A DNA stretch of 64,000 nt. Origin: Saccostrea cucullata. Lineage: Eukaryota. This document shows, one piece after another, positions 1 through 64,000 of this stretch. Under the pieces are notes generated by a model. That model worked only from the letters and a program-made list of their open reading frames with translations, had not been told where the DNA came from and did not search any database. Within the stretch, counting starts at the first letter, position 1. The number at the start of each line of letters is the position of its first letter. The stretch lies in NCBI RefSeq assembly GCF_032062105.1, contig NW_026921619.1, positions 1 through 64,000 on the forward strand, read 5' to 3'. Made by a program: the position numbers and the translations under genes.

Positions 1-575
1 TGGTCTTTCTTAATCCTAAGTGATTAAATTGTAAAACTAAAAGAGAACATAAATTTATATAGGGAGAATCCATCATCATGTAATACACAGTCAGTCGTAC
101 TAGTGTGTTCTCTTAACTGACCATAACTTTTTCATATTTCAATGAAATTTGGCAAGTATGGTTTTATTTTTCTTGTGAAAGTATGGTCTTTCTTAATCCT
201 AAGTGATTAAATTGTAAAACTAAAAGAGAACATAAATTTATATAGGGAGAATCCATCATCATGTAATACACAGTCAGTCGTACTAGTGTGTTCTTTTAAC
301 TGGCCATGACTTTTTCATATTTCAATGAAATTTGGCAAGTATTGGTTTTATTTTTCTTGCAATGGCATAAACTTTCTAAATCTTACATGATAAGTTGTAA
401 AAGAACTGAAATTTACATGGGGAGAATCCATCATCATGTCATATTCAGTCAGTCGTACTAGTGTGTTCTCTTAACTGGCCATATAACTTTCTTATTTTTC
501 AATGAAATTTGGCAAGTATGGATTTATTTTTCTTGTAAAAGTATGGTCTTTCTTAATCTAAAATGATAAATTATA
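1..575. repeat. ~180-183 bp tandem repeat (3+ units, runs off the window start)
   Basis: tggtctttcttaatc recurs at 1, 184 and 544; the block ggagaatccatcatcatgt...cagtcagtcgtactagtgtgttc occurs three times at ~180-bp spacing. Confidence 0.85.
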
Positions 576-663
576 AATTTCTTGTATTTAGTAATTCTAA
601 CTTTATCAAAGTATTTGTTTATATATATTTTTTTGAAACATTAAAGGAAATGAGAGACTGTTT

Positions 664-2143
664 CCCATGGAAAAGTGAACTGCCTATATAGGCAGTTATT
701 AGACAGTTCTTTAGCAGTTTTACAAATTTTTAGCAGTTTTCAAACAGTTTCATGCAGTTTGGTTTTTACTGCTCCCCAGTAACTGCTAGGGGACTTGGGA
801 GTAAACAGTTTTCCTTAGCAGTTTTTATGCAGTAATCAGTTTCCCTAGCAGTTGTATCTTAGCTGCATTTGCTTGAGGACAAGACAGCTTTCCTAAACAG
901 TTTTGTAAGCAGTATATAAGCAGTTTCCTTGTATAATTTGATTGGGTTCAAGAGAAATTTAATGTTGGGCTCAATGTTCCAACAAATATAAACAACAGGA
1001 ACCCACAACTGACCGCCAAAATTGAATTCTGGGTGCCAATTTGTATTGTTGGACAAAGGTATGCAAACCAATGAAGAGGGAGCCTGCTGGCCACAAGCTT
1101 TAGATTTATTGAAAAAATGATGTAGTCATTTAACAATTGGTAAGTTATACAATATATATGTGGCCTTTAATAAAGAGATAAATTGAATACATGTTCTGTT
1201 CTAATTTTGTTTGAATGGCATATATTAATTACAATTTGTTTCATAATTAATTCCTTTCCATTTACAGACTTTCAGAAGAGGAGTGGGACAAGACTCTAGT
1301 TTGCATACACAAATTTTTGTGTCTCTTTCAAGAAAAACAACTGAGATCAATGGATGATCTATAAACCTTAGCAATTATGATTGATACCAAAAGAGTGCCA
1401 ATTGAAATACTTTTGTGGTTTATATAAGGAAAGAAAAACCCAACAATATACCGGCCTTCAGTGCAATAGGACTGCTGTATAACCAGGACTTAATGTAGGA
1501 TGAAGTGGACATTTATTGCTGTTACTTAATTTTGACATTTTAATTTACCTTCAGTGATGAATATTGTTGAGTTAATTATATGCCCTGGGATATATAAGTT
1601 TTCTAAAAAGTCAGTGAGTATAACTGCATGGTTGTTTATGTAAATAAGATACATGTAAAATTACAGATGCATAAAACAGTGTTTAAAATTTTTTAAACAT
1701 TCATCATAGCAATTTCTGATTGCTTGATTGTGACTGTAGTTATACAATTGTACAAAATACAATAAATTAAAATGTAACAATTGATCTATTATTGCTAAGT
1801 TATTTTTAAGTTTGATCCCAGAAAACATCTTCGTGACTCATTAATATTTATGTGGTAAAGGGGAACTAGATAAGCAGTATACTGGAAGTCCACAAGCAGT
1901 TAGCAAAAACTGCTTAAGCAACTGCCTGTGAACTGCTAAAGTAACTGCCTATGAACTGCTAAGAAACTGCCTATGAACCGCTAAGAAACTGGTAAGGCTA
2001 AGAAAACTGCTTATAGATTGCAAAAGGTTTGTTCATCCATTAGCAATCTGGGGAAGGTTAAGTAACTGCTCTAGGACTGCTTAAATATTCAAACTGTTAA
2101 GGCTAAGAAACTGCTTAATAACTGCCTTCCACTTTGCCATGGG
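664..2143. mobile_element. Non-autonomous EnSpm/CACTA-like DNA transposon
   Basis: Termini CCCATGGAAAAGTG / CACTTTGCCATGGG (13/14 inverted match), ttt on both flanks, many subterminal gcagtt (left) and aactgc (right) motifs; superfamily inferred from the CCC...GGG ends. Confidence 0.65.
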
Positions 2144-3337
2144 TTTCTACTCAAAGCTATACTTAAGTTTTAAAAATTTAAATAAATTATTGAAAACGGA
2201 GGAGCTTTATAGCTGCCTTATAGACATAATTTATATTCAAAATAAATATTAGATTTTATATAGTCAGTCTGTACCTGTATGCGTATTGAATGAATTTATT
2301 AGAGTCCTTGATCATGCTGACCAGTGAAACCTTGAGGGCTATAGGTCTTTTCTTTCATTTTATTTCATGTAAATTTGCTTGGTGTGGTATTTTTATTCCA
2401 TAACACCTTCCAAACGCTACCAGTTCGTCTTCTTTCATCTCTTTTTTTTATGATTTAAATTTATTAATTCCATTGAAAAAGCTATAAAAGTGTTATATTG
2501 CATGAAAGAAGACGAACTGGTTCTTTTAATCACTTTAAAGAAAGCATTTTTCTGGTTTAGGATTGAGAAGCTACTGCATTTACAGATTATTTAGAATGGA
2601 ATACAATGGGATTTATTCCCAAATCAGGGCCAGTGGGCATAAACATCTATAAGTATAATATACTTAACTTTTGTCAGTGTAGCTGAAAAACAAATTCCGG
2701 ATAAATATAACAGTTTAGTCTTTGAATTTTACGCTATTTGTCAGAGTCACCCATATGTTTCTTAGAGTACGACTTATACATCGGGAAAGAAAAAGATGTG
2801 GGTGACAATGGTGCCAAAATGAGGAATTGGAAGTATCACAAGTCATGATTTGATTTGGTCTCTTTCAATCAATTTCAAAAACATTCTTTGAAAAGTAGAG
2901 AAGTTTTTGTCTTTGTTTGAATCAAGTCCATTATGCTACAAACAGCTGAGCTCAAACTAAACTCCATGTAAGTAGAACAACTATCATTACTATGTGATCA
3001 GGTGATTCACGATCAACAGTGTTCAATAACAGGTCACAGGACTGAGGAGTCGGCAGTTTTATCAGTAAAATAGTGAAAACAATAACCTGTGAGCTACGCT
3101 AGCGTAAACAAAGTCACATTATTTTTTACATTGTTTTTCTGATGAAATTGCCGGTCCACTCCAATGTCTTTTTTTATATTCATTTCTCTCCCCCACTTGG
3201 AATATTAGATTAACTTTCAAACTTTTAATCCGTATTTGTTTACTTTTTCACTTACGGGTCAGTCAAAAAAATATAATTTAATTTCCTTCTTATCATGCTT
3301 ATGCCATGTCTAATTTACATATGCAGTGATAAATGTA

Positions 3338-3836
3338 CAGTACTTGGCCATAAGTGAGTCATAATTTTATTTTTCCACTATATATTTCATTAGGAAACAC
3401 ATTTTTCTAAAATATTCTTGCAGTGTCATTTATTGTTTCTTTTTAATGTCTAAAACACCATAAAATGCAGAATTTGTTGTAGTTTCTTCACATTATTTCA
3501 AAATAGTTTTATCTTTATGCATTACCGTGAAATCACAGGTCAAGTGCAAAACAAAAATTTTAAGACTTCAATTTGTTAAGAAATCATAGTAATTTGAGGT
3601 TAGAAAATTTTGTCATGACAATATTTTATGATTTATTCTCAATAGTTTAAGTATCATTTTGTTTATCATTTAAGGTAAGAAAATTTGAATAATTCTGCAT
3701 GTTTCAGTGAAAAAATCATGAAAATTGAACTAAAATTGACTTCACAACAACATGAACAAGTTTTTATGAGAATAGGTTTTTCAATGAAATATATAGTGTA
3801 AAAATAAAATTATGACTCACTTATGGCCAGCTACTG
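3338..3836. mobile_element. Tc1/mariner-type MITE
   Basis: ~54-bp TIRs (cagtacttggccataagtgagtcataattttattttt... / ...aaaataaaattatgactcacttatggccagctactg) flanked by TA on both sides. Confidence 0.85.
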
Positions 3837-5313
3837 TATATCAATGAATTTGAAAAAAAAATTAATTAATTAAATTGTTACAAAGTTGATAAAAAATGTA
3901 CATGTATTGTACTTAATTTATGTTGCAACTCCAAACAATATTTATTTTATAATTCTCACTTGATAATTACAAGCATTAAGAGAAATAATATGGGTTTTTT
4001 TTACCCCACATAAAAAATTATGGGATAATAAACCCCACATTTTATTTTTAGTGAGACGTGGGTTAAAAAACCCCACGAAAAATAATATGGGTTATTTAAC
4101 CCCATGGGGTGAAAAATAAACCCCATGGGGTTTTTGTGGGGTTTTTTGTGGGGTATTTTTAAGTTCATGTTTCCCCATGGGATTTTTGTTTTTGAACTCA
4201 AATATCTCAAAAACTAGCAGAAAATGTTGAATTTTTTTTTTCATAAATCAATTTAATAATAAAAACCCCACCATTTAAAAAAAACCCTAAGATGATGGCT
4301 TTAAAGGAAAAGGGTGCGCAAGTTCGGAAAAATGTCCATTCCGAAGTTGTCCGTCCCACTGTTATATTAGTTTACCTGTTCTTTCTGGAAAACAAGATGA
4401 GGTTGCTGATACTGGCTTATAAGATCTTGTATATTTATTAGGAGGCCTTCTACTAAGTGTTCCCTATATGAATAAAAATAAAATATCATACAATCTACTT
4501 AGATATATATATATTAACCTTTTTAAAAAAATGGGGGTAGTGGCCAACTTTTTCAAAGCCAAATTACTTTCACTTCCAATTTTTTCCTACAATTCCTTGA
4601 TATCACTATACTATGGTAAAAAGTGGGGGGGGGGGCATCCTTTCAATGAGCATTTTCTATAGTAAAGGTAATGCCCCCCCCCCTCTCCTGGCCCCCTTGT
4701 TGCTACGTCCCTGAGTATCGCTGATGCCATAGAATACTATACAAACTAGACAGTGATTCCTTAAATGTAGTACATGAAACAGTTGTAAACATATATAAAA
4801 CACATATGTATTTAAAATCCAGTCGATTTTTTAAAGTATTGTTGCACTCTTACCTTGTGGAAAATAATGGAGGTCTGGGAATTTGTTCTTTTTCCCCGTT
4901 TTTCTAGCTGGATTTTGGATCTGGGCATTGTTCAGCTACTGAGCTTGGCCTCATCTTACCATGCTTACACAGCTTTTGAACAGATGTTTCCGTGGGCAAA
5001 AATGACTTTTGTGTAACGTACGGTTGTAATCATCATCGACCCCATGGAGTAACATGCACATATTAACATTTCCAGAGGATCCAGAGTTTTTTCAGAACAT
5101 GAATTAGTGTTTCAAAGTGGCAAAATAACTAAATGGATACCGAGTCTCTAATGACGCCTCGGCATGTTTTACCCCTGACCTCGCTTGACCTCAACATCCG
5201 CCGCAATGCATTATCGGAATGTACAAGTCGGTAAATAATAATATAATAACATATACTGCATAGGGGCCTACTGTAAATCTCTTAGAAGTGGTCACAGCTT
5301 ATAAATGCATATA

Positions 5314-5483
5314 CATTGAAAACTGTCTAATCTGACACCTGTGAAATCAATCACACTGTAAATTCCAAACTAACATTTCTTCCCATTTTACTAATTTTAA
5401 TGTTATTTTACACTTTCAATCCGACATCCTTTCTACTCCGACATTCATCTCCCAGTGCATGTCAGATTAGACAGGTTTCACTG
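5314..5483. mobile_element. Small Tc1/mariner-type MITE
   Basis: 24-bp TIRs cattgaaaactgtctaatctgaca / tgtcagattagacaggtttcactg (22/24), TA flanks. Confidence 0.75.
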
Positions 5484-6389
5484 TATTCATACATGTACAA
5501 AAGCATAGGTAATTAAAAGTACCGACTGTACATGTTGATAATCTTTTCACAGCACACAGTTAGACCAATGTAAGCATACTGTACTTTCCTCTGCTGATTC
5601 AATTCAAACCATTGCTTACATTCAGTGCATTGAGCAAATTAACAGCAGCAGTGTGATGTCAAAACAGTTAAATCAAAGAACTGACAAAACGCTGATACCA
5701 TTATATTGCGTGCTAATATTGCATTCAGTCCTGTCGATATTTCAATATACTGTAGTTCAAATGACACAACTGTTTTCAGAAAAAAAACCCTGGTTGAGCA
5801 CAGCTTTGGAGTACTCAGTAGTATCTTAAATATAGCTTTTTATTTGTAAATATTGAAAATTTTAATACATGCAACTGCTGGACTTGTGTTTTTAAATATA
5901 TCATGTATCTCCTTGCAAGAAAATACAACCTGAACTGACATAATAAACCTCTTGCACGTAGAAAATAGAACACCGAGCAAATTCGAAACGAGATATACTT
6001 CGAGGTTTCCTGTCTTAACACCCTAATTATTTATTATTTTCTTCCTCAAATAAGTAATTAATGAAATAATCAATTTATCTAAATTGAAAAATCATGCATA
6101 AATTATCTAATCAAGTCTAATACCATAGATTCACATACTCTCGGTCTGCATTGTTTACACTGCAGCGCTGATTGTTTTACCCCTGACCTCAGATTGACCT
6201 TATGACGTGCAAGCCTAGTACAAGTGGTGAAAACATAAGATAAAACATTTTGGTCATTTTATTCAATTCAATTTTACCAGGGTGACCCCCTTGGAAAAAA
6301 TATCCTGGATCCGTGCCCATTTTTTCCTTTTTTTTGTGAAAATTCATATAAATATCAATACAAATATGAAATTTATTCAAATATGTGTG

Positions 6390-6454
6390 GCAGTTGGCAG
6401 TAAGCAGCGGACAGTTGGCAGTAAGCAGTCAGCAGTTGGCAGTAAGCAGTTGGC
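6390..6454 (+). repeat. Short tandem repeat (cagttggcagtaagcag) x3
   Basis: Direct repeats visible at ~21-bp period. Confidence 0.7.
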
Positions 6455-8612
6455 TGTCGTATATGGCATTCCATTGTATAGCAATAAATAAAAAGATCTC
6501 TTTAATTTCATTTTAAATAAAATTTGATTTTAATTGCTTGAAGGCTTTACAATTTGTTATTATTTTTTCCTCTTTCTTGTTTGAAGAAGGGAATAGAATC
6601 AGCCGAGGTTTGCCGAAAGCTCTCGGCCAGTTTACGGAGATGACCGAGCGACAACCGTGGTAGGGCTAATGCCAGTAAAAAGCTAATGTAGAAATACAAA
6701 ATCAAGAAATTCAAAAGAATTATACGGCCTGATAGGTGTAGATCAGTTTACTGTTTAAGATTGTTGCTAAAGACGGTAAGCTTTTTTAAAAAGCTCTACT
6801 TGTTTTTTATCTTAAATCTCAAGTAAAAATAGCGTTGTTTTGACAGAGAAAAAAATTGAACATGCATAGCCCCTGACGTTTGCACGTTTTTTTTTCCACG
6901 TGATCTAATTCAATGCGCGTTTAGCTCTCGAAAATTTAATTTCTGTGCTATTCATTGTGTTTATTTATTTAAACAATAAAATGCTTTATTTGGTGCAAGT
7001 ATGCGGCGAATTAATGTTGCAGCCGTTGCAGAAATAATGCAGAATGCGCATAAGGGGGGGTGGGGGGGTTCAAGGTTATAAGAGTCCTTGTCTAGTTGAT
7101 ACGTTTGTAAAGAACCGTTAAAATCTAATGCCCCTCACACTCTATAGGCCGTAGGTAGAAAGGAATTTTAGTTTGAGCTAGGGGAGGGGGCACCTGTAGG
7201 CCCTACATGATTTTCCAGTTTAAGGCACTATCAAGTACCCACGAATAGGGTGTGGCCAGGGTCAAATTTTGAATTAAAGATTTAAAAAACGTTAAATTTT
7301 GCTAAAAATTAGCAAAGTGCACGTGTTTAGACGTTTACTGTACAAATATGACGTCATCAAATAAAGAATGTGACGTAAAACTTTTAAGTTCAATAGAGAT
7401 AGATAATATTTATACCGTTATTTTTCTGGTTTACTTTAGTTAAATTTCTGAAAAGTATAGGCCGATTGTGCACCTTCGTGGCTCTACTTCTTCAGATATT
7501 CTTGTCAAGCTCTCAATGCAAAATTAGGTAAAATTAAATAAACCATCATATCTAGAATTTTCTGAGGTTTTTGAGAATCAAGAATTTTATTCTCCTACAT
7601 TTTAGTTTCTTTTTCCCCTGTGTTTCTTGCTTATTCCCAAACCAAGTTTGGAGAATTCTTTCATTTCTGCATTAAGAATAATATTGCAAAAGAAGATCTG
7701 AAAATTCACTGTTATCCAAGAGAGAGATGAATTTTTCATTAGAATGATAGTATTATATTGCCACAATTATTTCATAGAGTGAATTTAGTTTGTAATCACT
7801 ACCTTTTAATGTTTTCTGCTCTGTGACAATTGAAGAAATCAGATGTTACAATTTTAATGATCTAATACTGATCTGTAAATCTATAGAACTGGTAGAAACA
7901 TGTTTTATTATTGTGTGCCCTTTATTGCAACTAATATTATTTTTTGGCAGGACACCATTAGATACCATATCAAACATTAAATGTCTATGCAGAAAAATAT
8001 TCATATTTACAACTGCCCTATTATTTTTCAGGTTGAAATTTTATTCTTTGGAGGAAGTAAAATATTTTACCTATTACAACCCAATTTAGCCCCCCCCCCC
8101 CCCTTTACTGTAAACCTTCTAATATATTTCATGTGTTTAATAGATTTTTTATCTTAATGTCACACAATTCCCTCAGGTTATATAGAACTGTCTACGTTTA
8201 TTTGTGCCCATGTATGTGAGTGTGCACTACAAGTACATCCTTATATAAACCTTTCTTATGTCTTCATTTTCTGTGAAATGACTGAACAGATATCAGTATT
8301 TACTGTGCATAGTGTTTTGGCAAAAGGAAATGCAAGAATTATGAATTAATGGAAACCCCCCTTCTGATTTGAAGTTGGTATTTCCTTAAATTTTAGGTAT
8401 AATATCATGACTTACATGTTGTTATAGCATTTCACATGGCAATATAATTTAAAAAAAACTGTTTATCTGAAAATTATTGAATTTACGAATTTTTGGACGA
8501 GTTTGATTGACAAATATTTGCACTTTCACTAAGTAAACTTTATCCTTACAGCGAATTACGAAATACCAGTAAAATTTTCAATAGCTTGCTGGATAGTTCA
8601 GTAGGGTATTTA

Positions 8613-11515
8613 CAATGATGCGCATTGAATGGTAAAATTTTTCGTTTGGATGAAAAGTTCTGAGTCATGTTTTGAACGTCAATTATAACATAATGACACG
8701 CCCATATTTTTAGAAACGAGAAAGAAATATTCGTCGTAGTTTTAGGACACCCCAATCTTCGCGACAAACATCATGAGTTACACTGAAATGGAGCTTTAAA
8801 AAAATTAGAAGAGGGAGTTAGAGACTCTCAGCTTCTGTAAAACACAAATTGCAACGAATATGTACATATTTTTGAACTTATCATGTCTATTGAAGTTACC
8901 ACAACACATGTTTCGGTCGAACACGTGTTTACTCGGTGTTTATTTAGATCCTCAATTTGATTGGCTATTATATTTATGGAAAACCTGCTCTACAGGTATT
9001 TGAATAAACAAATTGACAGTTTTATCCATTTCTAAAGAAATGGGCGGGTCTTCATGCGACAATCAACGTTCTAAAGAATGCTCAAAACGTTCCGTTTGAA
9101 CGGAAAATTTTACCACTTCAATGCGCTTCATTGTACAATGAAGCGCATTGAAGTGGTAAAATTTTCCATGTGGATGAAACGTTCTGAGTCATGTTTTGAA
9201 CGTCAATTATAACATACAATGAAGCGCATTGAAGTGGTAAAATTTTCCGTTTGACTGGAACGTTTTGAGCTATATTTGGAACGATGATTGTCATAAAACG
9301 ACACGCCCATTTCTTTAAAAAGGAAAATTCGGTCAAATGGGTCATTCGAATACCTGTAGAACAGGTTTCCATAAATATAATAGCCAATCAAATTGACGGT
9401 CTACATAAACACCGAGTAAGCACGTGTTCGACCGATACATATGTTGTGGTAACTCCAATAAACATGATCAAGTCATAATTATGGACAAAATCGTTGCACT
9501 ACGTGTTTTACAGAAGCGGGAACTCTATAACTCTTTCTCTTATAACTTTACAAATCTCCATTTCGGTGTAACTCATGTTGCTTGTCAGGAAGAGCGGGGT
9601 TTCCTTAAACATTACGACAAATATTGCTTTTTCGTTTCAAAAGAAATGGGCGTGTCATTATGCTATAATTGACGTTCAAAACATGACTCAGAACATTTCA
9701 TCCAAACAGAAGATTTTACCACTTCAATGCGCTTCATTGTAACGACACGCTCGTTTCTTTAGAAACGAAAAAGCAATATTTGTCGTAATGTTTTAGGACA
9801 GTACACTTTCCGCGACAAGCAACATGAGTTACACTGAAATGAAGATTTTTAAATAAGAAAGCTAATATATAAGCTATATATAGAGTTCCCGCTTTTGTAA
9901 AACACGCATTGCATCGAATTTGCACATAATTATGATTTTAACATGTTTATTTGAGTTAGCATAGCACATGTATCAATCGAACACGTGCTTACTCGGTGTT
10001 TATGTAGACCGTCAATTTCATTGGCTATTATGTTTATAAAATAACTGTAGAACAGGTACTCGATTGAATCATTTGACCGAGTTCTCCTTCCTAAAGAAAT
10101 GGGCTTGTCTAAGTAATACAATGAGGCGCACTGAAGTGGTAAAATTTTCCATTTGGATGAAACGTTCTGAGTCATGCTTTGACCGTCAATTATAACATAA
10201 CGACACGCCCATTTCTTTAGAAACGAGAAAGAAATATTCGTCGTAATGTTTTAGGGCACCCCATTTTCCGCGACAAACAACATGAGTTGCACTAAATTGA
10301 AGATTTTTAAATAAGAAAAAAATTTATAGGGAGTCCCGCTTTTGCAAAACACGCATTGCAACGAATTTGTACATAATTATGATTTTATCATGTTTATTGG
10401 AGTTAGCATAACACATGTATCGGTCGAACACGTGCTTACTCGGGTTTATGCAGACCGTCAATTTGAGTGGCTACTATATTTATGGAATACCTGTTCTACA
10501 GGTATTCGATTGAATCATTTGACCGATTTTTCCTTTCTAAAGAAATGGGCGTGTCTTAAGATAGCTCAAAACGTTCCATCCAAACGGAAAATTTTACCAC
10601 TTCAATGCGCTTCATTGTAGTAAGATCATATGAAGAGAAATCTTCGTCGTGAATGGGCGGAGCGAAGCGGAGTCCATTCTTCATGACGAAGATTTCTCTT
10701 CATATGATCTTACTGACTTAGAACAGAACCTCAGCCAATCAAATGAATGGATTAAAAATAAACTCCTACCACGGCTGTGTCATATATAAGGCTCAAGTTG
10801 ACCGCTCGTTGTACACATCGAGCACGCAATCAATATCGAACACACGCGGTTTCAGAATGGACTCCCCACTCATTCAGATTAGCACGGGATTACTAGTATA
10901 TGAAATAGCTTCAAGTTGATTTATTGGGGAAATGGTATGGTGAAGATATTAAAATTACTGAACTAATGAATACCCATGTAACAAGAATCGTAATATCTAT
11001 ATTTTTGAAAAATGATTGTGTTAAGATGACAAGGCCCTAAGCAGCAAGAGTGCGTGGGTTTCGCTGTCTAATATCAAATAGAAATTTGATGAAAATTGTG
11101 ATTAAATTAGTCTTCAAAGAAAGGTTCGTCTCTGATGCACATGACGATGGTTGTATTTTCTGTATGTACCGAAAGGTAAAAAAAATATTCAAAAAGGCGA
11201 CAAAAGATTACAGTGGGAAAAAAGTGTAGCAAGGCCTAGAAAGTTTAAATATCATTGTAAACAGCACGTGGGTTTTGAATAGTTTCTTTTTGTGTGCTGA
11301 ACAAAGACCAATGAAGACACACCCATATAACTGTCAAGAGAACCAATCATACACCGTTAAATATTTCAGAAATAGAAGAATTCTTCACTATGAAAAATCA
11401 ATTCTTCGCGAGAAATGGAAGCATTTGATTGGCTGAATAAGTAGGTTATGTTCTAAAGATAGCTCAAAACGTTCCACCCAAACAGAAAATTTTACCACTT
11501 CAATGCGCTTTATTG
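8613..11515. mobile_element. Cluster of four ~500-bp MITE copies (TIR CAATGAAGCGCATTGAAGTGGTAAAATTTT), tandem and self-nested
   Basis: Copies at 8613-9133, 9136-11515 (interrupted twice), 9217-9739 (inverted, inside copy 2) and 10119-10617; TA at every junction. Confidence 0.85.
10108..11456. mobile_element. Non-autonomous Crypton-like element with terminal hairpin (itself interrupted by the MITE copy at 10119-10617)
   Basis: Inverted repeat agtaagatcatatgaagagaaatcttcgtc / gacgaagatttctcttcatatgatcttact (10619-10713); internal ttagaacagaacc is complementary to the right end ggttatgttctaa; MITE copy 2 resumes after 11456. Family name is inference. Confidence 0.55.
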
Positions 11516-11762
11516 TATTTTGGTCTGACAAGTATCACATTAGGTTTGAATCTAGGTCGCAAGGTTACTCAGGTGTATCATTAGATTTTACAGGTAAATG
11601 TGAGTTGCTTTCAATGTTGTATGAAGCCACATGTATGTGCCAAAGTGTTCTGCTGTAAATAAATTTAATTTTTTTTTTCTTTCATTGCAAATATTTTTTG
11701 CAGATTGCAGAACTAGTGAATGACACCCCCCCTTTTCCAATCTTTCAAAAGGTATTATTTAA

Positions 11763-12463
11763 GGTTTCGTCAATGGTCAACATGTCTAAAAAAAAATTTT
11801 TACAATAGCTCCAAAAGTATCTGTGGTATAAAGTCAAAACGTTTACAGTTTATAAATATATCATTGATTAATATAGATAAAGAATCACTTGATATCAAAT
11901 ATTTTAAAAAAGATATTTTTTGAGAAAAATTGTATCAGAAAATGTGAAACGCACCCGCGTAATTTTGTCCTTTTTGTGAAAACCAACATTGTAGAAATAA
12001 TAAATGTTTATCATTGAAGGGCAAGTTGGACGTGAATGGTCTCTGAAAGACTGTTATTGAAAGCATGACATGTATAAATACAAAACCCCTATAGAATCTG
12101 CCATTTGCAATGTACTTTCACTTTCAAGTCTTAACATTTTGACAAAATAAACAGGGAAAACAACTTTCCAGAGGCTATCCAAGTCCAACTTGCCCTTCAT
12201 TGATAAACATATTTTTTTTCTGCAATGATGGTTTTCACTAAGAGCCCGGAATTAATAAGGTGTACTTTTTTGAAAATATATGCATTTTTAAGAAGAATAT
12301 TTCTCAATTAATATTGTTCCAAGTATTTATTTATCAAGTGATACTTTTTATCTGTTAATCAATGAAAAATTTATAAACTGTAAAGGTTTTAACTTTACAC
12401 CTCGCATAGGTTTGGGGCTATTGTAAAAATAAATTTTTGGACATGTTGACCTTTGACGAAACC
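11763..12463. mobile_element. Kolobok-like foldback MITE (TTAA target)
   Basis: ttaa|ggtttcgtcaatggtcaacatgtc ... gacatgttgacctttgacgaaacc|ttaa; imperfect inverted arms extend ~290 bp (aagggcaagttggac / gtccaacttgccctt). Confidence 0.75.
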
Positions 12464-12554
12464 TTAACAAAGTCAGGAAGTTAGCTTCCCACTCCAATTT
12501 TCTCCCACCTTATGGGTTATAAATAAACAGTCACATAAATAAAATAATATTATA

Positions 12555-13391
12555 TACTGAACAAAAAAAGAAACGCATAATCAGAATAATATGAAATTCT
12601 AAGTTTTCAGTTTAAACCTTATATTATTTAAGCGATTTTAGAGTGTGTTGTGATAAAAATCAATGTTGCAAATTGAAAAGTCAAGTTAATGTCATTTTCA
12701 TTGCCCCCAAATTCAATGGGCATAACAATATGTACTGTGCAAAGTCTCAATGCTAGTGGGTTTCCAATGTACGGATATCGTGGAGGAATACCGTCTCATT
12801 TCAATCTCTTGCGAACAATGTATGCATTTTTATGCTGATTTTTTCATCCAGCAATTGTAGCAGCAGTTTTTACAGCAAGTTCTGAATCGCATGAGGTGAT
12901 GAAGGGGGGGGGGTCTGACGGTCCTGCCTGGTTGTGGTTACCTGCGGATGGCCAGGTAGTGGTCTTCAGACGTTAGTTTTTAAGGTTGCAAAGCCCAATG
13001 ATTTATTTCAAATACAGTTGCAACTTCCTGCTGTGTAGCTCCACTTAGTATCATCGTAAGCCTGGTTGTATTCATCTTTGTTTGGGCGTGGCATTGCAGT
13101 ATCAACACTGCAATCAAATCTTAAATATGGGTTTAATAGAAGTGTTAAAAGTTTCTCTAAATCCAAAATATCAATGAAAATAGACATCTGATTTAGAAGA
13201 AATCATGAAAAACACTACTTTCATAAACATGTTTAATCAAGGGAGATAATTCAACACTTGGGTTTTAAAACCCCATGTTGTCCTTTAAATAGGTCACAGG
13301 TATCCAATGATATAAAAAATAGTTGTTTCAAGTACATTTTAAAAATTTCTTTGACGAGTAAAACAATATGCGTTTCTTTTTTTGTGGAGTA
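12555..13391 (-). mobile_element. Internally deleted Tc1-like transposon with decayed transposase N-terminus
   Basis: TIRs tactgaacaaaaaaagaaacgcata / tatgcgtttctttttttgtggagta with TA flanks; minus-strand remnants MPRPNKDEYNQA and GHPQVTTTRQDR resemble the Tc1 paired-like domain and GRPR motif. Confidence 0.7.
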
Positions 13392-13573
13392 TAGATAATC
13401 ATATAAATAGCACATATAACATGCATTTCATTAAATTATGATTAAAATCTCTACACCCATTTCTATCAGTCTCTGAAAAATCTGAAAGAATTGATTAAGA
13501 GGTTGAATTACAGAATAACTTATGACTTAAAGACGGAGTATTTATTTAATTCTTTACATTGATTTAATTCTTA

Positions 13574-15750
13574 TTTTTAGCTCTTTTGAGCCAAAGGCTC
13601 AAAGAGCTAATGCTATGGCCATTGGTGCGGTGTGCATAAACTTTTTAGAATATGGGCCATAACTCAAGAACCCCTTGGCCAATCAGTACCAAATTTGTCA
13701 CAGGGTATCCTTGGCCCAAGGGCTACCATTTATACTAAAATAAGGGTTGGGACCCTTAAACAAGGGGAGATAATCAGGAAAACAAAACCAAAAGTACTGG
13801 TTGCTAAAAAATCTTCTCTCCATAACCACCAGGCAGATTTTCACCAAACTTACATACAAGGATCAGGATATGTCGAAGATTAAAATTTGCACGGGGAATT
13901 ACCCTGGGGCAAAGGGCGTGGTCTCAAGGTCACTTCAAAGTTGACCTAAATTTACAATTAATAAAAACGTGTATATTTTGCTTACCATAAGGACTAGGAT
14001 CATCAATTCTTGTAAGTTGATGCATCTTACGACTTCACATCATGTTAACTCAAAAGTAGGTCACGGTGACCTACTTTTTAAATTTTGCGGGGATTTGTTT
14101 TCAAATTGATTCGAAGGCATATTTTGGACACTTTAAGGCCTATGATTATCAAACTTTGTCAGTTGATGCATCTTGGGTCCTCAAACAATGTCAACTTCAA
14201 AGTAGGTCACTGTGACCTACTTTTTGAACTTTATGACATCCTTTTAAAAACATTAAATCCCATTATTTCAGACACTGGGAGGTTTAGAATCATGAAATCT
14301 TGTACTTTGATGCATCTTGGGACCTTAAAACATATTTATGAAAAAGTAGGTCACTGTGACCTACTTTTTGAATTTTGTCGACATTTGTTTTCAAATTGTT
14401 TAAAACCCATATTTTGATTACCTTCAGACCTACGATCATCAAACTTGGTCAGTAGATGCATCTGGGGTCTTTGAAAAATGTCGACCAAAATGTAGGTCAC
14501 GATGACCTACTTTCGACATTTTATGGCTATATTTAAGTATCTTAGGTATTTATTGGCTTAGAATCATCAAACTTTGTGAGTCCATGTATATTTGGTTTTC
14601 GGAGAGTGACGACCTAAAAGTAGGTCACGGTGACCTACTTTTGACATTTTATGGCTTTATTTAAGTATCTCCGGTACTTATTGGCGTAGAATCATCAAAC
14701 TTTGTGAGTTGATGCATCTTGGGTTTTCGGAGAGTGACGACCAAAAAGTAGGTCATGGTGGCCTACTTTTGACATTTTGTGACTATAATTAAGTATCTCT
14801 GGTACTTATTGACCTAAAATCATCAAACTTTATCAGTTGATGCATCTTGGGTTTCGGTCACAGTGACCTACTTTTGACATTTTATGGCTATATTTAAGTA
14901 TCTCAGGCACTTATTGGTTAAGAATCATCAAACTTTGTCAGTTGAGGCATCTTGGGTTTTCGGAGAATGTCGACCAAAAAATAGGTCACAGTGACCTACT
15001 TTTGAATATCTCAGGTACGTATAAGCTTAGAATCATCAAACTTTGTCAGTTTAGGCACCTTGGAATTTCGGAGAACGTCGACCAAAAAGTAGGTCACTGT
15101 GACCTACTTTTGACATTTTATGGCTATATTTAATTATATCTGGTACTTATTGGCTCGGAATTATCCAGCTTTGTCAGTTGAGGCATCTTAGGGTTTCATT
15201 GAATGTCCAACAAGAAGTAGGTCACGGTGACCTAATTTTGAATATCTCAGGTACTTATTGGCTTAGAATCATCAAATTTTGTCAATTTAGGCATTATGGG
15301 TTTTTGAATAACGTCGACCAAAAAGTAGGTCACCGTGACCTACTTTTGACATTTGATGGCTATATTGAATTATCTCTGGTACTAATTGGCTTAGAATCGT
15401 CAAACTTTGTCAGATGATGCTTCTTGGGTTTTTAGAGAATGTTGACCAAAAAGTAGGTCATGGTGACCTACTTTTGAATATCTCAGGTATTTATTTAATT
15501 AGAATCATCAGTCTTTGTCAATTAATGTATCTTGAGTCCTCAGAAAATTTCAATCAAAAGGTAGGTCACTGTGACCTACTTATGGTATTTTGTAATTATA
15601 TTATAATATCTTCAGTCTTAACTGGCTAAATATTATCAAACTTTGTAGCATTTTGGGTCTTATGATCCTAATAGAGTTGGAGGCCTCTAATAGAAGTGAT
15701 AGATTGTACAATTTATCAGAAGGGCGATTCAATGCCCTTGGGCCTCTTGT
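13574..15750 (+). mobile_element. Non-autonomous Helentron (HINE)-like element with an internal satellite array
   Basis: 5' tttttagctc plus hairpin ttgagccaaaggctcaa; 3' gggcgattcaatgcccttgggcctcttgt; internal tandem units (~100-165 bp) carrying the palindrome aggtcacngtgacct from ~14050 to 15600. Confidence 0.7.
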
Positions 15751-17099
15751 ATTCAAACCTAATGTGATACTTGTTAGACCAAATTAAATACCCTATTGAG
15801 CTATCCAGCAAGCTATTGAAAACTTTACTGGTATTTCGTAATTCGCTGTAATACTCTAGAAAAGTAGAGATTTTTGTAAGATAATGAATAATATTAACCT
15901 AAAATCCAGAAATGTTGATATCAAAACCAACTCAGCAATATTGTCAGTCCGTGTGATGTGTGCAGTTTAACAATTAGAATACATCCATGAAACATAAATC
16001 GTTTTTGTAAACAGGACACAAGCTCAGATATATTGTTAATGTTTACGTTTCACAGGGTATGTTCCGTGTGTTTTACTCTGCACACATATCTCTGAGCACA
16101 GACTGACAATACTGTAGAGTTGGTTTTGTTTTCCACATTTCTACTCTGAATTATCTGGGGTGCGTTCAACAGCGTATCTCTCCGTCGTCCTGAAAGGAGA
16201 GCTAATCTAGCCGCTACGTAGGGAGAGCTAAATGTAGCTAGCATCATAAATATTTAATGCTAACTGATTTTATCATTCCATGTAAGGTTATAGTATCTAT
16301 ATAAAACAGTGCCTAACCTCTTATCTCCTTACTAATAGCAAGCGACTCAGAGTAAACGACGTCCATGCAGTCTCTGAATTCGCAGATCTCTAACAAGCAG
16401 GGGGAGGATGAAGATCTTGCCCCCTACCACCCCTACCTCTTCATTTTGCTCGGAATTTTCACCAATCCTTTAAATAATGGAATAATTATTTGATAATAAA
16501 TTATTTAATGTTTCCTTTATCTTCCTTATGAGGTCATGCTTCAATAGGTGACCTCATCACTTTAACACTTTTTAGTAAACCCCTGATTTTATTGATGTAC
16601 CCCCTGTACATGTATTACGAAGTTTAGGGCTGCATGGAGTTCTCCTCCCCTTTCCCTGGAATTAACACATCAAATTCATAAATCATTCAAAACTACATTT
16701 AAAAAAAAGAAATAAAACTTTTAAAAATGCACCAATTGTTATTTACTTTTGGGATACATATACTCTATTTGAAGACAAGCAAGTTGAATAATCCTCCAAA
16801 TTCCAATTACATACATTTAGAGAATTCGTAGAAATTGTGCATTTTTTTCCCTGTCAAAAAATTAGGATCGCAACTTTTTTTGGAGAGGATTTGAAAAATA
16901 ATTCTACACATACCATGATTGTAAATTATTGCCTACTTACAACTTAATTTCAGTTCGTAATAAGGTACAACATAAGATTACCTTTGTCTCATTCATATAC
17001 TACAAGTTGTGAAGTATGAAATCCTTACTGATGGACAATATAAACTTACGCTTTTCCCATAATCTTTAAGCGGATACCAGATGTAACAAAAAGTTAATA

Positions 17100-18260
17100 A
17101 GACCAGAGGTCACTTTATATTGTACATCTTTAGGGCGACCATACGTTACTTTATAATGTAAAACAAAAGGGAGACCAGATGCCATCTTCCGTTCTACATC
17201 ATATGGGGGACCAGATGCCACCTTATATTGTACATCAGTAGGAAGACCAGAGGTCACCTTATATTGTACATCAGTTGGGGGACCAGAGGTCACCTTATAT
17301 TGTGCATCAGTTGGGGGACCAGGGGTCACCTTATATTGTAAATCAGTAGGGAGACCAGGGGTCACCTTATATTGTACATGTACATTAGTAGGGGGACCAG
17401 AGGACACCTTATATTATACATCAGTAGGGGGCCAAAGGACACCTTATATTGTGCATCAGTTGGGGGACCAGGGGTCACCTTATATTGTACATCAGTAGGG
17501 AGACCAGGGGTCACCTTATTGTACATGTACATTAGTAGGGGGACCAGAGGACACCTTATATTATACATCAGTAGGGGGCCAAAGGACACCTTATATTGTA
17601 CATCAGTTTGGGGACCAAGGGTCACCTTATATTGTACATCAGTAGGGAGACCAGAGGTCACCTTATATTGTTCATCAGTAGGGAGACCAGGGGTCAGCTT
17701 ATATTGTATATCAGTGGGGGGGGGGGGGCAGTGGACACCTTATATTGTACATCAGTAGGGGTCACCTTATATTGTAAATCAGCAGGGGGACCAGAGGACA
17801 TCTTATATTGTACATCAGTAGGGGGACCAGAGGTCACCCTATATTGTACATCAGTTGGGGGACCAGAGGTCACCTTATATTGTACATCAGTAGGGGGGCA
17901 GAGCCTTCAGATCAGTTTTAACGTTCGTCACTAGGTGGACCAGAGGTAAACTAATATTGTACATCAATAGGTCGACCAAAGTCACCTCATATTTTATTTC
18001 ATTATGGAGACTAAAGGTCACCTTTATAATGTTCAACAGAATGGGGACCAGAGGTCACCTTATACTGTACAAGACCAGACGTCAGATTATATTGTACATC
18101 ATAAGGGGAAACAGAAGACACCTTATACATCAAAGGGGGGGGGTCAGAGGTCACCCTATGTTGTAGATCATTATGGGGACCTTAGGTCACTTTATATTTT
18201 ACAAAACAAGGGGGACCAGATGTATATTGTACATACATAGGGAGACCAGTGGTCCCCATT
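17100..18260 (+). repeat. 36-bp minisatellite (gggggaccagaggtcaccttatattgtacatcagta)n
   Basis: Direct inspection; it generates the 12-aa periodic ORFs in the track. Confidence 0.9.
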
Positions 18261-18440
18261 GTTGTACAATTTTAAGGAAACCAGATAAAAAATAAAATTT
18301 ATATGAATGCAGAGATAAGGCATCAACGATTCTAGACCCGTCTTAACCAAGAGACATCTCAAAATAAAATAAGGGCGGACCAGAGGTTACAGATAAAATG
18401 CATATTAACGGGATACTAGAGGTTCTCTTATAAAAACACG

Positions 18441-19525
18441 ACAAGAGGCCTATCGGTCTTATAGGTCATCTGAACATCATGTAAAAACTTTAAAACAATT
18501 GAATTTGGTTCGCGCTTTGAACCAGAGGCCATGATATTCGCAATATTGAAAAAAAAGCACCATTGCTCATCATAACTATATACTTAACATGCTTAGTTTA
18601 GCTACTTAATACCTACATAGAACGTAGGGGAACAAAAAAATGCATTTCAAGTACATGTAATCAGTAATAATTAGCAATAATTAGTAGTGCCCATTGACCA
18701 CAAAAACCCTCATCCTGGGGTCATACATTTCACAATTTTGGAAAAGGCACCATTGTTCATAAAAAAATTTTGGTTTATACCAAAGAACAAATTTCAAAGC
18801 ATTAATTCAATTACAGTATTTAATTAGAGTCCCCACCCCTCAATGGTACCCATGAGCCAGGGGCCTTGAAATTTATAACTCTGGAAGAGGCTCCCTTGCT
18901 TATCATAACTATATGTAGTTAGTTTAATTAATATTCAGGAGCAGAGAGGAAGATTTTTTAAAGAATTAATGAATTTTAACTTTACAATTTATATAGCCCC
19001 ACAATAACACCAGAACCCCTGACCTTTGGGTCATGAATTTCAAAACTTTGGAGAGAATACCCTTCCTCATCATAACTATGCATGTAGTTAGTTTGTTTGA
19101 TAACAGGGCCAGAGGGAAGATTTTCAAAGAATAAATGCATTTCACGATATAAATTTTTATAGCCCTGTCCTAACCCCAGGGCCCCTGACGCTGGGACAAT
19201 GAATTTCACAATTTTGGTGGAGGAGGCAATGCTTATAATAATTATGCCAACAGTTCGACGGCTTATGTCAATGAGTAAAAAAGATTTTTAAAGATTTCAT
19301 CAATTGTAGTAACTTCGTCCCAACTTTCTTGCCTTAGGGGGTGGAGGGCAGGGACAATGATTTAAAAAAATCTCCCCTTCACCCATAGATGCTTTATGCC
19401 AAAATTGTTTGTAAATGGTTGAGGGATTGCAGAGAAAAGCTGAAAATGTTCGAATGTTACAATGCACGACGCCAGAAAAAAACAGATAGCAATAAGTCAC
19501 ATAAGTCGATACAGGTGACCAAATA
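18441..19525 (-). mobile_element. Degenerate Helentron (HINE)-like element, minus strand
   Basis: Begins acaagaggcc (reverse complement of the ggcctcttgt terminus at 15741-15750); decayed ~170-bp internal repeats (tcataactat, gaatttcacaattttgg); ends near caggtgaccaaataa. Confidence 0.55.
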
Positions 19526-19563
19526 ATGAGTTCTTTGGTTTCAATATTTATGCAAAATATTAG

Positions 19564-22478
19564 ATGTCTTCTGGTCTCCCTGTTGACTTACAATATAAGA
19601 TGACCTCTGGTCTTCTTATTGATATAAAATATAAAGTGTCTTACGGTTTCTTCATTGTCGTTCAGAATAGTGTGATCATTAGTTTTAAAGATGTACAATA
19701 TATGGTGACCTCTTGTCCCCCTACTGATGTACAATACGAGGGCTGTTCAATAAATAATGTCCTGAACTCTATGACATACAATACAGATATCATATGGCAT
19801 TAAACTTAATTTTATTGAATATTTAATGAATTTATAACAATTTATGTGTTCACTTTTCATCACATAGTTTCATTGTGAGAAGCTGGAAAACAAGGGTATT
19901 CGAGACACTGCATAAAAATTGAATGGTAAAGAATTAGTAAACTAGAGTGAAATTAAGCCGTTCATTAAAGCTGCTGTAAAACTTGTCAAGAATTCCAAAG
20001 AAATACTCACTGAAATATGTAAAATTTACAGCAATCAATGTCTGTTTTATAGACACTTGAACAGTTGGATTTCAATGATAAAAAATTATATAATGTCCAT
20101 CAAAAATGGATACCGTCCTTGCAAACAAAAAATTAAACAACTAATGTATTGTTTGCCAAATTTCAACAAATAATCACTGATGGTGTATGATTGACTATAC
20201 GACACATAGCAAATTTGATAGACATCATTTCGGGAGTAGTTCACATTGTTTTAAAGAAACGTTTGACAGTAAAAAAAAAAAAGCTTAGTACTCAAAAGTC
20301 ACCCTATGTTTTAAAAAATGAGTGAAAACGACTGCGTGTAAGAATATCTATGAACAATTATTAAAAAAATATCAGTAGTTGTAGTTATCCACGTTTGTTT
20401 GAATTTCAAACAGATAATGAAACTTGAATCTATTGCTTAAAACCCTCAAAGCAAAATTTACAATAAGATGTACTTGACAAAAACAGAAAAAGTATGAGAA
20501 GAGCAAAGAATTGCAAGAGTACAAAGACAGATTTATACGCAGTTTTCGTAAATATTAGTGGTCTTGTTGTTCAAATTTGTTTTCGGGGAGGCAGTTTAAT
20601 TTCTGGAGGAATCTAGACGGCAAATTTTTTGCAAAAAATCAAAAGGTTAATGTGAATCAGGAATCCACTACATTAGATTTTTTCATGACAGCGTCCAAAC
20701 CCGTACGCCCTGAAGAGTAATGGAGTCTTGGGGATAAACAGAAAGTTAATGTTATTTCACATTATTAATATTCGCCAGATCTTTCGCCTTTTGACTTGTT
20801 TCCAAGTTTTCAAACTTGAAAAAAACACCTTCCAGAAGGAAGAAACAAGTCCAGGAAATTATAGGATCTGCCATAATCCCTTATACGAAGGGTCATACCC
20901 AAAAATGAGTTCTAAAAACAATCAGAAATTGGATAAAAAATGTTACGGACATGTGTTTAATTAAAAGATAATATTAGGTTAAATCATTATGACTAAATTA
21001 TTGAAAAGTGTCTTTTGTTTCTTTCCGAGCACCGACGACATTATTCATTGAACATCCCTCGTATAAGGTGACCTCTAGTCCCCCTACTGTTGCACAATAT
21101 AAGGTGACCTTTAGTCCTCCTACTGTTGTACAATGTAAGGTGACCTCTAGTCACCCTACTGTTGTACAATATAAGGTGATTTCTAGTCCCCCTTCTGATG
21201 TACAATATAAGTTGACCTCTAGTTCCCCTAGTGATGTAATATAAGGTGACCTCTAGTCCCCTACTGTTGTACAATATAAAGTGAACTCTAGTCCCCCAAC
21301 TGTTGCACAATATAAGGTGACCTCTATTCCCCCTACTGTTGTACAATATAAGGTGAACTCTGGTCTTCTTATTGATGTTCAATATAAGGTGTCCTCTGGT
21401 CTCCTAATTGATGTTCAATATGTGTCCTCTGGTCCCCCTACTGATGTACAATATAAGGTGACCTCTGGTCCCCCTTTTGATGTACAATATAAGATAACCT
21501 CTGTTTCCCCTACTGATGTACAATATAAGGTGTCCTCTAGTCCCCCTACTGTTGTACAATATACGGTGTCCGCTGGTCTCCCTACTGATGTACAATATAA
21601 GATGATCTGTAGTCTCCTAATTGATTTGCAATATAAGGTGTCCTCTTGTCCGCCTACTGATATACAATATAAGGTGACCTCTGGTTCCCCTACTGATGTA
21701 CATTATAAGCTGACCTCTAGTGCCCCTACTGATGTACTGTGTACAATATAAAGTGAACTCTGGTCCCCCTACTGATGTACAATATAAGATGTCCTCTGGT
21801 CCCCCTAATGATGTACAATATAAGATAACCTCATGTCCCGCTACTGATGTACAATATATGATAACCCCTGGTTCCCCTACTGATATGTACAATATAAGGT
21901 GTCCTCTGGTCCCCCTACTGATGTACAATATAAGGTGACCCCTGGTCTCCCTACTGATATACAATATAAGATGACCTCTGGTCTCCTTATTGATTTTCAA
22001 TATAAGGTGTCCTCTGGTCCCCCTACTGATGTACAATATAAGGTGACCTCTGGTCCCCTTACTAATGTACATTATAAGCTGACCTCTAATGCCCCTACTG
22101 ATGTACTGTACAATATAAGGTGACCTCTGATCCCCCTACTGATGTACAATATAAGGTGACCCCTAGTCTCCCTACTGATGTACAATATAAGGTGACCTCT
22201 AGTCCACCTAATCCTGTACAATATAAGGTGACCTCTGGTCTCCTTATTGATGTTCAATATAAGGTGACCTCTGGTCCCCCAAATGATGTACAATATAAGG
22301 TATCCTCAGTTCCCCCGTATTATGTGCAATAAAAAGTTACCTTTGGCCCCCTATTAATTTAAAATGTAAGGTGACCTATGATCCCTCTAATGATGTACAA
22401 TATAACAATTGGGTAGGGTGACAACTGGTCTCCCTACTGATGTATAGTATAATATAAGGTTACCTCTGGTCCCCCTAA
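19564..22478 (-). repeat. Same 36-bp minisatellite in inverted orientation (interrupted by a mariner; runs into the assembly gap)
   Basis: (tactgatgtacaatataaggtgacctctggtccccc)n. Confidence 0.9.
19737..21061 (+). mobile_element. Full-length-sized (1325 bp) decayed mariner transposon; transposase pseudogene
   Basis: TIRs cgagggctgttcaataaataatgtc / gacattattcattgaacatccctcg; TA duplication inside a minisatellite unit; YSPDLSPFD motif remnant (tattcgccagatctttcgccttttgac ~20769); many stops and frameshifts. Confidence 0.85.
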
Positions 22479-22663
22479 NNNNNNNNNNNNNNNNNNNNNN
22501 NNNNNNNNNNNNNNNNNNNNNNNNNNNNNNNNNNNNNNNNNNNNNNNNNNNNNNNNNNNNNNNNNNNNNNNNNNNNNNNNNNNNNNNNNNNNNNNNNNNN
22601 NNNNNNNNNNNNNNNNNNNNNNNNNNNNNNNNNNNNNNNNNNNNNNNNNNNNNNNNNNNNNNN
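22479..22663. other. Assembly gap
   Basis: Run of N. Confidence 1.
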
Positions 22664-22744
22664 CTTAAACTAATATAACTGCCCTAAGTGAAGAAATATT
22701 AATATAGAAAGCACAAAGAAATTCACTTTTACATGGATACCCAC

Positions 22745-22836
22745 TTCCGCCCCAGCCCGGGGTTGAACTCTCGACCTTCGGAATCTGTCTCCTAGCAGTG
22801 CAGGAACAGCGCGCTAGACCGCTCGGCTATCTAGGC
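22745..22836 (-). mobile_element. tRNA-derived sequence (SINE head or tRNA pseudogene)
   Basis: Reverse complement has A box TAGCCGAGCGGTCTAGCGC and B box GGTCGAGAGTTCAACCCC, but the acceptor and anticodon arms are not canonical. Confidence 0.6.
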
Positions 22837-22978
22837 AAGTCTAAAAACTTGCTTTCGATGCCGATGGAATTCTCGCGGCGCTGCCCTACACTACACGGTC
22901 ATTGAGAATAGAAGTGAGATACAGTTATTTGGACATTAGTTTTAACAGAGGATTGTTACCAATACATGTTGTAATGAA

Positions 22979-24646
22979 ATGAAATATATATATATGCATA
23001 AAAGAGGATCTATCTCGACAGAGCTACGACACTACCTTTTACCGACAGAAATTTCTTCCGGTAAACTACAGGCCAATCCAAAAGTACACAAGAAAAATCA
23101 CCCGCTGAGAACTATAGTAAATGGCCGTCAACATCCCACAGAAAAACTAGCAGAGTATGTTGAATTACAGCTCGAGGATGCAAACAAATCACTTAAAAGT
23201 TACATACAGGACACCACGGATTTCTTGAGGAAACTCTCAACATTGAATCAACCGTTGCCGAATTCTTCTTTATTATTTTGCATGGATGTTAAATCACTGT
23301 ATCCTAGTATACCAAGGAAGGAAGCAAGGGAAGTAATTAAAAGGATTCTAGAAGAACGACAGAAAAAAGAAGTAGATACTGACAGTATTCTAGAAATGAT
23401 GGATGCTGTCCTGGATAACAATAATTTTAGTTTCAACAATAAACATTATATCCAAACCGAAGGTACTGCTATAGGATCTAAACTGGGACGTAACTATGCA
23501 TGTGTATACATGGGGGAATGGGAAAATATTCTTTTGGCGATTTGTAAACAACAACCTCTTTTTTATCTAAGATACATTGACGATATTTTTGGGATCTGGA
23601 CGGGGACAGAAGAAGAACTACATGATTTCCATATGACTGCAAATAATATTCACCCCAACATTCAGCTTGACCTGCGTTTTTCAAAAACAAAAATAGACTT
23701 CCTTGATGTTTCTATTTCTCTGGATAACGGATTTCTCACAACAGATCTTTACAGCAAACCAACTGACAAACATATGTACCTTAACAAAACCTCCAGCCAT
23801 CCCGAATCTACAAAAAGTTCAATTCCGTACGGCCTTGGTCTTAGAGCACGTCGTATTTGCTCCACAGAGGAAAACTATCAAAGCCAACGTGATAAAGTGA
23901 AAAAGAACTTGCGAAAACGAGGATATTCTAGCAACGAAGTAGAAAAACAACTTACGAAAGTTGACAAACTCAATCGCTCGGATCTACTAAATTATAGAAA
24001 AAATAAAACGCGATGTGACCGTGTTCCCCTTGTGTTGACCTATTCAAAAGGATTACCGAATATTCATAACATTTTGAAGAAAAGACAAAAAATTCTTGAA
24101 AATTCCGATCGCCTGAAACTCGCGTTCAAAAAGACCCCAATCGTTGCCTATAAAAGAGACAAAAATTTGAAAGACATTTTAGTGTATAAAAAACACAACA
24201 ATTTATTTTTTAAAAAAGGAAATTTATGTGAGCCATGTGGTGCTAAAAAATGTATTTTGTGTAAATTTGTTGTGAAAACCAGCCAGTTTGAAGATAATAA
24301 CGGATGCACTTTTCAAGTCAAAAATTATATTAATTGTAAATCAAGGAATGTTGTTTATGGAATTTTTTGTAAAAAGTGTGACAAAATAGTGTATGTGGGA
24401 GAAACTGGTGATAGTTTATATCAAAGACATGTGTTGAATTTGTCTTTAATTAGAAGAGAAACAAATGATCCTGTGGCTACTCATTTTAATTCAGATGTAC
24501 ATACAGTAGAAGATTATAATATAATAGGCATTGAAAAACTGTATAAGAATGACATTTACCGCAAATATAGAGAAAATCTTTGGAAGAAAAAGTTGAACAC
24601 TTATATACCATTTGGTATTAACAAAAGGGAACACTTCTGTCTTTGA
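22979..24646 (+). pseudogene. 5'-truncated PLE ORF (RT + GIY-YIG only; lacks N-terminus, OTU and DKG)
   Basis: Matches the full ORF from MHKRGS onward; the leading MKYIY comes from flanking (TA)n. Confidence 0.85.
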
Positions 24647-24818
24647 ATTTGATTTATGAACATTTGTGTGACATTGTATACTTATTTTTACAGATATACT
24701 TTTATATATACTTTAAAATCATCTTTTTAATATACCCCGTATTCTAGTATTTTATTCTGTATGATAAAAATTTTGATACACAAGTACAATTTTTGCTCTC
24801 ACAATATTTTCAGATGTT

Positions 24819-24910
24819 TTTGGCGCAATTTTAGTGCATGACGTTGCCTCTCAATTTCTATGTTCATTGTGACGTCATAATACTGTTGAGTTGCTATGCA
24901 TTTAAATAAA
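24819..24910 (+). promoter_or_regulatory. Candidate pLTR promoter/poly(A) motifs (repeated in every unit)
   Basis: E2F-like TTTGGCGC (24819-24826), CRE palindrome TGACGTCA (24870-24877), TTTAAATAAA containing AATAAA (24905-24910) just 5' of the ribozyme; motif matches only. Confidence 0.35.
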
Positions 24911-24960
24911 CACGACTGATGAAGGCCGGTGACACGGCTGAAATATTTCGAAAAGTGTTT
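24908..24960 (+). ncRNA. Minimal type-I hammerhead ribozyme (unit 1)
   Basis: Core CTGATGA (24916-24922) ... GAAA (24940-24943); stem II GGCCG/CGGCT with loop GTGACA; stem I CGA/TCG plus AAACA/TGTTT; palindromic stem III region GAAATATTTC. Confidence 0.75.
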
Positions 24961-25023
24961 TAAAGTTTTTTATTGTATTGACAAAAAGAGACTTTGGATT
25001 TGTATAAAGTGTAGCAGAACAAC

Positions 25024-28000
25024 ATGACCAGCGTGCAAAAGAACGAATTGAGAATTTTGCGTAAAACATTTTTGAAGAAAACCAGATATGAGAGCCACCA
25101 ATTATTCTTACAATCTTGCTTGGAACGTAACATTATTCCAAAAGGATTTAAACTTAAATGGACTTTAGGTTTGGATGCAACAATTGACAACAAAGAAAAT
25201 ATTCATGGAATCCTGGACTCAACTTCCCGAAAATTAATGCAGGAATCCGTAAAGGTTTGTGTTAAAACTGTTTCAAAACTTAAAGAATCTATAGAAAAGC
25301 AGAGTGAAAGTCTAAGGACGAAACTTGGCGAGGAGGAGTATATAGAGGCTTTTTCATCTATCAATGCCAATGTAGAAAAAAACGCAGAGAAACTTTTCAG
25401 AACAAAGAGTAGGAAACTAGGTGCATTAAATGAAAACAGGAATAAAAAAGATAATGTTGTATCTACTTTGACCGTAAACCCCACAGTTGACAATGCAATC
25501 ATAGTTGATGAAGATGTAGAAATTCGAATAGAGGGGGATGGGAACTGTTTCTATAGATGCGTCTCATATTATTTATTTGATGATCAGAAATTTCATACTG
25601 AAATAAGAAGAAAGGTTGTAGAAGAACTGAATGCAAATAAACAATTTTATAGTGAGTACGTAGACGGAGATTTTCAAGATCATTTGAACAATGTCAAACT
25701 ATTGGACGGAAGTGTGGCTTCATGGGCAACAGAAGCAGAAGTGTTTGCAGCAGCATACCGATTTGATGTTGATATTTTTGTGAAATCAAATTCAAATAAC
25801 CGATCCCAATGGCAAAAGTACCCGAATGCGGAGGAATGCGATCATAAAAAAGATTTCATTTGTTTAAATTACTTCTCAAATCATTTTAATTTCATCAAAA
25901 CCTCACATCGCCCGTGCAATTGCTTTGTATCTAATTCTGAAGCAACAGATGATCTATTATCGGAAGATTCTAAAATGCACAACGTGGATTCGGAGGAAAA
26001 GGATGAGAACAATGAAACTATGGTAATGCCTGATAATAGTACATGTTCAGATAAGGATGTGATCAATATGTCTTCAAAAAAACTAACAAACGCGCAGTTA
26101 AGCTTACTTAAAAAAGGACTAAAATTTGTACCTACTAAAAAGAATATTGATTTCACACAGTTATTAACAGACCTGCAAACATGGGAACGTAGAATGCGAC
26201 TGCGGGAATTCTTTTTTAATGAGGAAGATGACGAATCTTCAGATACAGATGAACAGTATGAGAAAAAGAAATCAAATTCAAAGTGGACACCAGAAGAGGG
26301 GAGGGACAAATGGCTTGATGAATACATTAGACAAGTTAAGGAAGATGTAATCAGGGGATTAAGTAGAAATTTTTCGAGCAATATTACAAACTCAGAGGAA
26401 AGTGCTATGAGAGAGCTTCTAGAGGATCCAAATATTATCATTAGACCAGCAGACAAAGGATCAGGAGTCGTTGTTATGGATACAGATAAATACGTTGATC
26501 AAGTGGAAAACGAAATGCTGAATAGCTCATCCTACAGTGAAGTAAAAGAAGACAGATCTCAACAAATAACTAACAAAATACAAAAGTTAGTGAATAACAT
26601 GCATAAAAGAGGATCTATCTCGACAGAGCTACGACACTACCTTTTACCGACAGAAATTTCTTCCGGTAAACTACAGGCCAATCCAAAAGTACACAAGAAA
26701 AATCACCCGCTGAGAACTATAGTAAATGGCCGTCAACATCCCACAGAAAAACTAGCAGAGTATGTTGAATTACAGCTCGAGGATGCAAACAAATCACTTA
26801 AAAGTTACATACAGGACACCACGGATTTCTTGAGGAAACTCTCAACATTGAATCAACCGTTGCCGAATTCTTCTTTATTATTTTGCATGGATGTTAAATC
26901 ACTGTATCCTAGTATACCAAGGAAGGAAGCAAGGGAAGTAATTAAAAGGATTCTAGAAGAACGACAGAAAAAAGAAGTAGATACTGACAGTATTCTAGAA
27001 ATGATGGATGCTGTCCTGGATAACAATAATTTTAGTTTCAACAATAAACATTATATCCAAACCGAAGGTACTGCTATAGGATCTAAACTGGGACGAAACT
27101 ATGCATGTGTATACATGGGGGAATGGGAAAATATTCTTTTGGCGATTTGTAAACAACAACCTCTTTTTTATCTAAGATACATTGACGATATTTTTGGGAT
27201 CTGGACGGGGACAGAAGAAGAACTACATGATTTCCATATGACTGCAAATAATATTCACCCCAACATTCAGCTTGACCTGCGTTTTTCAAAAACAAAAATA
27301 GACTTCCTTGATGTTTCTATTTCTCTGGATAACGGATTTCTCACAACAGATCTTTACAGCAAACCAACTGACAAACATATGTACCTTAACAAAACCTCCA
27401 GCCATCCCGAATCTACAAAAAGTTCAATTCCGTACGGCCTTGGTCTTAGAGCACGTCGTATTTGCTCCACAGAGGAAAACTATCAAAGCCAACGTGATAA
27501 AGTGAAAAAGAACTTGCGAAAACGAGGATATTCTAGCAACGAAGTAGAAAAACAACTTACGAAAGTTGACAAACTCAATCGCTCGGATCTACTAAATTAT
27601 AGAAAAAATAAAACGCGATGTGACCGTGTTCCCCTTGTGTTGACCTATTCAAAAGGATTACCGAATATTCATAACATTTTGAAGAAAAGACAAAAAATTC
27701 TTGAAAATTCCGATCGCCTGAAACTCGCGTTCAAAAAGACCCCAATCGTTGCCTATAAAAGAGACAAAAATTTGAAAGACATTTTAGTGTATAAAAAACA
27801 CAACAATTTATTTTTTAAAAAAGGAAATTTATGTGAGCCATGTGGTGCTAAAAAATGTATTTTGTGTAAATTTGTTGTGAAAACCAGCCAGTTTGAAGAT
27901 AATAACGGATGCACTTTTCAAGTCAAAAATTATATTAATTGTAAATCAAGGAATGTTGTTTATGGAATTTTTTGTAAAAAGTGTGACAAAATAGTGTATG

Positions 28001-28251
28001 TGGGAGAAACTGGTGATAGTTTATATCAAAGACATGTGTTGAATTTGTCTTTAATTAGAAGAGAAACAAATGATCCTGTGGCTACTCATTTTAATTCAGA
28101 TGTACATACAGTAGAAGATTATAATATAATAGGCATTGAAAAACTGTATAAGAATGACATTTACCGCAAATATAGAGAAAATCTTTGGAAGAAAAAGTTG
28201 AACACTTATATACCATTTGGTATTAACAAAAGGGAACACTTCTGTCTTTGA
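25024..28251 (+). CDS. PLE polyprotein: N-terminal PLE motif, OTU protease, DKG, RT, Cys-rich linker, GIY-YIG endonuclease (1075 aa)
   Basis: HQLFLQSC...IIPKG; GDGNCFYR...WATEAE...NHFN; IRPADKGSGVVVMD; DVKSLYPSI, GTAIGS, RYIDD; CEPC...CILC; VVYGIFCKKC...YVGETG...R...E...GIN. Confidence 0.95.
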   Translation: MTSVQKNELRILRKTFLKKTRYESHQLFLQSCLERNIIPKGFKLKWTLGLDATIDNKENIHGILDSTSRKLMQESVKVCVKTVSKLKESIEKQSESLRTKLGEEEYIEAFSSINANVEKNAEKLFRTKSRKLGALNENRNKKDNVVSTLTVNPTVDNAIIVDEDVEIRIEGDGNCFYRCVSYYLFDDQKFHTEIRRKVVEELNANKQFYSEYVDGDFQDHLNNVKLLDGSVASWATEAEVFAAAYRFDVDIFVKSNSNNRSQWQKYPNAEECDHKKDFICLNYFSNHFNFIKTSHRPCNCFVSNSEATDDLLSEDSKMHNVDSEEKDENNETMVMPDNSTCSDKDVINMSSKKLTNAQLSLLKKGLKFVPTKKNIDFTQLLTDLQTWERRMRLREFFFNEEDDESSDTDEQYEKKKSNSKWTPEEGRDKWLDEYIRQVKEDVIRGLSRNFSSNITNSEESAMRELLEDPNIIIRPADKGSGVVVMDTDKYVDQVENEMLNSSSYSEVKEDRSQQITNKIQKLVNNMHKRGSISTELRHYLLPTEISSGKLQANPKVHKKNHPLRTIVNGRQHPTEKLAEYVELQLEDANKSLKSYIQDTTDFLRKLSTLNQPLPNSSLLFCMDVKSLYPSIPRKEAREVIKRILEERQKKEVDTDSILEMMDAVLDNNNFSFNNKHYIQTEGTAIGSKLGRNYACVYMGEWENILLAICKQQPLFYLRYIDDIFGIWTGTEEELHDFHMTANNIHPNIQLDLRFSKTKIDFLDVSISLDNGFLTTDLYSKPTDKHMYLNKTSSHPESTKSSIPYGLGLRARRICSTEENYQSQRDKVKKNLRKRGYSSNEVEKQLTKVDKLNRSDLLNYRKNKTRCDRVPLVLTYSKGLPNIHNILKKRQKILENSDRLKLAFKKTPIVAYKRDKNLKDILVYKKHNNLFFKKGNLCEPCGAKKCILCKFVVKTSQFEDNNGCTFQVKNYINCKSRNVVYGIFCKKCDKIVYVGETGDSLYQRHVLNLSLIRRETNDPVATHFNSDVHTVEDYNIIGIEKLYKNDIYRKYRENLWKKKLNTYIPFGINKREHFCL

Positions 28252-28512
28252 ATTGGATTTATGAACATTTGTGTGACATTGTATACTTATTTTTACAGAT
28301 ATACTTTTATATATACTTTAAAATCATCTTTTTAATATACCCCGTATTCTAGTATTTTATTCTGTATGATAAAAATTTTGATACACAAGTACAATTTTTG
28401 CTCTCACAATATTTTCAGATGTTTTTGGCGCAATTTTAGTGCATGACGTTGCCTCTCAATTTCTATGTTCATTCTGACGTCATAATACTGTTGAGTTGCT
28501 ATGCATTTAAAT

Positions 28513-28565
28513 AAACACGACTGATGAAGGCCGGTGACACGGCTGAAATATTTCGAAAAGTGTTT
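28513..28565 (+). ncRNA. Minimal hammerhead ribozyme (unit 2)
   Basis: Same sequence as 24908-24960; CTGATGA at 28521. Confidence 0.75.
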
Positions 28566-28628
28566 TAAAGTTTTTTATTGTATTGACAAAAAGAGACTTT
28601 GGATTTGTATAAAGTGTAGCAGAACAAC

Positions 28629-31600
28629 ATGACCAGCGTGCAAAAGAACGAATTGAGAATTTTGCGTAAAACATTTTTGAAGAAAACCAGATATGAGAGC
28701 CACCAATTATTCTTACAATCTTGCTTGGAACGTAACATTATTCCAAAAGGATTTAAACTTAAATGGACTTTAGGTTTGGATGCAACAATTGACAACAAAG
28801 AAAATATTCATGGAATCCTGGACTCAACTTCCCGAAAATTAATGCAGGAATCCGTAAAGGTTTGTGTTAAAACTGTTTCAAAACTTAAAGAATCTATAGA
28901 AAAGCAGAGTGAAAGTCTAAGGACGAAACTTGGCGAGGAGGAGTATATAGAGGCTTTTTCATCTATCAATGCCAATGTAGAAAAAAACGCAGAGAAACTT
29001 TTCAGAACAAAGAGTAGGAAACTAGGTGCATTAAATGAAAACAGGAATAAAAAAGATAATGTTGTATCTACTTTGACCGTAAACCCCACAGTTGACAATG
29101 CAATCATAGTTGATGAAGATGTAGAAATTCGAATAGAGGGGGATGGGAACTGTTTCTATAGATGCGTCTCATATTATTTATTTGATGATCAGAAATTTCA
29201 TACTGAAATAAGAAGAAAGGTTGTAGAAGAACTGAATGCAAATAAACAATTTTATAGTGAGTACGTAGACGGAGATTTTCAAGATCATTTGAACAATGTC
29301 AAACTATTGGACGGAAGTGTGGCTTCATGGGCAACAGAAGCAGAAGTGTTTGCAGCAGCATACCGATTTGATGTTGATATTTTTGTGAAATCAAATTCAA
29401 ATAACCGATCCCAATGGCAAAAGTACCCGAATGCGGAGGAATGCGATCATAAAAAAGATTTCATTTGTTTAAATTACTTCTCAAATCATTTTAATTTCAT
29501 CAAAACCTCACATCGCCCGTGCAATTGCTTTGTATCTAATTCTGAAGCAACAGATGATCTATTATCGGAAGATTCTAAAATGCACAACGTGGATTCGGAG
29601 GAAAAGGATGAGAACAATGAAACTATGGTAATGCCTGATAATAGTACATGTTCAGATAAGGATGTGATCAATATGTCTTCAAAAAAACTAACAAACGCGC
29701 AGTTAAGCTTACTTAAAAAAGGACTAAAATTTGTACCTACTAAAAAGAATATTGATTTCACACAGTTATTAACAGACCTGCAAACATGGGAACGTAGAAT
29801 GCGACTGCGGGAATTCTTTTTTAATGAGGAAGATGACGAATCTTCAGATACAGATGAACAGTATGAGAAAAAGAAATCAAATTCAAAGTGGACACCAGAA
29901 GAGGGGAGGGACAAATGGCTTGATGAATACATTAGACAAGTTAAGGAAGATGTAATCAGGGGATTAAGTAGAAATTTTTCGAGCAATATTACAAACTCAG
30001 AGGAAAGTGCTATGAGAGAGCTTCTAGAGGATCCAAATATTATCATTAGACCAGCAGACAAAGGATCAGGAGTCGTTGTTATGGATACAGATAAATACGT
30101 TGATCAAGTGGAAAACGAAATGCTGAATAGCTCATCCTACAGTGAAGTAAAAGAAGACAGATCTCAACAAATAACTAACAAAATACAAAAGTTAGTGAAT
30201 AACATGCATAAAAGAGGATCTATCTCGACAGAGCTACGACACTACCTTTTACCGACAGAAATTTCTTCCGGTAAACTACAGGCCAATCCAAAAGTACACA
30301 AGAAAAATCACCCGCTGAGAACTATAGTAAATGGCCGTCAACATCCCACAGAAAAACTAGCAGAGTATGTTGAATTACAGCTCGAGGATGCAAACAAATC
30401 ACTTAAAAGTTACATACAGGACACCACGGATTTCTTGAGGAAACTCTCAACATTGAATCAACCGTTGCCGAATTCTTCTTTATTATTTTGCATGGATGTT
30501 AAATCACTGTATCCTAGTATACCAAGGAAGGAAGCAAGGGAAGTAATTAAAAGGATTCTAGAAGAACGACAGAAAAAAGAAGTAGATACTGACAGTATTC
30601 TAGAAATGATGGATGCTGTCCTGGATAACAATAATTTTAGTTTCAACAATAAACATTATATCCAAACCGAAGGTACTGCTATAGGATCTAAACTGGGACG
30701 AAACTATGCATGTGTATACATGGGGGAATGGGAAAATATTCTTTTGGCGATTTGTAAACAACAACCTCTTTTTTATCTAAGATACATTGACGATATTTTT
30801 GGGATCTGGACGGGGACAGAAGAAGAACTACATGATTTCCATATGACTGCAAATAATATTCACCCCAACATTCAGCTTGACCTGCGTTTTTCAAAAACAA
30901 AAATAGACTTCCTTGATGTTTCTATTTCTCTGGATAACGGATTTCTCACAACAGATCTTTACAGCAAACCAACTGACAAACATATGTACCTTAACAAAAC
31001 CTCCAGCCATCCCGAATCTACAAAAAGTTCAATTCCGTACGGCCTTGGTCTTAGAGCACGTCGTATTTGCTCCACAGAGGAAAACTATCAAAGCCAACGT
31101 GATAAAGTGAAAAAGAACTTGCGAAAACGAGGATATTCTAGCAACGAAGTAGAAAAACAACTTACGAAAGTTGACAAACTCAATCGCTCGGATCTACTAA
31201 ATTATAGAAAAAATAAAACGCGATGTGACCGTGTTCCCCTTGTGTTGACCTATTCAAAAGGATTACCGAATATTCATAACATTTTGAAGAAAAGACAAAA
31301 AATTCTTGAAAATTCCGATCGCCTGAAACTCGCGTTCAAAAAGACCCCAATCGTTGCCTATAAAAGAGACAAAAATTTGAAAGACATTTTAGTGTATAAA
31401 AAACACAACAATTTATTTTTTAAAAAAGGAAATTTATGTGAGCCATGTGGTGCTAAAAAATGTATTTTGTGTAAATTTGTTGTGAAAACCAGCCAGTTTG
31501 AAGATAATAACGGATGCACTTTTCAAGTCAAAAATTATATTAATTGTAAATCAAGGAATGTTGTTTATGGAATTTTTTGTAAAAAGTGTGACAAAATAGT

Positions 31601-31856
31601 GTATGTGGGAGAAACTGGTGATAGTTTATATCAAAGACATGTGTTGAATTTGTCTTTAATTAGAAGAGAAACAAATGATCCTGTGGCTACTCATTTTAAT
31701 TCAGATGTACATACAGTAGAAGATTATAATATAATAGGCATTGAAAAACTGTATAAGAATGACATTTACCGCAAATATAGAGAAAATCTTTGGAAGAAAA
31801 AGTTGAACACTTATATACCATTTGGTATTAACAAAAGGGAACACTTCTGTCTTTGA
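28629..31856 (+). CDS. PLE OTU-RT-GIY-YIG polyprotein, intact copy
   Basis: Same protein as 25024-28251. Confidence 0.95.
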   Translation: MTSVQKNELRILRKTFLKKTRYESHQLFLQSCLERNIIPKGFKLKWTLGLDATIDNKENIHGILDSTSRKLMQESVKVCVKTVSKLKESIEKQSESLRTKLGEEEYIEAFSSINANVEKNAEKLFRTKSRKLGALNENRNKKDNVVSTLTVNPTVDNAIIVDEDVEIRIEGDGNCFYRCVSYYLFDDQKFHTEIRRKVVEELNANKQFYSEYVDGDFQDHLNNVKLLDGSVASWATEAEVFAAAYRFDVDIFVKSNSNNRSQWQKYPNAEECDHKKDFICLNYFSNHFNFIKTSHRPCNCFVSNSEATDDLLSEDSKMHNVDSEEKDENNETMVMPDNSTCSDKDVINMSSKKLTNAQLSLLKKGLKFVPTKKNIDFTQLLTDLQTWERRMRLREFFFNEEDDESSDTDEQYEKKKSNSKWTPEEGRDKWLDEYIRQVKEDVIRGLSRNFSSNITNSEESAMRELLEDPNIIIRPADKGSGVVVMDTDKYVDQVENEMLNSSSYSEVKEDRSQQITNKIQKLVNNMHKRGSISTELRHYLLPTEISSGKLQANPKVHKKNHPLRTIVNGRQHPTEKLAEYVELQLEDANKSLKSYIQDTTDFLRKLSTLNQPLPNSSLLFCMDVKSLYPSIPRKEAREVIKRILEERQKKEVDTDSILEMMDAVLDNNNFSFNNKHYIQTEGTAIGSKLGRNYACVYMGEWENILLAICKQQPLFYLRYIDDIFGIWTGTEEELHDFHMTANNIHPNIQLDLRFSKTKIDFLDVSISLDNGFLTTDLYSKPTDKHMYLNKTSSHPESTKSSIPYGLGLRARRICSTEENYQSQRDKVKKNLRKRGYSSNEVEKQLTKVDKLNRSDLLNYRKNKTRCDRVPLVLTYSKGLPNIHNILKKRQKILENSDRLKLAFKKTPIVAYKRDKNLKDILVYKKHNNLFFKKGNLCEPCGAKKCILCKFVVKTSQFEDNNGCTFQVKNYINCKSRNVVYGIFCKKCDKIVYVGETGDSLYQRHVLNLSLIRRETNDPVATHFNSDVHTVEDYNIIGIEKLYKNDIYRKYRENLWKKKLNTYIPFGINKREHFCL

Positions 31857-32117
31857 ATTGGATTTATGAACATTTGTGTGACATTGTATACTTATTTTTA
31901 CAGATATACTTTTATATATACTTTAAAATCATCTTTTTAATATACCCCGTATTCTAGTATTTTATTCTGTATGATAAAAATTTTGATACACAAGTACAAT
32001 TTTTGCTCTCACAATATTTTCAGATGTTTTTGGCGCAATTTTAGTGCATGACGTTGCCTCTCAATTTCTATGTTCATTGTGACGTCATAATACTGTTGAG
32101 TTGCTATGCATTTAAAT

Positions 32118-32170
32118 AAACACGACTGATGAAGGCCGGTGACACGGCTGAAATATTTCGAAAAGTGTTT
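32118..32170 (+). ncRNA. Minimal hammerhead ribozyme (unit 3)
   Basis: CTGATGA at 32126, same motif. Confidence 0.75.
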
Positions 32171-32233
32171 TAAAGTTTTTTATTGTATTGACAAAAAGAG
32201 ACTTTGGATTTGTATAAAGTGTAGCAGAACAAC

Positions 32234-35200
32234 ATGACCAGCGTGCAAAAGAACGAATTGAGAATTTTGCGTAAAACATTTTTGAAGAAAACCAGATATG
32301 AGAGCCACCAATTATTCTTACAATCTTGCTTGGAACGTAACATTATTCCAAAAGGATTTAAACTTAAATGGACTTTAGGTTTGGATGCAACAATTGACAA
32401 CAAAGAAAATATTCATGGAATCCTGGACTCAACTTCCCGAAAATTAATGCAGGAATCCGTAAAGGTTTGTGTTAAAACTGTTTCAAAACTTAAAGAATCT
32501 ATAGAAAAGCAGAGTGAAAGTCTAAGGACGAAACTTGGCGAGGAGGAGTATATAGAGGCTTTTTCATCTATCAATGCCAATGTAGAAAAAAACGCAAAGA
32601 AACTTTTCAGAACAAAGAGTAGGAAACTAGGTGCATTAAATGAAAACAGGAATAAAAAAGATAATGTTGTATCTACTTTGACCGTAAACCCCACAGTTGA
32701 CAATGCAATCATAGTTGATGAAGATGTAGAAATTCGAATAGAGGGGGATGGGAACTGTTTCTATAGATGCGTCTCATATTATTTATTTGATGATCAGAAA
32801 TTTCATACTGAAATAAGAAGAAAGGTTGTAGAAGAACTGAATGCAAATAAACAATTTTATAGTGAGTACGTAGACGGAGATTTTCAAGATCATTTGAACA
32901 ATGTCAAACTATTGGACGGAAGTGTGGCTTCATGGGCAACAGAAGCAGAAGTGTTTGCAGCAGCATACCGATTTGATGTTGATATTTTTGTGAAATCAAA
33001 TTCAAATAACCGATCCCAATGGCAAAAGTACCCGAATGCGGAGGAATGCGATCATAAAAAAGATTTCATTTGTTTAAATTACTTCTCAAATCATTTTAAT
33101 TTCATCAAAACCTCACATCGCCCGTGCAATTGCTTTGTATCTAATTCTGAAGCAACAGATGATCTATTATCGGAAGATTCTAAAATGCACAACGTGGATT
33201 CGGAGGAAAAGGATGAGAACAATGAAACTATGGTAATGCCTGATAATAGTACATGTTCAGATAAGGATGTGATCAATATGTCTTCAAAAAAACTAACAAA
33301 CGCGCAGTTAAGCTTACTTAAAAAAGGACTAAAATTTGTACCTACTAAAAAGAATATTGATTTCACACAGTTATTAACAGACCTGCAAACATGGGAACGT
33401 AGAATGCGACTGCGGGAATTCTTTTTTAATGAGGAAGATGACGAATCTTCAGATACAGATGAACAGTATGAGAAAAAGAAATCAAATTCAAAGTGGACAC
33501 CAGAAGAGGGGAGGGACAAATGGCTTGATGAATACATTAGACAAGTTAAGGAAGATGTAATCAGGGGATTAAGTAGAAATTTTTCGAGCAATATTACAAA
33601 CTCAGAGGAAAGTGCTATGAGAGAGCTTCTAGAGGATCCAAATATTATCATTAGACCAGCAGACAAAGGATCAGGAGTCGTTGTTATGGATACAGATAAA
33701 TACGTTGATCAAGTGGAAAACGAAATGCTGAATAGCTCATCCTACAGTGAAGTAAAAGAAGACAGATCTCAACAAATAACTAACAAAATACAAAAGTTAG
33801 TGAATAACATGCATAAAAGAGGATCTATCTCGACAGAGCTACGACACTACCTTTTACCGACAGAAATTTCTTCCGGTAAACTACAGGCCAATCCAAAAGT
33901 ACACAAGAAAAATCACCCGCTGAGAACTATAGTAAATGGCCGTCAACATCCCACAGAAAAACTAGCAGAGTATGTTGAATTACAGCTCGAGGATGCAAAC
34001 AAATCACTTAAAAGTTACATACAGGACACCACGGATTTCTTGAGGAAACTCTCAACATTGAATCAACCGTTGCCGAATTCTTCTTTATTATTTTGCATGG
34101 ATGTTAAATCACTGTATCCTAGTATACCAAGGAAGGAAGCAAGGGAAGTAATTAAAAGGATTCTAGAAGAACGACAGAAAAAAGAAGTAGATACTGACAG
34201 TATTCTAGAAATGATGGATGCTGTCCTGGATAACAATAATTTTAGTTTCAACAATAAACATTATATCCAAACCGAAGGTACTGCTATAGGATCTAAACTG
34301 GGACGAAACTATGCATGTGTATACATGGGGGAATGGGAAAATATTCTTTTGGCGATTTGTAAACAACAACCTCTTTTTTATCTAAGATACATTGACGATA
34401 TTTTTGGGATCTGGACGGGGACAGAAGAAGAACTACATGATTTCCATATGACTGCAAATAATATTCACCCCAACATTCAGCTTGACCTGCGTTTTTCAAA
34501 AACAAAAATAGACTTCCTTGATGTTTCTATTTCTCTGGATAACGGATTTCTCACAACAGATCTTTACAGCAAACCAACTGACAAACATATGTACCTTAAC
34601 AAAACCTCCAGCCATCCCGAATCTACAAAAAGTTCAATTCCGTACGGCCTTGGTCTTAGAGCACGTCGTATTTGCTCCACAGAGGAAAACTATCAAAGCC
34701 AACGTGATAAAGTGAAAAAGAACTTGCGAAAACGAGGATATTCTAGCAACGAAGTAGAAAAACAACTTACGAAAGTTGACAAACTCAATCGCTCGGATCT
34801 ACTAAATTATAGAAAAAATAAAACGCGATGTGACCGTGTTCCCCTTGTGTTGACCTATTCAAAAGGATTACCGAATATTCATAACATTTTGAAGAAAAGA
34901 CAAAAAATTCTTGAAAATTCCGATCGCCTGAAACTCGCGTTCAAAAAGACCCCAATCGTTGCCTATAAAAGAGACAAAAATTTGAAAGACATTTTAGTGT
35001 ATAAAAAACACAACAATTTATTTTTTAAAAAAGGAAATTTATGTGAGCCATGTGGTGCTAAAAAATGTATTTTGTGTAAATTTGTTGTGAAAACCAGCCA
35101 GTTTGAAGATAATAACGGATGCACTTTTCAAGTCAAAAATTATATTAATTGTAAATCAAGGAATGTTGTTTATGGAATTTTTTGTAAAAAGTGTGACAAA

Positions 35201-35461
35201 ATAGTGTATGTGGGAGAAACTGGTGATAGTTTATATCAAAGACATGTGTTGAATTTGTCTTTAATTAGAAGAGAAACAAATGATCCTGTGGCTACTCATT
35301 TTAATTCAGATGTACATACAGTAGAAGATTATAATATAATAGGCATTGAAAAACTGTATAAGAATGACATTTACCGCAAATATAGAGAAAATCTTTGGAA
35401 GAAAAAGTTGAACACTTATATACCATTTGGTATTAACAAAAGGGAACACTTCTGTCTTTGA
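32234..35461 (+). CDS. PLE OTU-RT-GIY-YIG polyprotein, intact copy (E122K)
   Basis: 1075 aa, one substitution seen relative to consensus. Confidence 0.95.
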   Translation: MTSVQKNELRILRKTFLKKTRYESHQLFLQSCLERNIIPKGFKLKWTLGLDATIDNKENIHGILDSTSRKLMQESVKVCVKTVSKLKESIEKQSESLRTKLGEEEYIEAFSSINANVEKNAKKLFRTKSRKLGALNENRNKKDNVVSTLTVNPTVDNAIIVDEDVEIRIEGDGNCFYRCVSYYLFDDQKFHTEIRRKVVEELNANKQFYSEYVDGDFQDHLNNVKLLDGSVASWATEAEVFAAAYRFDVDIFVKSNSNNRSQWQKYPNAEECDHKKDFICLNYFSNHFNFIKTSHRPCNCFVSNSEATDDLLSEDSKMHNVDSEEKDENNETMVMPDNSTCSDKDVINMSSKKLTNAQLSLLKKGLKFVPTKKNIDFTQLLTDLQTWERRMRLREFFFNEEDDESSDTDEQYEKKKSNSKWTPEEGRDKWLDEYIRQVKEDVIRGLSRNFSSNITNSEESAMRELLEDPNIIIRPADKGSGVVVMDTDKYVDQVENEMLNSSSYSEVKEDRSQQITNKIQKLVNNMHKRGSISTELRHYLLPTEISSGKLQANPKVHKKNHPLRTIVNGRQHPTEKLAEYVELQLEDANKSLKSYIQDTTDFLRKLSTLNQPLPNSSLLFCMDVKSLYPSIPRKEAREVIKRILEERQKKEVDTDSILEMMDAVLDNNNFSFNNKHYIQTEGTAIGSKLGRNYACVYMGEWENILLAICKQQPLFYLRYIDDIFGIWTGTEEELHDFHMTANNIHPNIQLDLRFSKTKIDFLDVSISLDNGFLTTDLYSKPTDKHMYLNKTSSHPESTKSSIPYGLGLRARRICSTEENYQSQRDKVKKNLRKRGYSSNEVEKQLTKVDKLNRSDLLNYRKNKTRCDRVPLVLTYSKGLPNIHNILKKRQKILENSDRLKLAFKKTPIVAYKRDKNLKDILVYKKHNNLFFKKGNLCEPCGAKKCILCKFVVKTSQFEDNNGCTFQVKNYINCKSRNVVYGIFCKKCDKIVYVGETGDSLYQRHVLNLSLIRRETNDPVATHFNSDVHTVEDYNIIGIEKLYKNDIYRKYRENLWKKKLNTYIPFGINKREHFCL

Positions 35462-35722
35462 ATTGGATTTATGAACATTTGTGTGACATTGTATACTTAT
35501 TTTTACAGATATACTTTTATATATACTTTAAAATCATCTTTTTAATATACCCCGTATTCTAGTATTTTATTCTGTATGATAAAAATTTTGATACACAAGT
35601 ACAATTTTTGCTCTCACAATATTTTCAGATGTTTTTGGCGCAATTTTAGTGCATGACGTTGCCTCTCAATTTCTATGTTCATTGTGACGTCATAATACTG
35701 TTGAGTTGCTATGCATTTAAAT

Positions 35723-35775
35723 AAACACGACTGATGAAGGCCGGTGACACGGCTGAAATATTTCGAAAAGTGTTT
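35723..35775 (+). ncRNA. Minimal hammerhead ribozyme (unit 4)
   Basis: CTGATGA at 35731. Confidence 0.75.
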
Positions 35776-35838
35776 TAAAGTTTTTTATTGTATTGACAAA
35801 AAGAGACTTTGGATTTGTATAAAGTGTAGCAGAACAAC

Positions 35839-38800
35839 ATGACCAGCGTGCAAAAGAACGAATTGAGAATTTTGCGTAAAACATTTTTGAAGAAAACCAG
35901 ATATGAGAGCCACCAATTATTCTTACAATCTTGCTTGGAACGTAACATTATTCCAAAAGGATTTAAACTTAAATGGACTTTAGGTTTGGATGCAACAATT
36001 GACAACAAAGAAAATATTCATGGAATCCTGGACTCAACTTCCCGAAAATTAATGCAGGAATCCGTAAAGGTTTGTGTTAAAACTGTTTCAAAACTTAAAG
36101 AATCTATAGAAAAGCAGAGTGAAAGTCTAAGGACGAAACTTGGCGAGGAGGAGTATATAGAGGCTTTTTCATCTATCAATGCCAATGTAGAAAAAAACGC
36201 AGAGAAACTTTTCAGAACAAAGAGTAGGAAACTAAGTGCATTAAATGAAAACAGGAATAAAAAAGATAATGTTGTATCTACTTTGACCGTAAACCCCACA
36301 GTTGACAATGCAATCATAGTTGATGAAGATGTAGAAATTCGAATAGAGGGGGATGGGAACTGTTTCTATAGATGCGTCTCATATTATTTATTTGATGATC
36401 AGAAATTTCATACTGAAATAAGAAGAAAGGTTGTAGAAGAACTGAATGCAAATAAACAATTTTATAGTGAGTACGTAGACGGAGATTTTCAAGATCATTT
36501 GAACAATGTCAAACTATTGGACGGAAGTGTGGCTTCATGGGCAACAGAAGCAGAAGTGTTTGCAGCAGCATACCGATTTGATGTTGATATTTTTGTGAAA
36601 TCAAATTCAAATAACCGATCCCAATGGCAAAAGTACCCGAATGCGGAGGAATGCGATCATAAAAAAGATTTCATTTGTTTAAATTACTTCTCAAATCATT
36701 TTAATTTCATCAAAACCTCACATCGCCCGTGCAATTGCTTTGTATCTAATTCTGAAGCAACAGATGATCTATTATCGGAAGATTCTAAAATGCACAACGT
36801 GGATTCGGAGGAAAAGGATGAGAACAATGAAACTATGGTAATGCCTGATAATAGTACATGTTCAGATAAGGATGTGATCAATATGTCTTCAAAAAAACTA
36901 ACAAACGCGCAGTTAAGCTTACTTAAAAAAGGACTAAAATTTGTACCTACTAAAAAGAATATTGATTTCACACAGTTATTAACAGACCTGCAAACATGGG
37001 AACGTAGAATGCGACTGCGGGAATTCTTTTTTAATGAGGAAGATGACGAATCTTCAGATACAGATGAACAGTATGAGAAAAAGAAATCAAATTCAAAGTG
37101 GACACCAGAAGAGGGGAGGGACAAATGGCTTGATGAATACATTAGACAAGTTAAGGAAGATGTAATCAGGGGATTAAGTAGAAATTTTTCGAGCAATATT
37201 ACAAACTCAGAGGAAAGTGCTATGAGAGAGCTTCTAGAGGATCCAAATATTATCATTAGACCAGCAGACAAAGGATCAGGAGTCGTTGTTATGGATACAG
37301 ATAAATACGTTGATCAAGTGGAAAACGAAATGCTGAATAGCTCATCCTACAGTGAAGTAAAAGAAGACAGATCTCAACAAATAACTAACAAAATACAAAA
37401 GTTAGTGAATAACATGCATAAAAGAGGATCTATCTCGACAGAGCTACGACACTACCTTTTACCGACAGAAATTTCTTCCGGTAAACTACAGGCCAATCCA
37501 AAAGTACACAAGAAAAATCACCCGCTGAGAACTATAGTAAATGGCCGTCAACATCCCACAGAAAAACTAGCAGAGTATGTTGAATTACAGCTCGAGGATG
37601 CAAACAAATCACTTAAAAGTTACATACAGGACACCACGGATTTCTTGAGGAAACTCTCAACATTGAATCAACCGTTGCCGAATTCTTCTTTATTATTTTG
37701 CATGGATGTTAAATCACTGTATCCTAGTATACCAAGGAAGGAAGCAAGGGAAGTAATTAAAAGGATTCTAGAAGAACGACAGAAAAAAGAAGTAGATACT
37801 GACAGTATTCTAGAAATGATGGATGCTGTCCTGGATAACAATAATTTTAGTTTCAACAATAAACATTATATCCAAACCGAAGGTACTGCTATAGGATCTA
37901 AACTGGGACGAAACTATGCATGTGTATACATGGGGGAATGGGAAAATATTCTTTTGGCGATTTGTAAACAACAACCTCTTTTTTATCTAAGATACATTGA
38001 CGATATTTTTGGGATCTGGACGGGGACAGAAGAAGAACTACATGATTTCCATATGACTGCAAATAATATTCACCCCAACATTCAGCTTGACCTGCGTTTT
38101 TCAAAAACAAAAATAGACTTCCTTGATGTTTCTATTTCTCTGGATAACGGATTTCTCACAACAGATCTTTACAGCAAACCAACTGACAAACATATGTACC
38201 TTAACAAAACCTCCAGCCATCCCGAATCTACAAAAAGTTCAATTCCGTACGGCCTTGGTCTTAGAGCACGTCGTATTTGCTCCACAGAGGAAAACTATCA
38301 AAGCCAACGTGATAAAGTGAAAAAGAACTTGCGAAAACGAGGATATTCTAGCAACGAAGTAGAAAAACAACTTACGAAAGTTGACAAACTCAATCGCTCG
38401 GATCTACTAAATTATAGAAAAAATAAAACGCGATGTGACCGTGTTCCCCTTGTGTTGACCTATTCAAAAGGATTACCGAATATTCATAACATTTTGAAGA
38501 AAAGACAAAAAATTCTTGAAAATTCCGATCGCCTGAAACTCGCGTTCAAAAAGACCCCAATCGTTGCCTATAAAAGAGACAAAAATTTGAAAGACATTTT
38601 AGTGTATAAAAAACACAACAATTTATTTTTTAAAAAAGGAAATTTATGTGAGCCATGTGGTGCTAAAAAATGTATTTTGTGTAAATTTGTTGTGAAAACC
38701 AGCCAGTTTGAAGATAATAACGGATGCACTTTTCAAGTCAAAAATTATATTAATTGTAAATCAAGGAATGTTGTTTATGGAATTTTTTGTAAAAAGTGTG

Positions 38801-39066
38801 ACAAAATAGTGTATGTGGGAGAAACTGGTGATAGTTTATATCAAAGACATGTGTTGAATTTGTCTTTAATTAGAAGAGAAACAAATGATCCTGTGGCTAC
38901 TCATTTTAATTCAGATGTACATACAGTAGAAGATTATAATATAATAGGCATTGAAAAACTGTATAAGAATGACATTTACCGCAAATATAGAGAAAATCTT
39001 TGGAAGAAAAAGTTGAACACTTATATACCATTTGGTATTAACAAAAGGGAACACTTCTGTCTTTGA
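35839..39066 (+). CDS. PLE OTU-RT-GIY-YIG polyprotein, intact copy (G133S)
   Basis: 1075 aa. Confidence 0.95.
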   Translation: MTSVQKNELRILRKTFLKKTRYESHQLFLQSCLERNIIPKGFKLKWTLGLDATIDNKENIHGILDSTSRKLMQESVKVCVKTVSKLKESIEKQSESLRTKLGEEEYIEAFSSINANVEKNAEKLFRTKSRKLSALNENRNKKDNVVSTLTVNPTVDNAIIVDEDVEIRIEGDGNCFYRCVSYYLFDDQKFHTEIRRKVVEELNANKQFYSEYVDGDFQDHLNNVKLLDGSVASWATEAEVFAAAYRFDVDIFVKSNSNNRSQWQKYPNAEECDHKKDFICLNYFSNHFNFIKTSHRPCNCFVSNSEATDDLLSEDSKMHNVDSEEKDENNETMVMPDNSTCSDKDVINMSSKKLTNAQLSLLKKGLKFVPTKKNIDFTQLLTDLQTWERRMRLREFFFNEEDDESSDTDEQYEKKKSNSKWTPEEGRDKWLDEYIRQVKEDVIRGLSRNFSSNITNSEESAMRELLEDPNIIIRPADKGSGVVVMDTDKYVDQVENEMLNSSSYSEVKEDRSQQITNKIQKLVNNMHKRGSISTELRHYLLPTEISSGKLQANPKVHKKNHPLRTIVNGRQHPTEKLAEYVELQLEDANKSLKSYIQDTTDFLRKLSTLNQPLPNSSLLFCMDVKSLYPSIPRKEAREVIKRILEERQKKEVDTDSILEMMDAVLDNNNFSFNNKHYIQTEGTAIGSKLGRNYACVYMGEWENILLAICKQQPLFYLRYIDDIFGIWTGTEEELHDFHMTANNIHPNIQLDLRFSKTKIDFLDVSISLDNGFLTTDLYSKPTDKHMYLNKTSSHPESTKSSIPYGLGLRARRICSTEENYQSQRDKVKKNLRKRGYSSNEVEKQLTKVDKLNRSDLLNYRKNKTRCDRVPLVLTYSKGLPNIHNILKKRQKILENSDRLKLAFKKTPIVAYKRDKNLKDILVYKKHNNLFFKKGNLCEPCGAKKCILCKFVVKTSQFEDNNGCTFQVKNYINCKSRNVVYGIFCKKCDKIVYVGETGDSLYQRHVLNLSLIRRETNDPVATHFNSDVHTVEDYNIIGIEKLYKNDIYRKYRENLWKKKLNTYIPFGINKREHFCL

Positions 39067-39327
39067 ATTGGATTTATGAACATTTGTGTGACATTGTATA
39101 CTTATTTTTACAGATATACTTTTATATATACTTTAAAATCATCTTTTTAATATACCCCGTATTCTAGTATTTTATTCTGTATGATAAAAATTTTGATACA
39201 CAAGTACAATTTTTGCTCTCACAATATTTTCAGATGTTTTTGGCGCAATTTTAGTGCATGACGTTGCCTCTCAATTTCTATGTTCATTGTGACGTCATAA
39301 TACTGTTGAGTTGCTATGCATTTAAAT

Positions 39328-39380
39328 AAACACGACTGATGAAGGCCGGTGACACGGCTGAAATATTTCGAAAAGTGTTT
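39328..39380 (+). ncRNA. Minimal hammerhead ribozyme (unit 5)
   Basis: CTGATGA at 39336. Confidence 0.75.
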
Positions 39381-39443
39381 TAAAGTTTTTTATTGTATTG
39401 ACAAAAAGAGACTTTGGATTTGTATAAAGTGTAGCAGAACAAC

Positions 39444-42400
39444 ATGACCAGCGTGCAAAAGAACGAATTGAGAATTTTGCGTAAAACATTTTTGAAGAAA
39501 ACCAGATATGAGAGCCACCAATTATTCTTACAATCTTGCTTGGAACGTAACATTATTCCAAAAGGATTTAAACTTAAATGGACTTTAGGTTTGGATGCAA
39601 CAATTGACAACAAAGAAAATATTCATGGAATCCTGGACTCAACTTCCCGAAAATTAATGCAGGAATCCGTAAAGGTTTGTGTTAAAACTGTTTCAAAACT
39701 TAAAGAATCTATAGAAAAGCAGAGTGAAAGTCTAAGGACGAAACTTGGCGAGGAGGAGTATATAGAGGCTTTTTCATCTATCAATGCCAATGTAGAAAAA
39801 AACGCAGAGAAACTTTTCAGAACAAAGAGTAGGAAACTAAGTGCATTAAATGAAAACAGGAATAAAAAAGATAATGTTGTATCTACTTTGACCGTAAACC
39901 CCACAGTTGACAATGCAATCATAGTTGATGAAGATGTAGAAATTCGAATAGAGGGGGATGGGAACTGTTTCTATAGATGCGTCTCATATTATTTATTTGA
40001 TGATCAGAAATTTCATACTGAAATAAGAAGAAAGGTTGTAGAAGAACTGAATGCAAATAAACAATTTTATAGTGAGTACGTAGACGGAGATTTTCAAGAT
40101 CATTTGAACAATGTCAAACTATTGGACGGAAGTGTGGCTTCATGGGCAACAGAAGCAGAAGTGTTTGCAGCAGCATACCGATTTGATGTTGATATTTTTG
40201 TGAAATCAAATTCAAATAACCGATCCCAATGGCAAAAGTACCCGAATGCGGAGGAATGCGATCATAAAAAAGATTTCATTTGTTTAAATTACTTCTCAAA
40301 TCATTTTAATTTCATCAAAACCTCACATCGCCCGTGCAATTGCTTTGTATCTAATTCTGAAGCAACAGATGATCTATTATCGGAAGATTCTAAAATGCAC
40401 AACGTGGATTCGGAGGAAAAGGATGAGAACAATGAAACTATGGTAATGCCTGATAATAGTACATGTTCAGATAAGGATGTGATCAATATGTCTTCAAAAA
40501 AACTAACAAACGCGCAGTTAAGCTTACTTAAAAAAGGACTAAAATTTGTACCTACTAAAAAGAATATTGATTTCACACAGTTATTAACAGACCTGCAAAC
40601 ATGGGAACGTAGAATGCGACTGCGGGAATTCTTTTTTAATGAGGAAGATGACGAATCTTCAGATACAGATGAACAGTATGAGAAAAAGAAATCAAATTCA
40701 AAGTGGACACCAGAAGAGGGGAGGGACAAATGGCTTGATGAATACATTAGACAAGTTAAGGAAGATGTAATCAGGGGATTAAGTAGAAATTTTTCGAGCA
40801 ATATTACAAACTCAGAGGAAAGTGCTATGAGAGAGCTTCTAGAGGATCCAAATATTATCATTAGACCAGCAGACAAAGGATCAGGAGTCGTTGTTATGGA
40901 TACAGATAAATACGTTGATCAAGTGGAAAACGAAATGCTGAATAGCTCATCCTACAGTGAAGTAAAAGAAGACAGATCTCAACAAATAACTAACAAAATA
41001 CAAAAGTTAGTGAATAACATGCATAAAAGAGGATCTATCTCGACAGAGCTACGACACTACCTTTTACCGACAGAAATTTCTTCCGGTAAACTACAGGCCA
41101 ATCCAAAAGTACACAAGAAAAATCACCCGCTGAGAACTATAGTAAATGGCCGTCAACATCCCACAGAAAAACTAGCAGAGTATGTTGAATTACAGCTCGA
41201 GGATGCAAACAAATCACTTAAAAGTTACATACAGGACACCACGGATTTCTTGAGGAAACTCTCAACATTGAATCAACCGTTGCCGAATTCTTCTTTATTA
41301 TTTTGCATGGATGTTAAATCACTGTATCCTAGTATACCAAGGAAGGAAGCAAGGGAAGTAATTAAAAGGATTCTAGAAGAACGACAGAAAAAAGAAGTAG
41401 ATACTGACAGTATTCTAGAAATGATGGATGCTGTCCTGGATAACAATAATTTTAGTTTCAACAATAAACATTATATCCAAACCGAAGGTACTGCTATAGG
41501 ATCTAAACTGGGACGAAACTATGCATGTGTATACATGGGGGAATGGGAAAATATTCTTTTGGCGATTTGTAAACAACAACCTCTTTTTTATCTAAGATAC
41601 ATTGACGATATTTTTGGGATCTGGACGGGGACAGAAGAAGAACTACATGATTTCCATATGACTGCAAATAATATTCACCCCAACATTCAGCTTGACCTGC
41701 GTTTTTCAAAAACAAAAATAGACTTCCTTGATGTTTCTATTTCTCTGGATAACGGATTTCTCACAACAGATCTTTACAGCAAACCAACTGACAAACATAT
41801 GTACCTTAACAAAACCTCCAGCCATCCCGAATCTACAAAAAGTTCAATTCCGTACGGCCTTGGTCTTAGAGCACGTCGTATTTGCTCCACAGAGGAAAAC
41901 TATCAAAGCCAACGTGATAAAGTGAAAAAGAACTTGCGAAAACGAGGATATTCTAGCAACGAAGTAGAAAAACAACTTACGAAAGTTGACAAACTCAATC
42001 GCTCGGATCTACTAAATTATAGAAAAAATAAAACGCGATGTGACCGTGTTCCCCTTGTGTTGACCTATTCAAAAGGATTACCGAATATTCATAACATTTT
42101 GAAGAAAAGACAAAAAATTCTTGAAAATTCCGATCGCCTGAAACTCGCGTTCAAAAAGACCCCAATCGTTGCCTATAAAAGAGACAAAAATTTGAAAGAC
42201 ATTTTAGTGTATAAAAAACACAACAATTTATTTTTTAAAAAAGGAAATTTATGTGAGCCATGTGGTGCTAAAAAATGTATTTTGTGTAAATTTGTTGTGA
42301 AAACCAGCCAGTTTGAAGATAATAACGGATGCACTTTTCAAGTCAAAAATTATATTAATTGTAAATCAAGGAATGTTGTTTATGGAATTTTTTGTAAAAA

Positions 42401-42671
42401 GTGTGACAAAATAGTGTATGTGGGAGAAACTGGTGATAGTTTATATCAAAGACATGTGTTGAATTTGTCTTTAATTATAAGAGAAACAAATGATCCTGTG
42501 GCTACTCATTTTAATTCAGATGTACATACAGTAGAAGATTATAATATAATAGGCATTGAAAAACTGTATAAGAATGACATTTACCGCAAATATAGAGAAA
42601 ATCTTTGGAAGAAAAAGTTGAACACTTATATACCATTTGGTATTAACAAAAGGGAACACTTCTGTCTTTGA
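39444..42671 (+). CDS. PLE OTU-RT-GIY-YIG polyprotein, intact copy (G133S; LIRRE to LIIRE)
   Basis: 1075 aa. Confidence 0.95.
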   Translation: MTSVQKNELRILRKTFLKKTRYESHQLFLQSCLERNIIPKGFKLKWTLGLDATIDNKENIHGILDSTSRKLMQESVKVCVKTVSKLKESIEKQSESLRTKLGEEEYIEAFSSINANVEKNAEKLFRTKSRKLSALNENRNKKDNVVSTLTVNPTVDNAIIVDEDVEIRIEGDGNCFYRCVSYYLFDDQKFHTEIRRKVVEELNANKQFYSEYVDGDFQDHLNNVKLLDGSVASWATEAEVFAAAYRFDVDIFVKSNSNNRSQWQKYPNAEECDHKKDFICLNYFSNHFNFIKTSHRPCNCFVSNSEATDDLLSEDSKMHNVDSEEKDENNETMVMPDNSTCSDKDVINMSSKKLTNAQLSLLKKGLKFVPTKKNIDFTQLLTDLQTWERRMRLREFFFNEEDDESSDTDEQYEKKKSNSKWTPEEGRDKWLDEYIRQVKEDVIRGLSRNFSSNITNSEESAMRELLEDPNIIIRPADKGSGVVVMDTDKYVDQVENEMLNSSSYSEVKEDRSQQITNKIQKLVNNMHKRGSISTELRHYLLPTEISSGKLQANPKVHKKNHPLRTIVNGRQHPTEKLAEYVELQLEDANKSLKSYIQDTTDFLRKLSTLNQPLPNSSLLFCMDVKSLYPSIPRKEAREVIKRILEERQKKEVDTDSILEMMDAVLDNNNFSFNNKHYIQTEGTAIGSKLGRNYACVYMGEWENILLAICKQQPLFYLRYIDDIFGIWTGTEEELHDFHMTANNIHPNIQLDLRFSKTKIDFLDVSISLDNGFLTTDLYSKPTDKHMYLNKTSSHPESTKSSIPYGLGLRARRICSTEENYQSQRDKVKKNLRKRGYSSNEVEKQLTKVDKLNRSDLLNYRKNKTRCDRVPLVLTYSKGLPNIHNILKKRQKILENSDRLKLAFKKTPIVAYKRDKNLKDILVYKKHNNLFFKKGNLCEPCGAKKCILCKFVVKTSQFEDNNGCTFQVKNYINCKSRNVVYGIFCKKCDKIVYVGETGDSLYQRHVLNLSLIIRETNDPVATHFNSDVHTVEDYNIIGIEKLYKNDIYRKYRENLWKKKLNTYIPFGINKREHFCL

Positions 42672-42932
42672 ATTGGATTTATGAACATTTGTGTGACATT
42701 GTATACTTATTTTTACAGATATACTTTTATATATACTTTAAAATCATCTTTTTAATATACCCCGTATTCTAGTATTTTATTCTGTATGATAAAAATTTTG
42801 ATACACAAGTACAATTTTTGCTCTCACAATATTTTCAGATGTTTTTGGCGCAATTTTAGTGCATGACGTTGCCTCTCAATTTCTATGTTCATTGTGACGT
42901 CATAATACTGTTGAGTTGCTATGCATTTAAAT

Positions 42933-42985
42933 AAACACGACTGATGAAGGCCGGTGACACGGCTGAAATATTTCGAAAAGTGTTT
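42933..42985 (+). ncRNA. Minimal hammerhead ribozyme (unit 6)
   Basis: CTGATGA at 42941. Confidence 0.75.
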
Positions 42986-43048
42986 TAAAGTTTTTTATTG
43001 TATTGACAAAAAGAGACTTTGGATTTGTATAAAGTGTAGCAGAACAAC

Positions 43049-46000
43049 ATGACCAGCGTGCAAAAGAACGAATTGAGAATTTTGCGTAAAACATTTTTGA
43101 AGAAAACCAGATATGAGAGCCACCAATTATTCTTACAATCTTGCTTGGAACGTAACATTATTCCAAAAGGATTTAAACTTAAATGGACTTTAGGTTTGGA
43201 TGCAACAATTGACAACAAAGAAAATATTCATGGAATCCTGGACTCAACTTCCCGAAAATTAATGCAGGAATCCGTAAAGGTTTGTGTTAAAACTGTTTCA
43301 AAACTTAAAGAATCTATAGAAAAGCAGAGTGAAAGTCTAAGGACGAAACTTGGCGAGGAGGAGTATATAGAGGCTTTTTCATCTATCAATGCCAATGTAG
43401 AAAAAAACGCAGAGAAACTTTTCAGAACAAAGAGTAGGAAACTAGGTGCATTAAATGAAAACAGGAATAAAAAAGATAATGTTGTATCTACTTTGACCGT
43501 AAACCCCACAGTTGACAATGCAATCATAGTTGATGAAGATGTAGAAATTCGAATAGAGGGGGATGGGAACTGTTTCTATAGATGCGTCTCATATTATTTA
43601 TTTGATGATCAGAAATTTCATACTGAAATAAGAAGAAAGGTTGTAGAAGAACTGAATGCAAATAAACAATTTTATAGTGAGTACGTAGACGGAGATTTTC
43701 AAGATCATTTGAACAATGTCAAACTATTGGACGGAAGTGTGGCTTCATGGGCAACAGAAGCAGAAGTGTTTGCAGCAGCATACCGATTTGATGTTGATAT
43801 TTTTGTGAAATCAAATTCAAATAACCGATCCCAATGGCAAAAGTACCCGAATGCGGAGGAATGCGATCATAAAAAAGATTTCATTTGTTTAAATTACTTC
43901 TCAAATCATTTTAATTTCATCAAAACCTCACATCGCCCGTGCAATTGCTTTGTATCTAATTCTGAAGCAACAGATGATCTATTATCGGAAGATTCTAAAA
44001 TGCACAACGTGGATTCGGAGGAAAAGGATGAGAACAATGAAACTATGGTAATGCCTGATAATAGTACATGTTCAGATAAGGATGTGATCAATATGTCTTC
44101 AAAAAAACTAACAAACGCGCAGTTAAGCTTACTTAAAAAAGGACTAAAATTTGTACCTACTAAAAAGAATATTGATTTCACACAGTTATTAACAGACCTG
44201 CAAACATGGGAACGTAGAATGCGACTGCGGGAATTCTTTTTTAATGAGGAAGATGACGAATCTTCAGATACAGATGAACAGTATGAGAAAAAGAAATCAA
44301 ATTCAAAGTGGACACCAGAAGAGGGGAGGGACAAATGGCTTGATGAATACATTAGACAAGTTAAGGAAGATGTAATCAGGGGATTAAGTAGAAATTTTTC
44401 GAGCAATATTACAAACTCAGAGGAAAGTGCTATGAGAGAGCTTCTAGAGGATCCAAAACTTATCATTAGACCAGCAGACAAAGGATCAGGAGTCGTTGTT
44501 ATGGATACAAATAAATACGTTGATCAAGTGGAAAACGAAATGCTGAATAGCTCATCCTACAGTGAAGTAAAAGAAGACAGATCTCAACAAATAACTAACA
44601 AAATACAAAAGTTAGTGAATAACATGCATAAAAGAGGATCTATCTCGACAGAGCTACGACACTACCTTTTACCGACAGAAATTTCTTCCGGTAAACTACA
44701 GGCCAATCCAAAAGTACACAAGAAAAATCACCCGCTGAGAACTATAGTAAATGGCCGTCAACATCCCACAGAAAAACTAGCAGAGTATGTTGAATTACAG
44801 CTCGAGGATGCAAACAAATCACTTAAAAGTTACATACAGGACACCACGGATTTCTTGAGGAAACTCTCAACATTGAATCAACCGTTGCCGAATTCTTCTT
44901 TATTATTTTGCATGGATGTTAAATCACTGTATCCTAGTATACCAAGGAAGGAAGCAAGGGAAGTAATTAAAAGGATTCTAGAAGAACGACAGAAAAAAGA
45001 AGTAGATACTGACAGTATTCTAGAAATGATGGATGCTGTCCTGGATAACAATAATTTTAGTTTCAACAATAAACATTATATCCAAACCGAAGGTACTGCT
45101 ATAGGATCTAAACTGGGACGAAACTATGCATGTGTATACATGGGGGAATGGGAAAATATTCTTTTGGCGATTTGTAAACAACAACCTCTTTTTTATCTAA
45201 GATACATTGACGATATTTTTGGGATCTGGACGGGGACAGAAGAAGAACTACATGATTTCCATATGACTGCAAATAATATTCACCCCAACATTCAGCTTGA
45301 CCTGCGTTTTTCAAAAACAAAAATAGACTTCCTTGATGTTTCTATTTCTCTGGATAACGGGTTTCTCACAACAGATCTTTACAGCAAACCAACTGACAAA
45401 CATATGTACCTTAACAAAACCTCCAGCCATCCCGAATCTACAAAAAGTTCAATTCCGTACGGCCTTGGTCTTAGAGCACGTCGTATTTGCTCCACAGAGG
45501 AAAACTATCAAAGCCAACGTGATAAAGTGAAAAAGAACTTGCGAAAACGAGGATATTCTAGCAACGAAGTAGAAAAACAACTTACGAAAGTTGACAAACT
45601 CAATCGCTCGGATCTACTAAATTATAGAAAAAATAAAACGCGATGTGACCGTGTTCCCCTTGTGTTGACCTATTCAAAAGGATTACCGAATATTCATAAC
45701 ATTTTGAAGAAAAGACAAAAAATTCTTGAAAATTCCGATCGCCTGAAACTCGCGTTCAAAAAGACCCCAATCGTTGCCTATAAAAGAGACAAAAATTTGA
45801 AAGACATTTTAGTGTATAAAAAACACAACAATTTATTTTTTAAAAAAGGAAATTTATGTGAGCCATGTGGTGCTAAAAAATGTATTTTGTGTAAATTTGT
45901 TGTGAAAACCAGCCAGTTTGAAGATAATAACGGATGCACTTTTCAAGTCAAAAATTATATTAATTGTAAATCAAGGAATGTTGTTTATGGAATTTTTTGT

Positions 46001-46276
46001 AAAAAGTGTGACAAAATAGTGTATGTGGGAGAAACTGGTGATAGTTTATATCAAAGACATGTGTTGAATTTGTCTTTAATTAGAAGAGAAACAAATGATC
46101 CTGTGGCTACTCATTTTAATTCAGATGTACATACAGTAGAAGATTATAATATAATAGGCATTGAAAAACTGTATAAGAATGACATTTACCGCAAATATAG
46201 AGAAAATCTTTGGAAGAAAAAGTTGAACACTTATATACCATTTGGTATTAACAAAAGGGAACACTTCTGTCTTTGA
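43049..46276 (+). CDS. PLE OTU-RT-GIY-YIG polyprotein, intact copy (PNII to PKLI; DTDK to DTNK)
   Basis: 1075 aa. Confidence 0.95.
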   Translation: MTSVQKNELRILRKTFLKKTRYESHQLFLQSCLERNIIPKGFKLKWTLGLDATIDNKENIHGILDSTSRKLMQESVKVCVKTVSKLKESIEKQSESLRTKLGEEEYIEAFSSINANVEKNAEKLFRTKSRKLGALNENRNKKDNVVSTLTVNPTVDNAIIVDEDVEIRIEGDGNCFYRCVSYYLFDDQKFHTEIRRKVVEELNANKQFYSEYVDGDFQDHLNNVKLLDGSVASWATEAEVFAAAYRFDVDIFVKSNSNNRSQWQKYPNAEECDHKKDFICLNYFSNHFNFIKTSHRPCNCFVSNSEATDDLLSEDSKMHNVDSEEKDENNETMVMPDNSTCSDKDVINMSSKKLTNAQLSLLKKGLKFVPTKKNIDFTQLLTDLQTWERRMRLREFFFNEEDDESSDTDEQYEKKKSNSKWTPEEGRDKWLDEYIRQVKEDVIRGLSRNFSSNITNSEESAMRELLEDPKLIIRPADKGSGVVVMDTNKYVDQVENEMLNSSSYSEVKEDRSQQITNKIQKLVNNMHKRGSISTELRHYLLPTEISSGKLQANPKVHKKNHPLRTIVNGRQHPTEKLAEYVELQLEDANKSLKSYIQDTTDFLRKLSTLNQPLPNSSLLFCMDVKSLYPSIPRKEAREVIKRILEERQKKEVDTDSILEMMDAVLDNNNFSFNNKHYIQTEGTAIGSKLGRNYACVYMGEWENILLAICKQQPLFYLRYIDDIFGIWTGTEEELHDFHMTANNIHPNIQLDLRFSKTKIDFLDVSISLDNGFLTTDLYSKPTDKHMYLNKTSSHPESTKSSIPYGLGLRARRICSTEENYQSQRDKVKKNLRKRGYSSNEVEKQLTKVDKLNRSDLLNYRKNKTRCDRVPLVLTYSKGLPNIHNILKKRQKILENSDRLKLAFKKTPIVAYKRDKNLKDILVYKKHNNLFFKKGNLCEPCGAKKCILCKFVVKTSQFEDNNGCTFQVKNYINCKSRNVVYGIFCKKCDKIVYVGETGDSLYQRHVLNLSLIRRETNDPVATHFNSDVHTVEDYNIIGIEKLYKNDIYRKYRENLWKKKLNTYIPFGINKREHFCL

Positions 46277-46537
46277 ATTGGATTTATGAACATTTGTGTG
46301 ACATTGTATATTTATTTTTACAGATATACTTTTATATATACTTTAAAATCATCTTTTTAATATACCCCGTATTCTAGTATTTTATTCTGTATGATAAAAA
46401 TTTTGATACACAAGTACAATTTTTGCTCTCACAATATTTTCAGATGTTTTTGGCGCAATTTTAGTGCATGACGTTGCCTCTCAATTTCTATGTTCATTGT
46501 GACGTCATAATACTGTTGAGTTGCTATGCATTTAAAT

Positions 46538-46590
46538 AAACACGACTGATGAAGGCCGGTGACACGGCTGAAATATTTCGAAAAGTGTTT
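46538..46590 (+). ncRNA. Minimal hammerhead ribozyme (unit 7)
   Basis: CTGATGA at 46546. Confidence 0.75.
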
Positions 46591-46653
46591 TAAAGTTTTT
46601 TATTGTATTGACAAAAAGAGACTTTGGATTTGTATAAAGTGTAGCAGAACAAC

Positions 46654-49590
46654 ATGACCAGCGTGCAAAAGAACGAATTGAGAATTTTGCGTAAAACATT
46701 TTTGAAGAAAACCAGATATGAGAGCCACCAATTATTCTTACAATCTTGCTTGGAACGTAACATTATTCCAAAAGGATTTAAACTTAAATGGACTTTAGGT
46801 TTGGATGCAACAATTGACAACAAAGAAAATATTCATGGAATCCTGGACTCAACTTCCCGAAAATTAATGCAGGAATCCGTAAAGGTTTGTGTTAAAACTG
46901 TTTCAAAACTTAAAGAATCTATAGAAAAGCAGAGTGAAAGTCTAAGGACGAAACTTGGCGAGGAGGAGTATATAGAGGCTTTTTCATCTATCAATGCCAA
47001 TGTAGAAAAAAACGCAGAGAAACTTTTCAGAACAAAGAGTAGGAAACTAGGTGCATTAAATGAAAACAGGAATAAAAAAGATAATGTTGTATCTACTTTG
47101 ACCGTAAACCCCACAGTTGACAATGCAATCATAGTTGATGAAGATGTAGAAATTCGAATAGAGGGGGATGGGAACTGTTTCTATAGATGCGTCTCATATT
47201 ATTTATTTGATGATCAGAAATTTCATACTGAAATAAGAAGAAAGGTTGTAGAAGAACTGAATGCAAATAAACAATTTTATAGTGAGTACGTAGACGGAGA
47301 TTTTCAAGATCATTTGAACAATGTCAAACTATTGGACGGAAGTGTGGCTTCATGGGCAACAGAAGCAGAAGTGTTTGCAGCAGCATACCGATTTGATGTT
47401 GATATTTTTGTAAAATCAAATTCAAATAACCGATCCCAATGGCAAAAGTACCCGAATGCGGAGGAATGCGATCATAAAAAAGATTTCATTTGTTTAAATT
47501 ACTTCTCAAATCATTTTAATTTCATCAAAACCTCACATCGCCCGTGCAATTGCTTTGTATCTAATTCTGAAGCAACAGATGATCTATTATCGGAAGATTC
47601 TAAAATGCACAACGTGGATTCGGAGGAAAAGGATGAGAACAATGAAACTATGGTAATGCCTGATAATAGTACATGTTCAGATAAGGATGTGATCAATATG
47701 TCTTCAAAAAAACTAACAAACGCGCAGTTAAGCTTACTTAAAAAAGGACTAAAATTTGTACCTACTAAAAAGAATATTGATTTCACACAGTTATTAACAG
47801 ACCTGCAAACATGGGAACGTAGAATGCGACTGCGGGAATTCTTTTTTAATGAGGAAGATGACGAATCTTCAGATACAGATGAACAGTATGAGAAAAAGAA
47901 ATCAAATTCAAAGTGGACACCAGAAGAGGGGAGGGACAAATGGCTTGATGAATACATTAGACAAGTTAAGGAAGATGTAATCAGGGGATTAAGTAGAAAT
48001 TTTTCGAGCAATATTACAAACTCAGAGGAAAGTGCTATGAGAGAGCTTCTAGAGGATCCAAATATTATCATTAGACCAGCAGACAAAGGATCAGGAGTCG
48101 TTGTTATGGATACAGATAAATACGTTGATCAAGTGGAAAACGAAATGCTGAATAGCTCATCCTACAGTGAAGTAAAAGAAGACAGATCTCAACAAATAAC
48201 TAACAAAATACAAAAGTTAGTGAATAACATGCATAAAAGAGGATCTATCTCGACAGAGCTACGACACTACCTTTTACCGACAGAAATTTCTTCCGGTAAA
48301 CTACAGGCCAATCCAAAAGTACACAAGAAAAATCACCCGCTGAGAACTATAGTAAATGGCCGTCAACATCCCACAGAAAAACTAGCAGAGTATGTTGAAT
48401 TACAGCTCGAGGATGCAAACAAATCACTTAAAAGTTACATACAGGACACCACGGATTTCTTGAGGAAACTCTCAACATTGAATCAACCGTTGCCGAATTC
48501 TTCTTTATTATTTTGCATGGATGTTAAATCACTGTATCCTAGTATACCAAGGAAGGAAGCAAGGGAAGTAATTAAAAGGATTCTAGAAGAACGACAGAAA
48601 AAAGAAGTAGATACTGACAGTATTCTAGAAATGATGGATGCTGTCCTGGATAACAATAATTTTAGTTTCAACAATAAACATTATATCCAAACCGAAGGTA
48701 CTGCTATAGGATCTAAACTGGGACGAAACTATGCATGTGTATACATGGGGGAATGGGAAAATATTCTTTTGGCGATTTGTAAACAACAACCTCTTTTTTA
48801 TCTAAGATACATTGACGATATTTTTGGGATCTGGACGGGGACAGAAGAAGAACTACATGATTTCCATATGACTGCAAATAATATTCACCCCAACATTCAG
48901 CTTGACCTGCGTTTTTCAAAAACAAAAATAGACTTCCTTGATGTTTCTATTTCTCTGGATAACGGGTTTCTCACAACAGATCTTTACAGCAAACCAACTG
49001 ACAAACATATGTACCTTAACAAAACCTCCAGCCATCCCGAATCTACAAAAAGTTCAATTCCGTACGGCCTTGGTCTTAGAGCACGTCGTATTTGCTCCAC
49101 AGAGGAAAACTATCAAAGCCAACGTGATAAAGTGAAAAAGAACTTGCGAAAACGAGGATATTCTAGCAACGAAGTAGAAAAACAACTTACGAAAGTTGAC
49201 AAACTCAATCGCTCGGATCTACTAAATTATAGAAAAAATAAAACGCGATGTGACCGTGTTCCCCTTGTGTTGACCTATTCAAAAGGATTACCGAATATTC
49301 ATAACATTTTGAAGAAAAGACAAAAAATTCTTGAAAATTCCGATCGCCTGAAACTCGCGTTCAAAAAGACCCCAATCGTTGCCTATAAAAGAGACAAAAA
49401 TTTGAAAGACATTTTAGTGTATAAAAAACACAACAATTTATTTTTTAAAAAAGGAAATTTATGTGAGCCATGTGGTGCTAAAAAATGTATTTTGTGTAAA
49501 TTTGTTGTGAAAACCAGCCAGTTTGAAGATAATAACGGATGCACTTTTCAAGTCAAAAATTATACAGATATACTTTTATATATACTTTAA
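46654..49590 (+). CDS. PLE polyprotein lacking GIY-YIG (361-bp internal deletion), 978 aa
   Basis: Junction ...aaaaattata|cagatatact at 49564/49565 removes the equivalent of 27935-28295. Confidence 0.85.
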   Translation: MTSVQKNELRILRKTFLKKTRYESHQLFLQSCLERNIIPKGFKLKWTLGLDATIDNKENIHGILDSTSRKLMQESVKVCVKTVSKLKESIEKQSESLRTKLGEEEYIEAFSSINANVEKNAEKLFRTKSRKLGALNENRNKKDNVVSTLTVNPTVDNAIIVDEDVEIRIEGDGNCFYRCVSYYLFDDQKFHTEIRRKVVEELNANKQFYSEYVDGDFQDHLNNVKLLDGSVASWATEAEVFAAAYRFDVDIFVKSNSNNRSQWQKYPNAEECDHKKDFICLNYFSNHFNFIKTSHRPCNCFVSNSEATDDLLSEDSKMHNVDSEEKDENNETMVMPDNSTCSDKDVINMSSKKLTNAQLSLLKKGLKFVPTKKNIDFTQLLTDLQTWERRMRLREFFFNEEDDESSDTDEQYEKKKSNSKWTPEEGRDKWLDEYIRQVKEDVIRGLSRNFSSNITNSEESAMRELLEDPNIIIRPADKGSGVVVMDTDKYVDQVENEMLNSSSYSEVKEDRSQQITNKIQKLVNNMHKRGSISTELRHYLLPTEISSGKLQANPKVHKKNHPLRTIVNGRQHPTEKLAEYVELQLEDANKSLKSYIQDTTDFLRKLSTLNQPLPNSSLLFCMDVKSLYPSIPRKEAREVIKRILEERQKKEVDTDSILEMMDAVLDNNNFSFNNKHYIQTEGTAIGSKLGRNYACVYMGEWENILLAICKQQPLFYLRYIDDIFGIWTGTEEELHDFHMTANNIHPNIQLDLRFSKTKIDFLDVSISLDNGFLTTDLYSKPTDKHMYLNKTSSHPESTKSSIPYGLGLRARRICSTEENYQSQRDKVKKNLRKRGYSSNEVEKQLTKVDKLNRSDLLNYRKNKTRCDRVPLVLTYSKGLPNIHNILKKRQKILENSDRLKLAFKKTPIVAYKRDKNLKDILVYKKHNNLFFKKGNLCEPCGAKKCILCKFVVKTSQFEDNNGCTFQVKNYTDILLYIL

Positions 49591-49781
49591 AATCATCTTT
49601 TTAATATACCCCGTATTCTAGTATTTTATTCTGTATGATAAAAATTTTGATACACAAGTACAATTTTTGCTCTCACAATATTTTCAGATGTTTTTGGCGC
49701 AATTTTAGTGCATGACGTTGCCTCTCAATTTCTATGTTCATTGTGACGTCATAATACTGTTGAGTTGCTATGCATTTAAAT

Positions 49782-49834
49782 AAACACGACTGATGAAGGC
49801 CGGTGACACGGCTGAAATATTTCGAAAAGTGTTT
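49782..49834 (+). ncRNA. Minimal hammerhead ribozyme (terminal unit)
   Basis: CTGATGA at 49790. Confidence 0.75.
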
Positions 49835-49886
49835 TAAAGTTTTTTATTGTATTGACAAAAAGAGACTTTGGAGTCTGGTCTGACTA

Positions 49887-50030
49887 NNNNNNNNNNNNNN
49901 NNNNNNNNNNNNNNNNNNNNNNNNNNNNNNNNNNNNNNNNNNNNNNNNNNNNNNNNNNNNNNNNNNNNNNNNNNNNNNNNNNNNNNNNNNNNNNNNNNNN
50001 NNNNNNNNNNNNNNNNNNNNNNNNNNNNNN
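49887..50030. other. Assembly gap
   Basis: Run of N. Confidence 1.
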
Positions 50031-50536
50031 TTCTATATATTTATTACTAATAAAAAGTCCATCAAAAGAAATGTTTATTATATCGGTCTAACAATTTCAC
50101 TATTGACCGGTCTTACATAAGAATTGTTAGACCGCAACGTCACTCCTCTGTTACGTCACAATTAATCGTTCAATATTGGCGACGCGGAAATGAGCTACAA
50201 GAGTTGTTGCAAACAGCAAAGTAAGGAAGAAGGGAAGAGTATGTCTTGTGATAAATAATTTTTGTGATACAATAGCTATATAATTGATTTTGTTTTTTCT
50301 CAGCTTGATGTTTTATATTTACTGAAGAAGCCATAATTTTCCATATAAAATAATTAATAATATAGCGTGTATTGATTAAATCGATCAATCTTATGTGAGC
50401 AGTGAAGGGTATAACAAAACAGTTATTGACTGGGTATGAGGGCAACATATGATTTGGCCTGCGGCCTCGGGCAACATTTTCACCTTCAGGTCCAACAAAT
50501 CATATGTTGCCCTCATACCCAGTCAATAACTGTATA
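50031..50536. mobile_element. End of a hairpin-terminated non-autonomous element (Crypton-like) inserted in the Gypsy 5' LTR
   Basis: Perfect 38-bp inverted repeat 50419-50456 / 50496-50533 ending ...aactgtataa exactly where LTR homology begins; other end lost in the gap. Confidence 0.55.
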
Positions 50537-50816
50537 ATGTTATATATATTGTGTAATCAGTGCAGTCTACATTATTATTAATTATCGATCAGACGTATTT
50601 TGGGGGACTGGGGCTAAATTTCTACAATGGTAATTATTGCATTCTTGGATTTTAGGATATTGTTTCATATCTTTTACGTTTGTTTGTAAATTGTAAATAT
50701 TGCAACAGAATATATTTAATTCTTTAAACACTGAAATTCTTGTCATTCTTTTATCCTTTGAACTCGGACTTATGTACGGGACTAACCCCTAGACAGTCCC
50801 GTTACATAGATATTTT

Positions 50817-50827
50817 TGGGGGCTCGT
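50817..50827 (+). promoter_or_regulatory. Primer-binding site, tRNA-Pro (second copy 58695-58705)
   Basis: TGGGGGCTCGT is complementary to the 3' end of eukaryotic tRNA-Pro (...ACGAGCCCCCA); 10 nt downstream of the LTR-terminal CA. Confidence 0.8.
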
Positions 50828-50950
50828 TCCGAGGATAAAAGAATATTTTGGTGTTTTATCTTGGATTTTTACGCGTCGATTGACGCTGTATATTTATTTA
50901 CATACAATGTCTTTTTGGGGAGGGTTTCTCGCAATTTTGCGATTTTTCAT

Positions 50951-51364
50951 TTAGTCTCGTTTACCCCAGACTCTCGCTCTCGAGACTTGGGCCGAGCGAG
51001 AGTCTGGTCTGATTCCTATTTAATTTTTGTAACCAGTAGAGGTCGCTAAACCGGCTAACAAGATGGCGATTCCAATGAAAATACATATGAGAATTTACTT
51101 TTTAAACAAAGATATGTGCGTTTTTTGTTCCTTGTAAAGCAGACAGAGGTATTTTATTATAAAACCAGGTAAAAGTAAAGGCGCAGCCTCTGACTTTTTA
51201 AAGAATACAGATCTTAGATTCGAAGAGAATGTGTCAGCCAATGAAAATCCATACCGATTTCTCGGTAAGCCTCGATTTGAAATTACAAAAAATAAATAGG
51301 AATCAGACCAGACTCTCGCTCGGCCCAAGTCTCGAGAGCGAGAGTCTGGGGTAAACGAGACTAA
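50951..51364. mobile_element. 414-bp MITE, 82-bp TIRs (TTAGTCTCG...), 7-bp TSD TTTTCAT
   Basis: TIRs match 81/82; TTTTCAT at 50944-50950 and 51365-51371. Confidence 0.9.
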
Positions 51365-51480
51365 TTTTCATTCCAAGTTTTCTTCGTGTTACTTGTAAAT
51401 CGGATGAACAATCCTCTAAATCTGGAGGAAATTCTAAAATAGGACGTAATGAAACTGCTAAAGTTTCCGACTATGCAAAA

Positions 51481-52785
51481 GTGGAAAATGTTAGATCCGC
51501 GCACTTACTTGACGAAGATTCTGCATACGACACGCTTGTTTCATCGTTTTCTCCGTCATTGTCGATGGAACGTGGATATAAATCAGATAATTCTGATTCC
51601 AAAATAAACACTGATACTGATTGTCCCCGAAATTCATCGTATTTCTCACCTAATCAATCAGAAAACAGATGTTTTTCGCCGATGTATAGACAAAATACAG
51701 ACGAATCCATAGATCACGTGACGTCGTACACAAAGAGTATGGAAAGCCATTCCGATGCTAACTTTACGCGGTCGAAAGCTAGCACACCGCGTGATTCTTA
51801 CGCAAATAAATATGGCATAGACAAACTGAATGTTTGTAAAACACCTCAGGGTAATTTTAAGAAAGAACAAAGTCTTTATGATAATTATGGAAACCGGTCT
51901 GAATCTAAAAGCAATCGTTTTAGAAAATACAAAGAACCGGACGTGTACAATGCAGAGAATACAGAATGGCCCGATTATCTATGTCATTTCGAGCAAGTTG
52001 CAATGTGGAACGAGTGGACAGATGCCGAGAAAGCTACTCAGTTAGCTATGAGTTTGAGAGGTCGAGCGCAAAGAGTTCTGAGTGAGCTCTCGTATAGGGA
52101 ACTAGGAAATTATGCCGAGTTGAAATGCGCGCTAACTCAGCGATTTTCTCCACCTGAGCGTGAAACGGCATACAGGTGCGAGTTTCGTAATAGAAAACGG
52201 AAATCAGGTGAAACTGTGTCCGAGTATGGATACTCGTTAAGGCGACTAGCTAGTCGCGCTTTCCCAACATTTCCTTCAGATATGCATGAAAGTCTTACTG
52301 TTGAACAGTTTGTCACTGGTTTAGGTTGCCACGAACTAAAACGCTACGTGCAGTTTTCTCATCCTAAAACGCTAGATCGCGCTATTCCTCTGGCGCTCGA
52401 ATTTGAGTCGTTTGAAGGGTCTCAGGACACCCCACGGAAACCGCGGGACATTGAAAAACCACATGTTGGTTATGCACGCGCTGTTCTTCCGCCCACAGAT
52501 AAAAATGACAACAATAGTCATGTAAATCTAGAGAAACTAGAGGAATCTATTCAACACATGATTCAGAAAACACTGAAGTCTTTGGAATTTAAAGGGCACA
52601 ATGGTCCTTACGAGAAAAGACCTAATGGTCATAGTGGGCCTCGAGAAATAGTTTGTTACGCTTGTAATGAAACTGGCCATATAAGTTCAAAATGTCCAAA
52701 GAAAAACTCAAAGCCGAAAAATAGAAAGGGAACCCATAATGACTCTAGTCATTTAAACGAAAATGGGCTGAGCCCACGGCCGTAA
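51481..52785 (+). CDS. gag: Gag (capsid + CCHC zinc knuckle); true N-terminus cut off by the MITE
   Basis: CYACNETGHISSKC knuckle; retrotransposon gag-like W..YL..FE...N.W...K...L...L.G.A region; frame is open upstream to the MITE. Confidence 0.9.
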   Translation: MENVRSAHLLDEDSAYDTLVSSFSPSLSMERGYKSDNSDSKINTDTDCPRNSSYFSPNQSENRCFSPMYRQNTDESIDHVTSYTKSMESHSDANFTRSKASTPRDSYANKYGIDKLNVCKTPQGNFKKEQSLYDNYGNRSESKSNRFRKYKEPDVYNAENTEWPDYLCHFEQVAMWNEWTDAEKATQLAMSLRGRAQRVLSELSYRELGNYAELKCALTQRFSPPERETAYRCEFRNRKRKSGETVSEYGYSLRRLASRAFPTFPSDMHESLTVEQFVTGLGCHELKRYVQFSHPKTLDRAIPLALEFESFEGSQDTPRKPRDIEKPHVGYARAVLPPTDKNDNNSHVNLEKLEESIQHMIQKTLKSLEFKGHNGPYEKRPNGHSGPREIVCYACNETGHISSKCPKKNSKPKNRKGTHNDSSHLNENGLSPRP

Positions 52786-55700
52786 GCCCAGCCCCTGAAA
52801 AACCCAGTCATGAAAATAGGCCAAAACAAGACACGAAAGCTCGTTTGTACAGTATTTCAAAAAGTTGTTGGTTTGTCAAAGCAAATCTTTGTAATAGAGA
52901 AATTTATTTTCTTGTTGATACGGGGTCCAGCTGGAGCCTAATATCAAATGAAATTTTTGATTCTTTGCTTGGAAACAAAGACCTAGTTGATCTTCACACT
53001 TCATTGACTACGGCCGATGGGGATTTGCTCTCAGTGAAGGGTAAAACCGATGTAGACTTATGGATTAATGGGAAGGAATTTTTGACAACTGTTGTTGTTG
53101 CTCAACTTGGAGATTTGTCCGGTATACTCGGACTTGATTTTCTTTCAAAATATGAGGCTATAATGGACATGAACCTAGGACGACTACATTCACCATTCTT
53201 TGGTGAGATCGGTTTAGTAAAAGAGGACAAATTACAAAGTACATGCGCACGCATTCATGTGACAGAGACGATTAGCATACCAGCTAAATGCGAGATGTTT
53301 TTGAAAGGAAGCACGGACTGTGGATTTCCACATGGTGTGGAAGGTTTGATAGAACCGCTTTCCGATGATAGACGAATTTTGTTACCGAAATCTGTCGTTA
53401 ATGTACAAAATAACAAAGTGCTTTTCTCTGTACTAAATCCAACAACAGAAACAGTGATACTTAAGAAAAATGCTACCGTGGCGTCCGTACAAACAATTGA
53501 ATCTGTAACTGAATTTGACATCAAAAAAGTCACAGAAAGCCCTCCAGTGGAGACAAGCTTACCAAGCTTACCCGACTATTTGCAGTCCCTGGTCGACAAC
53601 AGCTCGAGTAGCTTAACTGAACAGCAACGCCAGCTGTTAAGCGACACATTAGCACGTAATGCTGACGTTTTTATGGGACCAAATACCCCATTAGGGCGTA
53701 CAGATCTTGTGAAACACACAATAAATACTGACAGAGCTAAGCCAATCAAGTTACCACCAAGGCGTCTCCCTATGCACCAAAAAGCCGTAGCAGATCAAGA
53801 AATAGACAAAATGCTTGAAGCTGATATAATAGAACCAAGCAGTTCACCTTGGGCTGCGCCAATAGTTCTAGTGAAGAAACGGGATGGAACTACACGATTC
53901 TGTGTAGATTATCGAAAGCTAAATAACGTAACGATTAAGGATGCCTATCCCCTGCCACGAATCAATGAATCACTAGACACACTCTCCGGCGCTAAATTCT
54001 TCTGTACTCTCGATCTTGCTAGTGGCTATTGGCAAGTCGCTATGGACGAATCTGATAAAACAAAGACAGCGTTCGCAACCCACAGGGGTCTATTCCAGTT
54101 TAAAGTGTTACCGTTTGGTTTATCTAATAGCCCTGCAACATTTGAGCGCTTGATGGAAGCCGTTCTATCTGGCCTACAATGGGAGAAATGTCTAGTTTAT
54201 CTAGACGACATCATAACATTTGGTGCCACGTTCGAAGAAACTCTAGAGAACCTGACTGTCATCTTTGACAGACTTCGTACTGCGAATCTTAAACTAAAAC
54301 CGAAGAAATGCGCCTTGTTTCAAGAACAAGTAGAATTTCTGGGTCATACTGTATCCCAAGAAGGTATTAGATGTAACCCCGACAAGATATCAGCTGTGAG
54401 GAATTGGCCCGTACCAACTTCCGTTTCAGAAGTACGCAGCTTTATAGGACTCGCATCCTATTATCGCAGGTTTATAAACAATTTTTCGAATGTCGCATAC
54501 CCGCTAACCCGCTTGACACAAAAGAACAGAAAGTTTGAATGGTCAGAGGAATGTGAAAATGCTTTTGATACCTTAAAGCATCTCCTTACAACTGCACCAG
54601 TATTATCGTACCCATCACCAACAGACGAATTTATATTGGATACTGATGCTAGCGCATATGGAGTCGGAGCTGTGCTCTCACAGATGCAAAATGGCGAGGA
54701 AGTAGTAATTGCTTATGGTAGCAAGACACTATCCAGATCCCAAATGGGATATTGCACTACATATCGAGAGCTACTAGCAGTCGTAACCTTTGTCAAACAA
54801 TTCCGACACTATCTATATGGAAGACCCTTTCTATTAAGAACAGACCATTCTTCGTTGATCTGGTTGAAAAATTTTAAGGAGCCAGAAGGTCTACTTGCAC
54901 GCTGGATAATTCTGTTGGAAACCTATGACTTCAAAATTGAACACAGAAAAGGAAGTCTTCATGGCAATGCAGATGGCTTGTCTAGGAAACCAAGGAAACG
55001 TTGCAAAAGAGAAGGATGCAACCAATGCTCCTCCGGAGAATGCTCAGTCAATGCTTTAAGCTCAGTAGCTACTCAAGATTCAGACATTACCAAGACTAAC
55101 AGACCCGAATCCAATTGGGTAGAACAATGGAGTCTCCAGTACTTACAAGAACAACAGGACAAAGACATGGCAATATCAAAGGTTAAACAACTTATCATTA
55201 ATCGGAGAGAACGTCCGAAATTAAATGACCCGTTGCCAACAGTAAACACATTACTTCGCCAGTGGCAGCGACTCAAAGTGGAAAACGATATACTCTACAG
55301 AGTATGCGAAGAAAATGAAAACGAAAGTCATCTCCAGTTAGTTGCCCCAAAGTCTATTAGGAGAGAAATTATGCAACATTTGCATAACAGTAAGACGTCG
55401 GGACATCTTGGACGCGAGAGAACTCTGCATTCTATCAGAAATCGTTTTTATTGGCCAGGAATGACTGACGATGTTGCACGCTGGTGTCAAACTTGTCAAC
55501 CTTGTTCAAAGAAAAAGCCAGGTCCTGGACAAGGGAAGTCCCCAATGCAACACCATGAAGTATTTGGTCCTATGGAATGTCTTGCCATCGACATCTTAGG
55601 TCCCCTACCATTAACTAGAGAAGGAAAACAATACATTATGGTTGTTGGAGATTATTTTTCCAAATGGAAAGAGGCATTTGCATTGGAGGATCATACAGCA

Positions 55701-56630
55701 CAGACGGTTGCTGATAAGCTTGTAACAGAAGTAATATGCCGCTTAGGCATACCATTTAGAATCCATACCGACCAAGGTCGTGAATTCGAATCGGCACTGT
55801 TTGCTGAGTTGTGTTCTCTCTTGGAGATAATAAAATCCCGAACCACGCCATATCACCCTCAATCCGACGGTATGGTAGAGAGATTCAACCGCACACTCCA
55901 GCAAATGTTGTCTATCTTTGTCAATGAGAACAGATCTAATTGGGATGACCACTTGCCATATTTAATGATGGCCTACCGTGCCACGGTTCACGAGAGTACA
56001 AAATGTACTCCCAATCTGGTCATGTTAGGGAGAGAAATCAATCTACCCATAGATGTTATAGCTGGTACAACTCCTACAAATACACCAGAGATTGGCTGCT
56101 ATCATTCTTACGTAGAGTGGATTCGCAATACCATGGAAATGACATATGGAATTGTTCATGAAAACTTGCAATCAAGTTTTAAGAAACAGAAACGATACCA
56201 TGATGTTAGACTGAAGCCACGGGAGTTTGCAATAGACGATCTGGTATGGAGATGGTACCCACCAAAAGCAAACCAGAAATTAGGATCCGGTTGGACAGGA
56301 CCCTACAGGGTTGTTCGGAAATTCTCAGACATAACCTATGAGATAAAACATGAAACAACAGGAAAAACAGTTGTTGTCCATGTTGATCATCTGAAGCAAC
56401 TTCACGGTAACGGAATTGCAGAGAATCAATATGATTCTGACAATGACCAAGACGAATCTTGCCTATACGATGAAAATTCAGATTCCGAATATGATACTAT
56501 GAGTGATCGGGAGGAAATTGAGCCTTTGGCTTGCAAATCGCCAGATCTGGATGCGGTTCAATCGAGACGCGCTGATGCTTTCTCGCGGAAAGGAAGGCTC
56601 ATAAAACCCGTTTCTCGATATTCTCCTTAG
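52749..56630 (+). CDS. pol: Pol: aspartic protease, RT, RNase H, integrase (expressed as Gag-Pol by frameshift)
   Basis: LVDTGSS; RFCVDYRKLN, LPFGL, YLDDII; LDTDAS; H...GHLG...CQTC, DILGP, TDQGREF, ERFNRTL; WTGPY. Confidence 0.95.
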   Translation, partial: SFKRKWAEPTAVSPAPEKPSHENRPKQDTKARLYSISKSCWFVKANLCNREIYFLVDTGSSWSLISNEIFDSLLGNKDLVDLHTSLTTADGDLLSVKGKTDVDLWINGKEFLTTVVVAQLGDLSGILGLDFLSKYEAIMDMNLGRLHSPFFGEIGLVKEDKLQSTCARIHVTETISIPAKCEMFLKGSTDCGFPHGVEGLIEPLSDDRRILLPKSVVNVQNNKVLFSVLNPTTETVILKKNATVASVQTIESVTEFDIKKVTESPPVETSLPSLPDYLQSLVDNSSSSLTEQQRQLLSDTLARNADVFMGPNTPLGRTDLVKHTINTDRAKPIKLPPRRLPMHQKAVADQEIDKMLEADIIEPSSSPWAAPIVLVKKRDGTTRFCVDYRKLNNVTIKDAYPLPRINESLDTLSGAKFFCTLDLASGYWQVAMDESDKTKTAFATHRGLFQFKVLPFGLSNSPATFERLMEAVLSGLQWEKCLVYLDDIITFGATFEETLENLTVIFDRLRTANLKLKPKKCALFQEQVEFLGHTVSQEGIRCNPDKISAVRNWPVPTSVSEVRSFIGLASYYRRFINNFSNVAYPLTRLTQKNRKFEWSEECENAFDTLKHLLTTAPVLSYPSPTDEFILDTDASAYGVGAVLSQMQNGEEVVIAYGSKTLSRSQMGYCTTYRELLAVVTFVKQFRHYLYGRPFLLRTDHSSLIWLKNFKEPEGLLARWIILLETYDFKIEHRKGSLHGNADGLSRKPRKRCKREGCNQCSSGECSVNALSSVATQDSDITKTNRPESNWVEQWSLQYLQEQQDKDMAISKVKQLIINRRERPKLNDPLPTVNTLLRQWQRLKVENDILYRVCEENENESHLQLVAPKSIRREIMQHLHNSKTSGHLGRERTLHSIRNRFYWPGMTDDVARWCQTCQPCSKKKPGPGQGKSPMQHHEVFGPMECLAIDILGPLPLTREGKQYIMVVGDYFSKWKEAFALEDHTAQTVADKLVTEVICRLGIPFRIHTDQGREFESALFAELCSLLEIIKSRTTPYHPQSDGMVERFNRTLQQMLSIFVNENRSNWDDHLPYLMMAYRATVHESTKCTPNLVMLGREINLPIDVIAGTTPTNTPEIGCYHSYVEWIRNTMEMTYGIVHENLQSSFKKQKRYHDVRLKPREFAIDDLVWRWYPPKANQKLGSGWTGPYRVVRKFSDITYEIKHETTGKTVVVHVDHLKQLHGNGIAENQYDSDNDQDESCLYDENSDSEYDTMSDREEIEPLACKSPDLDAVQSRRADAFSRKGRLIKPVSRYSP
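52752..52794 (+). promoter_or_regulatory. -1 programmed ribosomal frameshift signal (second copy 60630-60672)
   Basis: T TTA AAC in gag phase, 6-nt spacer, GC-rich stem GGGCTG...CAGCCC; the -1 frame is open from 52749 into pol. Confidence 0.8.
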
Positions 56631-57060
56631 AAAAATAAATAAGATAAATATATTTCTTGGGGGTGGTGTTTATGTTATTTGTTTGTTTTAATGAAGTTTA
56701 ATCCTATGGAAGACCCAATTTTATGTCTGTTGAGGACATGATGACATGTAGTACACGGTATAAATTCCTAAGGTTGGAATTGGGTAGATTTGTTTTGTAT
56801 ACACCATGGGTTTAGCTTTCGGTGTCTTATCTACCAGGTGTTATTTCCCACGAGAGAATAGTGATTCTCTGAGTGATGGGATGTGTACTTGTTGTGTCGG
56901 AGAAATGACACTTGTCATTGTTGTATAATTGGGTGGGGATAAGTTATACAGTTTATTTATTTTCCTTTCCAACTCTTTGCTGTTATAATGCAAGGTTTAT
57001 TAGTAAAAAGAAAATCTTCATACAGTTCTTTAATGTTGAACAAAATTGATTCTATTTCAG

Positions 57061-57948
57061 GCTACAGATTTTCTAGAGTTATTTGCGGATCTGAGTGAAG
57101 TCAATGCTGTCCTTGGACAGTGCCAGACCGACTATATTGAAGTCCTCTACGATCCTTCAGGAATGATCTGCCCCGTGCTAGGATGCAGAGGGACGAAGTT
57201 TCCTTCCAAATCAAAATTCTCCCGACACTGGGAGGAGAGACACAAACTGTATGTCACCAAATTTATATGTTCCGTTAATGGGTGTAGCGCGGAGTGTAGG
57301 CGGAAATCAGACATGAGAACTCACATTCGTCGAGCACATGAGAGCAATCCAGACCGAGTGGAGTTTATACTCACTAAGTGTGAGATGATTCACAGGGAGA
57401 ACAAGGGTTATTTAGACCCAGGTCTTTACATATTTAAAGGAGGATGCCTGAGAGAAACTACTGACCCAGTTGTAACCCAGGAACAGGAGAAGTCCACTAC
57501 GGATGATGGAATAACGCCGGTGGATGTGGAGAGTAGATGTTCTACTCAGACTGAGCCAACTGCACCAACAACCGACCTCAAGGAAGAAGAGCTGGAGACC
57601 AGCAGCAAGAAGAGAAAGCTTACTCTCCAGGAGTACAGGGACAGGGAGGTCCTAGATCACCGGTCGACAGGGACCCAAACAACGTGGGTGAACCTACCCA
57701 GCCTTGACCTACCAAACCTCCCAGAGGCAGGTAATTCAGAGGAATTGCAGTCGTGCCTCATGTGGCTGTGCAACAGCATGGACGTAGTAGGAAGAGCGAG
57801 AGCACTGGTGAAAAAGAGGATAGAGCACGGTGAGCGAACGGAACTGGAGCGAGAGAGGGAAATGAGGCGTCAACTGGAGAAGAAGAACCGGGAATTAGAG
57901 AGTGAGATCAGAAAATTACGATCTATGGACAAACTTTTCGAGGAGTAA
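57061..57948 (+). CDS. ORF3: two C2H2-type zinc fingers, basic NLS-like motif, C-terminal coiled coil; probably a spliced exon
   Basis: CPVLGC-x13-H-x4-H and CSVNGC-x12-H-x4-H; SKKRKL; E/R/K/L-rich C-terminus; no ATG at the ORF start but acceptor-like ttctatttcag|G at 57060/57061; first ATG at 57163. Confidence 0.75.
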   Translation, partial: ATDFLELFADLSEVNAVLGQCQTDYIEVLYDPSGMICPVLGCRGTKFPSKSKFSRHWEERHKLYVTKFICSVNGCSAECRRKSDMRTHIRRAHESNPDRVEFILTKCEMIHRENKGYLDPGLYIFKGGCLRETTDPVVTQEQEKSTTDDGITPVDVESRCSTQTEPTAPTTDLKEEELETSSKKRKLTLQEYRDREVLDHRSTGTQTTWVNLPSLDLPNLPEAGNSEELQSCLMWLCNSMDVVGRARALVKKRIEHGERTELEREREMRRQLEKKNRELESEIRKLRSMDKLFEE

Positions 57949-58207
57949 GTGCGAACAACTGTGACGAAATGTGCTAATATGTGAAAGTTGTGACATTGTT
58001 TATTTATTGTTTAAAAAGTGTTTATATAACTGTACATGTAATTGATTGAATGTCTATTATCTTAAAGTTTCTAAATGTTGATTCATGTACATTATATTTT
58101 CATAATAATTGAATGTATGTTATTTTGAAGTAATACTTGTATTTATTAGATATACATGTAATTGTATTTATGTAGACTAATGTGTATTTCCATCCACATT
58201 AGATCTT

Positions 58208-58220
58208 AAGGAAGGGGGAG
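58208..58220 (+). promoter_or_regulatory. Polypurine tract
   Basis: AAGGAAGGGGGAG immediately before the LTR-initial TG. Confidence 0.85.
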
Positions 58221-58684
58221 TGTGGTGGTTTTTACATGTGTTTAATTAAATTTGTATGTAATTACAGAGTATTTATGTATATGTACCTTACTTTATTCAT
58301 ATTTCCCTCTATTTGTCATTACTTGTTGTTTAGAGTTATTCCCCTTTGTTTATAACCCGTTTGGGTTGGGCGCGCCCGGGTCTATAGTACCCGGCCGGGG
58401 TTTACTATTATTATATGTTATATATATTGTGTAATCAGTGCAGTCTACATTATTATTAATTATCGATCAGACGTATTTTGGGGGACTGGGGCTAAATTTC
58501 TACAATGGTAATTATTGCATTCTTGGATTTTAGGATATTGTTTCATATCTTTTACGTTTGTTTGTAAATTGTAAATATTGCAACAGAATATATTTAATTC
58601 TTTAAACACTGAAATTCTTGTCATTCTTTTATCCTTTGAACTCGGACTTATGTACGGGACTAACCCCTAGACAGTCCCGTTACA
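58221..58684 (+). repeat. Shared central LTR (464 bp, TGT...ACA)
   Basis: Preceded by the PPT and followed by the PBS; 58415-58684 matches 50537-50806. Confidence 0.9.
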
Positions 58685-58828
58685 TAGATATTTTTGGGGG
58701 CTCGTTCCGAGGATAAAAGAATATTTTGGTGTTTTATCTTGGATTTTTACGCGTCGATTGACGCTGTATATTTATTTACATACAATGTCTTTTTGGGGAG
58801 GGTTTCTCGCAATTTTGCGATTTTTCAT

Positions 58829-59242
58829 TTAGTCTCGTTTACCCCAGACTCTCGCTCTCGAGACTTGGGCCGAGCGAGAGTCTGGTCTGATTCCTATTTA
58901 ATTTTTGTAACCAGTAGAGGTCGCTAAACCGGCTAACAAGATGGCGATTCCAATGAAAATACATATGAGAATTTACTTTTTAAACAAAGATATGTGCGTT
59001 TTTTGTTCCTTGTAAAGCAGACAGAGGTATTTTATTATAAAACCAGGTAAAAGTAAAGGCGCAGCCTCTGACTTTTTAAAGAATACAGATCTTAGATTCG
59101 AAGAGAATGTGTCAGCCAATGAAAATCCATACCGACTTCTCGGTAAGCCTCGATTTGAAATTACAAAAAATAAATAGGAATCAGACCAGACTCTCGCTCG
59201 GCCCAAGTCTCGAGAGCGAGAGTCTGGGGTAAACGAGACTAA
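58829..59242. mobile_element. Same 414-bp MITE in copy 2
   Basis: Same position and TSD as 50951-51364. Confidence 0.9.
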
Positions 59243-59358
59243 TTTTCATTCCAAGTTTTCTTCGTGTTACTTGTAAATCGGATGAACAATCCTCTAAATC
59301 TGGAGGAAATTCTAAAATAGGACGTAATGAAACTGCTAAAGTTTCCGACTATGCAAAA

Positions 59359-60663
59359 GTGGAAAATGTTAGATCCGCGCACTTACTTGACGAAGATTCT
59401 GCATACGACACGCTTGTTTCATCGTTTTCTCCGTCATTGTCGATGGAACGTGGATATAAATCAGATAATTCTGATTCCAAAATAAACACTGATACTGATT
59501 GTCCCCGAAATTCATCGTATTTCTCACCTAATCAATCAGAAAACAGATGTTTTTCGCCGATGTATAGACAAAATACAGACGAATCCATAGATCACGTGAC
59601 GTCGTACACAAAGAGTATGGAAAGCCATTCCGATGCTAACTTTACGCGGTCGAAAGCTAGCACACCGCGTGATTCTTACGCAAATAAATATGGCATAGAC
59701 AAACTGAATGTTTGTAAAACACCTCAGGGTAATTTTAAGAAAGAACAAAGTCTTTATGATAATTATGGAAACCGGTCTGAATCTAAAAGCAATCGTTTTA
59801 GAAAATACAAAGAACCGGACGTGTACAATGCAGAGAATACAGAATGGCCCGATTATCTATGTCATTTCGAGCAAGTTGCAATGTGGAACGAGTGGACAGA
59901 TGCCGAGAAAGCTACTCAGTTAGCTATGAGTTTGAGAGGTCGAGCGCAAAGAGTTCTGAGTGAGCTCTCGTATAGGGAACTAGGAAATTATGCCGAGTTG
60001 AAATGCGCGCTAACTCAGCGATTTTCTCCACCTGAGCGTGAAACGGCATACAGGTGCGAGTTTCGTAATAGAAAACGGAAATCAGGTGAAACTGTGTCCG
60101 AGTATGGATACTCGTTAAGGCGACTAGCTAGTCGCGCTTTCCCAACATTTCCTTCAGATATGCATGAAAGTCTTACTGTTGAACAGTTTGTCACTGGTTT
60201 AGGTTGCCACGAACTAAAACGCTACGTGCAGTTTTCTCATCCTAAAACGCTAGATCGCGCTATTCCTCTGGCGCTCGAATTTGAGTCGTTTGAAGGGTCT
60301 CAGGACACCCCACGGAAACCGCGGGACATTGAAAAACCACATGTTGGTTATGCACGCGCTGTTCTTCCGCCCACAGATAAAAATGACAACAATAGTCATG
60401 TAAATCTAGAGAAACTAGAGGAATCTATTCAACACATGATTCAGAAAACACTGAAGTCTTTGGAATTTAAAGGGCACAATGGTCCTTACGAGAAAAGACC
60501 TAATGGTCATAGTGGGCCTCGAGAAATAGTTTGTTACGCTTGTAATGAAACTGGCCATATAAGTTCAAAATGTCCAAAGAAAAACTCAAAGCCGAAAAAT
60601 AGAAAGGGAACCCATAATGACTCTAGTCATTTAAACGAAAATGGGCTGAGCCCACGGCCGTAA
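59359..60663 (+). CDS. gag: Gag, copy 2
   Basis: Same protein as 51481-52785. Confidence 0.9.
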   Translation: MENVRSAHLLDEDSAYDTLVSSFSPSLSMERGYKSDNSDSKINTDTDCPRNSSYFSPNQSENRCFSPMYRQNTDESIDHVTSYTKSMESHSDANFTRSKASTPRDSYANKYGIDKLNVCKTPQGNFKKEQSLYDNYGNRSESKSNRFRKYKEPDVYNAENTEWPDYLCHFEQVAMWNEWTDAEKATQLAMSLRGRAQRVLSELSYRELGNYAELKCALTQRFSPPERETAYRCEFRNRKRKSGETVSEYGYSLRRLASRAFPTFPSDMHESLTVEQFVTGLGCHELKRYVQFSHPKTLDRAIPLALEFESFEGSQDTPRKPRDIEKPHVGYARAVLPPTDKNDNNSHVNLEKLEESIQHMIQKTLKSLEFKGHNGPYEKRPNGHSGPREIVCYACNETGHISSKCPKKNSKPKNRKGTHNDSSHLNENGLSPRP

Positions 60664-63600
60664 GCCCAGCCCCTGAAAAACCCAGTCATGAAAATAGGCC
60701 AAAACAAGACACGAAAGCTCGTTTGTACAGTATTTCAAAAAGTTGTTGGTTTGTCAAAGCAAATCTTTGTAATAGAGAAATTTATTTTCTTGTTGATACG
60801 GGGTCCAGCTGGAGCCTAATATCAAATGAAATTTTTGATTCTTTGCTTGGAAACAAAGACCTAGTTGATCTTCACACTTCATTGACTACGGCCGATGGGG
60901 ATTTGCTCTCAGTGAAGGGTAAAACCGATGTAGACTTATGGATTAATGGGAAGGAATTTTTGACAACTGTTGTTGTTGCTCAACTTGGAGATTTGTCCGG
61001 TATACTCGGACTTGATTTTCTTTCAAAATATGAGGCTATAATGGACATGAACCTAGGACGACTACATTCACCATTCTTTGGTGAGATCGGTTTAGTAAAA
61101 GAGGACAAATTACAAAGTACATGCGCACGCATTCATGTGACAGAGACGATTAGCATACCAGCTAAATGCGAGATGTTTTTGAAAGGAAGCACGGACTGTG
61201 GATTTCCACATGGTGTGGAAGGTTTGATAGAACCGCTTTCCGATGATAGACGAATTTTGTTACCGAAATCTGTCGTTAATGTACAAAATAACAAAGTGCT
61301 TTTCTCTGTACTAAATCCAACAACAGAAACAGTGATACTTAAGAAAAATGCTACCGTGGCGTCCGTACAAACAATTGAATCTGTAACTGAATTTGACATC
61401 AAAAAAGTCACAGAAAGCCCTCCAGTGGAGACAAGCTTACCAAGCTTACCCGACTATTTGCAGTCCCTGGTCGACAACAGCTCGAGTAGCTTAACTGAAC
61501 AGCAACGCCAGCTGTTAAGCGACACATTAGCACGTAATGCTGACGTTTTTATGGGACCAAATACCCCATTAGGGCGTACAGATCTTGTGAAACACACAAT
61601 AAATACTGACAGAGCTAAGCCAATCAAGTTACCACCAAGGCGTCTCCCTATGCACCAAAAAGCCGTAGCAGATCAAGAAATAGACAAAATGCTTGAAGCT
61701 GATATAATAGAACCAAGCAGTTCACCTTGGGCTGCGCCAATAGTTCTAGTGAAGAAACGGGATGGAACTACACGATTCTGTGTAGATTATCGAAAGCTAA
61801 ATAACGTAACGATTAAGGATGCCTATCCCCTGCCACGAATCAATGAATCACTAGACACACTCTCCGGCGCTAAATTCTTCTGTACTCTCGATCTTGCTAG
61901 TGGCTATTGGCAAGTCGCTATGGACGAATCTGATAAAACAAAGACAGCGTTCGCAACCCACAGGGGTCTATTCCAGTTTAAAGTGTTACCGTTTGGTTTA
62001 TCTAATAGCCCTGCAACATTTGAGCGCTTGATGGAAGCCGTTCTATCTGGCCTACAATGGGAGAAATGTCTAGTTTATCTAGACGACATCATAACATTTG
62101 GTGCCACGTTCGAAGAAACTCTAGAGAACCTGACTGTCATCTTTGACAGACTTCGTACTGCGAATCTTAAACTAAAACCGAAGAAATGCGCCTTGTTTCA
62201 AGAACAAGTAGAATTTCTGGGTCATACTGTATCCCAAGAAGGTATTAGATGTAACCCCGACAAGATATCAGCTGTAAGGAATTGGCCCGTACCAACTTCC
62301 GTTTCAGAAGTACGCAGCTTTATAGGACTCGCATCCTATTATCGCAGGTTTATAAACAATTTTTCGAATGTCGCATACCCGCTAACCCGCTTGACACAAA
62401 AGAACAGAAAGTTTGAATGGTCAGAGGAATGTGAAAATGCTTTTGATACCTTAAAGCATCTCCTTACAACTGCACCAGTATTATCGTACCCATCACCAAC
62501 AGACGAATTTATATTGGATACTGATGCTAGCGCATATGGAGTCGGAGCTGTGCTCTCACAGATGCAAAATGGCGAGGAAGTAGTAATTGCTTATGGTAGC
62601 AAGACACTATCCAGATCCCAAATGGGATATTGCACTACATATCGAGAGCTACTAGCAGTCGTAACCTTTGTCAAACAATTCCGACACTATCTATATGGAA
62701 GACCCTTTCTATTAAGAACAGACCATTCTTCGTTGATCTGGTTGAAAAATTTTAAGGAGCCAGAAGGTTTACTTGCACGCTGGATATCTCTGTTGGAAAC
62801 CTATGACTTCAAAATTGAACACAGAAAAGGAAGTCTTCATGGCAATGCAGATGGCTTGTCTAGGAAACCAAGGAAACGTTGCAAAAGAGAAGGATGCAAC
62901 CAATGCTCCTCCGGAGAATGCTCAGTCAATGCTTTAAGCTCAGTAGCTACTCAAGATTCAGACATTACCAAGACTAACAGACCCGAATCCAATTGGGTAG
63001 AACAATGGAGTCTCCAGTACTTACAAGAACAACAGGACAAAGACATGGCAATATCAAAGGTTAAACAACTTATCATTAATCGGAGAGAACGTCCGAAATT
63101 AAATGACCCGTTGCCAACAGTAAACACATTACTTCGCCAGTGGCAGCGACTCAAAGTGGAAAACGATATACTCTACAGAGTATGCGAAGAAAATGAAAAC
63201 GAAAGTCATCTCCAGTTAGTTGCCCCAAAGTCTATTAGGAGAGAAATTATGCAACATTTGCATAACAGTAAGACGTCGGGACATCTTGGACGCGAGAGAA
63301 CTCTGCATTCTATCAGAAATCGTTTTTATTGGCCAGGAATGACTGACGATGTTGCACGCTGGTGTCAAACTTGTCAACCTTGTTCAAAGAAAAAGCCAGG
63401 TCCTGGACAAGGGAAGTCCCCAATGCAACACCATGAAGTATTTGGTCCTATGGAATGTCTTGCCATCGACATCTTAGGTCCCCTACCATTAACTAGAGAA
63501 GGAAAACAATACATTATGGTTGTTGGAGATTATTTTTCCAAATGGAAAGAGGCATTTGCATTGGAGGATCATACAGCACAGACGGTTGCTGATAAGCTTG

Positions 63601-64000
63601 TAACAGAAGTAATATGCCGCTTAGGCATACCATTTAGAATCCATACCGACCAAGGTCGTGAATTCGAATCGGCACTGTTTGCTGAGTTGTGTTCTCTCTT
63701 GGAGATAATAAAATCCCGAACCACGCCATATCACCCTCAATCCGACGGTATGGTAGAGAGATTCAACCGCACACTCCAGCAAATGTTGTCTATCTTTGTC
63801 AATGAGAACAGATCTAATTGGGATGACCACTTGCCATATTTAATGATGGCCTACCGTGCCACGGTTCACGAGAGTACAAAATGTACTCCCAATCTGGTCA
63901 TGTTAGGGAGAGAAATCAATCTACCCATAGATGTTATAGCTGGTACAACTCCTACAAATACACCAGAGATTGGCTGCTATCATTCTTACGTAGAGTGGAT
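60627..64000 (+). CDS. pol: Pol, copy 2 (incomplete at window end)
   Basis: Colinear with 52749 onward; few differences (e.g. WIILLE vs WISLLE). Confidence 0.9.

What the first reader, a model, noticed from the sequence alone, without database searches (positions are those of the whole stretch)
22994..49872. 27-kb head-to-tail PLE concatemer with six intact ORFs: rolling-circle retrotransposition or megasatellite
Seen: an exact 3605-bp period with no spacer or TSD between units, very few differences among copies, a 5'-truncated first unit, and a right end ~50 nt past the last ribozyme cleavage site. Established: PLEs usually insert as partial tandems (about 1-2 units) that create pseudo-LTRs, and hammerhead-containing retrozymes make circular RNAs. 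Inference: one ribozyme per unit could cut read-through transcripts into 3605-nt monomers that circularise; continuous reverse transcription round the circle would give this polarised array. The alternative is DNA-level unequal crossing-over.
Basis: partly seen in the sequence, partly recalled or inferred. Interest (0 to 1): 0.8.

Follow-up and report, generated by a model that had tools for sequence, protein, structure and literature searches.

The report
Tandem array of a Penelope-like retroelement
An oyster contig carries about 7.4 near-identical head-to-tail copies of a Penelope-like retrotransposon, and right beside it six tandem copies of an unrelated gypsy retrotransposon, so both arrays were most likely built by ordinary DNA-level unequal recombination, not by a ribozyme-driven rolling-circle copying mechanism.

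Summary
From 22994 to 49872 there is a gap-free 3605-bp period with 12 variable columns, six intact 1075-aa ORFs, a 5'-truncated first unit and a canonical 3' end.

The unit is an endonuclease-bearing Penelope-like element: OTU, RT and GIY-YIG in one ORF, a minimal hammerhead in the UTR, and a (TA)n target.

The rolling-circle reading is disfavoured, for five reasons:
- The same contig holds a second array 660 bp away: a Ty3/gypsy element, period 7878 bp, six units sharing LTRs, with no ribozyme. All six units carry a MITE that dispersed copies lack.
- Both arrays show shared derived variants, and edge units keep ancestral states. This is not the star-like pattern expected from one template.
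- No other locus in the 1.17-Gb genome holds more than about 1.2 units of this family.
- The family's 5'-truncation profile makes a 27-kb cDNA extremely unlikely.
- The circular-RNA idea was already published in 2014.

Best explanation: an ordinary 1.56-unit insertion that expanded in place by unequal exchange. Copy number could not be checked, because no raw DNA reads were available and N runs sit close to both ends of the array. This is a new member of a known kind, of moderate-to-low interest.

The parts
22984..22993 (.). (TA)n tract directly left of the array; the family's usual target
   Evidence: Sequence. Other copies of the family abut (TA)n at their 3' ends.
22994..25001 (+). First unit, 5'-truncated (element nt 1598-3605). 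It serves as the pseudo-LTR and seed repeat.
25002..46631 (+). Six full 3605-bp units. Each has an intact 1075-aa ORF (OTU, RT, GIY-YIG), with ATG at 25024 plus multiples of 3605.
46632..49564 (+). Last unit, element nt 1-2933. Its ORF is cut to 978 aa by the deletion.
49565..49872 (+). Element nt 3295-3602, following the 361-bp deletion. It ends at the canonical 3' end, including the 25-nt 'tail'.
28510..28570 (+). Minimal type-I hammerhead motif: CUGAUGA, a bulged A, a 5-bp helix II, GAAA, a palindromic AUAU helix III, and predicted cleavage after 28552. It recurs once per unit, with CUGAUGA at 24916, 28521, 32126, 35731, 39336, 42941, 46546 and 49790.
   Evidence: Descriptor search gave 8 hits against 0.005 expected. 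Two related families keep the same architecture, with compensatory pairs. Rfam found nothing.
22479..22663 (.). N run 330 bp left of the array (an assembly gap or a mask; not filled)
49887..50030 (.). N run 14 bp right of the array (an assembly gap or a mask; not filled)
50537..64000 (+). Start of a second tandem array: a Ty3/gypsy LTR element, period 7878 bp, organised as LTR-(internal-LTR)x6. It continues to contig position 98077, beyond the window.
50952..51364 (.). 413-bp MITE inside the gypsy unit. It is present in all six units (next copy at 58830-59242) and absent from dispersed copies.

Best explanation
The array is a real, young tandem array ('megasatellite') of an endonuclease-bearing Penelope-like element.

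Proposed sequence of events (inferred):
- One ordinary target-primed insertion into a (TA)n tract produced the usual PLE partial tandem: a 5'-truncated copy (nt 1598-3605) followed by a full copy, about 1.56 units.
- The roughly 2 kb of direct repeat then misaligned during recombination or replication (unequal sister-chromatid exchange).
- Each such event added or removed whole 3605-bp units, which keeps the truncated left end and the canonical right end in place.

The neighbouring gypsy array grew in the same way from its two LTRs. The hammerhead motif is a normal feature of the element and is not needed to explain the array.

Shown here: the array anatomy, the PLE identity, the second array, the variant partitions, and the absence of other multimers. 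Inferred: the recombination mechanism and the order of events.
For: 1. A second array of an unrelated, ribozyme-less retroelement lies 660 bp away on the same 100.7-kb contig. It has a 7878-bp period, runs from 50537 to 98077, and is built as LTR-(internal-LTR)x6. Within-array diversity is about the same in both: PLE 8.9e-4, gypsy 7e-4 to 1.2e-3.

2. All six gypsy units carry a 413-bp MITE that no dispersed copy has. The nearest dispersed copy is only 97-98% identical. The units were therefore copied locally, from one DNA copy.

3. The variants are not star-like.
- PLE: two derived variants are shared by adjacent units (nt 419 in units 4 and 5; nt 2335 in units 6 and 7). At nt 781 the edge unit keeps the ancestral base while units 1-6 share the derived one.
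- Gypsy: the derived groups are nested (units 1,2; 3,5; 4,6), and the edge unit keeps four ancestral states.

4. All 14 genome-wide hits to the PLE 5' end were scored: 7 in this array, 5 at other loci (C1241 twice, C9580, C23030, C10220) and 2 short fragments. No locus outside the array holds more than about 1.2 units.

5. All units share the 13 differences that separate the array from the nearest copy (0.25-0.36% divergence to C2153 and C1241, against about 0.09% between units), so the array had one founder.

6. Of 48 3'-anchored copies, 25 reach 1 kb, 7 reach 2 kb and 3 reach 3.6 kb. Extrapolated, a 27-kb cDNA has a probability of about 2e-10.

7. TE dimers expanding into arrays by unequal exchange is an established model (PMC5932611).
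Against: - No read-level confirmation of copy number was possible.
- N runs sit close to both ends of the PLE array.
- No allelic contig or empty site was found.
- Shared variants could also come from gene conversion after a multi-unit birth, so a multimeric origin followed by DNA-level turnover is not excluded.
- The right flank lacks the (TA)n seen at other copies.
- No clean target-site duplication was seen for either array.
Confidence: 0.55

Rival explanations
1. Single-event, more-than-unit reverse transcription. Either hammerhead-cleaved unit RNA circularises and the PLE RT runs about 7.4 times round it, or the RT copies a very long read-through multimeric RNA. Both would give the whole array in one insertion.
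For: - The ends are polarised: a 5' truncation on the left and the canonical 3' end 51 nt past the predicted cleavage site on the right.
- There is one conserved hammerhead motif per unit.
- The units are very similar to each other.
- The hypothesis is published (PMC4209133), and internal RT initiation on multi-copy RNA has been shown for an Anolis PLE (PMC11167929).
Against: - It cannot explain the adjacent gypsy array.
- Shared derived variants, and an edge unit with the ancestral state, contradict a single template.
- There is no other multimer in the genome and no source array.
- The truncation profile makes 27 kb of cDNA about 2e-10 likely.
- Polarised ends are equally expected after in-situ expansion.
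- Two oligo-dT RNA runs show no reads over the 5' 1.6 kb and no pile-up of read ends at the ribozyme site. Those animals lack the exact sequence, so this is weak evidence.
- Hammerhead cleavage was not needed for PLE insertion in vitro (PMC11167929).
Confidence: 0.12
2. Stepwise self-homing. Transcripts of the array are re-inserted by the element's own RT and endonuclease into the pseudo-LTR junction of the same locus, adding one unit at a time.
For: An Anolis PLE cleaves and primes at its own ORF-pLTR junction in vitro (PMC11167929). This route would also produce variants shared between units.
Against: - All seven junctions are seamless and identical, with no truncations, tails or filler.
- This family targets (TA)n, not its own junction.
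- It does not explain the gypsy array.
Confidence: 0.08
3. Assembly artefact. The true locus holds far fewer units, and the assembler or a gap filler looped through the repeat cycle created by the pLTR or LTRs.
For: - N runs lie 330 bp and 14 bp from the array ends.
- Two arrays sit on one repeat-only contig.
- None of the 20 public runs holds the exact full-length sequence.
- The exact ORF is not on record elsewhere.
Against: - Apart from unit 2, which matches the array majority at every variable site, every PLE unit carries its own variant combination. Several variants are shared in nested, evolution-like patterns in both arrays, which looping through a collapsed repeat would not create.
- There are no indels over 74 kb of arrays.
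- Known long-read artefacts give inverted joins, not direct ones (from general knowledge).
Confidence: 0.2

Closest known systems
Canonical EN+ Penelope-like element insertions (pseudo-LTR partial tandems, inverted 5'-truncated partners, 'tail'; PMC8557442, PMC11167929)
   Same: [quoted passage not shown]
   Different: This locus has 7.4 units where 1-2 is usual, no inverted partner on the contig, and an N-terminal OTU domain.
TE-derived tandem arrays grown by unequal exchange from a tandem dimer (McGurk and Barbash 2018, PMC5932611), and LTR-element arrays with shared LTRs (e.g. PMC7215508)
   Same: Whole-element units, a seed direct repeat, nested variants shared between units, divergent edge units, and a neighbouring LTR-(internal-LTR)n array.
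   Different: Here the seed dimer is produced by the PLE insertion mechanism itself and does not need a double insertion. The ORFs are still intact.
Retrozymes and hammerhead circRNA elements, and the circular-RNA model for PLE tandems (PMC4209133, PMC7229834, bioRxiv 10.64898/2026.07.22.740005)
   Same: One type-I, probably dimer-dependent hammerhead per tandem unit.
   Different: The unit is 3.6 kb and protein-coding, against 170-1000 nt and non-coding. No circular RNA, no multimers at other loci, and non-star variation.

Membership tests
Penelope-like element (EN+) | PLE-type reverse transcriptase | tested here: met
   Pfam RVT_1 does not hit the ORF directly. The YIDD motif is visible in the translation. 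Relatives found at E values of 1e-99 to 1e-153 carry RVT_1. The closest relatives carry DUF8422 and HTH_animal.
Penelope-like element (EN+) | C-terminal GIY-YIG endonuclease | tested here: met
   GIY...YVGETG motif near the C-terminus. P0062, which is 44% identical, has Pfam GIY-YIG at residues 964-1049.
Penelope-like element (EN+) | Partial-tandem pseudo-LTRs, inverted 5'-truncated partners, frequent 5' truncation | tested here: met
   Other loci of the family: C1241, C9580, C2153, C10186 and C11720. A Pinctada relative shows the same structure.
Penelope-like element (EN+) | 'Tail' extension at one end, and microsatellite target bias | tested here: met
   The 3' ends fall at about nt 3577 or at nt 3602 (a 25-nt tail), nearly always abutting (TA)n.
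Penelope-like element (EN+) | Hammerhead ribozyme in the pLTR | tested here: inconclusive
   A motif with all core nucleotides occurs once per unit: 8 hits against 0.005 expected. I wrote the descriptor after seeing the sequence. Helices I and II are kept, with compensatory changes, in two related families. No Rfam model matches. Catalysis was not tested.
Penelope-like element (EN+) | Clade assignment (Neptune, Penelope/Poseidon or Nematis) | not tested
Rolling-circle / more-than-unit RT product (retrozyme-like) | Independent multimeric insertions at several loci | tested here: not met
   All 14 genome hits to the 5' 800 bp were scored. No locus other than this one has more than about 1.2 units.
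Rolling-circle / more-than-unit RT product (retrozyme-like) | Units identical at birth, so only private (star-like) differences | tested here: not met
   Two doubletons shared by adjacent units, and one site where the derived state is shared by six units while the edge unit stays ancestral.
Rolling-circle / more-than-unit RT product (retrozyme-like) | Unit-length or circular RNA with ends at the ribozyme site | tested here: inconclusive
   Two oligo-dT RNA runs show low coverage on both strands over the 3' 2 kb only, and no pile-up of read ends. DNA contigs from the same species label also lack the array's exact 5' sequence, and poly(A) selection would miss RNA circles.
TE-derived tandem array by unequal exchange | A pre-existing direct repeat that can misalign | tested here: met
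   A 2008-bp truncated first unit for the PLE, and LTRs of about 270 bp for the gypsy element.
TE-derived tandem array by unequal exchange | Nested shared derived variants; edge units more divergent or ancestral | tested here: met
   PLE. Gypsy, including an alternating pattern (units 3,5 and 4,6) that implies a two-unit duplication step.
TE-derived tandem array by unequal exchange | Whole-unit copy-number polymorphism between individuals | not testable with these tools
   DNA runs were available only as Logan contigs.

The most novel reading that the evidence does not exclude
The 27-kb array was born in one retrotransposition event. Hammerhead-processed, circularised 3.6-kb PLE RNA was copied about 7.4 times round by the element's RT, and only later lightly reshuffled by gene conversion. 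The neighbouring gypsy array would then be a coincidence of a recombination-prone region.
Probability: 0.1. Interest if true: 0.8.

Novelty: new member of a known kind. Interest (0 to 1): 0.35.

Why it matters
If the copy number is real, this is a clear example of how a PLE's built-in partial tandem can turn an active, ORF-intact retroelement into a nascent megasatellite. An LTR element doing the same thing next door serves as an internal control.

The locus also bears on a question open since 2014: do PLE hammerheads drive tandem formation through circular RNA? Here the evidence says they do not have to.

The practical value is modest. The locus marks a recombination-prone, repeat-only region, and a family with six intact OTU-RT-GIY-YIG ORFs that could be cloned for PLE biochemistry.

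Tried and rejected
- Rfam, on the whole region and on 200 nt at E<=10, found no hammerhead. I assessed the motif with my own descriptor and by comparison with relatives.
- Pfam on ORF segments found only OTU.
- Reads: DNA runs are Logan contigs only, so they give neither copy number nor a flank junction. The left flank is a very high-copy SINE.
- RNA raw reads were uninformative for this array.
- Searches for an allelic or empty-site contig with the left, middle and right flanks found only dispersed repeats.
- The exact ORF is not on record in other assemblies.
- The UTR of a Pinctada relative is unalignable and has no strict hammerhead motif, and neither does L050.
- Reintegration of eccDNA or of a rolling-circle DNA concatemer was rejected. 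Both arrays end exactly at element termini (the PLE 3' end, and LTR TG...CA ends), not at arbitrary points in the unit.
- In one search a per-column majority across the six PLE ORFs was used only as a yardstick to list differences. It was neither printed nor saved.

Full report
**Observation.** A lag-3605 self-comparison shows uninterrupted identity from 22994 to 49564, which is 7.37 units. There are 12 variable columns and no indels. ORF listing gives six intact 1075-aa frames at 3605-bp steps. There is also an in-frame truncated first frame and a 978-aa last frame.

At 49564/49565 a 361-bp deletion with TA microhomology removes element nt 2934-3294. The sequence then resumes and runs to nt 3602. 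Element numbering takes window 28607 as nt 1. On that scale the ATG is at nt 23, the stop at nt 3250, and the hammerhead core at nt 3520.

Two N runs lie 330 bp left and 14 bp right of the array. I left them as they are.

**What the unit is.** Pfam recognises only an OTU cysteine-protease domain, at residues 171-286. The translation also shows an RT YIDD box and a C-terminal GIY...YVGETG motif.

A word-index protein search found 188 relatives. The closest are 45-60% identical, and the named ones among them come from bivalves (Pinctada, Mercenaria). They have the architecture OTU (or JAB/MPN) plus DUF8422 plus HTH_animal. More distant relatives, at E values of 1e-99 to 1e-153, carry Pfam RVT_1 and GIY-YIG.

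Other copies in the same 1.17-Gb genome show the textbook PLE anatomy described by Craig et al. 2021 (PMC8557442):
- heavy 5' truncation;
- 1.2-unit partial tandems (C9580, C1241);
- head-to-head inverted pairs (C1241, C2153, C10186, C11720);
- two classes of 3' end, differing by a 25-nt 'tail';
- almost invariable abutment on (TA)n.

A Pinctada relative has the same arrangement of an inverted copy, a truncated copy and a full copy. The unit is therefore an EN+ Penelope-like element.

**The ribozyme.** Rfam finds no hammerhead, even at E<=10 on 200 nt. The UTR nevertheless holds every core nucleotide in the published minimal-PLE layout (PMC4209133):
- helix I, then CUGAUGA and a bulged A;
- a 5-bp helix II, then GAAA;
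- a palindromic AUAU in place of helix III;
- a U, with predicted cleavage after window 28552.

A descriptor for this layout hits eight times on the 100.7-kb contig. All hits are on the sense strand, one per PLE unit, and there are none elsewhere. Shuffled sequence gives 0.005 hits. I wrote the descriptor after seeing the sequence, so this figure is not an unbiased test.

Two related families (57% and 48% protein identity) carry the same architecture in their UTRs, one of them also about 107 nt upstream of its ATG. RNAalifold recovers helices I and II, with two compensatory pairs. Two other relatives showed no strict motif. The motif is credible. Its catalysis is untested.

**The decisive context.** I searched the right flank against the genome to look for an empty site. 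That search showed that the Ty3/gypsy element downstream (gag, protease-RT-RNase H-integrase) is itself tandem. It recurs every 7878 bp on the same contig.

With the rest of the contig fetched, this second array runs from 50537 to 98077 as LTR-(internal-LTR)x6, again without a single indel. Three quarters of this 100.7-kb, repeat-only contig therefore consists of two adjacent arrays of unrelated retroelements.

Within-array diversity is about equal: PLE 8.9e-4, gypsy 7e-4 to 1.2e-3. The gypsy element has no ribozyme. All six of its units carry a 413-bp MITE that every dispersed copy lacks, and the nearest dispersed copy is only 97-98% identical. These units were therefore copied locally from one DNA copy. 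A PLE-specific RNA mechanism cannot explain this array, and a shared DNA-level cause is the economical reading.

**Variant genealogy.** I polarised the PLE variants using the nearest dispersed copies, C1241 and C2153, which are 0.25-0.36% divergent.
- The array units share all the differences from those copies, so there was one founder.
- Six mutational events are derived and private to single units: five single-nucleotide changes and one three-site cluster in unit 6.
- Two are derived and shared by adjacent units: nt 419 in units 4 and 5, and nt 2335 in units 6 and 7.
- At nt 781 the edge unit keeps the ancestral base while units 1-6 share the derived one.

The gypsy array is even clearer. 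It shows nested groups (units 1,2; 3,5; 4,6, the last two implying a two-unit duplication step), and an edge unit that keeps four ancestral states.

A single template copied repeatedly predicts a star pattern of private differences only. These patterns are instead what stepwise duplication and homogenisation of arrays produce. Six of the seven within-array ORF changes are non-synonymous, so there is no sign of selection on the units since the array formed.

**Other tests of the RT model.** All 14 genome-wide matches to the 5' 800 bp were scored. Seven are in this array, two in the C1241 inverted pair and one in C9580; two more are partial 5' ends (C23030, C10220) and two are short fragments. 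No other locus holds more than about 1.2 units, and no source array exists.

Among 48 3'-anchored copies, which are the longest of at least 214 candidates, 25 reach 1 kb, 7 reach 2 kb and 3 reach 3.6 kb. A simple exponential extrapolation gives about 2e-10 for a 27-kb cDNA. This is a rough figure and assumes the truncation depends on length.

Polarised ends do not discriminate between the models. Unequal exchange between the 2008-bp truncated first unit and the following unit adds whole units while keeping both ends in place. It would also rebuild intact ORFs from a 5'-truncated copy plus a 3'-deleted copy.

**Reads.** Only Logan contigs were available for the DNA runs, so neither copy number nor the flank junction can be judged. 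Their contigs over the 5' half of the element differ by 2-3% from the window. Those animals therefore lack this exact sequence.

Two oligo-dT RNA runs give sparse coverage on both strands over the 3' 2 kb only. There is nothing over the 5' 1.6 kb and no pile-up of ends at the ribozyme site. This is weak negative evidence. The exact ORF is not on record elsewhere.

**Artefact risk.** The N runs beside the array, the repeat-only contig and the lack of independent reads keep an over-expanded assembly possible; I put it at about 0.2. Three things argue against it:
- apart from unit 2, which matches the array majority at every variable site, each PLE unit has its own variant combination;
- several variants are shared in nested patterns in both arrays;
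- there are no indels across 74 kb of arrays.

**Literature.** Craig et al. 2021 note that hammerhead-less PLEs form the same tandems (PMC8557442). The 2024 Anolis PLE study found internal initiation of reverse transcription on multi-copy RNA, and found that hammerhead cleavage was dispensable in vitro (PMC11167929). Growth of TE dimers into arrays by unequal exchange is established (PMC5932611).

**Verdict.** The unit is a PLE with a credible minimal hammerhead. The array is best explained as in-situ DNA-level expansion of an ordinary 1.56-unit insertion (0.55). The rivals are an assembly artefact (0.2), single-event multimeric or rolling-circle reverse transcription (0.12) and self-homing (0.08). 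This is a new member of a known kind.

Earlier scan notes on the same window (the hammerhead, the OTU domain) and on another piece of this genome ((TA)n-targeted PLE ends) agree with what I tested. Within the eight notes each look-up returned, none described a whole-retroelement array.

Noticed in passing
window 50537-64000, continuing to contig C3756 position 98077 (L044-L047): Six-unit tandem array of a Ty3/gypsy element with shared LTRs (period 7878 bp, no indels). Gag and pol are open in units 1-5, and pol has one stop in unit 6. The variant pattern implies a two-unit duplication step.
   Followed up: yes
window 50952-51364 and 58830-59242: 413-bp MITE with terminal inverted repeats of about 82 bp, sitting inside every gypsy unit. 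The same MITE occurs alone at more than 30 other loci, and dispersed gypsy copies lack it.
   Followed up: partly
window 25534-25881 (ORF residues 171-286): An OTU-like cysteine-protease (deubiquitinase-type) domain is fused N-terminally to the PLE RT. In the relatives found, the same position holds OTU, Otubain-like or JAB/MPN domains, so a deubiquitinase-type module seems to be a recurrent and exchangeable accessory in this marine-invertebrate PLE group. A full-text search for 'Penelope-like' together with 'OTU' returned no paper that appeared to describe such a fusion; only one of the four listed was opened.
   Followed up: partly
window 22664-22990: tRNA-like SINE at very high copy number. 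Its word depth in two DNA runs is 100 to 1000 times that of the PLE. It lies directly left of the array, between the N run and the (TA)n tract.
   Followed up: no
window 17100-18220 and 21062-22405: Two arrays of the same 36-bp satellite in opposite orientation bracket a 2.8-kb repeat. That repeat is present, with similar satellite flanks, at dozens of loci (87-93% identity). It is possibly a Helitron- or Helentron-type element carrying satellites.
   Followed up: no
window 50419-50533: A near-perfect 115-nt hairpin gave sub-threshold Rfam miRNA-family hits. It is most likely the inverted repeat of a MITE and not a miRNA gene.
   Followed up: no
G000 C7805, C21705, C606, C5029: A second PLE family, 37% identical in protein, has many intact ORFs of about 930 aa. 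It mostly occurs as head-to-head pairs, with one two-ORF tandem (spacing 3863 bp). No long arrays were seen among the 60 candidates scored.
   Followed up: no

What the first reader, a model, noticed from the sequence alone, without database searches (positions are those of the whole stretch)
25516..25899. OTU deubiquitinase/protease domain built into a Penelope-like retroelement polyprotein
Seen: residues ~165-292 of the 1075-aa ORF read IRIEGDGNCFYRCVS...H..IRR.VVE...WATEAEVFAAA..FDVDIFV...ICLNYFSNHFN, with D172, C175 (codon 25546), H287 (codon 25882) and N289, intact in all seven copies that have an N-terminus. The domain sits between the PLE N-terminal motif (HQLFLQSC...IIPKG) and the VINMS...KGLKF / DKG region, with low-complexity or acidic linkers on both sides, so it looks like a captured module. 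Established: GDGNC...W...H-x-(D/N) is the OTU-family catalytic signature; canonical PLE ORFs are RT + GIY-YIG; viral OTUs strip ubiquitin or process polyproteins; OTU domains are known from some other transposon classes such as Helitrons. Inference: this PLE carries its own protease to resist ubiquitin-dependent degradation or silencing, to edit chromatin ubiquitin at the target, or to self-process. I do not recall OTU as a described PLE domain but cannot search to confirm.
Basis: partly seen in the sequence, partly recalled or inferred. Interest (0 to 1): 0.9.

Follow-up and report, generated by a model that had tools for sequence, protein, structure and literature searches.

The report
Penelope-like retroelement carrying an OTU deubiquitinase
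A young, tandemly repeated Penelope-like retrotransposon encodes, inside its single reverse-transcriptase/endonuclease protein, an intact OTU-type deubiquitinase domain. This domain is inherited across a whole lineage of such elements in bivalves and other aquatic animals, and one nested sub-lineage carries an AMSH-like deubiquitinase instead, so removing ubiquitin seems to matter to these elements.

Summary
Residues 167-293 of the 1075-aa ORF (25024-28251) are a genuine OTU domain:
- Pfam PF02338 scores 40.4 bits against a cut-off of 23.3.
- A family profile hits OTUD5, OTUD1 and OTUD3 at E 1e-14 to 1e-18.
- The AlphaFold model (pLDDT 90.9) matches OTUD1 at TM 0.71-0.77.

The host ORF is a canonical C-terminal-endonuclease Penelope-like element (PLE) of the Neptune/Nematis type. 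It has the GxKF, DKG and YIDD motifs, the CX4CxxC linker and a GIY-YIG with CCHH. It also has a 3' hammerhead motif, (TA)n targets and 5' truncation. It forms a 7.4-unit head-to-tail array of 3605 bp units (22994-49872).

This is not a private capture. In an RT-EN tree one strongly supported clade holds every deubiquitinase (DUB)-bearing relative. OTU is present in 27 of the 30 non-JAB members that have at least 200 aa upstream of the RT-EN core (Pinctada, Dreissena, Acipenser and many unnamed sources). Asp, Cys and His are invariant at about 30% identity. A nested subclade has no OTU and instead carries an intact AMSH-like JAMM domain at a different position.

No conserved Gly-Gly site exists, so self-processing is unlikely. 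The closest non-PLE OTUs sit in Helitron/Helentron, hAT and LTR elements.

I found no paper describing OTU or any DUB in canonical PLEs. Repbase could not be checked. Verdict: a new variant of a known kind. Catalysis and its role are inferred.

The parts
22994..49872 (+). Head-to-tail array of the element with a 3605 bp period. It holds one 5'-truncated copy (from unit offset 1576), six full copies, and a last copy with a 357 bp internal deletion (offsets 2912-3267). The array ends at unit offset 3580, and an N gap starts at 49887.
   Evidence: Units differ by 0-6 bases. A DNA contig of run X1 bridges the 28628-to-25024 junction.
22982..22993 (.). (AT)6 microsatellite directly upstream of the array; likely target site.
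   Evidence: The same family copy on C9580 is flanked by (TA)n on both sides, and the C23030 copy has (TA)n at its 5' side.
25024..28251 (+). Intact 1075-aa PLE ORF (reference copy). Identical-length ORFs start at 28629, 32234, 35839, 39444 and 43049, and a 978-aa version starts at 46654.
25093..25158 (+). N-terminal PLE motif (SHxxFLxxC...IPKGF), residues about 24-45.
   Evidence: The same motif follows the JAB domain in the sister proteins.
25522..25902 (+). OTU deubiquitinase-type domain, residues 167-293. The Asp172-Gly-Asn-Cys175 motif is at 25537-25548 and His287 is at 25882-25884.
   Evidence: Pfam, family alignment, PDB profile, AlphaFold model, Foldseek.
25903..26055 (+). RPCxC motif followed by an acidic, low-complexity linker (residues 294-344).
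   Evidence: The motif is shared only by the nearest relatives and by P0213.
26056..27837 (+). PLE N-terminal conserved region plus RT and thumb, with GxKF (G365-F368), DKG (477-479), RT-A D623 and YIDD (D721, D722).
   Evidence: Invariant columns of alignment A3. Weak RT hits in PDB at E 0.002. Relatives carry PF00078, DUF8422 and HTH_animal.
27832..27867 (+). Linker Zn-finger-like motif of the CX2-5CxxC type (C937, C940, C945, C948).
   Evidence: C940, C945 and C948 are invariant. The motif is defined in PMC8557442.
27946..28248 (+). C-terminal GIY-YIG endonuclease with the CCHH motif (Y980, C984, C987, Y992, G994, R1003, H1022, H1028, E1052, N1068).
   Evidence: Invariant columns. PF01541 is recorded for relatives such as P0055.
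28513..28565 (+). Minimal hammerhead-ribozyme-like motif (CUGAUGA - stem II - GAAA - palindromic AUAU) about 40 nt before the element's 3' end; repeated in every unit.
   Evidence: Sequence. The same motif with compensatory changes is in the 3' UTRs of L044 and L047. Rfam models do not report it.

Best explanation
The window holds a recently amplified Penelope-like retrotransposon (C-terminal GIY-YIG, Neptune/Nematis-type linker, (TA)n-targeting). Its single polyprotein contains a catalytically intact OTU domain of the OTUD1/3/5 type, inserted between the N-terminal PLE motif and the RT. The domain belongs to the element's lineage: it was gained once near the base of a large PLE clade and has since been inherited vertically with the RT-EN. 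It most likely works as a ubiquitin (or ubiquitin-like) isopeptidase carried on the retrotransposition protein. It would strip ubiquitin either from the element's own protein, avoiding proteasomal or other ubiquitin-dependent disposal, or from host factors at the site of target-primed reverse transcription, such as DNA-damage, chromatin or innate signalling proteins.

Shown here: domain identity, fold, invariance of Asp/Cys/His, clade-wide retention, purifying selection, and replacement by a second deubiquitinase class in a nested lineage.

Inferred: that it is catalytically active, that ubiquitin is the substrate, and what the benefit is.

A weak further inference concerns linkage type. The best structural match (OTUD1) and the replacing enzyme type (AMSH-LP) are both K63-linkage-specific by established knowledge, so K63 chains may be the target.
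For: - Domain identity: Pfam OTU is above the cut-off. A profile of 28 PLE OTU domains hits OTUD5 at 2.3e-18, OTUD1 at 7.7e-16 and OTUD3 at 6.5e-14, with Cys and His aligned. The AlphaFold2 model has pLDDT 90.9 and pTM 0.84. The best Foldseek match is OTUD1 4bop, TM 0.71/0.77, rmsd 1.9 A over 134 columns, followed by OTUD5, OTUD3 and nairovirus vOTUs.
- Catalytic residues: D172, C175 and H287 plus nine other positions are invariant in 28 sequences that are 27-49% identical.
- Lineage: in the RT-EN tree of 110 proteins, one clade of 67 (SH-aLRT 100, branch 0.42) contains all 27 OTU-bearing and all 4 JAB-bearing proteins. Within the non-JAB part, 27 of 30 proteins with at least 200 aa upstream of the core have OTU. 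None of the 43 outgroup PLEs does.
- Common origin of the domain: a 98-supported split in the OTU tree separates the PLE OTUs from 22 Helitron/Helentron OTU domains, 14 of them from this genome. PLE monophyly is not rejected (AU p 0.34). Groupings loosely mirror the RT tree.
- Second DUB class: the nested JAB subclade carries an AMSH-LP/STAMBP-like JAMM domain (E 5.4e-43 to 2znr) with HxHx7Sx2D intact. It sits N-terminal to the N1 motif, a different site from OTU.
- Selection: within the genome, pN/pS of the OTU core is 0.11-0.46 against 0.11-0.21 for RT-EN.
- Precedent: Helentron-encoded VTD deubiquitinases are biochemically active, and different DUB classes substitute for one another in Helitrons and herpesviruses (PMC9741609).
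Against: - No activity, substrate or phenotype was measured.
- The residue two after the catalytic His, which is the third triad member in many OTUs, varies among relatives, so the triad geometry is not settled.
- Three clade members with complete N-termini lack OTU (P0026, P0030, P0050), so the domain is dispensable in some lineages.
- The within-genome pN/pS rests on few substitutions (4-6 synonymous per comparison) and the comparisons are not independent.
- RNA evidence for the OTU-coding 5' part is only one 591-nt contig at 96% identity in an RNA library that may contain DNA. Oligo-dT raw reads cover only 26100-28628, at low depth and in both orientations.
Confidence: 0.7

Rival explanations
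1. The OTU domain is a cis-acting polyprotein-processing protease, as in tymovirus PRO or arterivirus PLP2. It would cut the PLE protein into an N-terminal part and RT-EN.
For: Some viral OTU-like or papain-like proteases do both jobs (established knowledge). The domain sits between two modules with flexible acidic linkers. Thomas et al. raised subunit cleavage as a possibility for Helentron OTUs (PMC4067079).
Against: The reference ORF contains no Gly-Gly dipeptide. Eight of 22 full-length OTU-PLE proteins have none, and no aligned Gly-Gly column exists outside the folded domains. The nested lineage carries a JAMM metallo-isopeptidase of the AMSH type, which does not process polyproteins (established knowledge), at a different position. 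The closest solved relatives are cellular deubiquitinases OTUD1/3/5 rather than processing proteases.
Confidence: 0.08
2. The domain is a passenger. It would be a once-captured OTU that is now functionally neutral or inactive and is kept only because the family is young.
For: The copies in this genome are 95-100% identical, so there has been little time for decay. Three in-clade proteins lack it.
Against: The domain persists with invariant Asp/Cys/His across relatives whose OTU domains are only 27-49% identical and whose RT-EN is 44-58% identical, from at least three named host genera. pN/pS is below 1. An independent gain of another intact DUB in the same PLE lineage argues for selection on the activity.
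Confidence: 0.08
3. The fusion is an artefact. It could be a Helentron or other OTU-bearing element inserted into a PLE, or a mis-assembly or chimeric gene call.
For: This genome is full of Helentrons whose 2100-2850 aa frames carry OTU domains. Some public gene models around such elements are clearly chimeric (P0105 with a deaminase, P0110 with a PYRIN domain).
Against: The ORF is uninterrupted in seven window copies and in copies on C1241 and C9580. The same N1-OTU-RT-EN order recurs in independent contigs and species. This genome's Helentron OTUs are only 25-40% identical and fall on the other side of a 98-supported split. Four other OTU loci of this genome with about 1000-aa frames have no PLE RT-EN next to them.
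Confidence: 0.02
4. The domain is active but acts on a ubiquitin-like modifier (ISG15-like, NEDD8, SUMO) or on a non-ubiquitin substrate, rather than on ubiquitin.
For: Nairovirus OTUs, which are among the structural matches, also remove ISG15 (titles of 3pse and 3phx). Herpesviral and some transposon DUBs also deneddylate (PMC9741609).
Against: The top sequence and fold matches are ubiquitin-specific cellular OTUDs. The replacing AMSH-like domain is a ubiquitin K63 isopeptidase family (plus established knowledge).
Confidence: 0.1

Closest known systems
Canonical C-terminal EN+ Penelope-like elements of the Neptune/Nematis type (Arkhipova 2006; Craig et al. 2021, PMC8557442)
   Same: Single ORF with N-terminal motifs, GxKF, DKG, RT, CX2-5CxxC linker and GIY-YIG with CCHH. 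Tandem and inverted partial copies (pseudo-LTRs), 5' truncation, (TA)n targets, and a hammerhead motif near the 3' end.
   Different: Has a 130-aa OTU domain plus linkers between the N1 motif and GxKF. The described canonical PLE ORFs are RT + EN only. Craig et al. list PHD, SAP, a Josephin-like motif and a zinc knuckle as accessory domains, and only in Chlamys.
OTU domains of Helitron/Helentron RepHel proteins (PMC6431247, PMC4067079, PMC9741609)
   Same: A transposon-encoded OTU fused into the main transposition protein with catalytic residues conserved. These are the closest non-PLE sequence relatives: P0141, P0160 and P0162 score 137-147 bits to the PLE profile. A different DUB class (VTD) can accompany or replace the OTU.
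   Different: A DNA rolling-circle transposon rather than a retroelement. The OTUs of this genome's Helentrons are 25-40% identical and fall in a separate group.
Ginger1 DNA transposons with C-terminal OTU or Ulp1 domains (Bao, Kapitonov and Jurka 2010, PMC2836005)
   Same: Alternative cysteine-protease modules (OTU or Ulp1, never both) fused to the transposition enzyme. This parallels the OTU-or-JAMM alternative seen here.
   Different: A DDE transposase host with the domain at the C-terminus. No direct sequence comparison was made here.
Josephin-like domains in Dualen non-LTR elements and Chlamys-1_cBra PLE (cited in PMC8557442)
   Same: A deubiquitinase-superfamily cysteine protease motif in a retroelement ORF, proposed to interfere with protein degradation.
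   Different: A different DUB family (Josephin), described only as weak homology, placed in a C-terminal extension of an N-terminal-EN algal PLE.
Human OTUD1 / OTUD5 (DUBA) / OTUD3 catalytic domains
   Same: Best sequence-profile and fold matches, with the same Cys and His positions.
   Different: Only 16-25% identity. The cellular proteins have their own regulatory regions (UIM, phospho-activation), which are absent here.
AMSH-LP / STAMBP JAMM domain
   Same: The sister PLE lineage's N-terminal domain matches at E 5.4e-43, with roughly half the aligned residues identical in the printed alignment and an intact zinc-binding motif.
   Different: It is not present in this window or genome. It is relevant only as comparative evidence.

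Membership tests
OTU cysteine protease / deubiquitinase family (Pfam PF02338) | Profile match above the curated threshold | tested here: met
   40.4 bits against a cut-off of 23.3, E 5.2e-10, profile positions 2-120 of 128. Relatives P0001-P0003 score 28-31 bits.
OTU cysteine protease / deubiquitinase family (Pfam PF02338) | OTU fold | tested here: met
   Model pLDDT 90.9. Foldseek probability 1.00 to OTUD1, OTUD5, OTUD3, viral OTUs and yeast Otu1/Otu2, with TM up to 0.77.
OTU cysteine protease / deubiquitinase family (Pfam PF02338) | Catalytic Cys in the D-G-N-C motif and catalytic His near the C-terminus | tested here: met
   D172, G173, N174, C175 and H287 are invariant in 28 PLE OTU domains. 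They align with the OTUD5 catalytic positions.
OTU cysteine protease / deubiquitinase family (Pfam PF02338) | Third triad residue (Asp/Asn) two residues after His | tested here: inconclusive
   It is N289 in this copy but N/D/S/E/T/V among relatives. The invariant D172 could serve instead.
OTU cysteine protease / deubiquitinase family (Pfam PF02338) | Isopeptidase activity on ubiquitin conjugates | not testable with these tools
Biochemistry is needed.
Penelope-like elements, C-terminal EN+ | PLE-type RT with N-terminal GxKF and DKG motifs | tested here: met
   G365-F368 and D477-K478-G479, RT-A D623 and YIDD D721/D722 are invariant or nearly so in A3. Relatives carry DUF8422, HTH_animal and RVT_1. 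The local Pfam copy gives no RVT_1 hit for this ORF, and PDB gives only weak RT hits.
Penelope-like elements, C-terminal EN+ | C-terminal GIY-YIG endonuclease with CCHH and conserved R, H, E, N | tested here: met
   Y980, C984, C987, Y992, G994, R1003, H1022, H1028, E1052 and N1068 are invariant. PF01541 is recorded on relatives. The criteria come from PMC8557442.
Penelope-like elements, C-terminal EN+ | Pseudo-LTR / tandem or inverted partial copies and 5' truncation | tested here: met
   Window array. Head-to-head pair with partial copies on C1241, and partial plus full copy on C9580. DNA depth rises from 12 at the 5' end to 300-500 at the 3' end.
Penelope-like elements, C-terminal EN+ | Hammerhead ribozyme motif near the 3' end | tested here: inconclusive
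   The core CUGAUGA...GAAA, with stems I and II and a 4-nt palindromic helix III, is conserved with compensatory changes in three elements. No Rfam hammerhead model reports it, even at E 10. Cleavage was not tested.
Neptune or Nematis clade of PLEs | CX2-5CxxC Zn-finger-like linker between RT and EN, and (TA)n targeting | tested here: met
   C940-x4-C945-xx-C948 is invariant. (TA)n flanks at three loci.
Neptune or Nematis clade of PLEs | Placement with reference Neptune or Nematis RTs in a phylogeny | not tested
The clade name is therefore left open.
Viral OTU-like polyprotein-processing proteases | Conserved ubiquitin-like (Gly-Gly type) cleavage site in the polyprotein | tested here: not met
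   No GG in this ORF, none in 8 of 22 relatives, and no conserved GG column.

The most novel reading that the evidence does not exclude
A previously unrecognised, widespread clade of Neptune-type Penelope-like retrotransposons (bivalves, sturgeon, many aquatic metagenome and transcriptome sources) has made a deubiquitinase an integral part of its RT-EN protein. The ancestral form carries OTU, and one nested lineage carries a captured AMSH-like JAMM domain at another position instead. That would make deubiquitination, possibly of K63 chains, a selected and replaceable step of PLE retrotransposition. It would extend to retroelements the DUB dependence so far shown only for Helentrons and herpesviruses.
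Probability: 0.45. Interest if true: 0.7.

Novelty: new variant of a known kind. Interest (0 to 1): 0.55.

Why it matters
PLEs are described as the simplest retrotransposons, with one ORF holding RT plus GIY-YIG. How they deal with host protein-level control is unknown. A clade-wide, catalytically conserved DUB, replaced by an unrelated DUB class in a nested lineage, is comparative evidence that ubiquitin removal helps these elements. The same pattern was recently noted for Helentrons and herpesviruses (PMC9741609), where the authors stress that transposon OTU domains have never been assayed. The family here is young, intact and compact: a 3.6 kb unit with a 143-aa domain that models with high confidence. 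That gives a convenient substrate for such an assay. Public annotations call these ORFs only 'OTU domain-containing protein' or 'GIY-YIG domain-containing protein', so genome annotators are mistaking a transposon for host DUB genes.

Tried and rejected
No verdict.
- Rfam scans of 20000-52000 and of the inter-ORF spacer: no hammerhead family, even at E 10. The motif was instead read by eye and compared across three elements.
- Local Pfam on the full ORF: only OTU was reported, with no RVT_1 or GIY-YIG. The PLE assignment therefore rests on motifs, relatives' domain records and the literature criteria.
- PDB profile search with the RT-EN alignment: only weak RT hits.
- ESM Atlas search: generic PLE clusters, none with OTU.
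- Supplementary files of Craig et al. 2021: not held. Arkhipova 2006 (Syst Biol): not held.
- This genome's Helentrons as direct donors of the OTU: rejected by 25-40% identity and the 98-supported split.
- Other OTU loci of this genome with about 1000-1200 aa frames as further OTU-PLE families: rejected, with no PLE RT-EN beside them.
- A JAB-PLE in this genome: absent, with only a host AMSH-like exon found.
- The N gap at 49887 onward was left as it is.
Full report
**What is in the window**

Positions 22994-49872 are a head-to-tail array of one 3605 bp unit.
- The first copy is 5'-truncated and starts at unit offset 1576.
- Six copies are complete.
- The last copy carries a 357 bp internal deletion and ends at unit offset 3580, fifteen bases before an assembly gap, which I left untouched.

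Units differ from each other by 0-6 bases. Each complete unit has one 1075-aa ORF; the reference copy is 25024-28251. A DNA contig from a public run bridges the unit-to-unit junction, so the tandem arrangement is not only a feature of this assembly.

**The observation**

- Pfam OTU (PF02338) matches residues 171-286 at 40.4 bits against a cut-off of 23.3.
- All seven copies that reach the N-terminus carry an identical domain.
- I aligned it with the corresponding regions of 27 related proteins (27-49% identity). D172, G173, N174, C175, R178, R195, D214, H220, G229, E237, A242 and H287 are invariant.
- The residue two after the His (N289 here) is variable.
- A profile of that alignment finds OTUD5, OTUD1 and OTUD3 in the PDB at E 2e-18 to 7e-14, with the catalytic Cys and His in register.
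- An AlphaFold2 model built on the alignment has mean pLDDT 90.9 and pTM 0.84.
- Foldseek places the model on OTUD1 (TM 0.71/0.77, rmsd 1.9 A), followed by OTUD5, OTUD3, nairovirus OTUs, otubains and yeast Otu1/Otu2.

The domain is a bona fide OTU fold with an intact nucleophile and general base.

**The host element**

The rest of the ORF has the features that Craig et al. 2021 (PMC8557442) use to define canonical C-terminal-endonuclease PLEs:
- the N-terminal motif;
- GxKF (G365-F368), DKG (477-479) and YIDD (721-722);
- a CX4CxxC linker (C940, C945, C948);
- a GIY-YIG with CCHH and the conserved R, H, E and N.

All of these are invariant in a 28-sequence RT-EN alignment. Structural hallmarks are also present.
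- Partial tandem and head-to-head copies occur at other loci.
- A steep 5'-to-3' rise in DNA depth indicates 5' truncation.
- (TA)n flanks the copy on C9580 on both sides, the 5' side of the C23030 copy, and the left end of the window array.
- A minimal hammerhead-like motif lies about 40 nt from the 3' end (28513-28565). It recurs in the 3' UTRs of two relatives whose RT-EN is only 52-57% identical in protein. Stems I and II show compensatory changes, and helix III is a 4-nt palindrome, AUAU here and AGCU there. Rfam models do not report it.

The linker motif plus (TA)n targeting point to the Neptune/Nematis type. Without reference sequences I could not decide between the two.

**How far the fusion extends**

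A search with the RT-EN part returned 166 relatives. Many of those at 44-58% identity carry OTU in their precomputed domain lists. I re-detected OTU with a family HMM in 31 hits.

In a maximum-likelihood tree of the RT-EN region of 110 proteins, a clade of 67 (SH-aLRT 100, branch length 0.42) contains every OTU-bearing protein (27) and every JAB-bearing protein (4). The 43 proteins outside it have neither domain, including those with long N-termini.

Inside the clade, 27 of the 30 non-JAB proteins with at least 200 residues upstream of the RT-EN core have OTU. The exceptions are P0026, P0030 and P0050. Most other 'none' rows are N-terminally cut gene calls from short contigs, and these say nothing either way.

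Named hosts are Pinctada imbricata, Dreissena polymorpha and Acipenser. There the ORFs are annotated only as 'OTU domain-containing', 'GIY-YIG domain-containing' or 'uncharacterized' proteins. The rest come from unnamed Logan, ENA and JGI contigs, often about 3.4-4.3 kb long and holding just the one ORF.

**A second deubiquitinase in the same lineage**

A 17-row subclade (support 100), nested among OTU-bearing lineages, lacks OTU. Four of its members have a JAB/MPN domain (Pfam 41-67 bits). That domain matches AMSH-LP at E 5.4e-43, with roughly half the aligned residues identical in the printed alignment, and it keeps the HxHx7Sx2D zinc motif. It sits at the extreme N-terminus, before the N1 motif. 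OTU sits after that motif. These are therefore two independent acquisitions of two mechanistically unrelated ubiquitin isopeptidases by one PLE lineage. This genome has no such JAB-PLE.

**Origin of the module**

A search of 1.84 billion representative proteins with the PLE-OTU profile gave 13181 hits at E<=1e-3, 3780 at E<=1e-10 and 69 at E<=1e-30. Among the top 150:
- at least 24 are PLE fragments or full ORFs;
- the long ones are mostly Helitron/Helentron RepHel proteins (P0141, P0160, P0162, P0168, P0229);
- single cases are a hAT transposase (P0201), an LTR-retrotransposon pol (P0237) and a different RT (P0213).

In a tree of the OTU domains, a 98-supported split separates 22 Helitron/Helentron OTU domains, including 14 from this genome, from a group holding all 48 PLE OTUs plus those few other-TE OTUs. 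PLE monophyly is not rejected (AU p 0.34).

The module thus belongs to a transposon-associated OTU pool. It was probably acquired once by PLEs and has occasionally passed to other elements. This genome's Helentrons, one of which carries both a tegument-like DUB and an OTU, are not the direct donors.

**Selection and expression**

Between the window copy and diverged copies on other contigs, pN/pS is 0.11-0.46 for the OTU core and 0.11-0.21 for RT-EN. The counts are small and the comparisons are not independent.

Copies 99.5% identical with intact ORFs exist elsewhere in the genome, so the family is young.

Oligo-dT RNA-seq raw reads of 'organism B' cover only the 3' 2.5 kb, at low depth and in both orientations. 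One 591-nt contig from an RNA library covers 25250-25816 at 96% identity. Transcription of the OTU-coding part is therefore suggested but not shown.

**Mechanism**

The evidence favours a ubiquitin-directed isopeptidase travelling with the retrotransposition protein.

Self-processing is disfavoured for two reasons. The ORF has no Gly-Gly dipeptide and relatives share no such site. The nested lineage's replacing domain is a JAMM isopeptidase.

Whether the enzyme protects the element's own protein or edits host factors at the insertion site cannot be told from sequence. K63 specificity is a low-confidence guess from the known preferences of OTUD1 and AMSH-LP.

**Novelty**

OTU domains are documented in Helitrons/Helentrons (PMC6431247, PMC4067079, PMC9741609) and in Ginger1 (PMC2836005). 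A Josephin-like motif is mentioned for one algal Chlamys PLE (PMC8557442).

Six full-text searches combined PLE or retrotransposon terms with OTU, ovarian tumor, deubiquitinase or cysteine protease. None found a paper describing a DUB in canonical PLEs. Repbase, Dfam and Arkhipova 2006 could not be consulted.

I rate this a new variant of a known kind. The OTU-or-AMSH pattern is the part a transposon specialist would find most interesting.

Noticed in passing
window 28513-28565 (and the same offset in every unit, e.g. 24908-24960); L044:3394-3471; L047:3382-3458: Minimal hammerhead-like motif near the 3' end of the element. The CUGA(U/A)GA and GAAA cores are conserved, stems I and II show compensatory changes, and helix III is a 4-nt palindrome (AUAU or AGCU) that would suit dimeric folding. 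Rfam does not detect it.
   Followed up: partly
L048:295-3951 (protein P0051); also P0044, P0045, P0049, P0086: Sister PLE lineage whose ORF starts with an AMSH-LP/STAMBP-like JAMM deubiquitinase domain (E 5e-43 to PDB 2znr, zinc motif intact), upstream of the N1 motif. Host organisms are unknown (ENA/Logan contigs).
   Followed up: partly
L035:916-8811 (G000 contig C10406), with over 130 similar loci in the genome: Helentrons with 2100-2850 aa open frames carrying two DUB-type domains (Herpes_teg_N/VTD and OTU) plus Rep, PIF1 helicase and AP endonuclease. They are very abundant in this genome.
   Followed up: partly
proteins P0237, P0201, P0213: PLE-type OTU domains also occur in three other element types. 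One is a Gypsy-like pol, between RNase H and integrase (P0237). One is a hAT transposase (P0201). One is a non-PLE RT protein that shares even the RPCxC tail of the window's OTU (P0213). This suggests the module moves between element classes.
   Followed up: partly
proteins P0105 (Solemya velum) and P0110 (Acipenser ruthenus): Public gene models join OTU-PLE parts to a cytidine-deaminase domain (P0105) or a PYRIN domain (P0110). They could be chimeric annotations or host-gene fusions; I did not examine which.
   Followed up: no
window 51481-57948 and 59359-60663: GC-richer LTR retrotransposon of the Gypsy type: gag (Retrotrans_gag + zinc knuckle, 51481-52785), pol (protease, RT, RNase H, integrase, 52845-56630) and a 300-aa third ORF without Pfam hits (57046-57948). 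A second gag copy starts at 59359.
   Followed up: partly
window 17100-18220 and 21062-22405: Two arrays of a 36-bp satellite in opposite orientation, upstream of the PLE array.
   Followed up: no
window 50419-50533: Near-perfect 115-nt hairpin just after the assembly gap. It gives sub-threshold hits to unrelated miRNA precursor models and is probably an inverted repeat of a transposon rather than a miRNA.
   Followed up: no
window 25903-25920 (residues 294-299) and relatives: An RPCxC motif directly after the OTU domain, conserved only in the closest relatives (P0001, P0004, P0007, P0011, P0012, P0014, P0213). Its function is unknown.
   Followed up: no

Follow-up and report, generated by a model that had tools for sequence, protein, structure and literature searches.

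The window, the 64,000-nucleotide stretch of Saccostrea cucullata DNA analyzed here, carries a Gypsy element in which an additional open reading frame, ORF3, follows pol on the forward strand. The 5' LTR of this copy (50537..50806, +) comprises LTR positions 195-464 only and holds a putative start codon overlapping a predicted splice donor, ATG/GTAATT (50627..50635, +; the slash marks the exon border), with the same site at 58505-58513 in the next LTR. About 10 nt past the LTR lies the primer-binding site (50817..50835, +), which we take to be of the tRNA-Pro type. It is followed by gag (50907..52785, +), which a MITE (50951..51364, no strand assigned; inverted ends of ~80 nt) interrupts past codon 15, and by pol (52749..56630, +), whose 1293 aa comprise protease, RT, RNase H, integrase, and a C-terminal SH3-like domain. 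Downstream of ORF3 are the polypurine tract (58208..58220, +) and a 464-bp TG..CA LTR (58221..58684, +) common to the next unit, with a GC-rich palindromic block at LTR positions 144-176. The order of gag and then protease-RT-RNase H-integrase, together with the TG..CA LTRs, primer-binding site, polypurine tract, and 4-bp target duplication, identifies a Ty3/Gypsy LTR retrotransposon. Target duplications were perfect at 4 bp in 8 of 9 dispersed insertions examined, at mostly AT-rich sites. Membership in Troyka, which has CG..CG termini and a 3-bp target duplication (PMC12440569), was rejected on both features.

Six units of this element stand in tandem with shared LTRs, the copy described here being the first. 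The units measure 7878 bp each, and the last reaches contig position 98074. ORF3 is open in 6/6 units with at most one base difference among them, and the same MITE interrupts gag in 6/6 units and is missing from all dispersed copies fetched. The array is either a recent amplification or an assembly artefact; tandem spacing also occurs in other relatives (C15401, C1347). Many RNA reads cover the MITE with loose ends at its borders, which marks it as a common independent repeat. A second small inverted-repeat element (~50405-50535) sits next to the cut 5' LTR, and a similar sequence interrupts the 5' LTR of another copy (L036).

ORF3 encodes a double zinc-finger protein

The open frame spans 57040-57948 (+), 302 aa from stop to stop. 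A T-rich putative splice acceptor ending in AG (57053..57060, +), invariant in 10 aligned family copies, leads with its AG at 57059-57060 directly into an in-frame GCT, downstream of which ORF3 proper (57061..57948, +) retains 295 codons plus stop. The earliest in-frame ATG is codon 35, at 57163. A reading made from this sequence alone had described an intact frame between pol and the polypurine tract that lacks an initial ATG and follows an acceptor-like sequence in phase 0, and each of these points is borne out. Its start at 57046 falls inside the open frame, two codons in, and five codons before the putative acceptor.

From its N-terminus, the predicted protein begins with an acidic and hydrophobic segment (57061..57162, +; aa 1-34, net charge -7), which is under purifying selection although it lies 5' of the earliest ATG. 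The double C2H2 zinc-finger domain follows (57163..57444, +; aa 35-128, net +9) and ends in an N-x-x-Y-x-D-P-G motif; its fingers, C37-x4-C-x13-H-x4-H and C70-x4-C-x12-H-x4-H, have the spacing that had been read from the sequence. The T/E-rich disordered linker (57445..57603, +; aa 129-181) is 40% T/E with net charge -10 and contains an earlier TQT at aa 162. Immediately after it, SKKRKL (57604..57621, +; aa 182-187) is a candidate nuclear localization signal, a motif class to which we assign it by its sequence. A conserved TQT at aa 205 (57655..57687, +) is a putative LC8/DYNLL-binding motif, and the C-terminus forms one long helix (57736..57936, +), a conserved amphipathic part and then a charged coiled coil, that spans aa 226-292 in the AlphaFold model. 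The linker, SKKRKL, and coiled coil thus agree with the initial description, as does the lack of env-type membrane features. The highest 19-residue Kyte-Doolittle mean in ORF3 is only 0.96, and there is therefore no membrane segment. An env glycoprotein was rejected on this maximum and the acidic N-terminus; searches of Pfam and viral fold libraries listed no viral fusion protein.

The finger region (aa ~21-133) is modelled as a single compact domain (pLDDT 94, pTM 0.77) made of the two fingers, a helix, and the conserved N-x-x-Y-x-D-P-G motif. Model and profile agree on C-C-H-H ligands in a beta-beta-alpha fold, as in C2H2 fingers; the Pfam zf-C2H2 match (E 0.007) lies below the curated cut-off. 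Profile searches matched CTCF (4e-8), TFIIIA (second best), and Tramtrack. Fold searches of PDB and viral libraries gave nothing at E<=0.001 or Z 8 (best Z 5.5), with DNA-bound fingers as the top structural rows, all weak, and a homologue, P0002, fell only into generic finger clusters of a protein atlas (0.86-0.91). Across 63 sequences, the finger 1 recognition helix has K3 in 42 and R6 in 50, and that of finger 2 has R-1 in 56 and D3 in 52. Conservation at these positions is expected for nucleic-acid contacts under the finger code. The pattern favors nucleic-acid binding by the predicted fingers and does not choose among the roles considered below.

A protein search among 1.84 billion representatives gave 238 matches. 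Full-length proteins of ORF3 type make up many of the 150 listed, Mytilus and Magallana entries among them, and others are long proteins from Sinanodonta, Gigantopelta, and Haliotis in which the finger module is repeated. Four long proteins (P0007, P0010, P0044, and P0084, three of them from molluscs) contain many copies of this double-finger module, for which Pfam has no dedicated family, and some of the four also have G-patch or RRM domains. K1RA86 (Magallana gigas), CAC5419742.1 and relatives (Mytilus coruscus), and VDI67218.1 (M. galloprovincialis) share the ORF3 architecture at 35-49% identity, and these mussel and oyster relatives are annotated as uncharacterized or C2H2 host proteins; one M. 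coruscus gene model fuses an integrase C-terminus with an ORF3 C-terminus. This suggests that some host-annotated 'C2H2-type' proteins of mussels and oysters may be retrotransposon genes. More distant Gypsy families carry a shorter ORF3 subtype (157-210 aa) in which both TQT and coil are absent and a basic helix bears an [NS]RD[EQ] motif, and this subtype does not keep the recognition-helix residues.

Of the 45 homologues complete in the region just ahead of the C-terminal helix (8 truncated ones left out), 32 have a QT there, compared with 8.9% of shuffles. LC8 motifs sit in disordered segments beside coiled coils (PMC3078936), and the TQT-type motif of ORF3, in a disordered stretch near the coiled coil, has the sequence characteristics of an LC8/DYNLL client. 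Complex prediction for LC8 (two copies, G000, L090) with ORF3 aa 188-228 gave no verdict (score 0.01), peptides being outside the calibration of the tool.

ORF3 is an old, selected, element-borne gene

A genome search with ORF3 (235 candidates, 150 scored) gave 120 matches, and 10-kb stretches were fetched at 55 match sites. Gypsy pol pieces lie upstream on the same strand at 44 of these 55 loci; pol is missing upstream at 10, and one gave no ORF3 match on re-search. Of these 10 loci without pol, eight were compared with full elements, and each matches their ORF3 region at 79-93% DNA identity, which makes them look like truncated copies. A frame-broken, truncated ORF3 fragment without pol (L076-L079) recurs in at least four places, probably as part of another repeat.

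So as not to bias the sample toward ORF3, we chose 40 further elements by integrase alone, among 150 integrase matches. The integrase clade of the window's element takes in 32 of them. Downstream of pol, 27 of the 32 encode the finger domain (E<1e-4) and three show no such domain; the remaining two are a decayed case (E 2e-4) and an element that a contig end truncates. The finger domain is present in 0/8 elements of the outgroup (support 1.0) at the same threshold. Three of these eight instead encode another type of zinc-finger protein in the same place, 218-243 aa long and containing QT motifs. These outgroup frames (L125:1071-, L129:1219-, and L130:1312-, oriented coordinates) combine C2HC and C2H2 fingers with one or two LC8-type QT motifs. 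Over 32 sequences, the integrase tree and the finger tree are correlated (Spearman 0.88) and share 6/10 and 7/10 of their strong splits, with differences in deep branches.

Purifying selection is evident from ORF3 dN/dS of 0.08-0.18 against five family copies, compared with 0.12-0.15 for pol, and of 0.14 between two sister-family copies, and ORF3 is kept across families whose dS is saturated. Locus context, co-inheritance with integrase, and dN/dS together establish that ORF3 is an old, selected gene borne by the element, in agreement with its initial description as a non-env accessory gene encoded by the retrotransposon. We encountered neither general decay of the frame, nor origin as a stray host-gene fragment at these loci, nor an independent insertion. 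It is accordingly very improbable that ORF3 is a captured host fragment or passenger useless to its element. The 10 loci without upstream pol could be read that way, and the repeated occurrence of the same finger domain in large mollusc proteins makes a host origin of the domain plausible; against a passenger stand the truncated-copy likeness of all tested pol-less loci, the retention across saturated families, and dN/dS near 0.1, which largely refutes neutrality.

ORF3 expression: splicing or an internal promoter

Conserved signals suggest that ORF3 is probably made by splicing from the LTR. Against four copies, the differences in ORF3 codons 1-10, which come before any ATG, are all synonymous (2-6 per copy), and a fifth copy has one non-synonymous difference. 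The donor AATG/GTAA is invariant in 10/10 LTRs of the window's family, but the LTR as a whole is 63% invariant, with the donor just one among 13 invariant runs. When a T-rich acceptor was required no more than 22 nt from the ORF3 start, a rule set after viewing the families, 9/11 families had one (8/10 excluding the window's family; background 7.6%). Across families, acceptors near the start fall in each of the three phases. Most families have an ATG after the acceptor, which the window's family lacks. Two sister copies with an AG/ATG acceptor have ACG/GT at the LTR donor, and a sister copy with AG/ATC, a single decayed insertion present on two contigs, has ATG/GT.

These signals weaken with distance. 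A fresh set of 22 was examined, one of them without an ATG; the strict acceptor rule held in 8/21, several of them near-duplicates, against a background of 9%, and several of the misses have a looser YAG at the start. Among the nearer families, strong LTR donors were found in 10/13 in sense and 6/13 in antisense, and in the fresh set in only 4/11 in sense and 9/11 in antisense, which does not support a strong LTR donor as a general rule in distant families. A conserved donor together with an acceptor is seen in the window's family and its sister.

The sequence-only reading had called for RNA junctions ending at 57061. We found no LTR-to-ORF3 junction in eight RNA runs, four compared with the window unit and four with another copy (L039). 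This set comprises three raw-read runs, of which ~45% each was read, with 64-197 reads aligned and a depth of ~1-3 at the acceptor, and five contig sets; the RNA reads are mostly 90-99% alike and derive from related copies. Contigs of three runs (X1, X2, X7), whose status as RNA is a guess, cross the acceptor unspliced. Oligo-dT reads cover the 3' half of ORF3 more deeply than pol, a difference explicable by 3' bias alone. Four reads of run X23 leave pol at position 54470 and continue in sequence that resembles the 3' end of ORF3; they probably represent an internally deleted copy. The earlier proposal of a spliced subgenomic RNA thus draws support from the conserved donor and acceptor and from selection on codons 1-10, and none from an RNA junction.

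Unspliced transcription from an internal promoter just upstream of ORF3 would account for the read-through contigs and for a contig over ORF3 in X7 that starts 58 nt 5' of it. An invariant TATAAT-containing block at 56979-56989 and the presence of an own ATG in most families also fit this explanation. Contigs, however, are unable to show where transcription starts, and in the window copy the first ATG after the acceptor, at +43, is not in frame. A non-AUG start would then be needed to explain the selection on codons 1-10, and the recurrence of acceptors in all three phases speaks for splicing. We consider an internal promoter rather unlikely.

Discussion

We propose, at somewhat less than even confidence, that ORF3 is a nuclear, dimeric DNA-binding protein that activates the LTR of its own element and is likely expressed from a spliced subgenomic RNA. 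Together, an acidic N-terminus, basic fingers, a nuclear signal, an LC8-type motif, and a coiled coil would make up a dimeric transcription factor. In the proposed mechanism, the LTR donor ATG/GT (50627-50635) would join the acceptor at 57060 and supply the missing ATG in phase 0. The fingers would bind DNA, possibly a GC-rich palindrome in U3, the coiled coil would dimerize ORF3 with help from LC8 bound at the TQT, and the acidic N-terminus would activate transcription, so that a positive feedback loop would result, as with foamy-virus Tas. The U3 of the LTRs contains a CpG-rich block that is often palindromic. The predicted site CGG[GT], derived from the finger code and chosen after viewing the LTRs, is mildly enriched over 8 LTRs that are not independent (52 vs 36), and the window LTR has 7 vs 4.5 (P 0.12). 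Extended to the whole group, the proposal would be that a branch of mollusc Gypsy elements encodes its own sequence-specific, LTR-activating transcription factor, LC8-dimerized and built on a captured double finger, and that its sister branch combines the same LC8 motif with another kind of finger; we regard this broader version as less likely than not.

Other roles of the same protein deserve consideration. A donor within the LTR creates an intron-retention problem for the element, and ORF3, translated from the spliced RNA, could act as a CERV- or Rev-like factor that releases unspliced genomic RNA from the nucleus. TFIIIA, the second-best profile match, binds RNA. The C. elegans element Cer1 meets intron retention with the spliced nuclear protein CERV (PMC10309623). 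An export role is nevertheless unlikely given the conservation at classic DNA-contact positions, the DNA-bound fingers, all weak, among the best structural rows, and the lack of CERV likeness in any search.

The conserved TQT and the CpG-rich LTR block would also suit a factor acting on element chromatin, either keeping silencing off or limiting the element's own expression. LC8 is required for piRNA-guided co-transcriptional silencing in Drosophila (PMC7861614). One or two TQT sites, however, fit plain dimerization equally well, and we judge this role distinctly unlikely. Still more remote is guidance of the integration complex, by dynein-linked transport or by a tether to target DNA, which we hold to be quite improbable. 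The nuclear signal, the LC8-type motif, and the regular target duplications at AT-rich sites are compatible with such guidance, but in every locus read ORF3 stands as its own gene with no fusion to integrase, and the targets look low in information compared with the basic, G-reading finger residues. LTR activation by ORF3 thus remains our preferred proposal.

Animal Gypsy elements are usually viewed as gag-pol elements to which env is sometimes added. Foamy-virus Tas is a retroviral protein made from an internal promoter, and it is not known to have C2H2 fingers. In the articles compared here, extra genes with partial likeness to ORF3 recur. Tas is encoded just before the 3' LTR and regulates transcription (PMC7828637); ORF3 occupies the same place, its regulator role being putative. 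CERV of Cer1 is spliced and nuclear, with a KRKK signal, a zipper, and a cysteine finger (PMC10309623), and ORF3 resembles it as a candidate nuclear accessory protein of a Gypsy-type element with a putative spliced mRNA, a KRKK-type signal, a zipper, and fingers. CERV, at 517 aa, shares exons with gag, has a GTPase-like domain, and exports RNA, whereas ORF3 follows pol and has two C2H2 fingers; no homology between them was found. The ORF3s of bdelloid rotifer LTR elements lie in sense between pol and LTR, are family-specific, and are typically spliced, as ORF3 putatively is here, but they are of GDSL esterase, DEDDy exonuclease, coiled-coil, or membrane types, and the word 'zinc' is missing from the main text of that report (PMC5408684). 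TRP28 of plant Retand, likewise a lineage-wide extra ORF between pol and the 3' LTR and a proposed DNA-binding regulator, differs in being antisense, plant-only, and of unrelated domain (PMC11963269). Errantivirus env shares position and likely splicing with ORF3, which has no signal, membrane segment, or env family match; the main text of this survey of env-carrying metazoan Gypsy elements contains neither 'zinc finger' nor 'C2H2' (PMC13524379).

Extra ORFs after pol are thus already known from env, the rotifer ORF3s, and TRP28, as is a spliced nuclear accessory protein from CERV. The literature searched holds no description of ORF3, although Repbase reports, most subscription papers, and supplements lie outside it and may have one. 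ORF3 is a real and apparently undescribed type of accessory gene. In the same literature, CERV is the one tested nuclear accessory protein, and a zinc-finger gene selected across a clade offers a handle on LTR-element self-regulation or silencing resistance in invertebrates. If our proposal is true, simple retrotransposons would possess the regulatory logic of complex retroviruses.

The surroundings of the element are themselves repetitive. The Gypsy array, from 50537, directly adjoins a second tandem array (~22994-49860) of about eight near-identical 3605-bp units. Each of the two units read has a ~1000-aa ORF of Penelope-like look, with what we take, by eye, to be an RT and a GIY-YIG-type end. 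The N-terminal part of this ORF contains an OTU protease domain (Pfam E 5e-10), a domain that, in the literature searched, is noted only for Helentrons. Arrays of a 36-bp minisatellite lie at ~17097-18214 and ~20982-22402.
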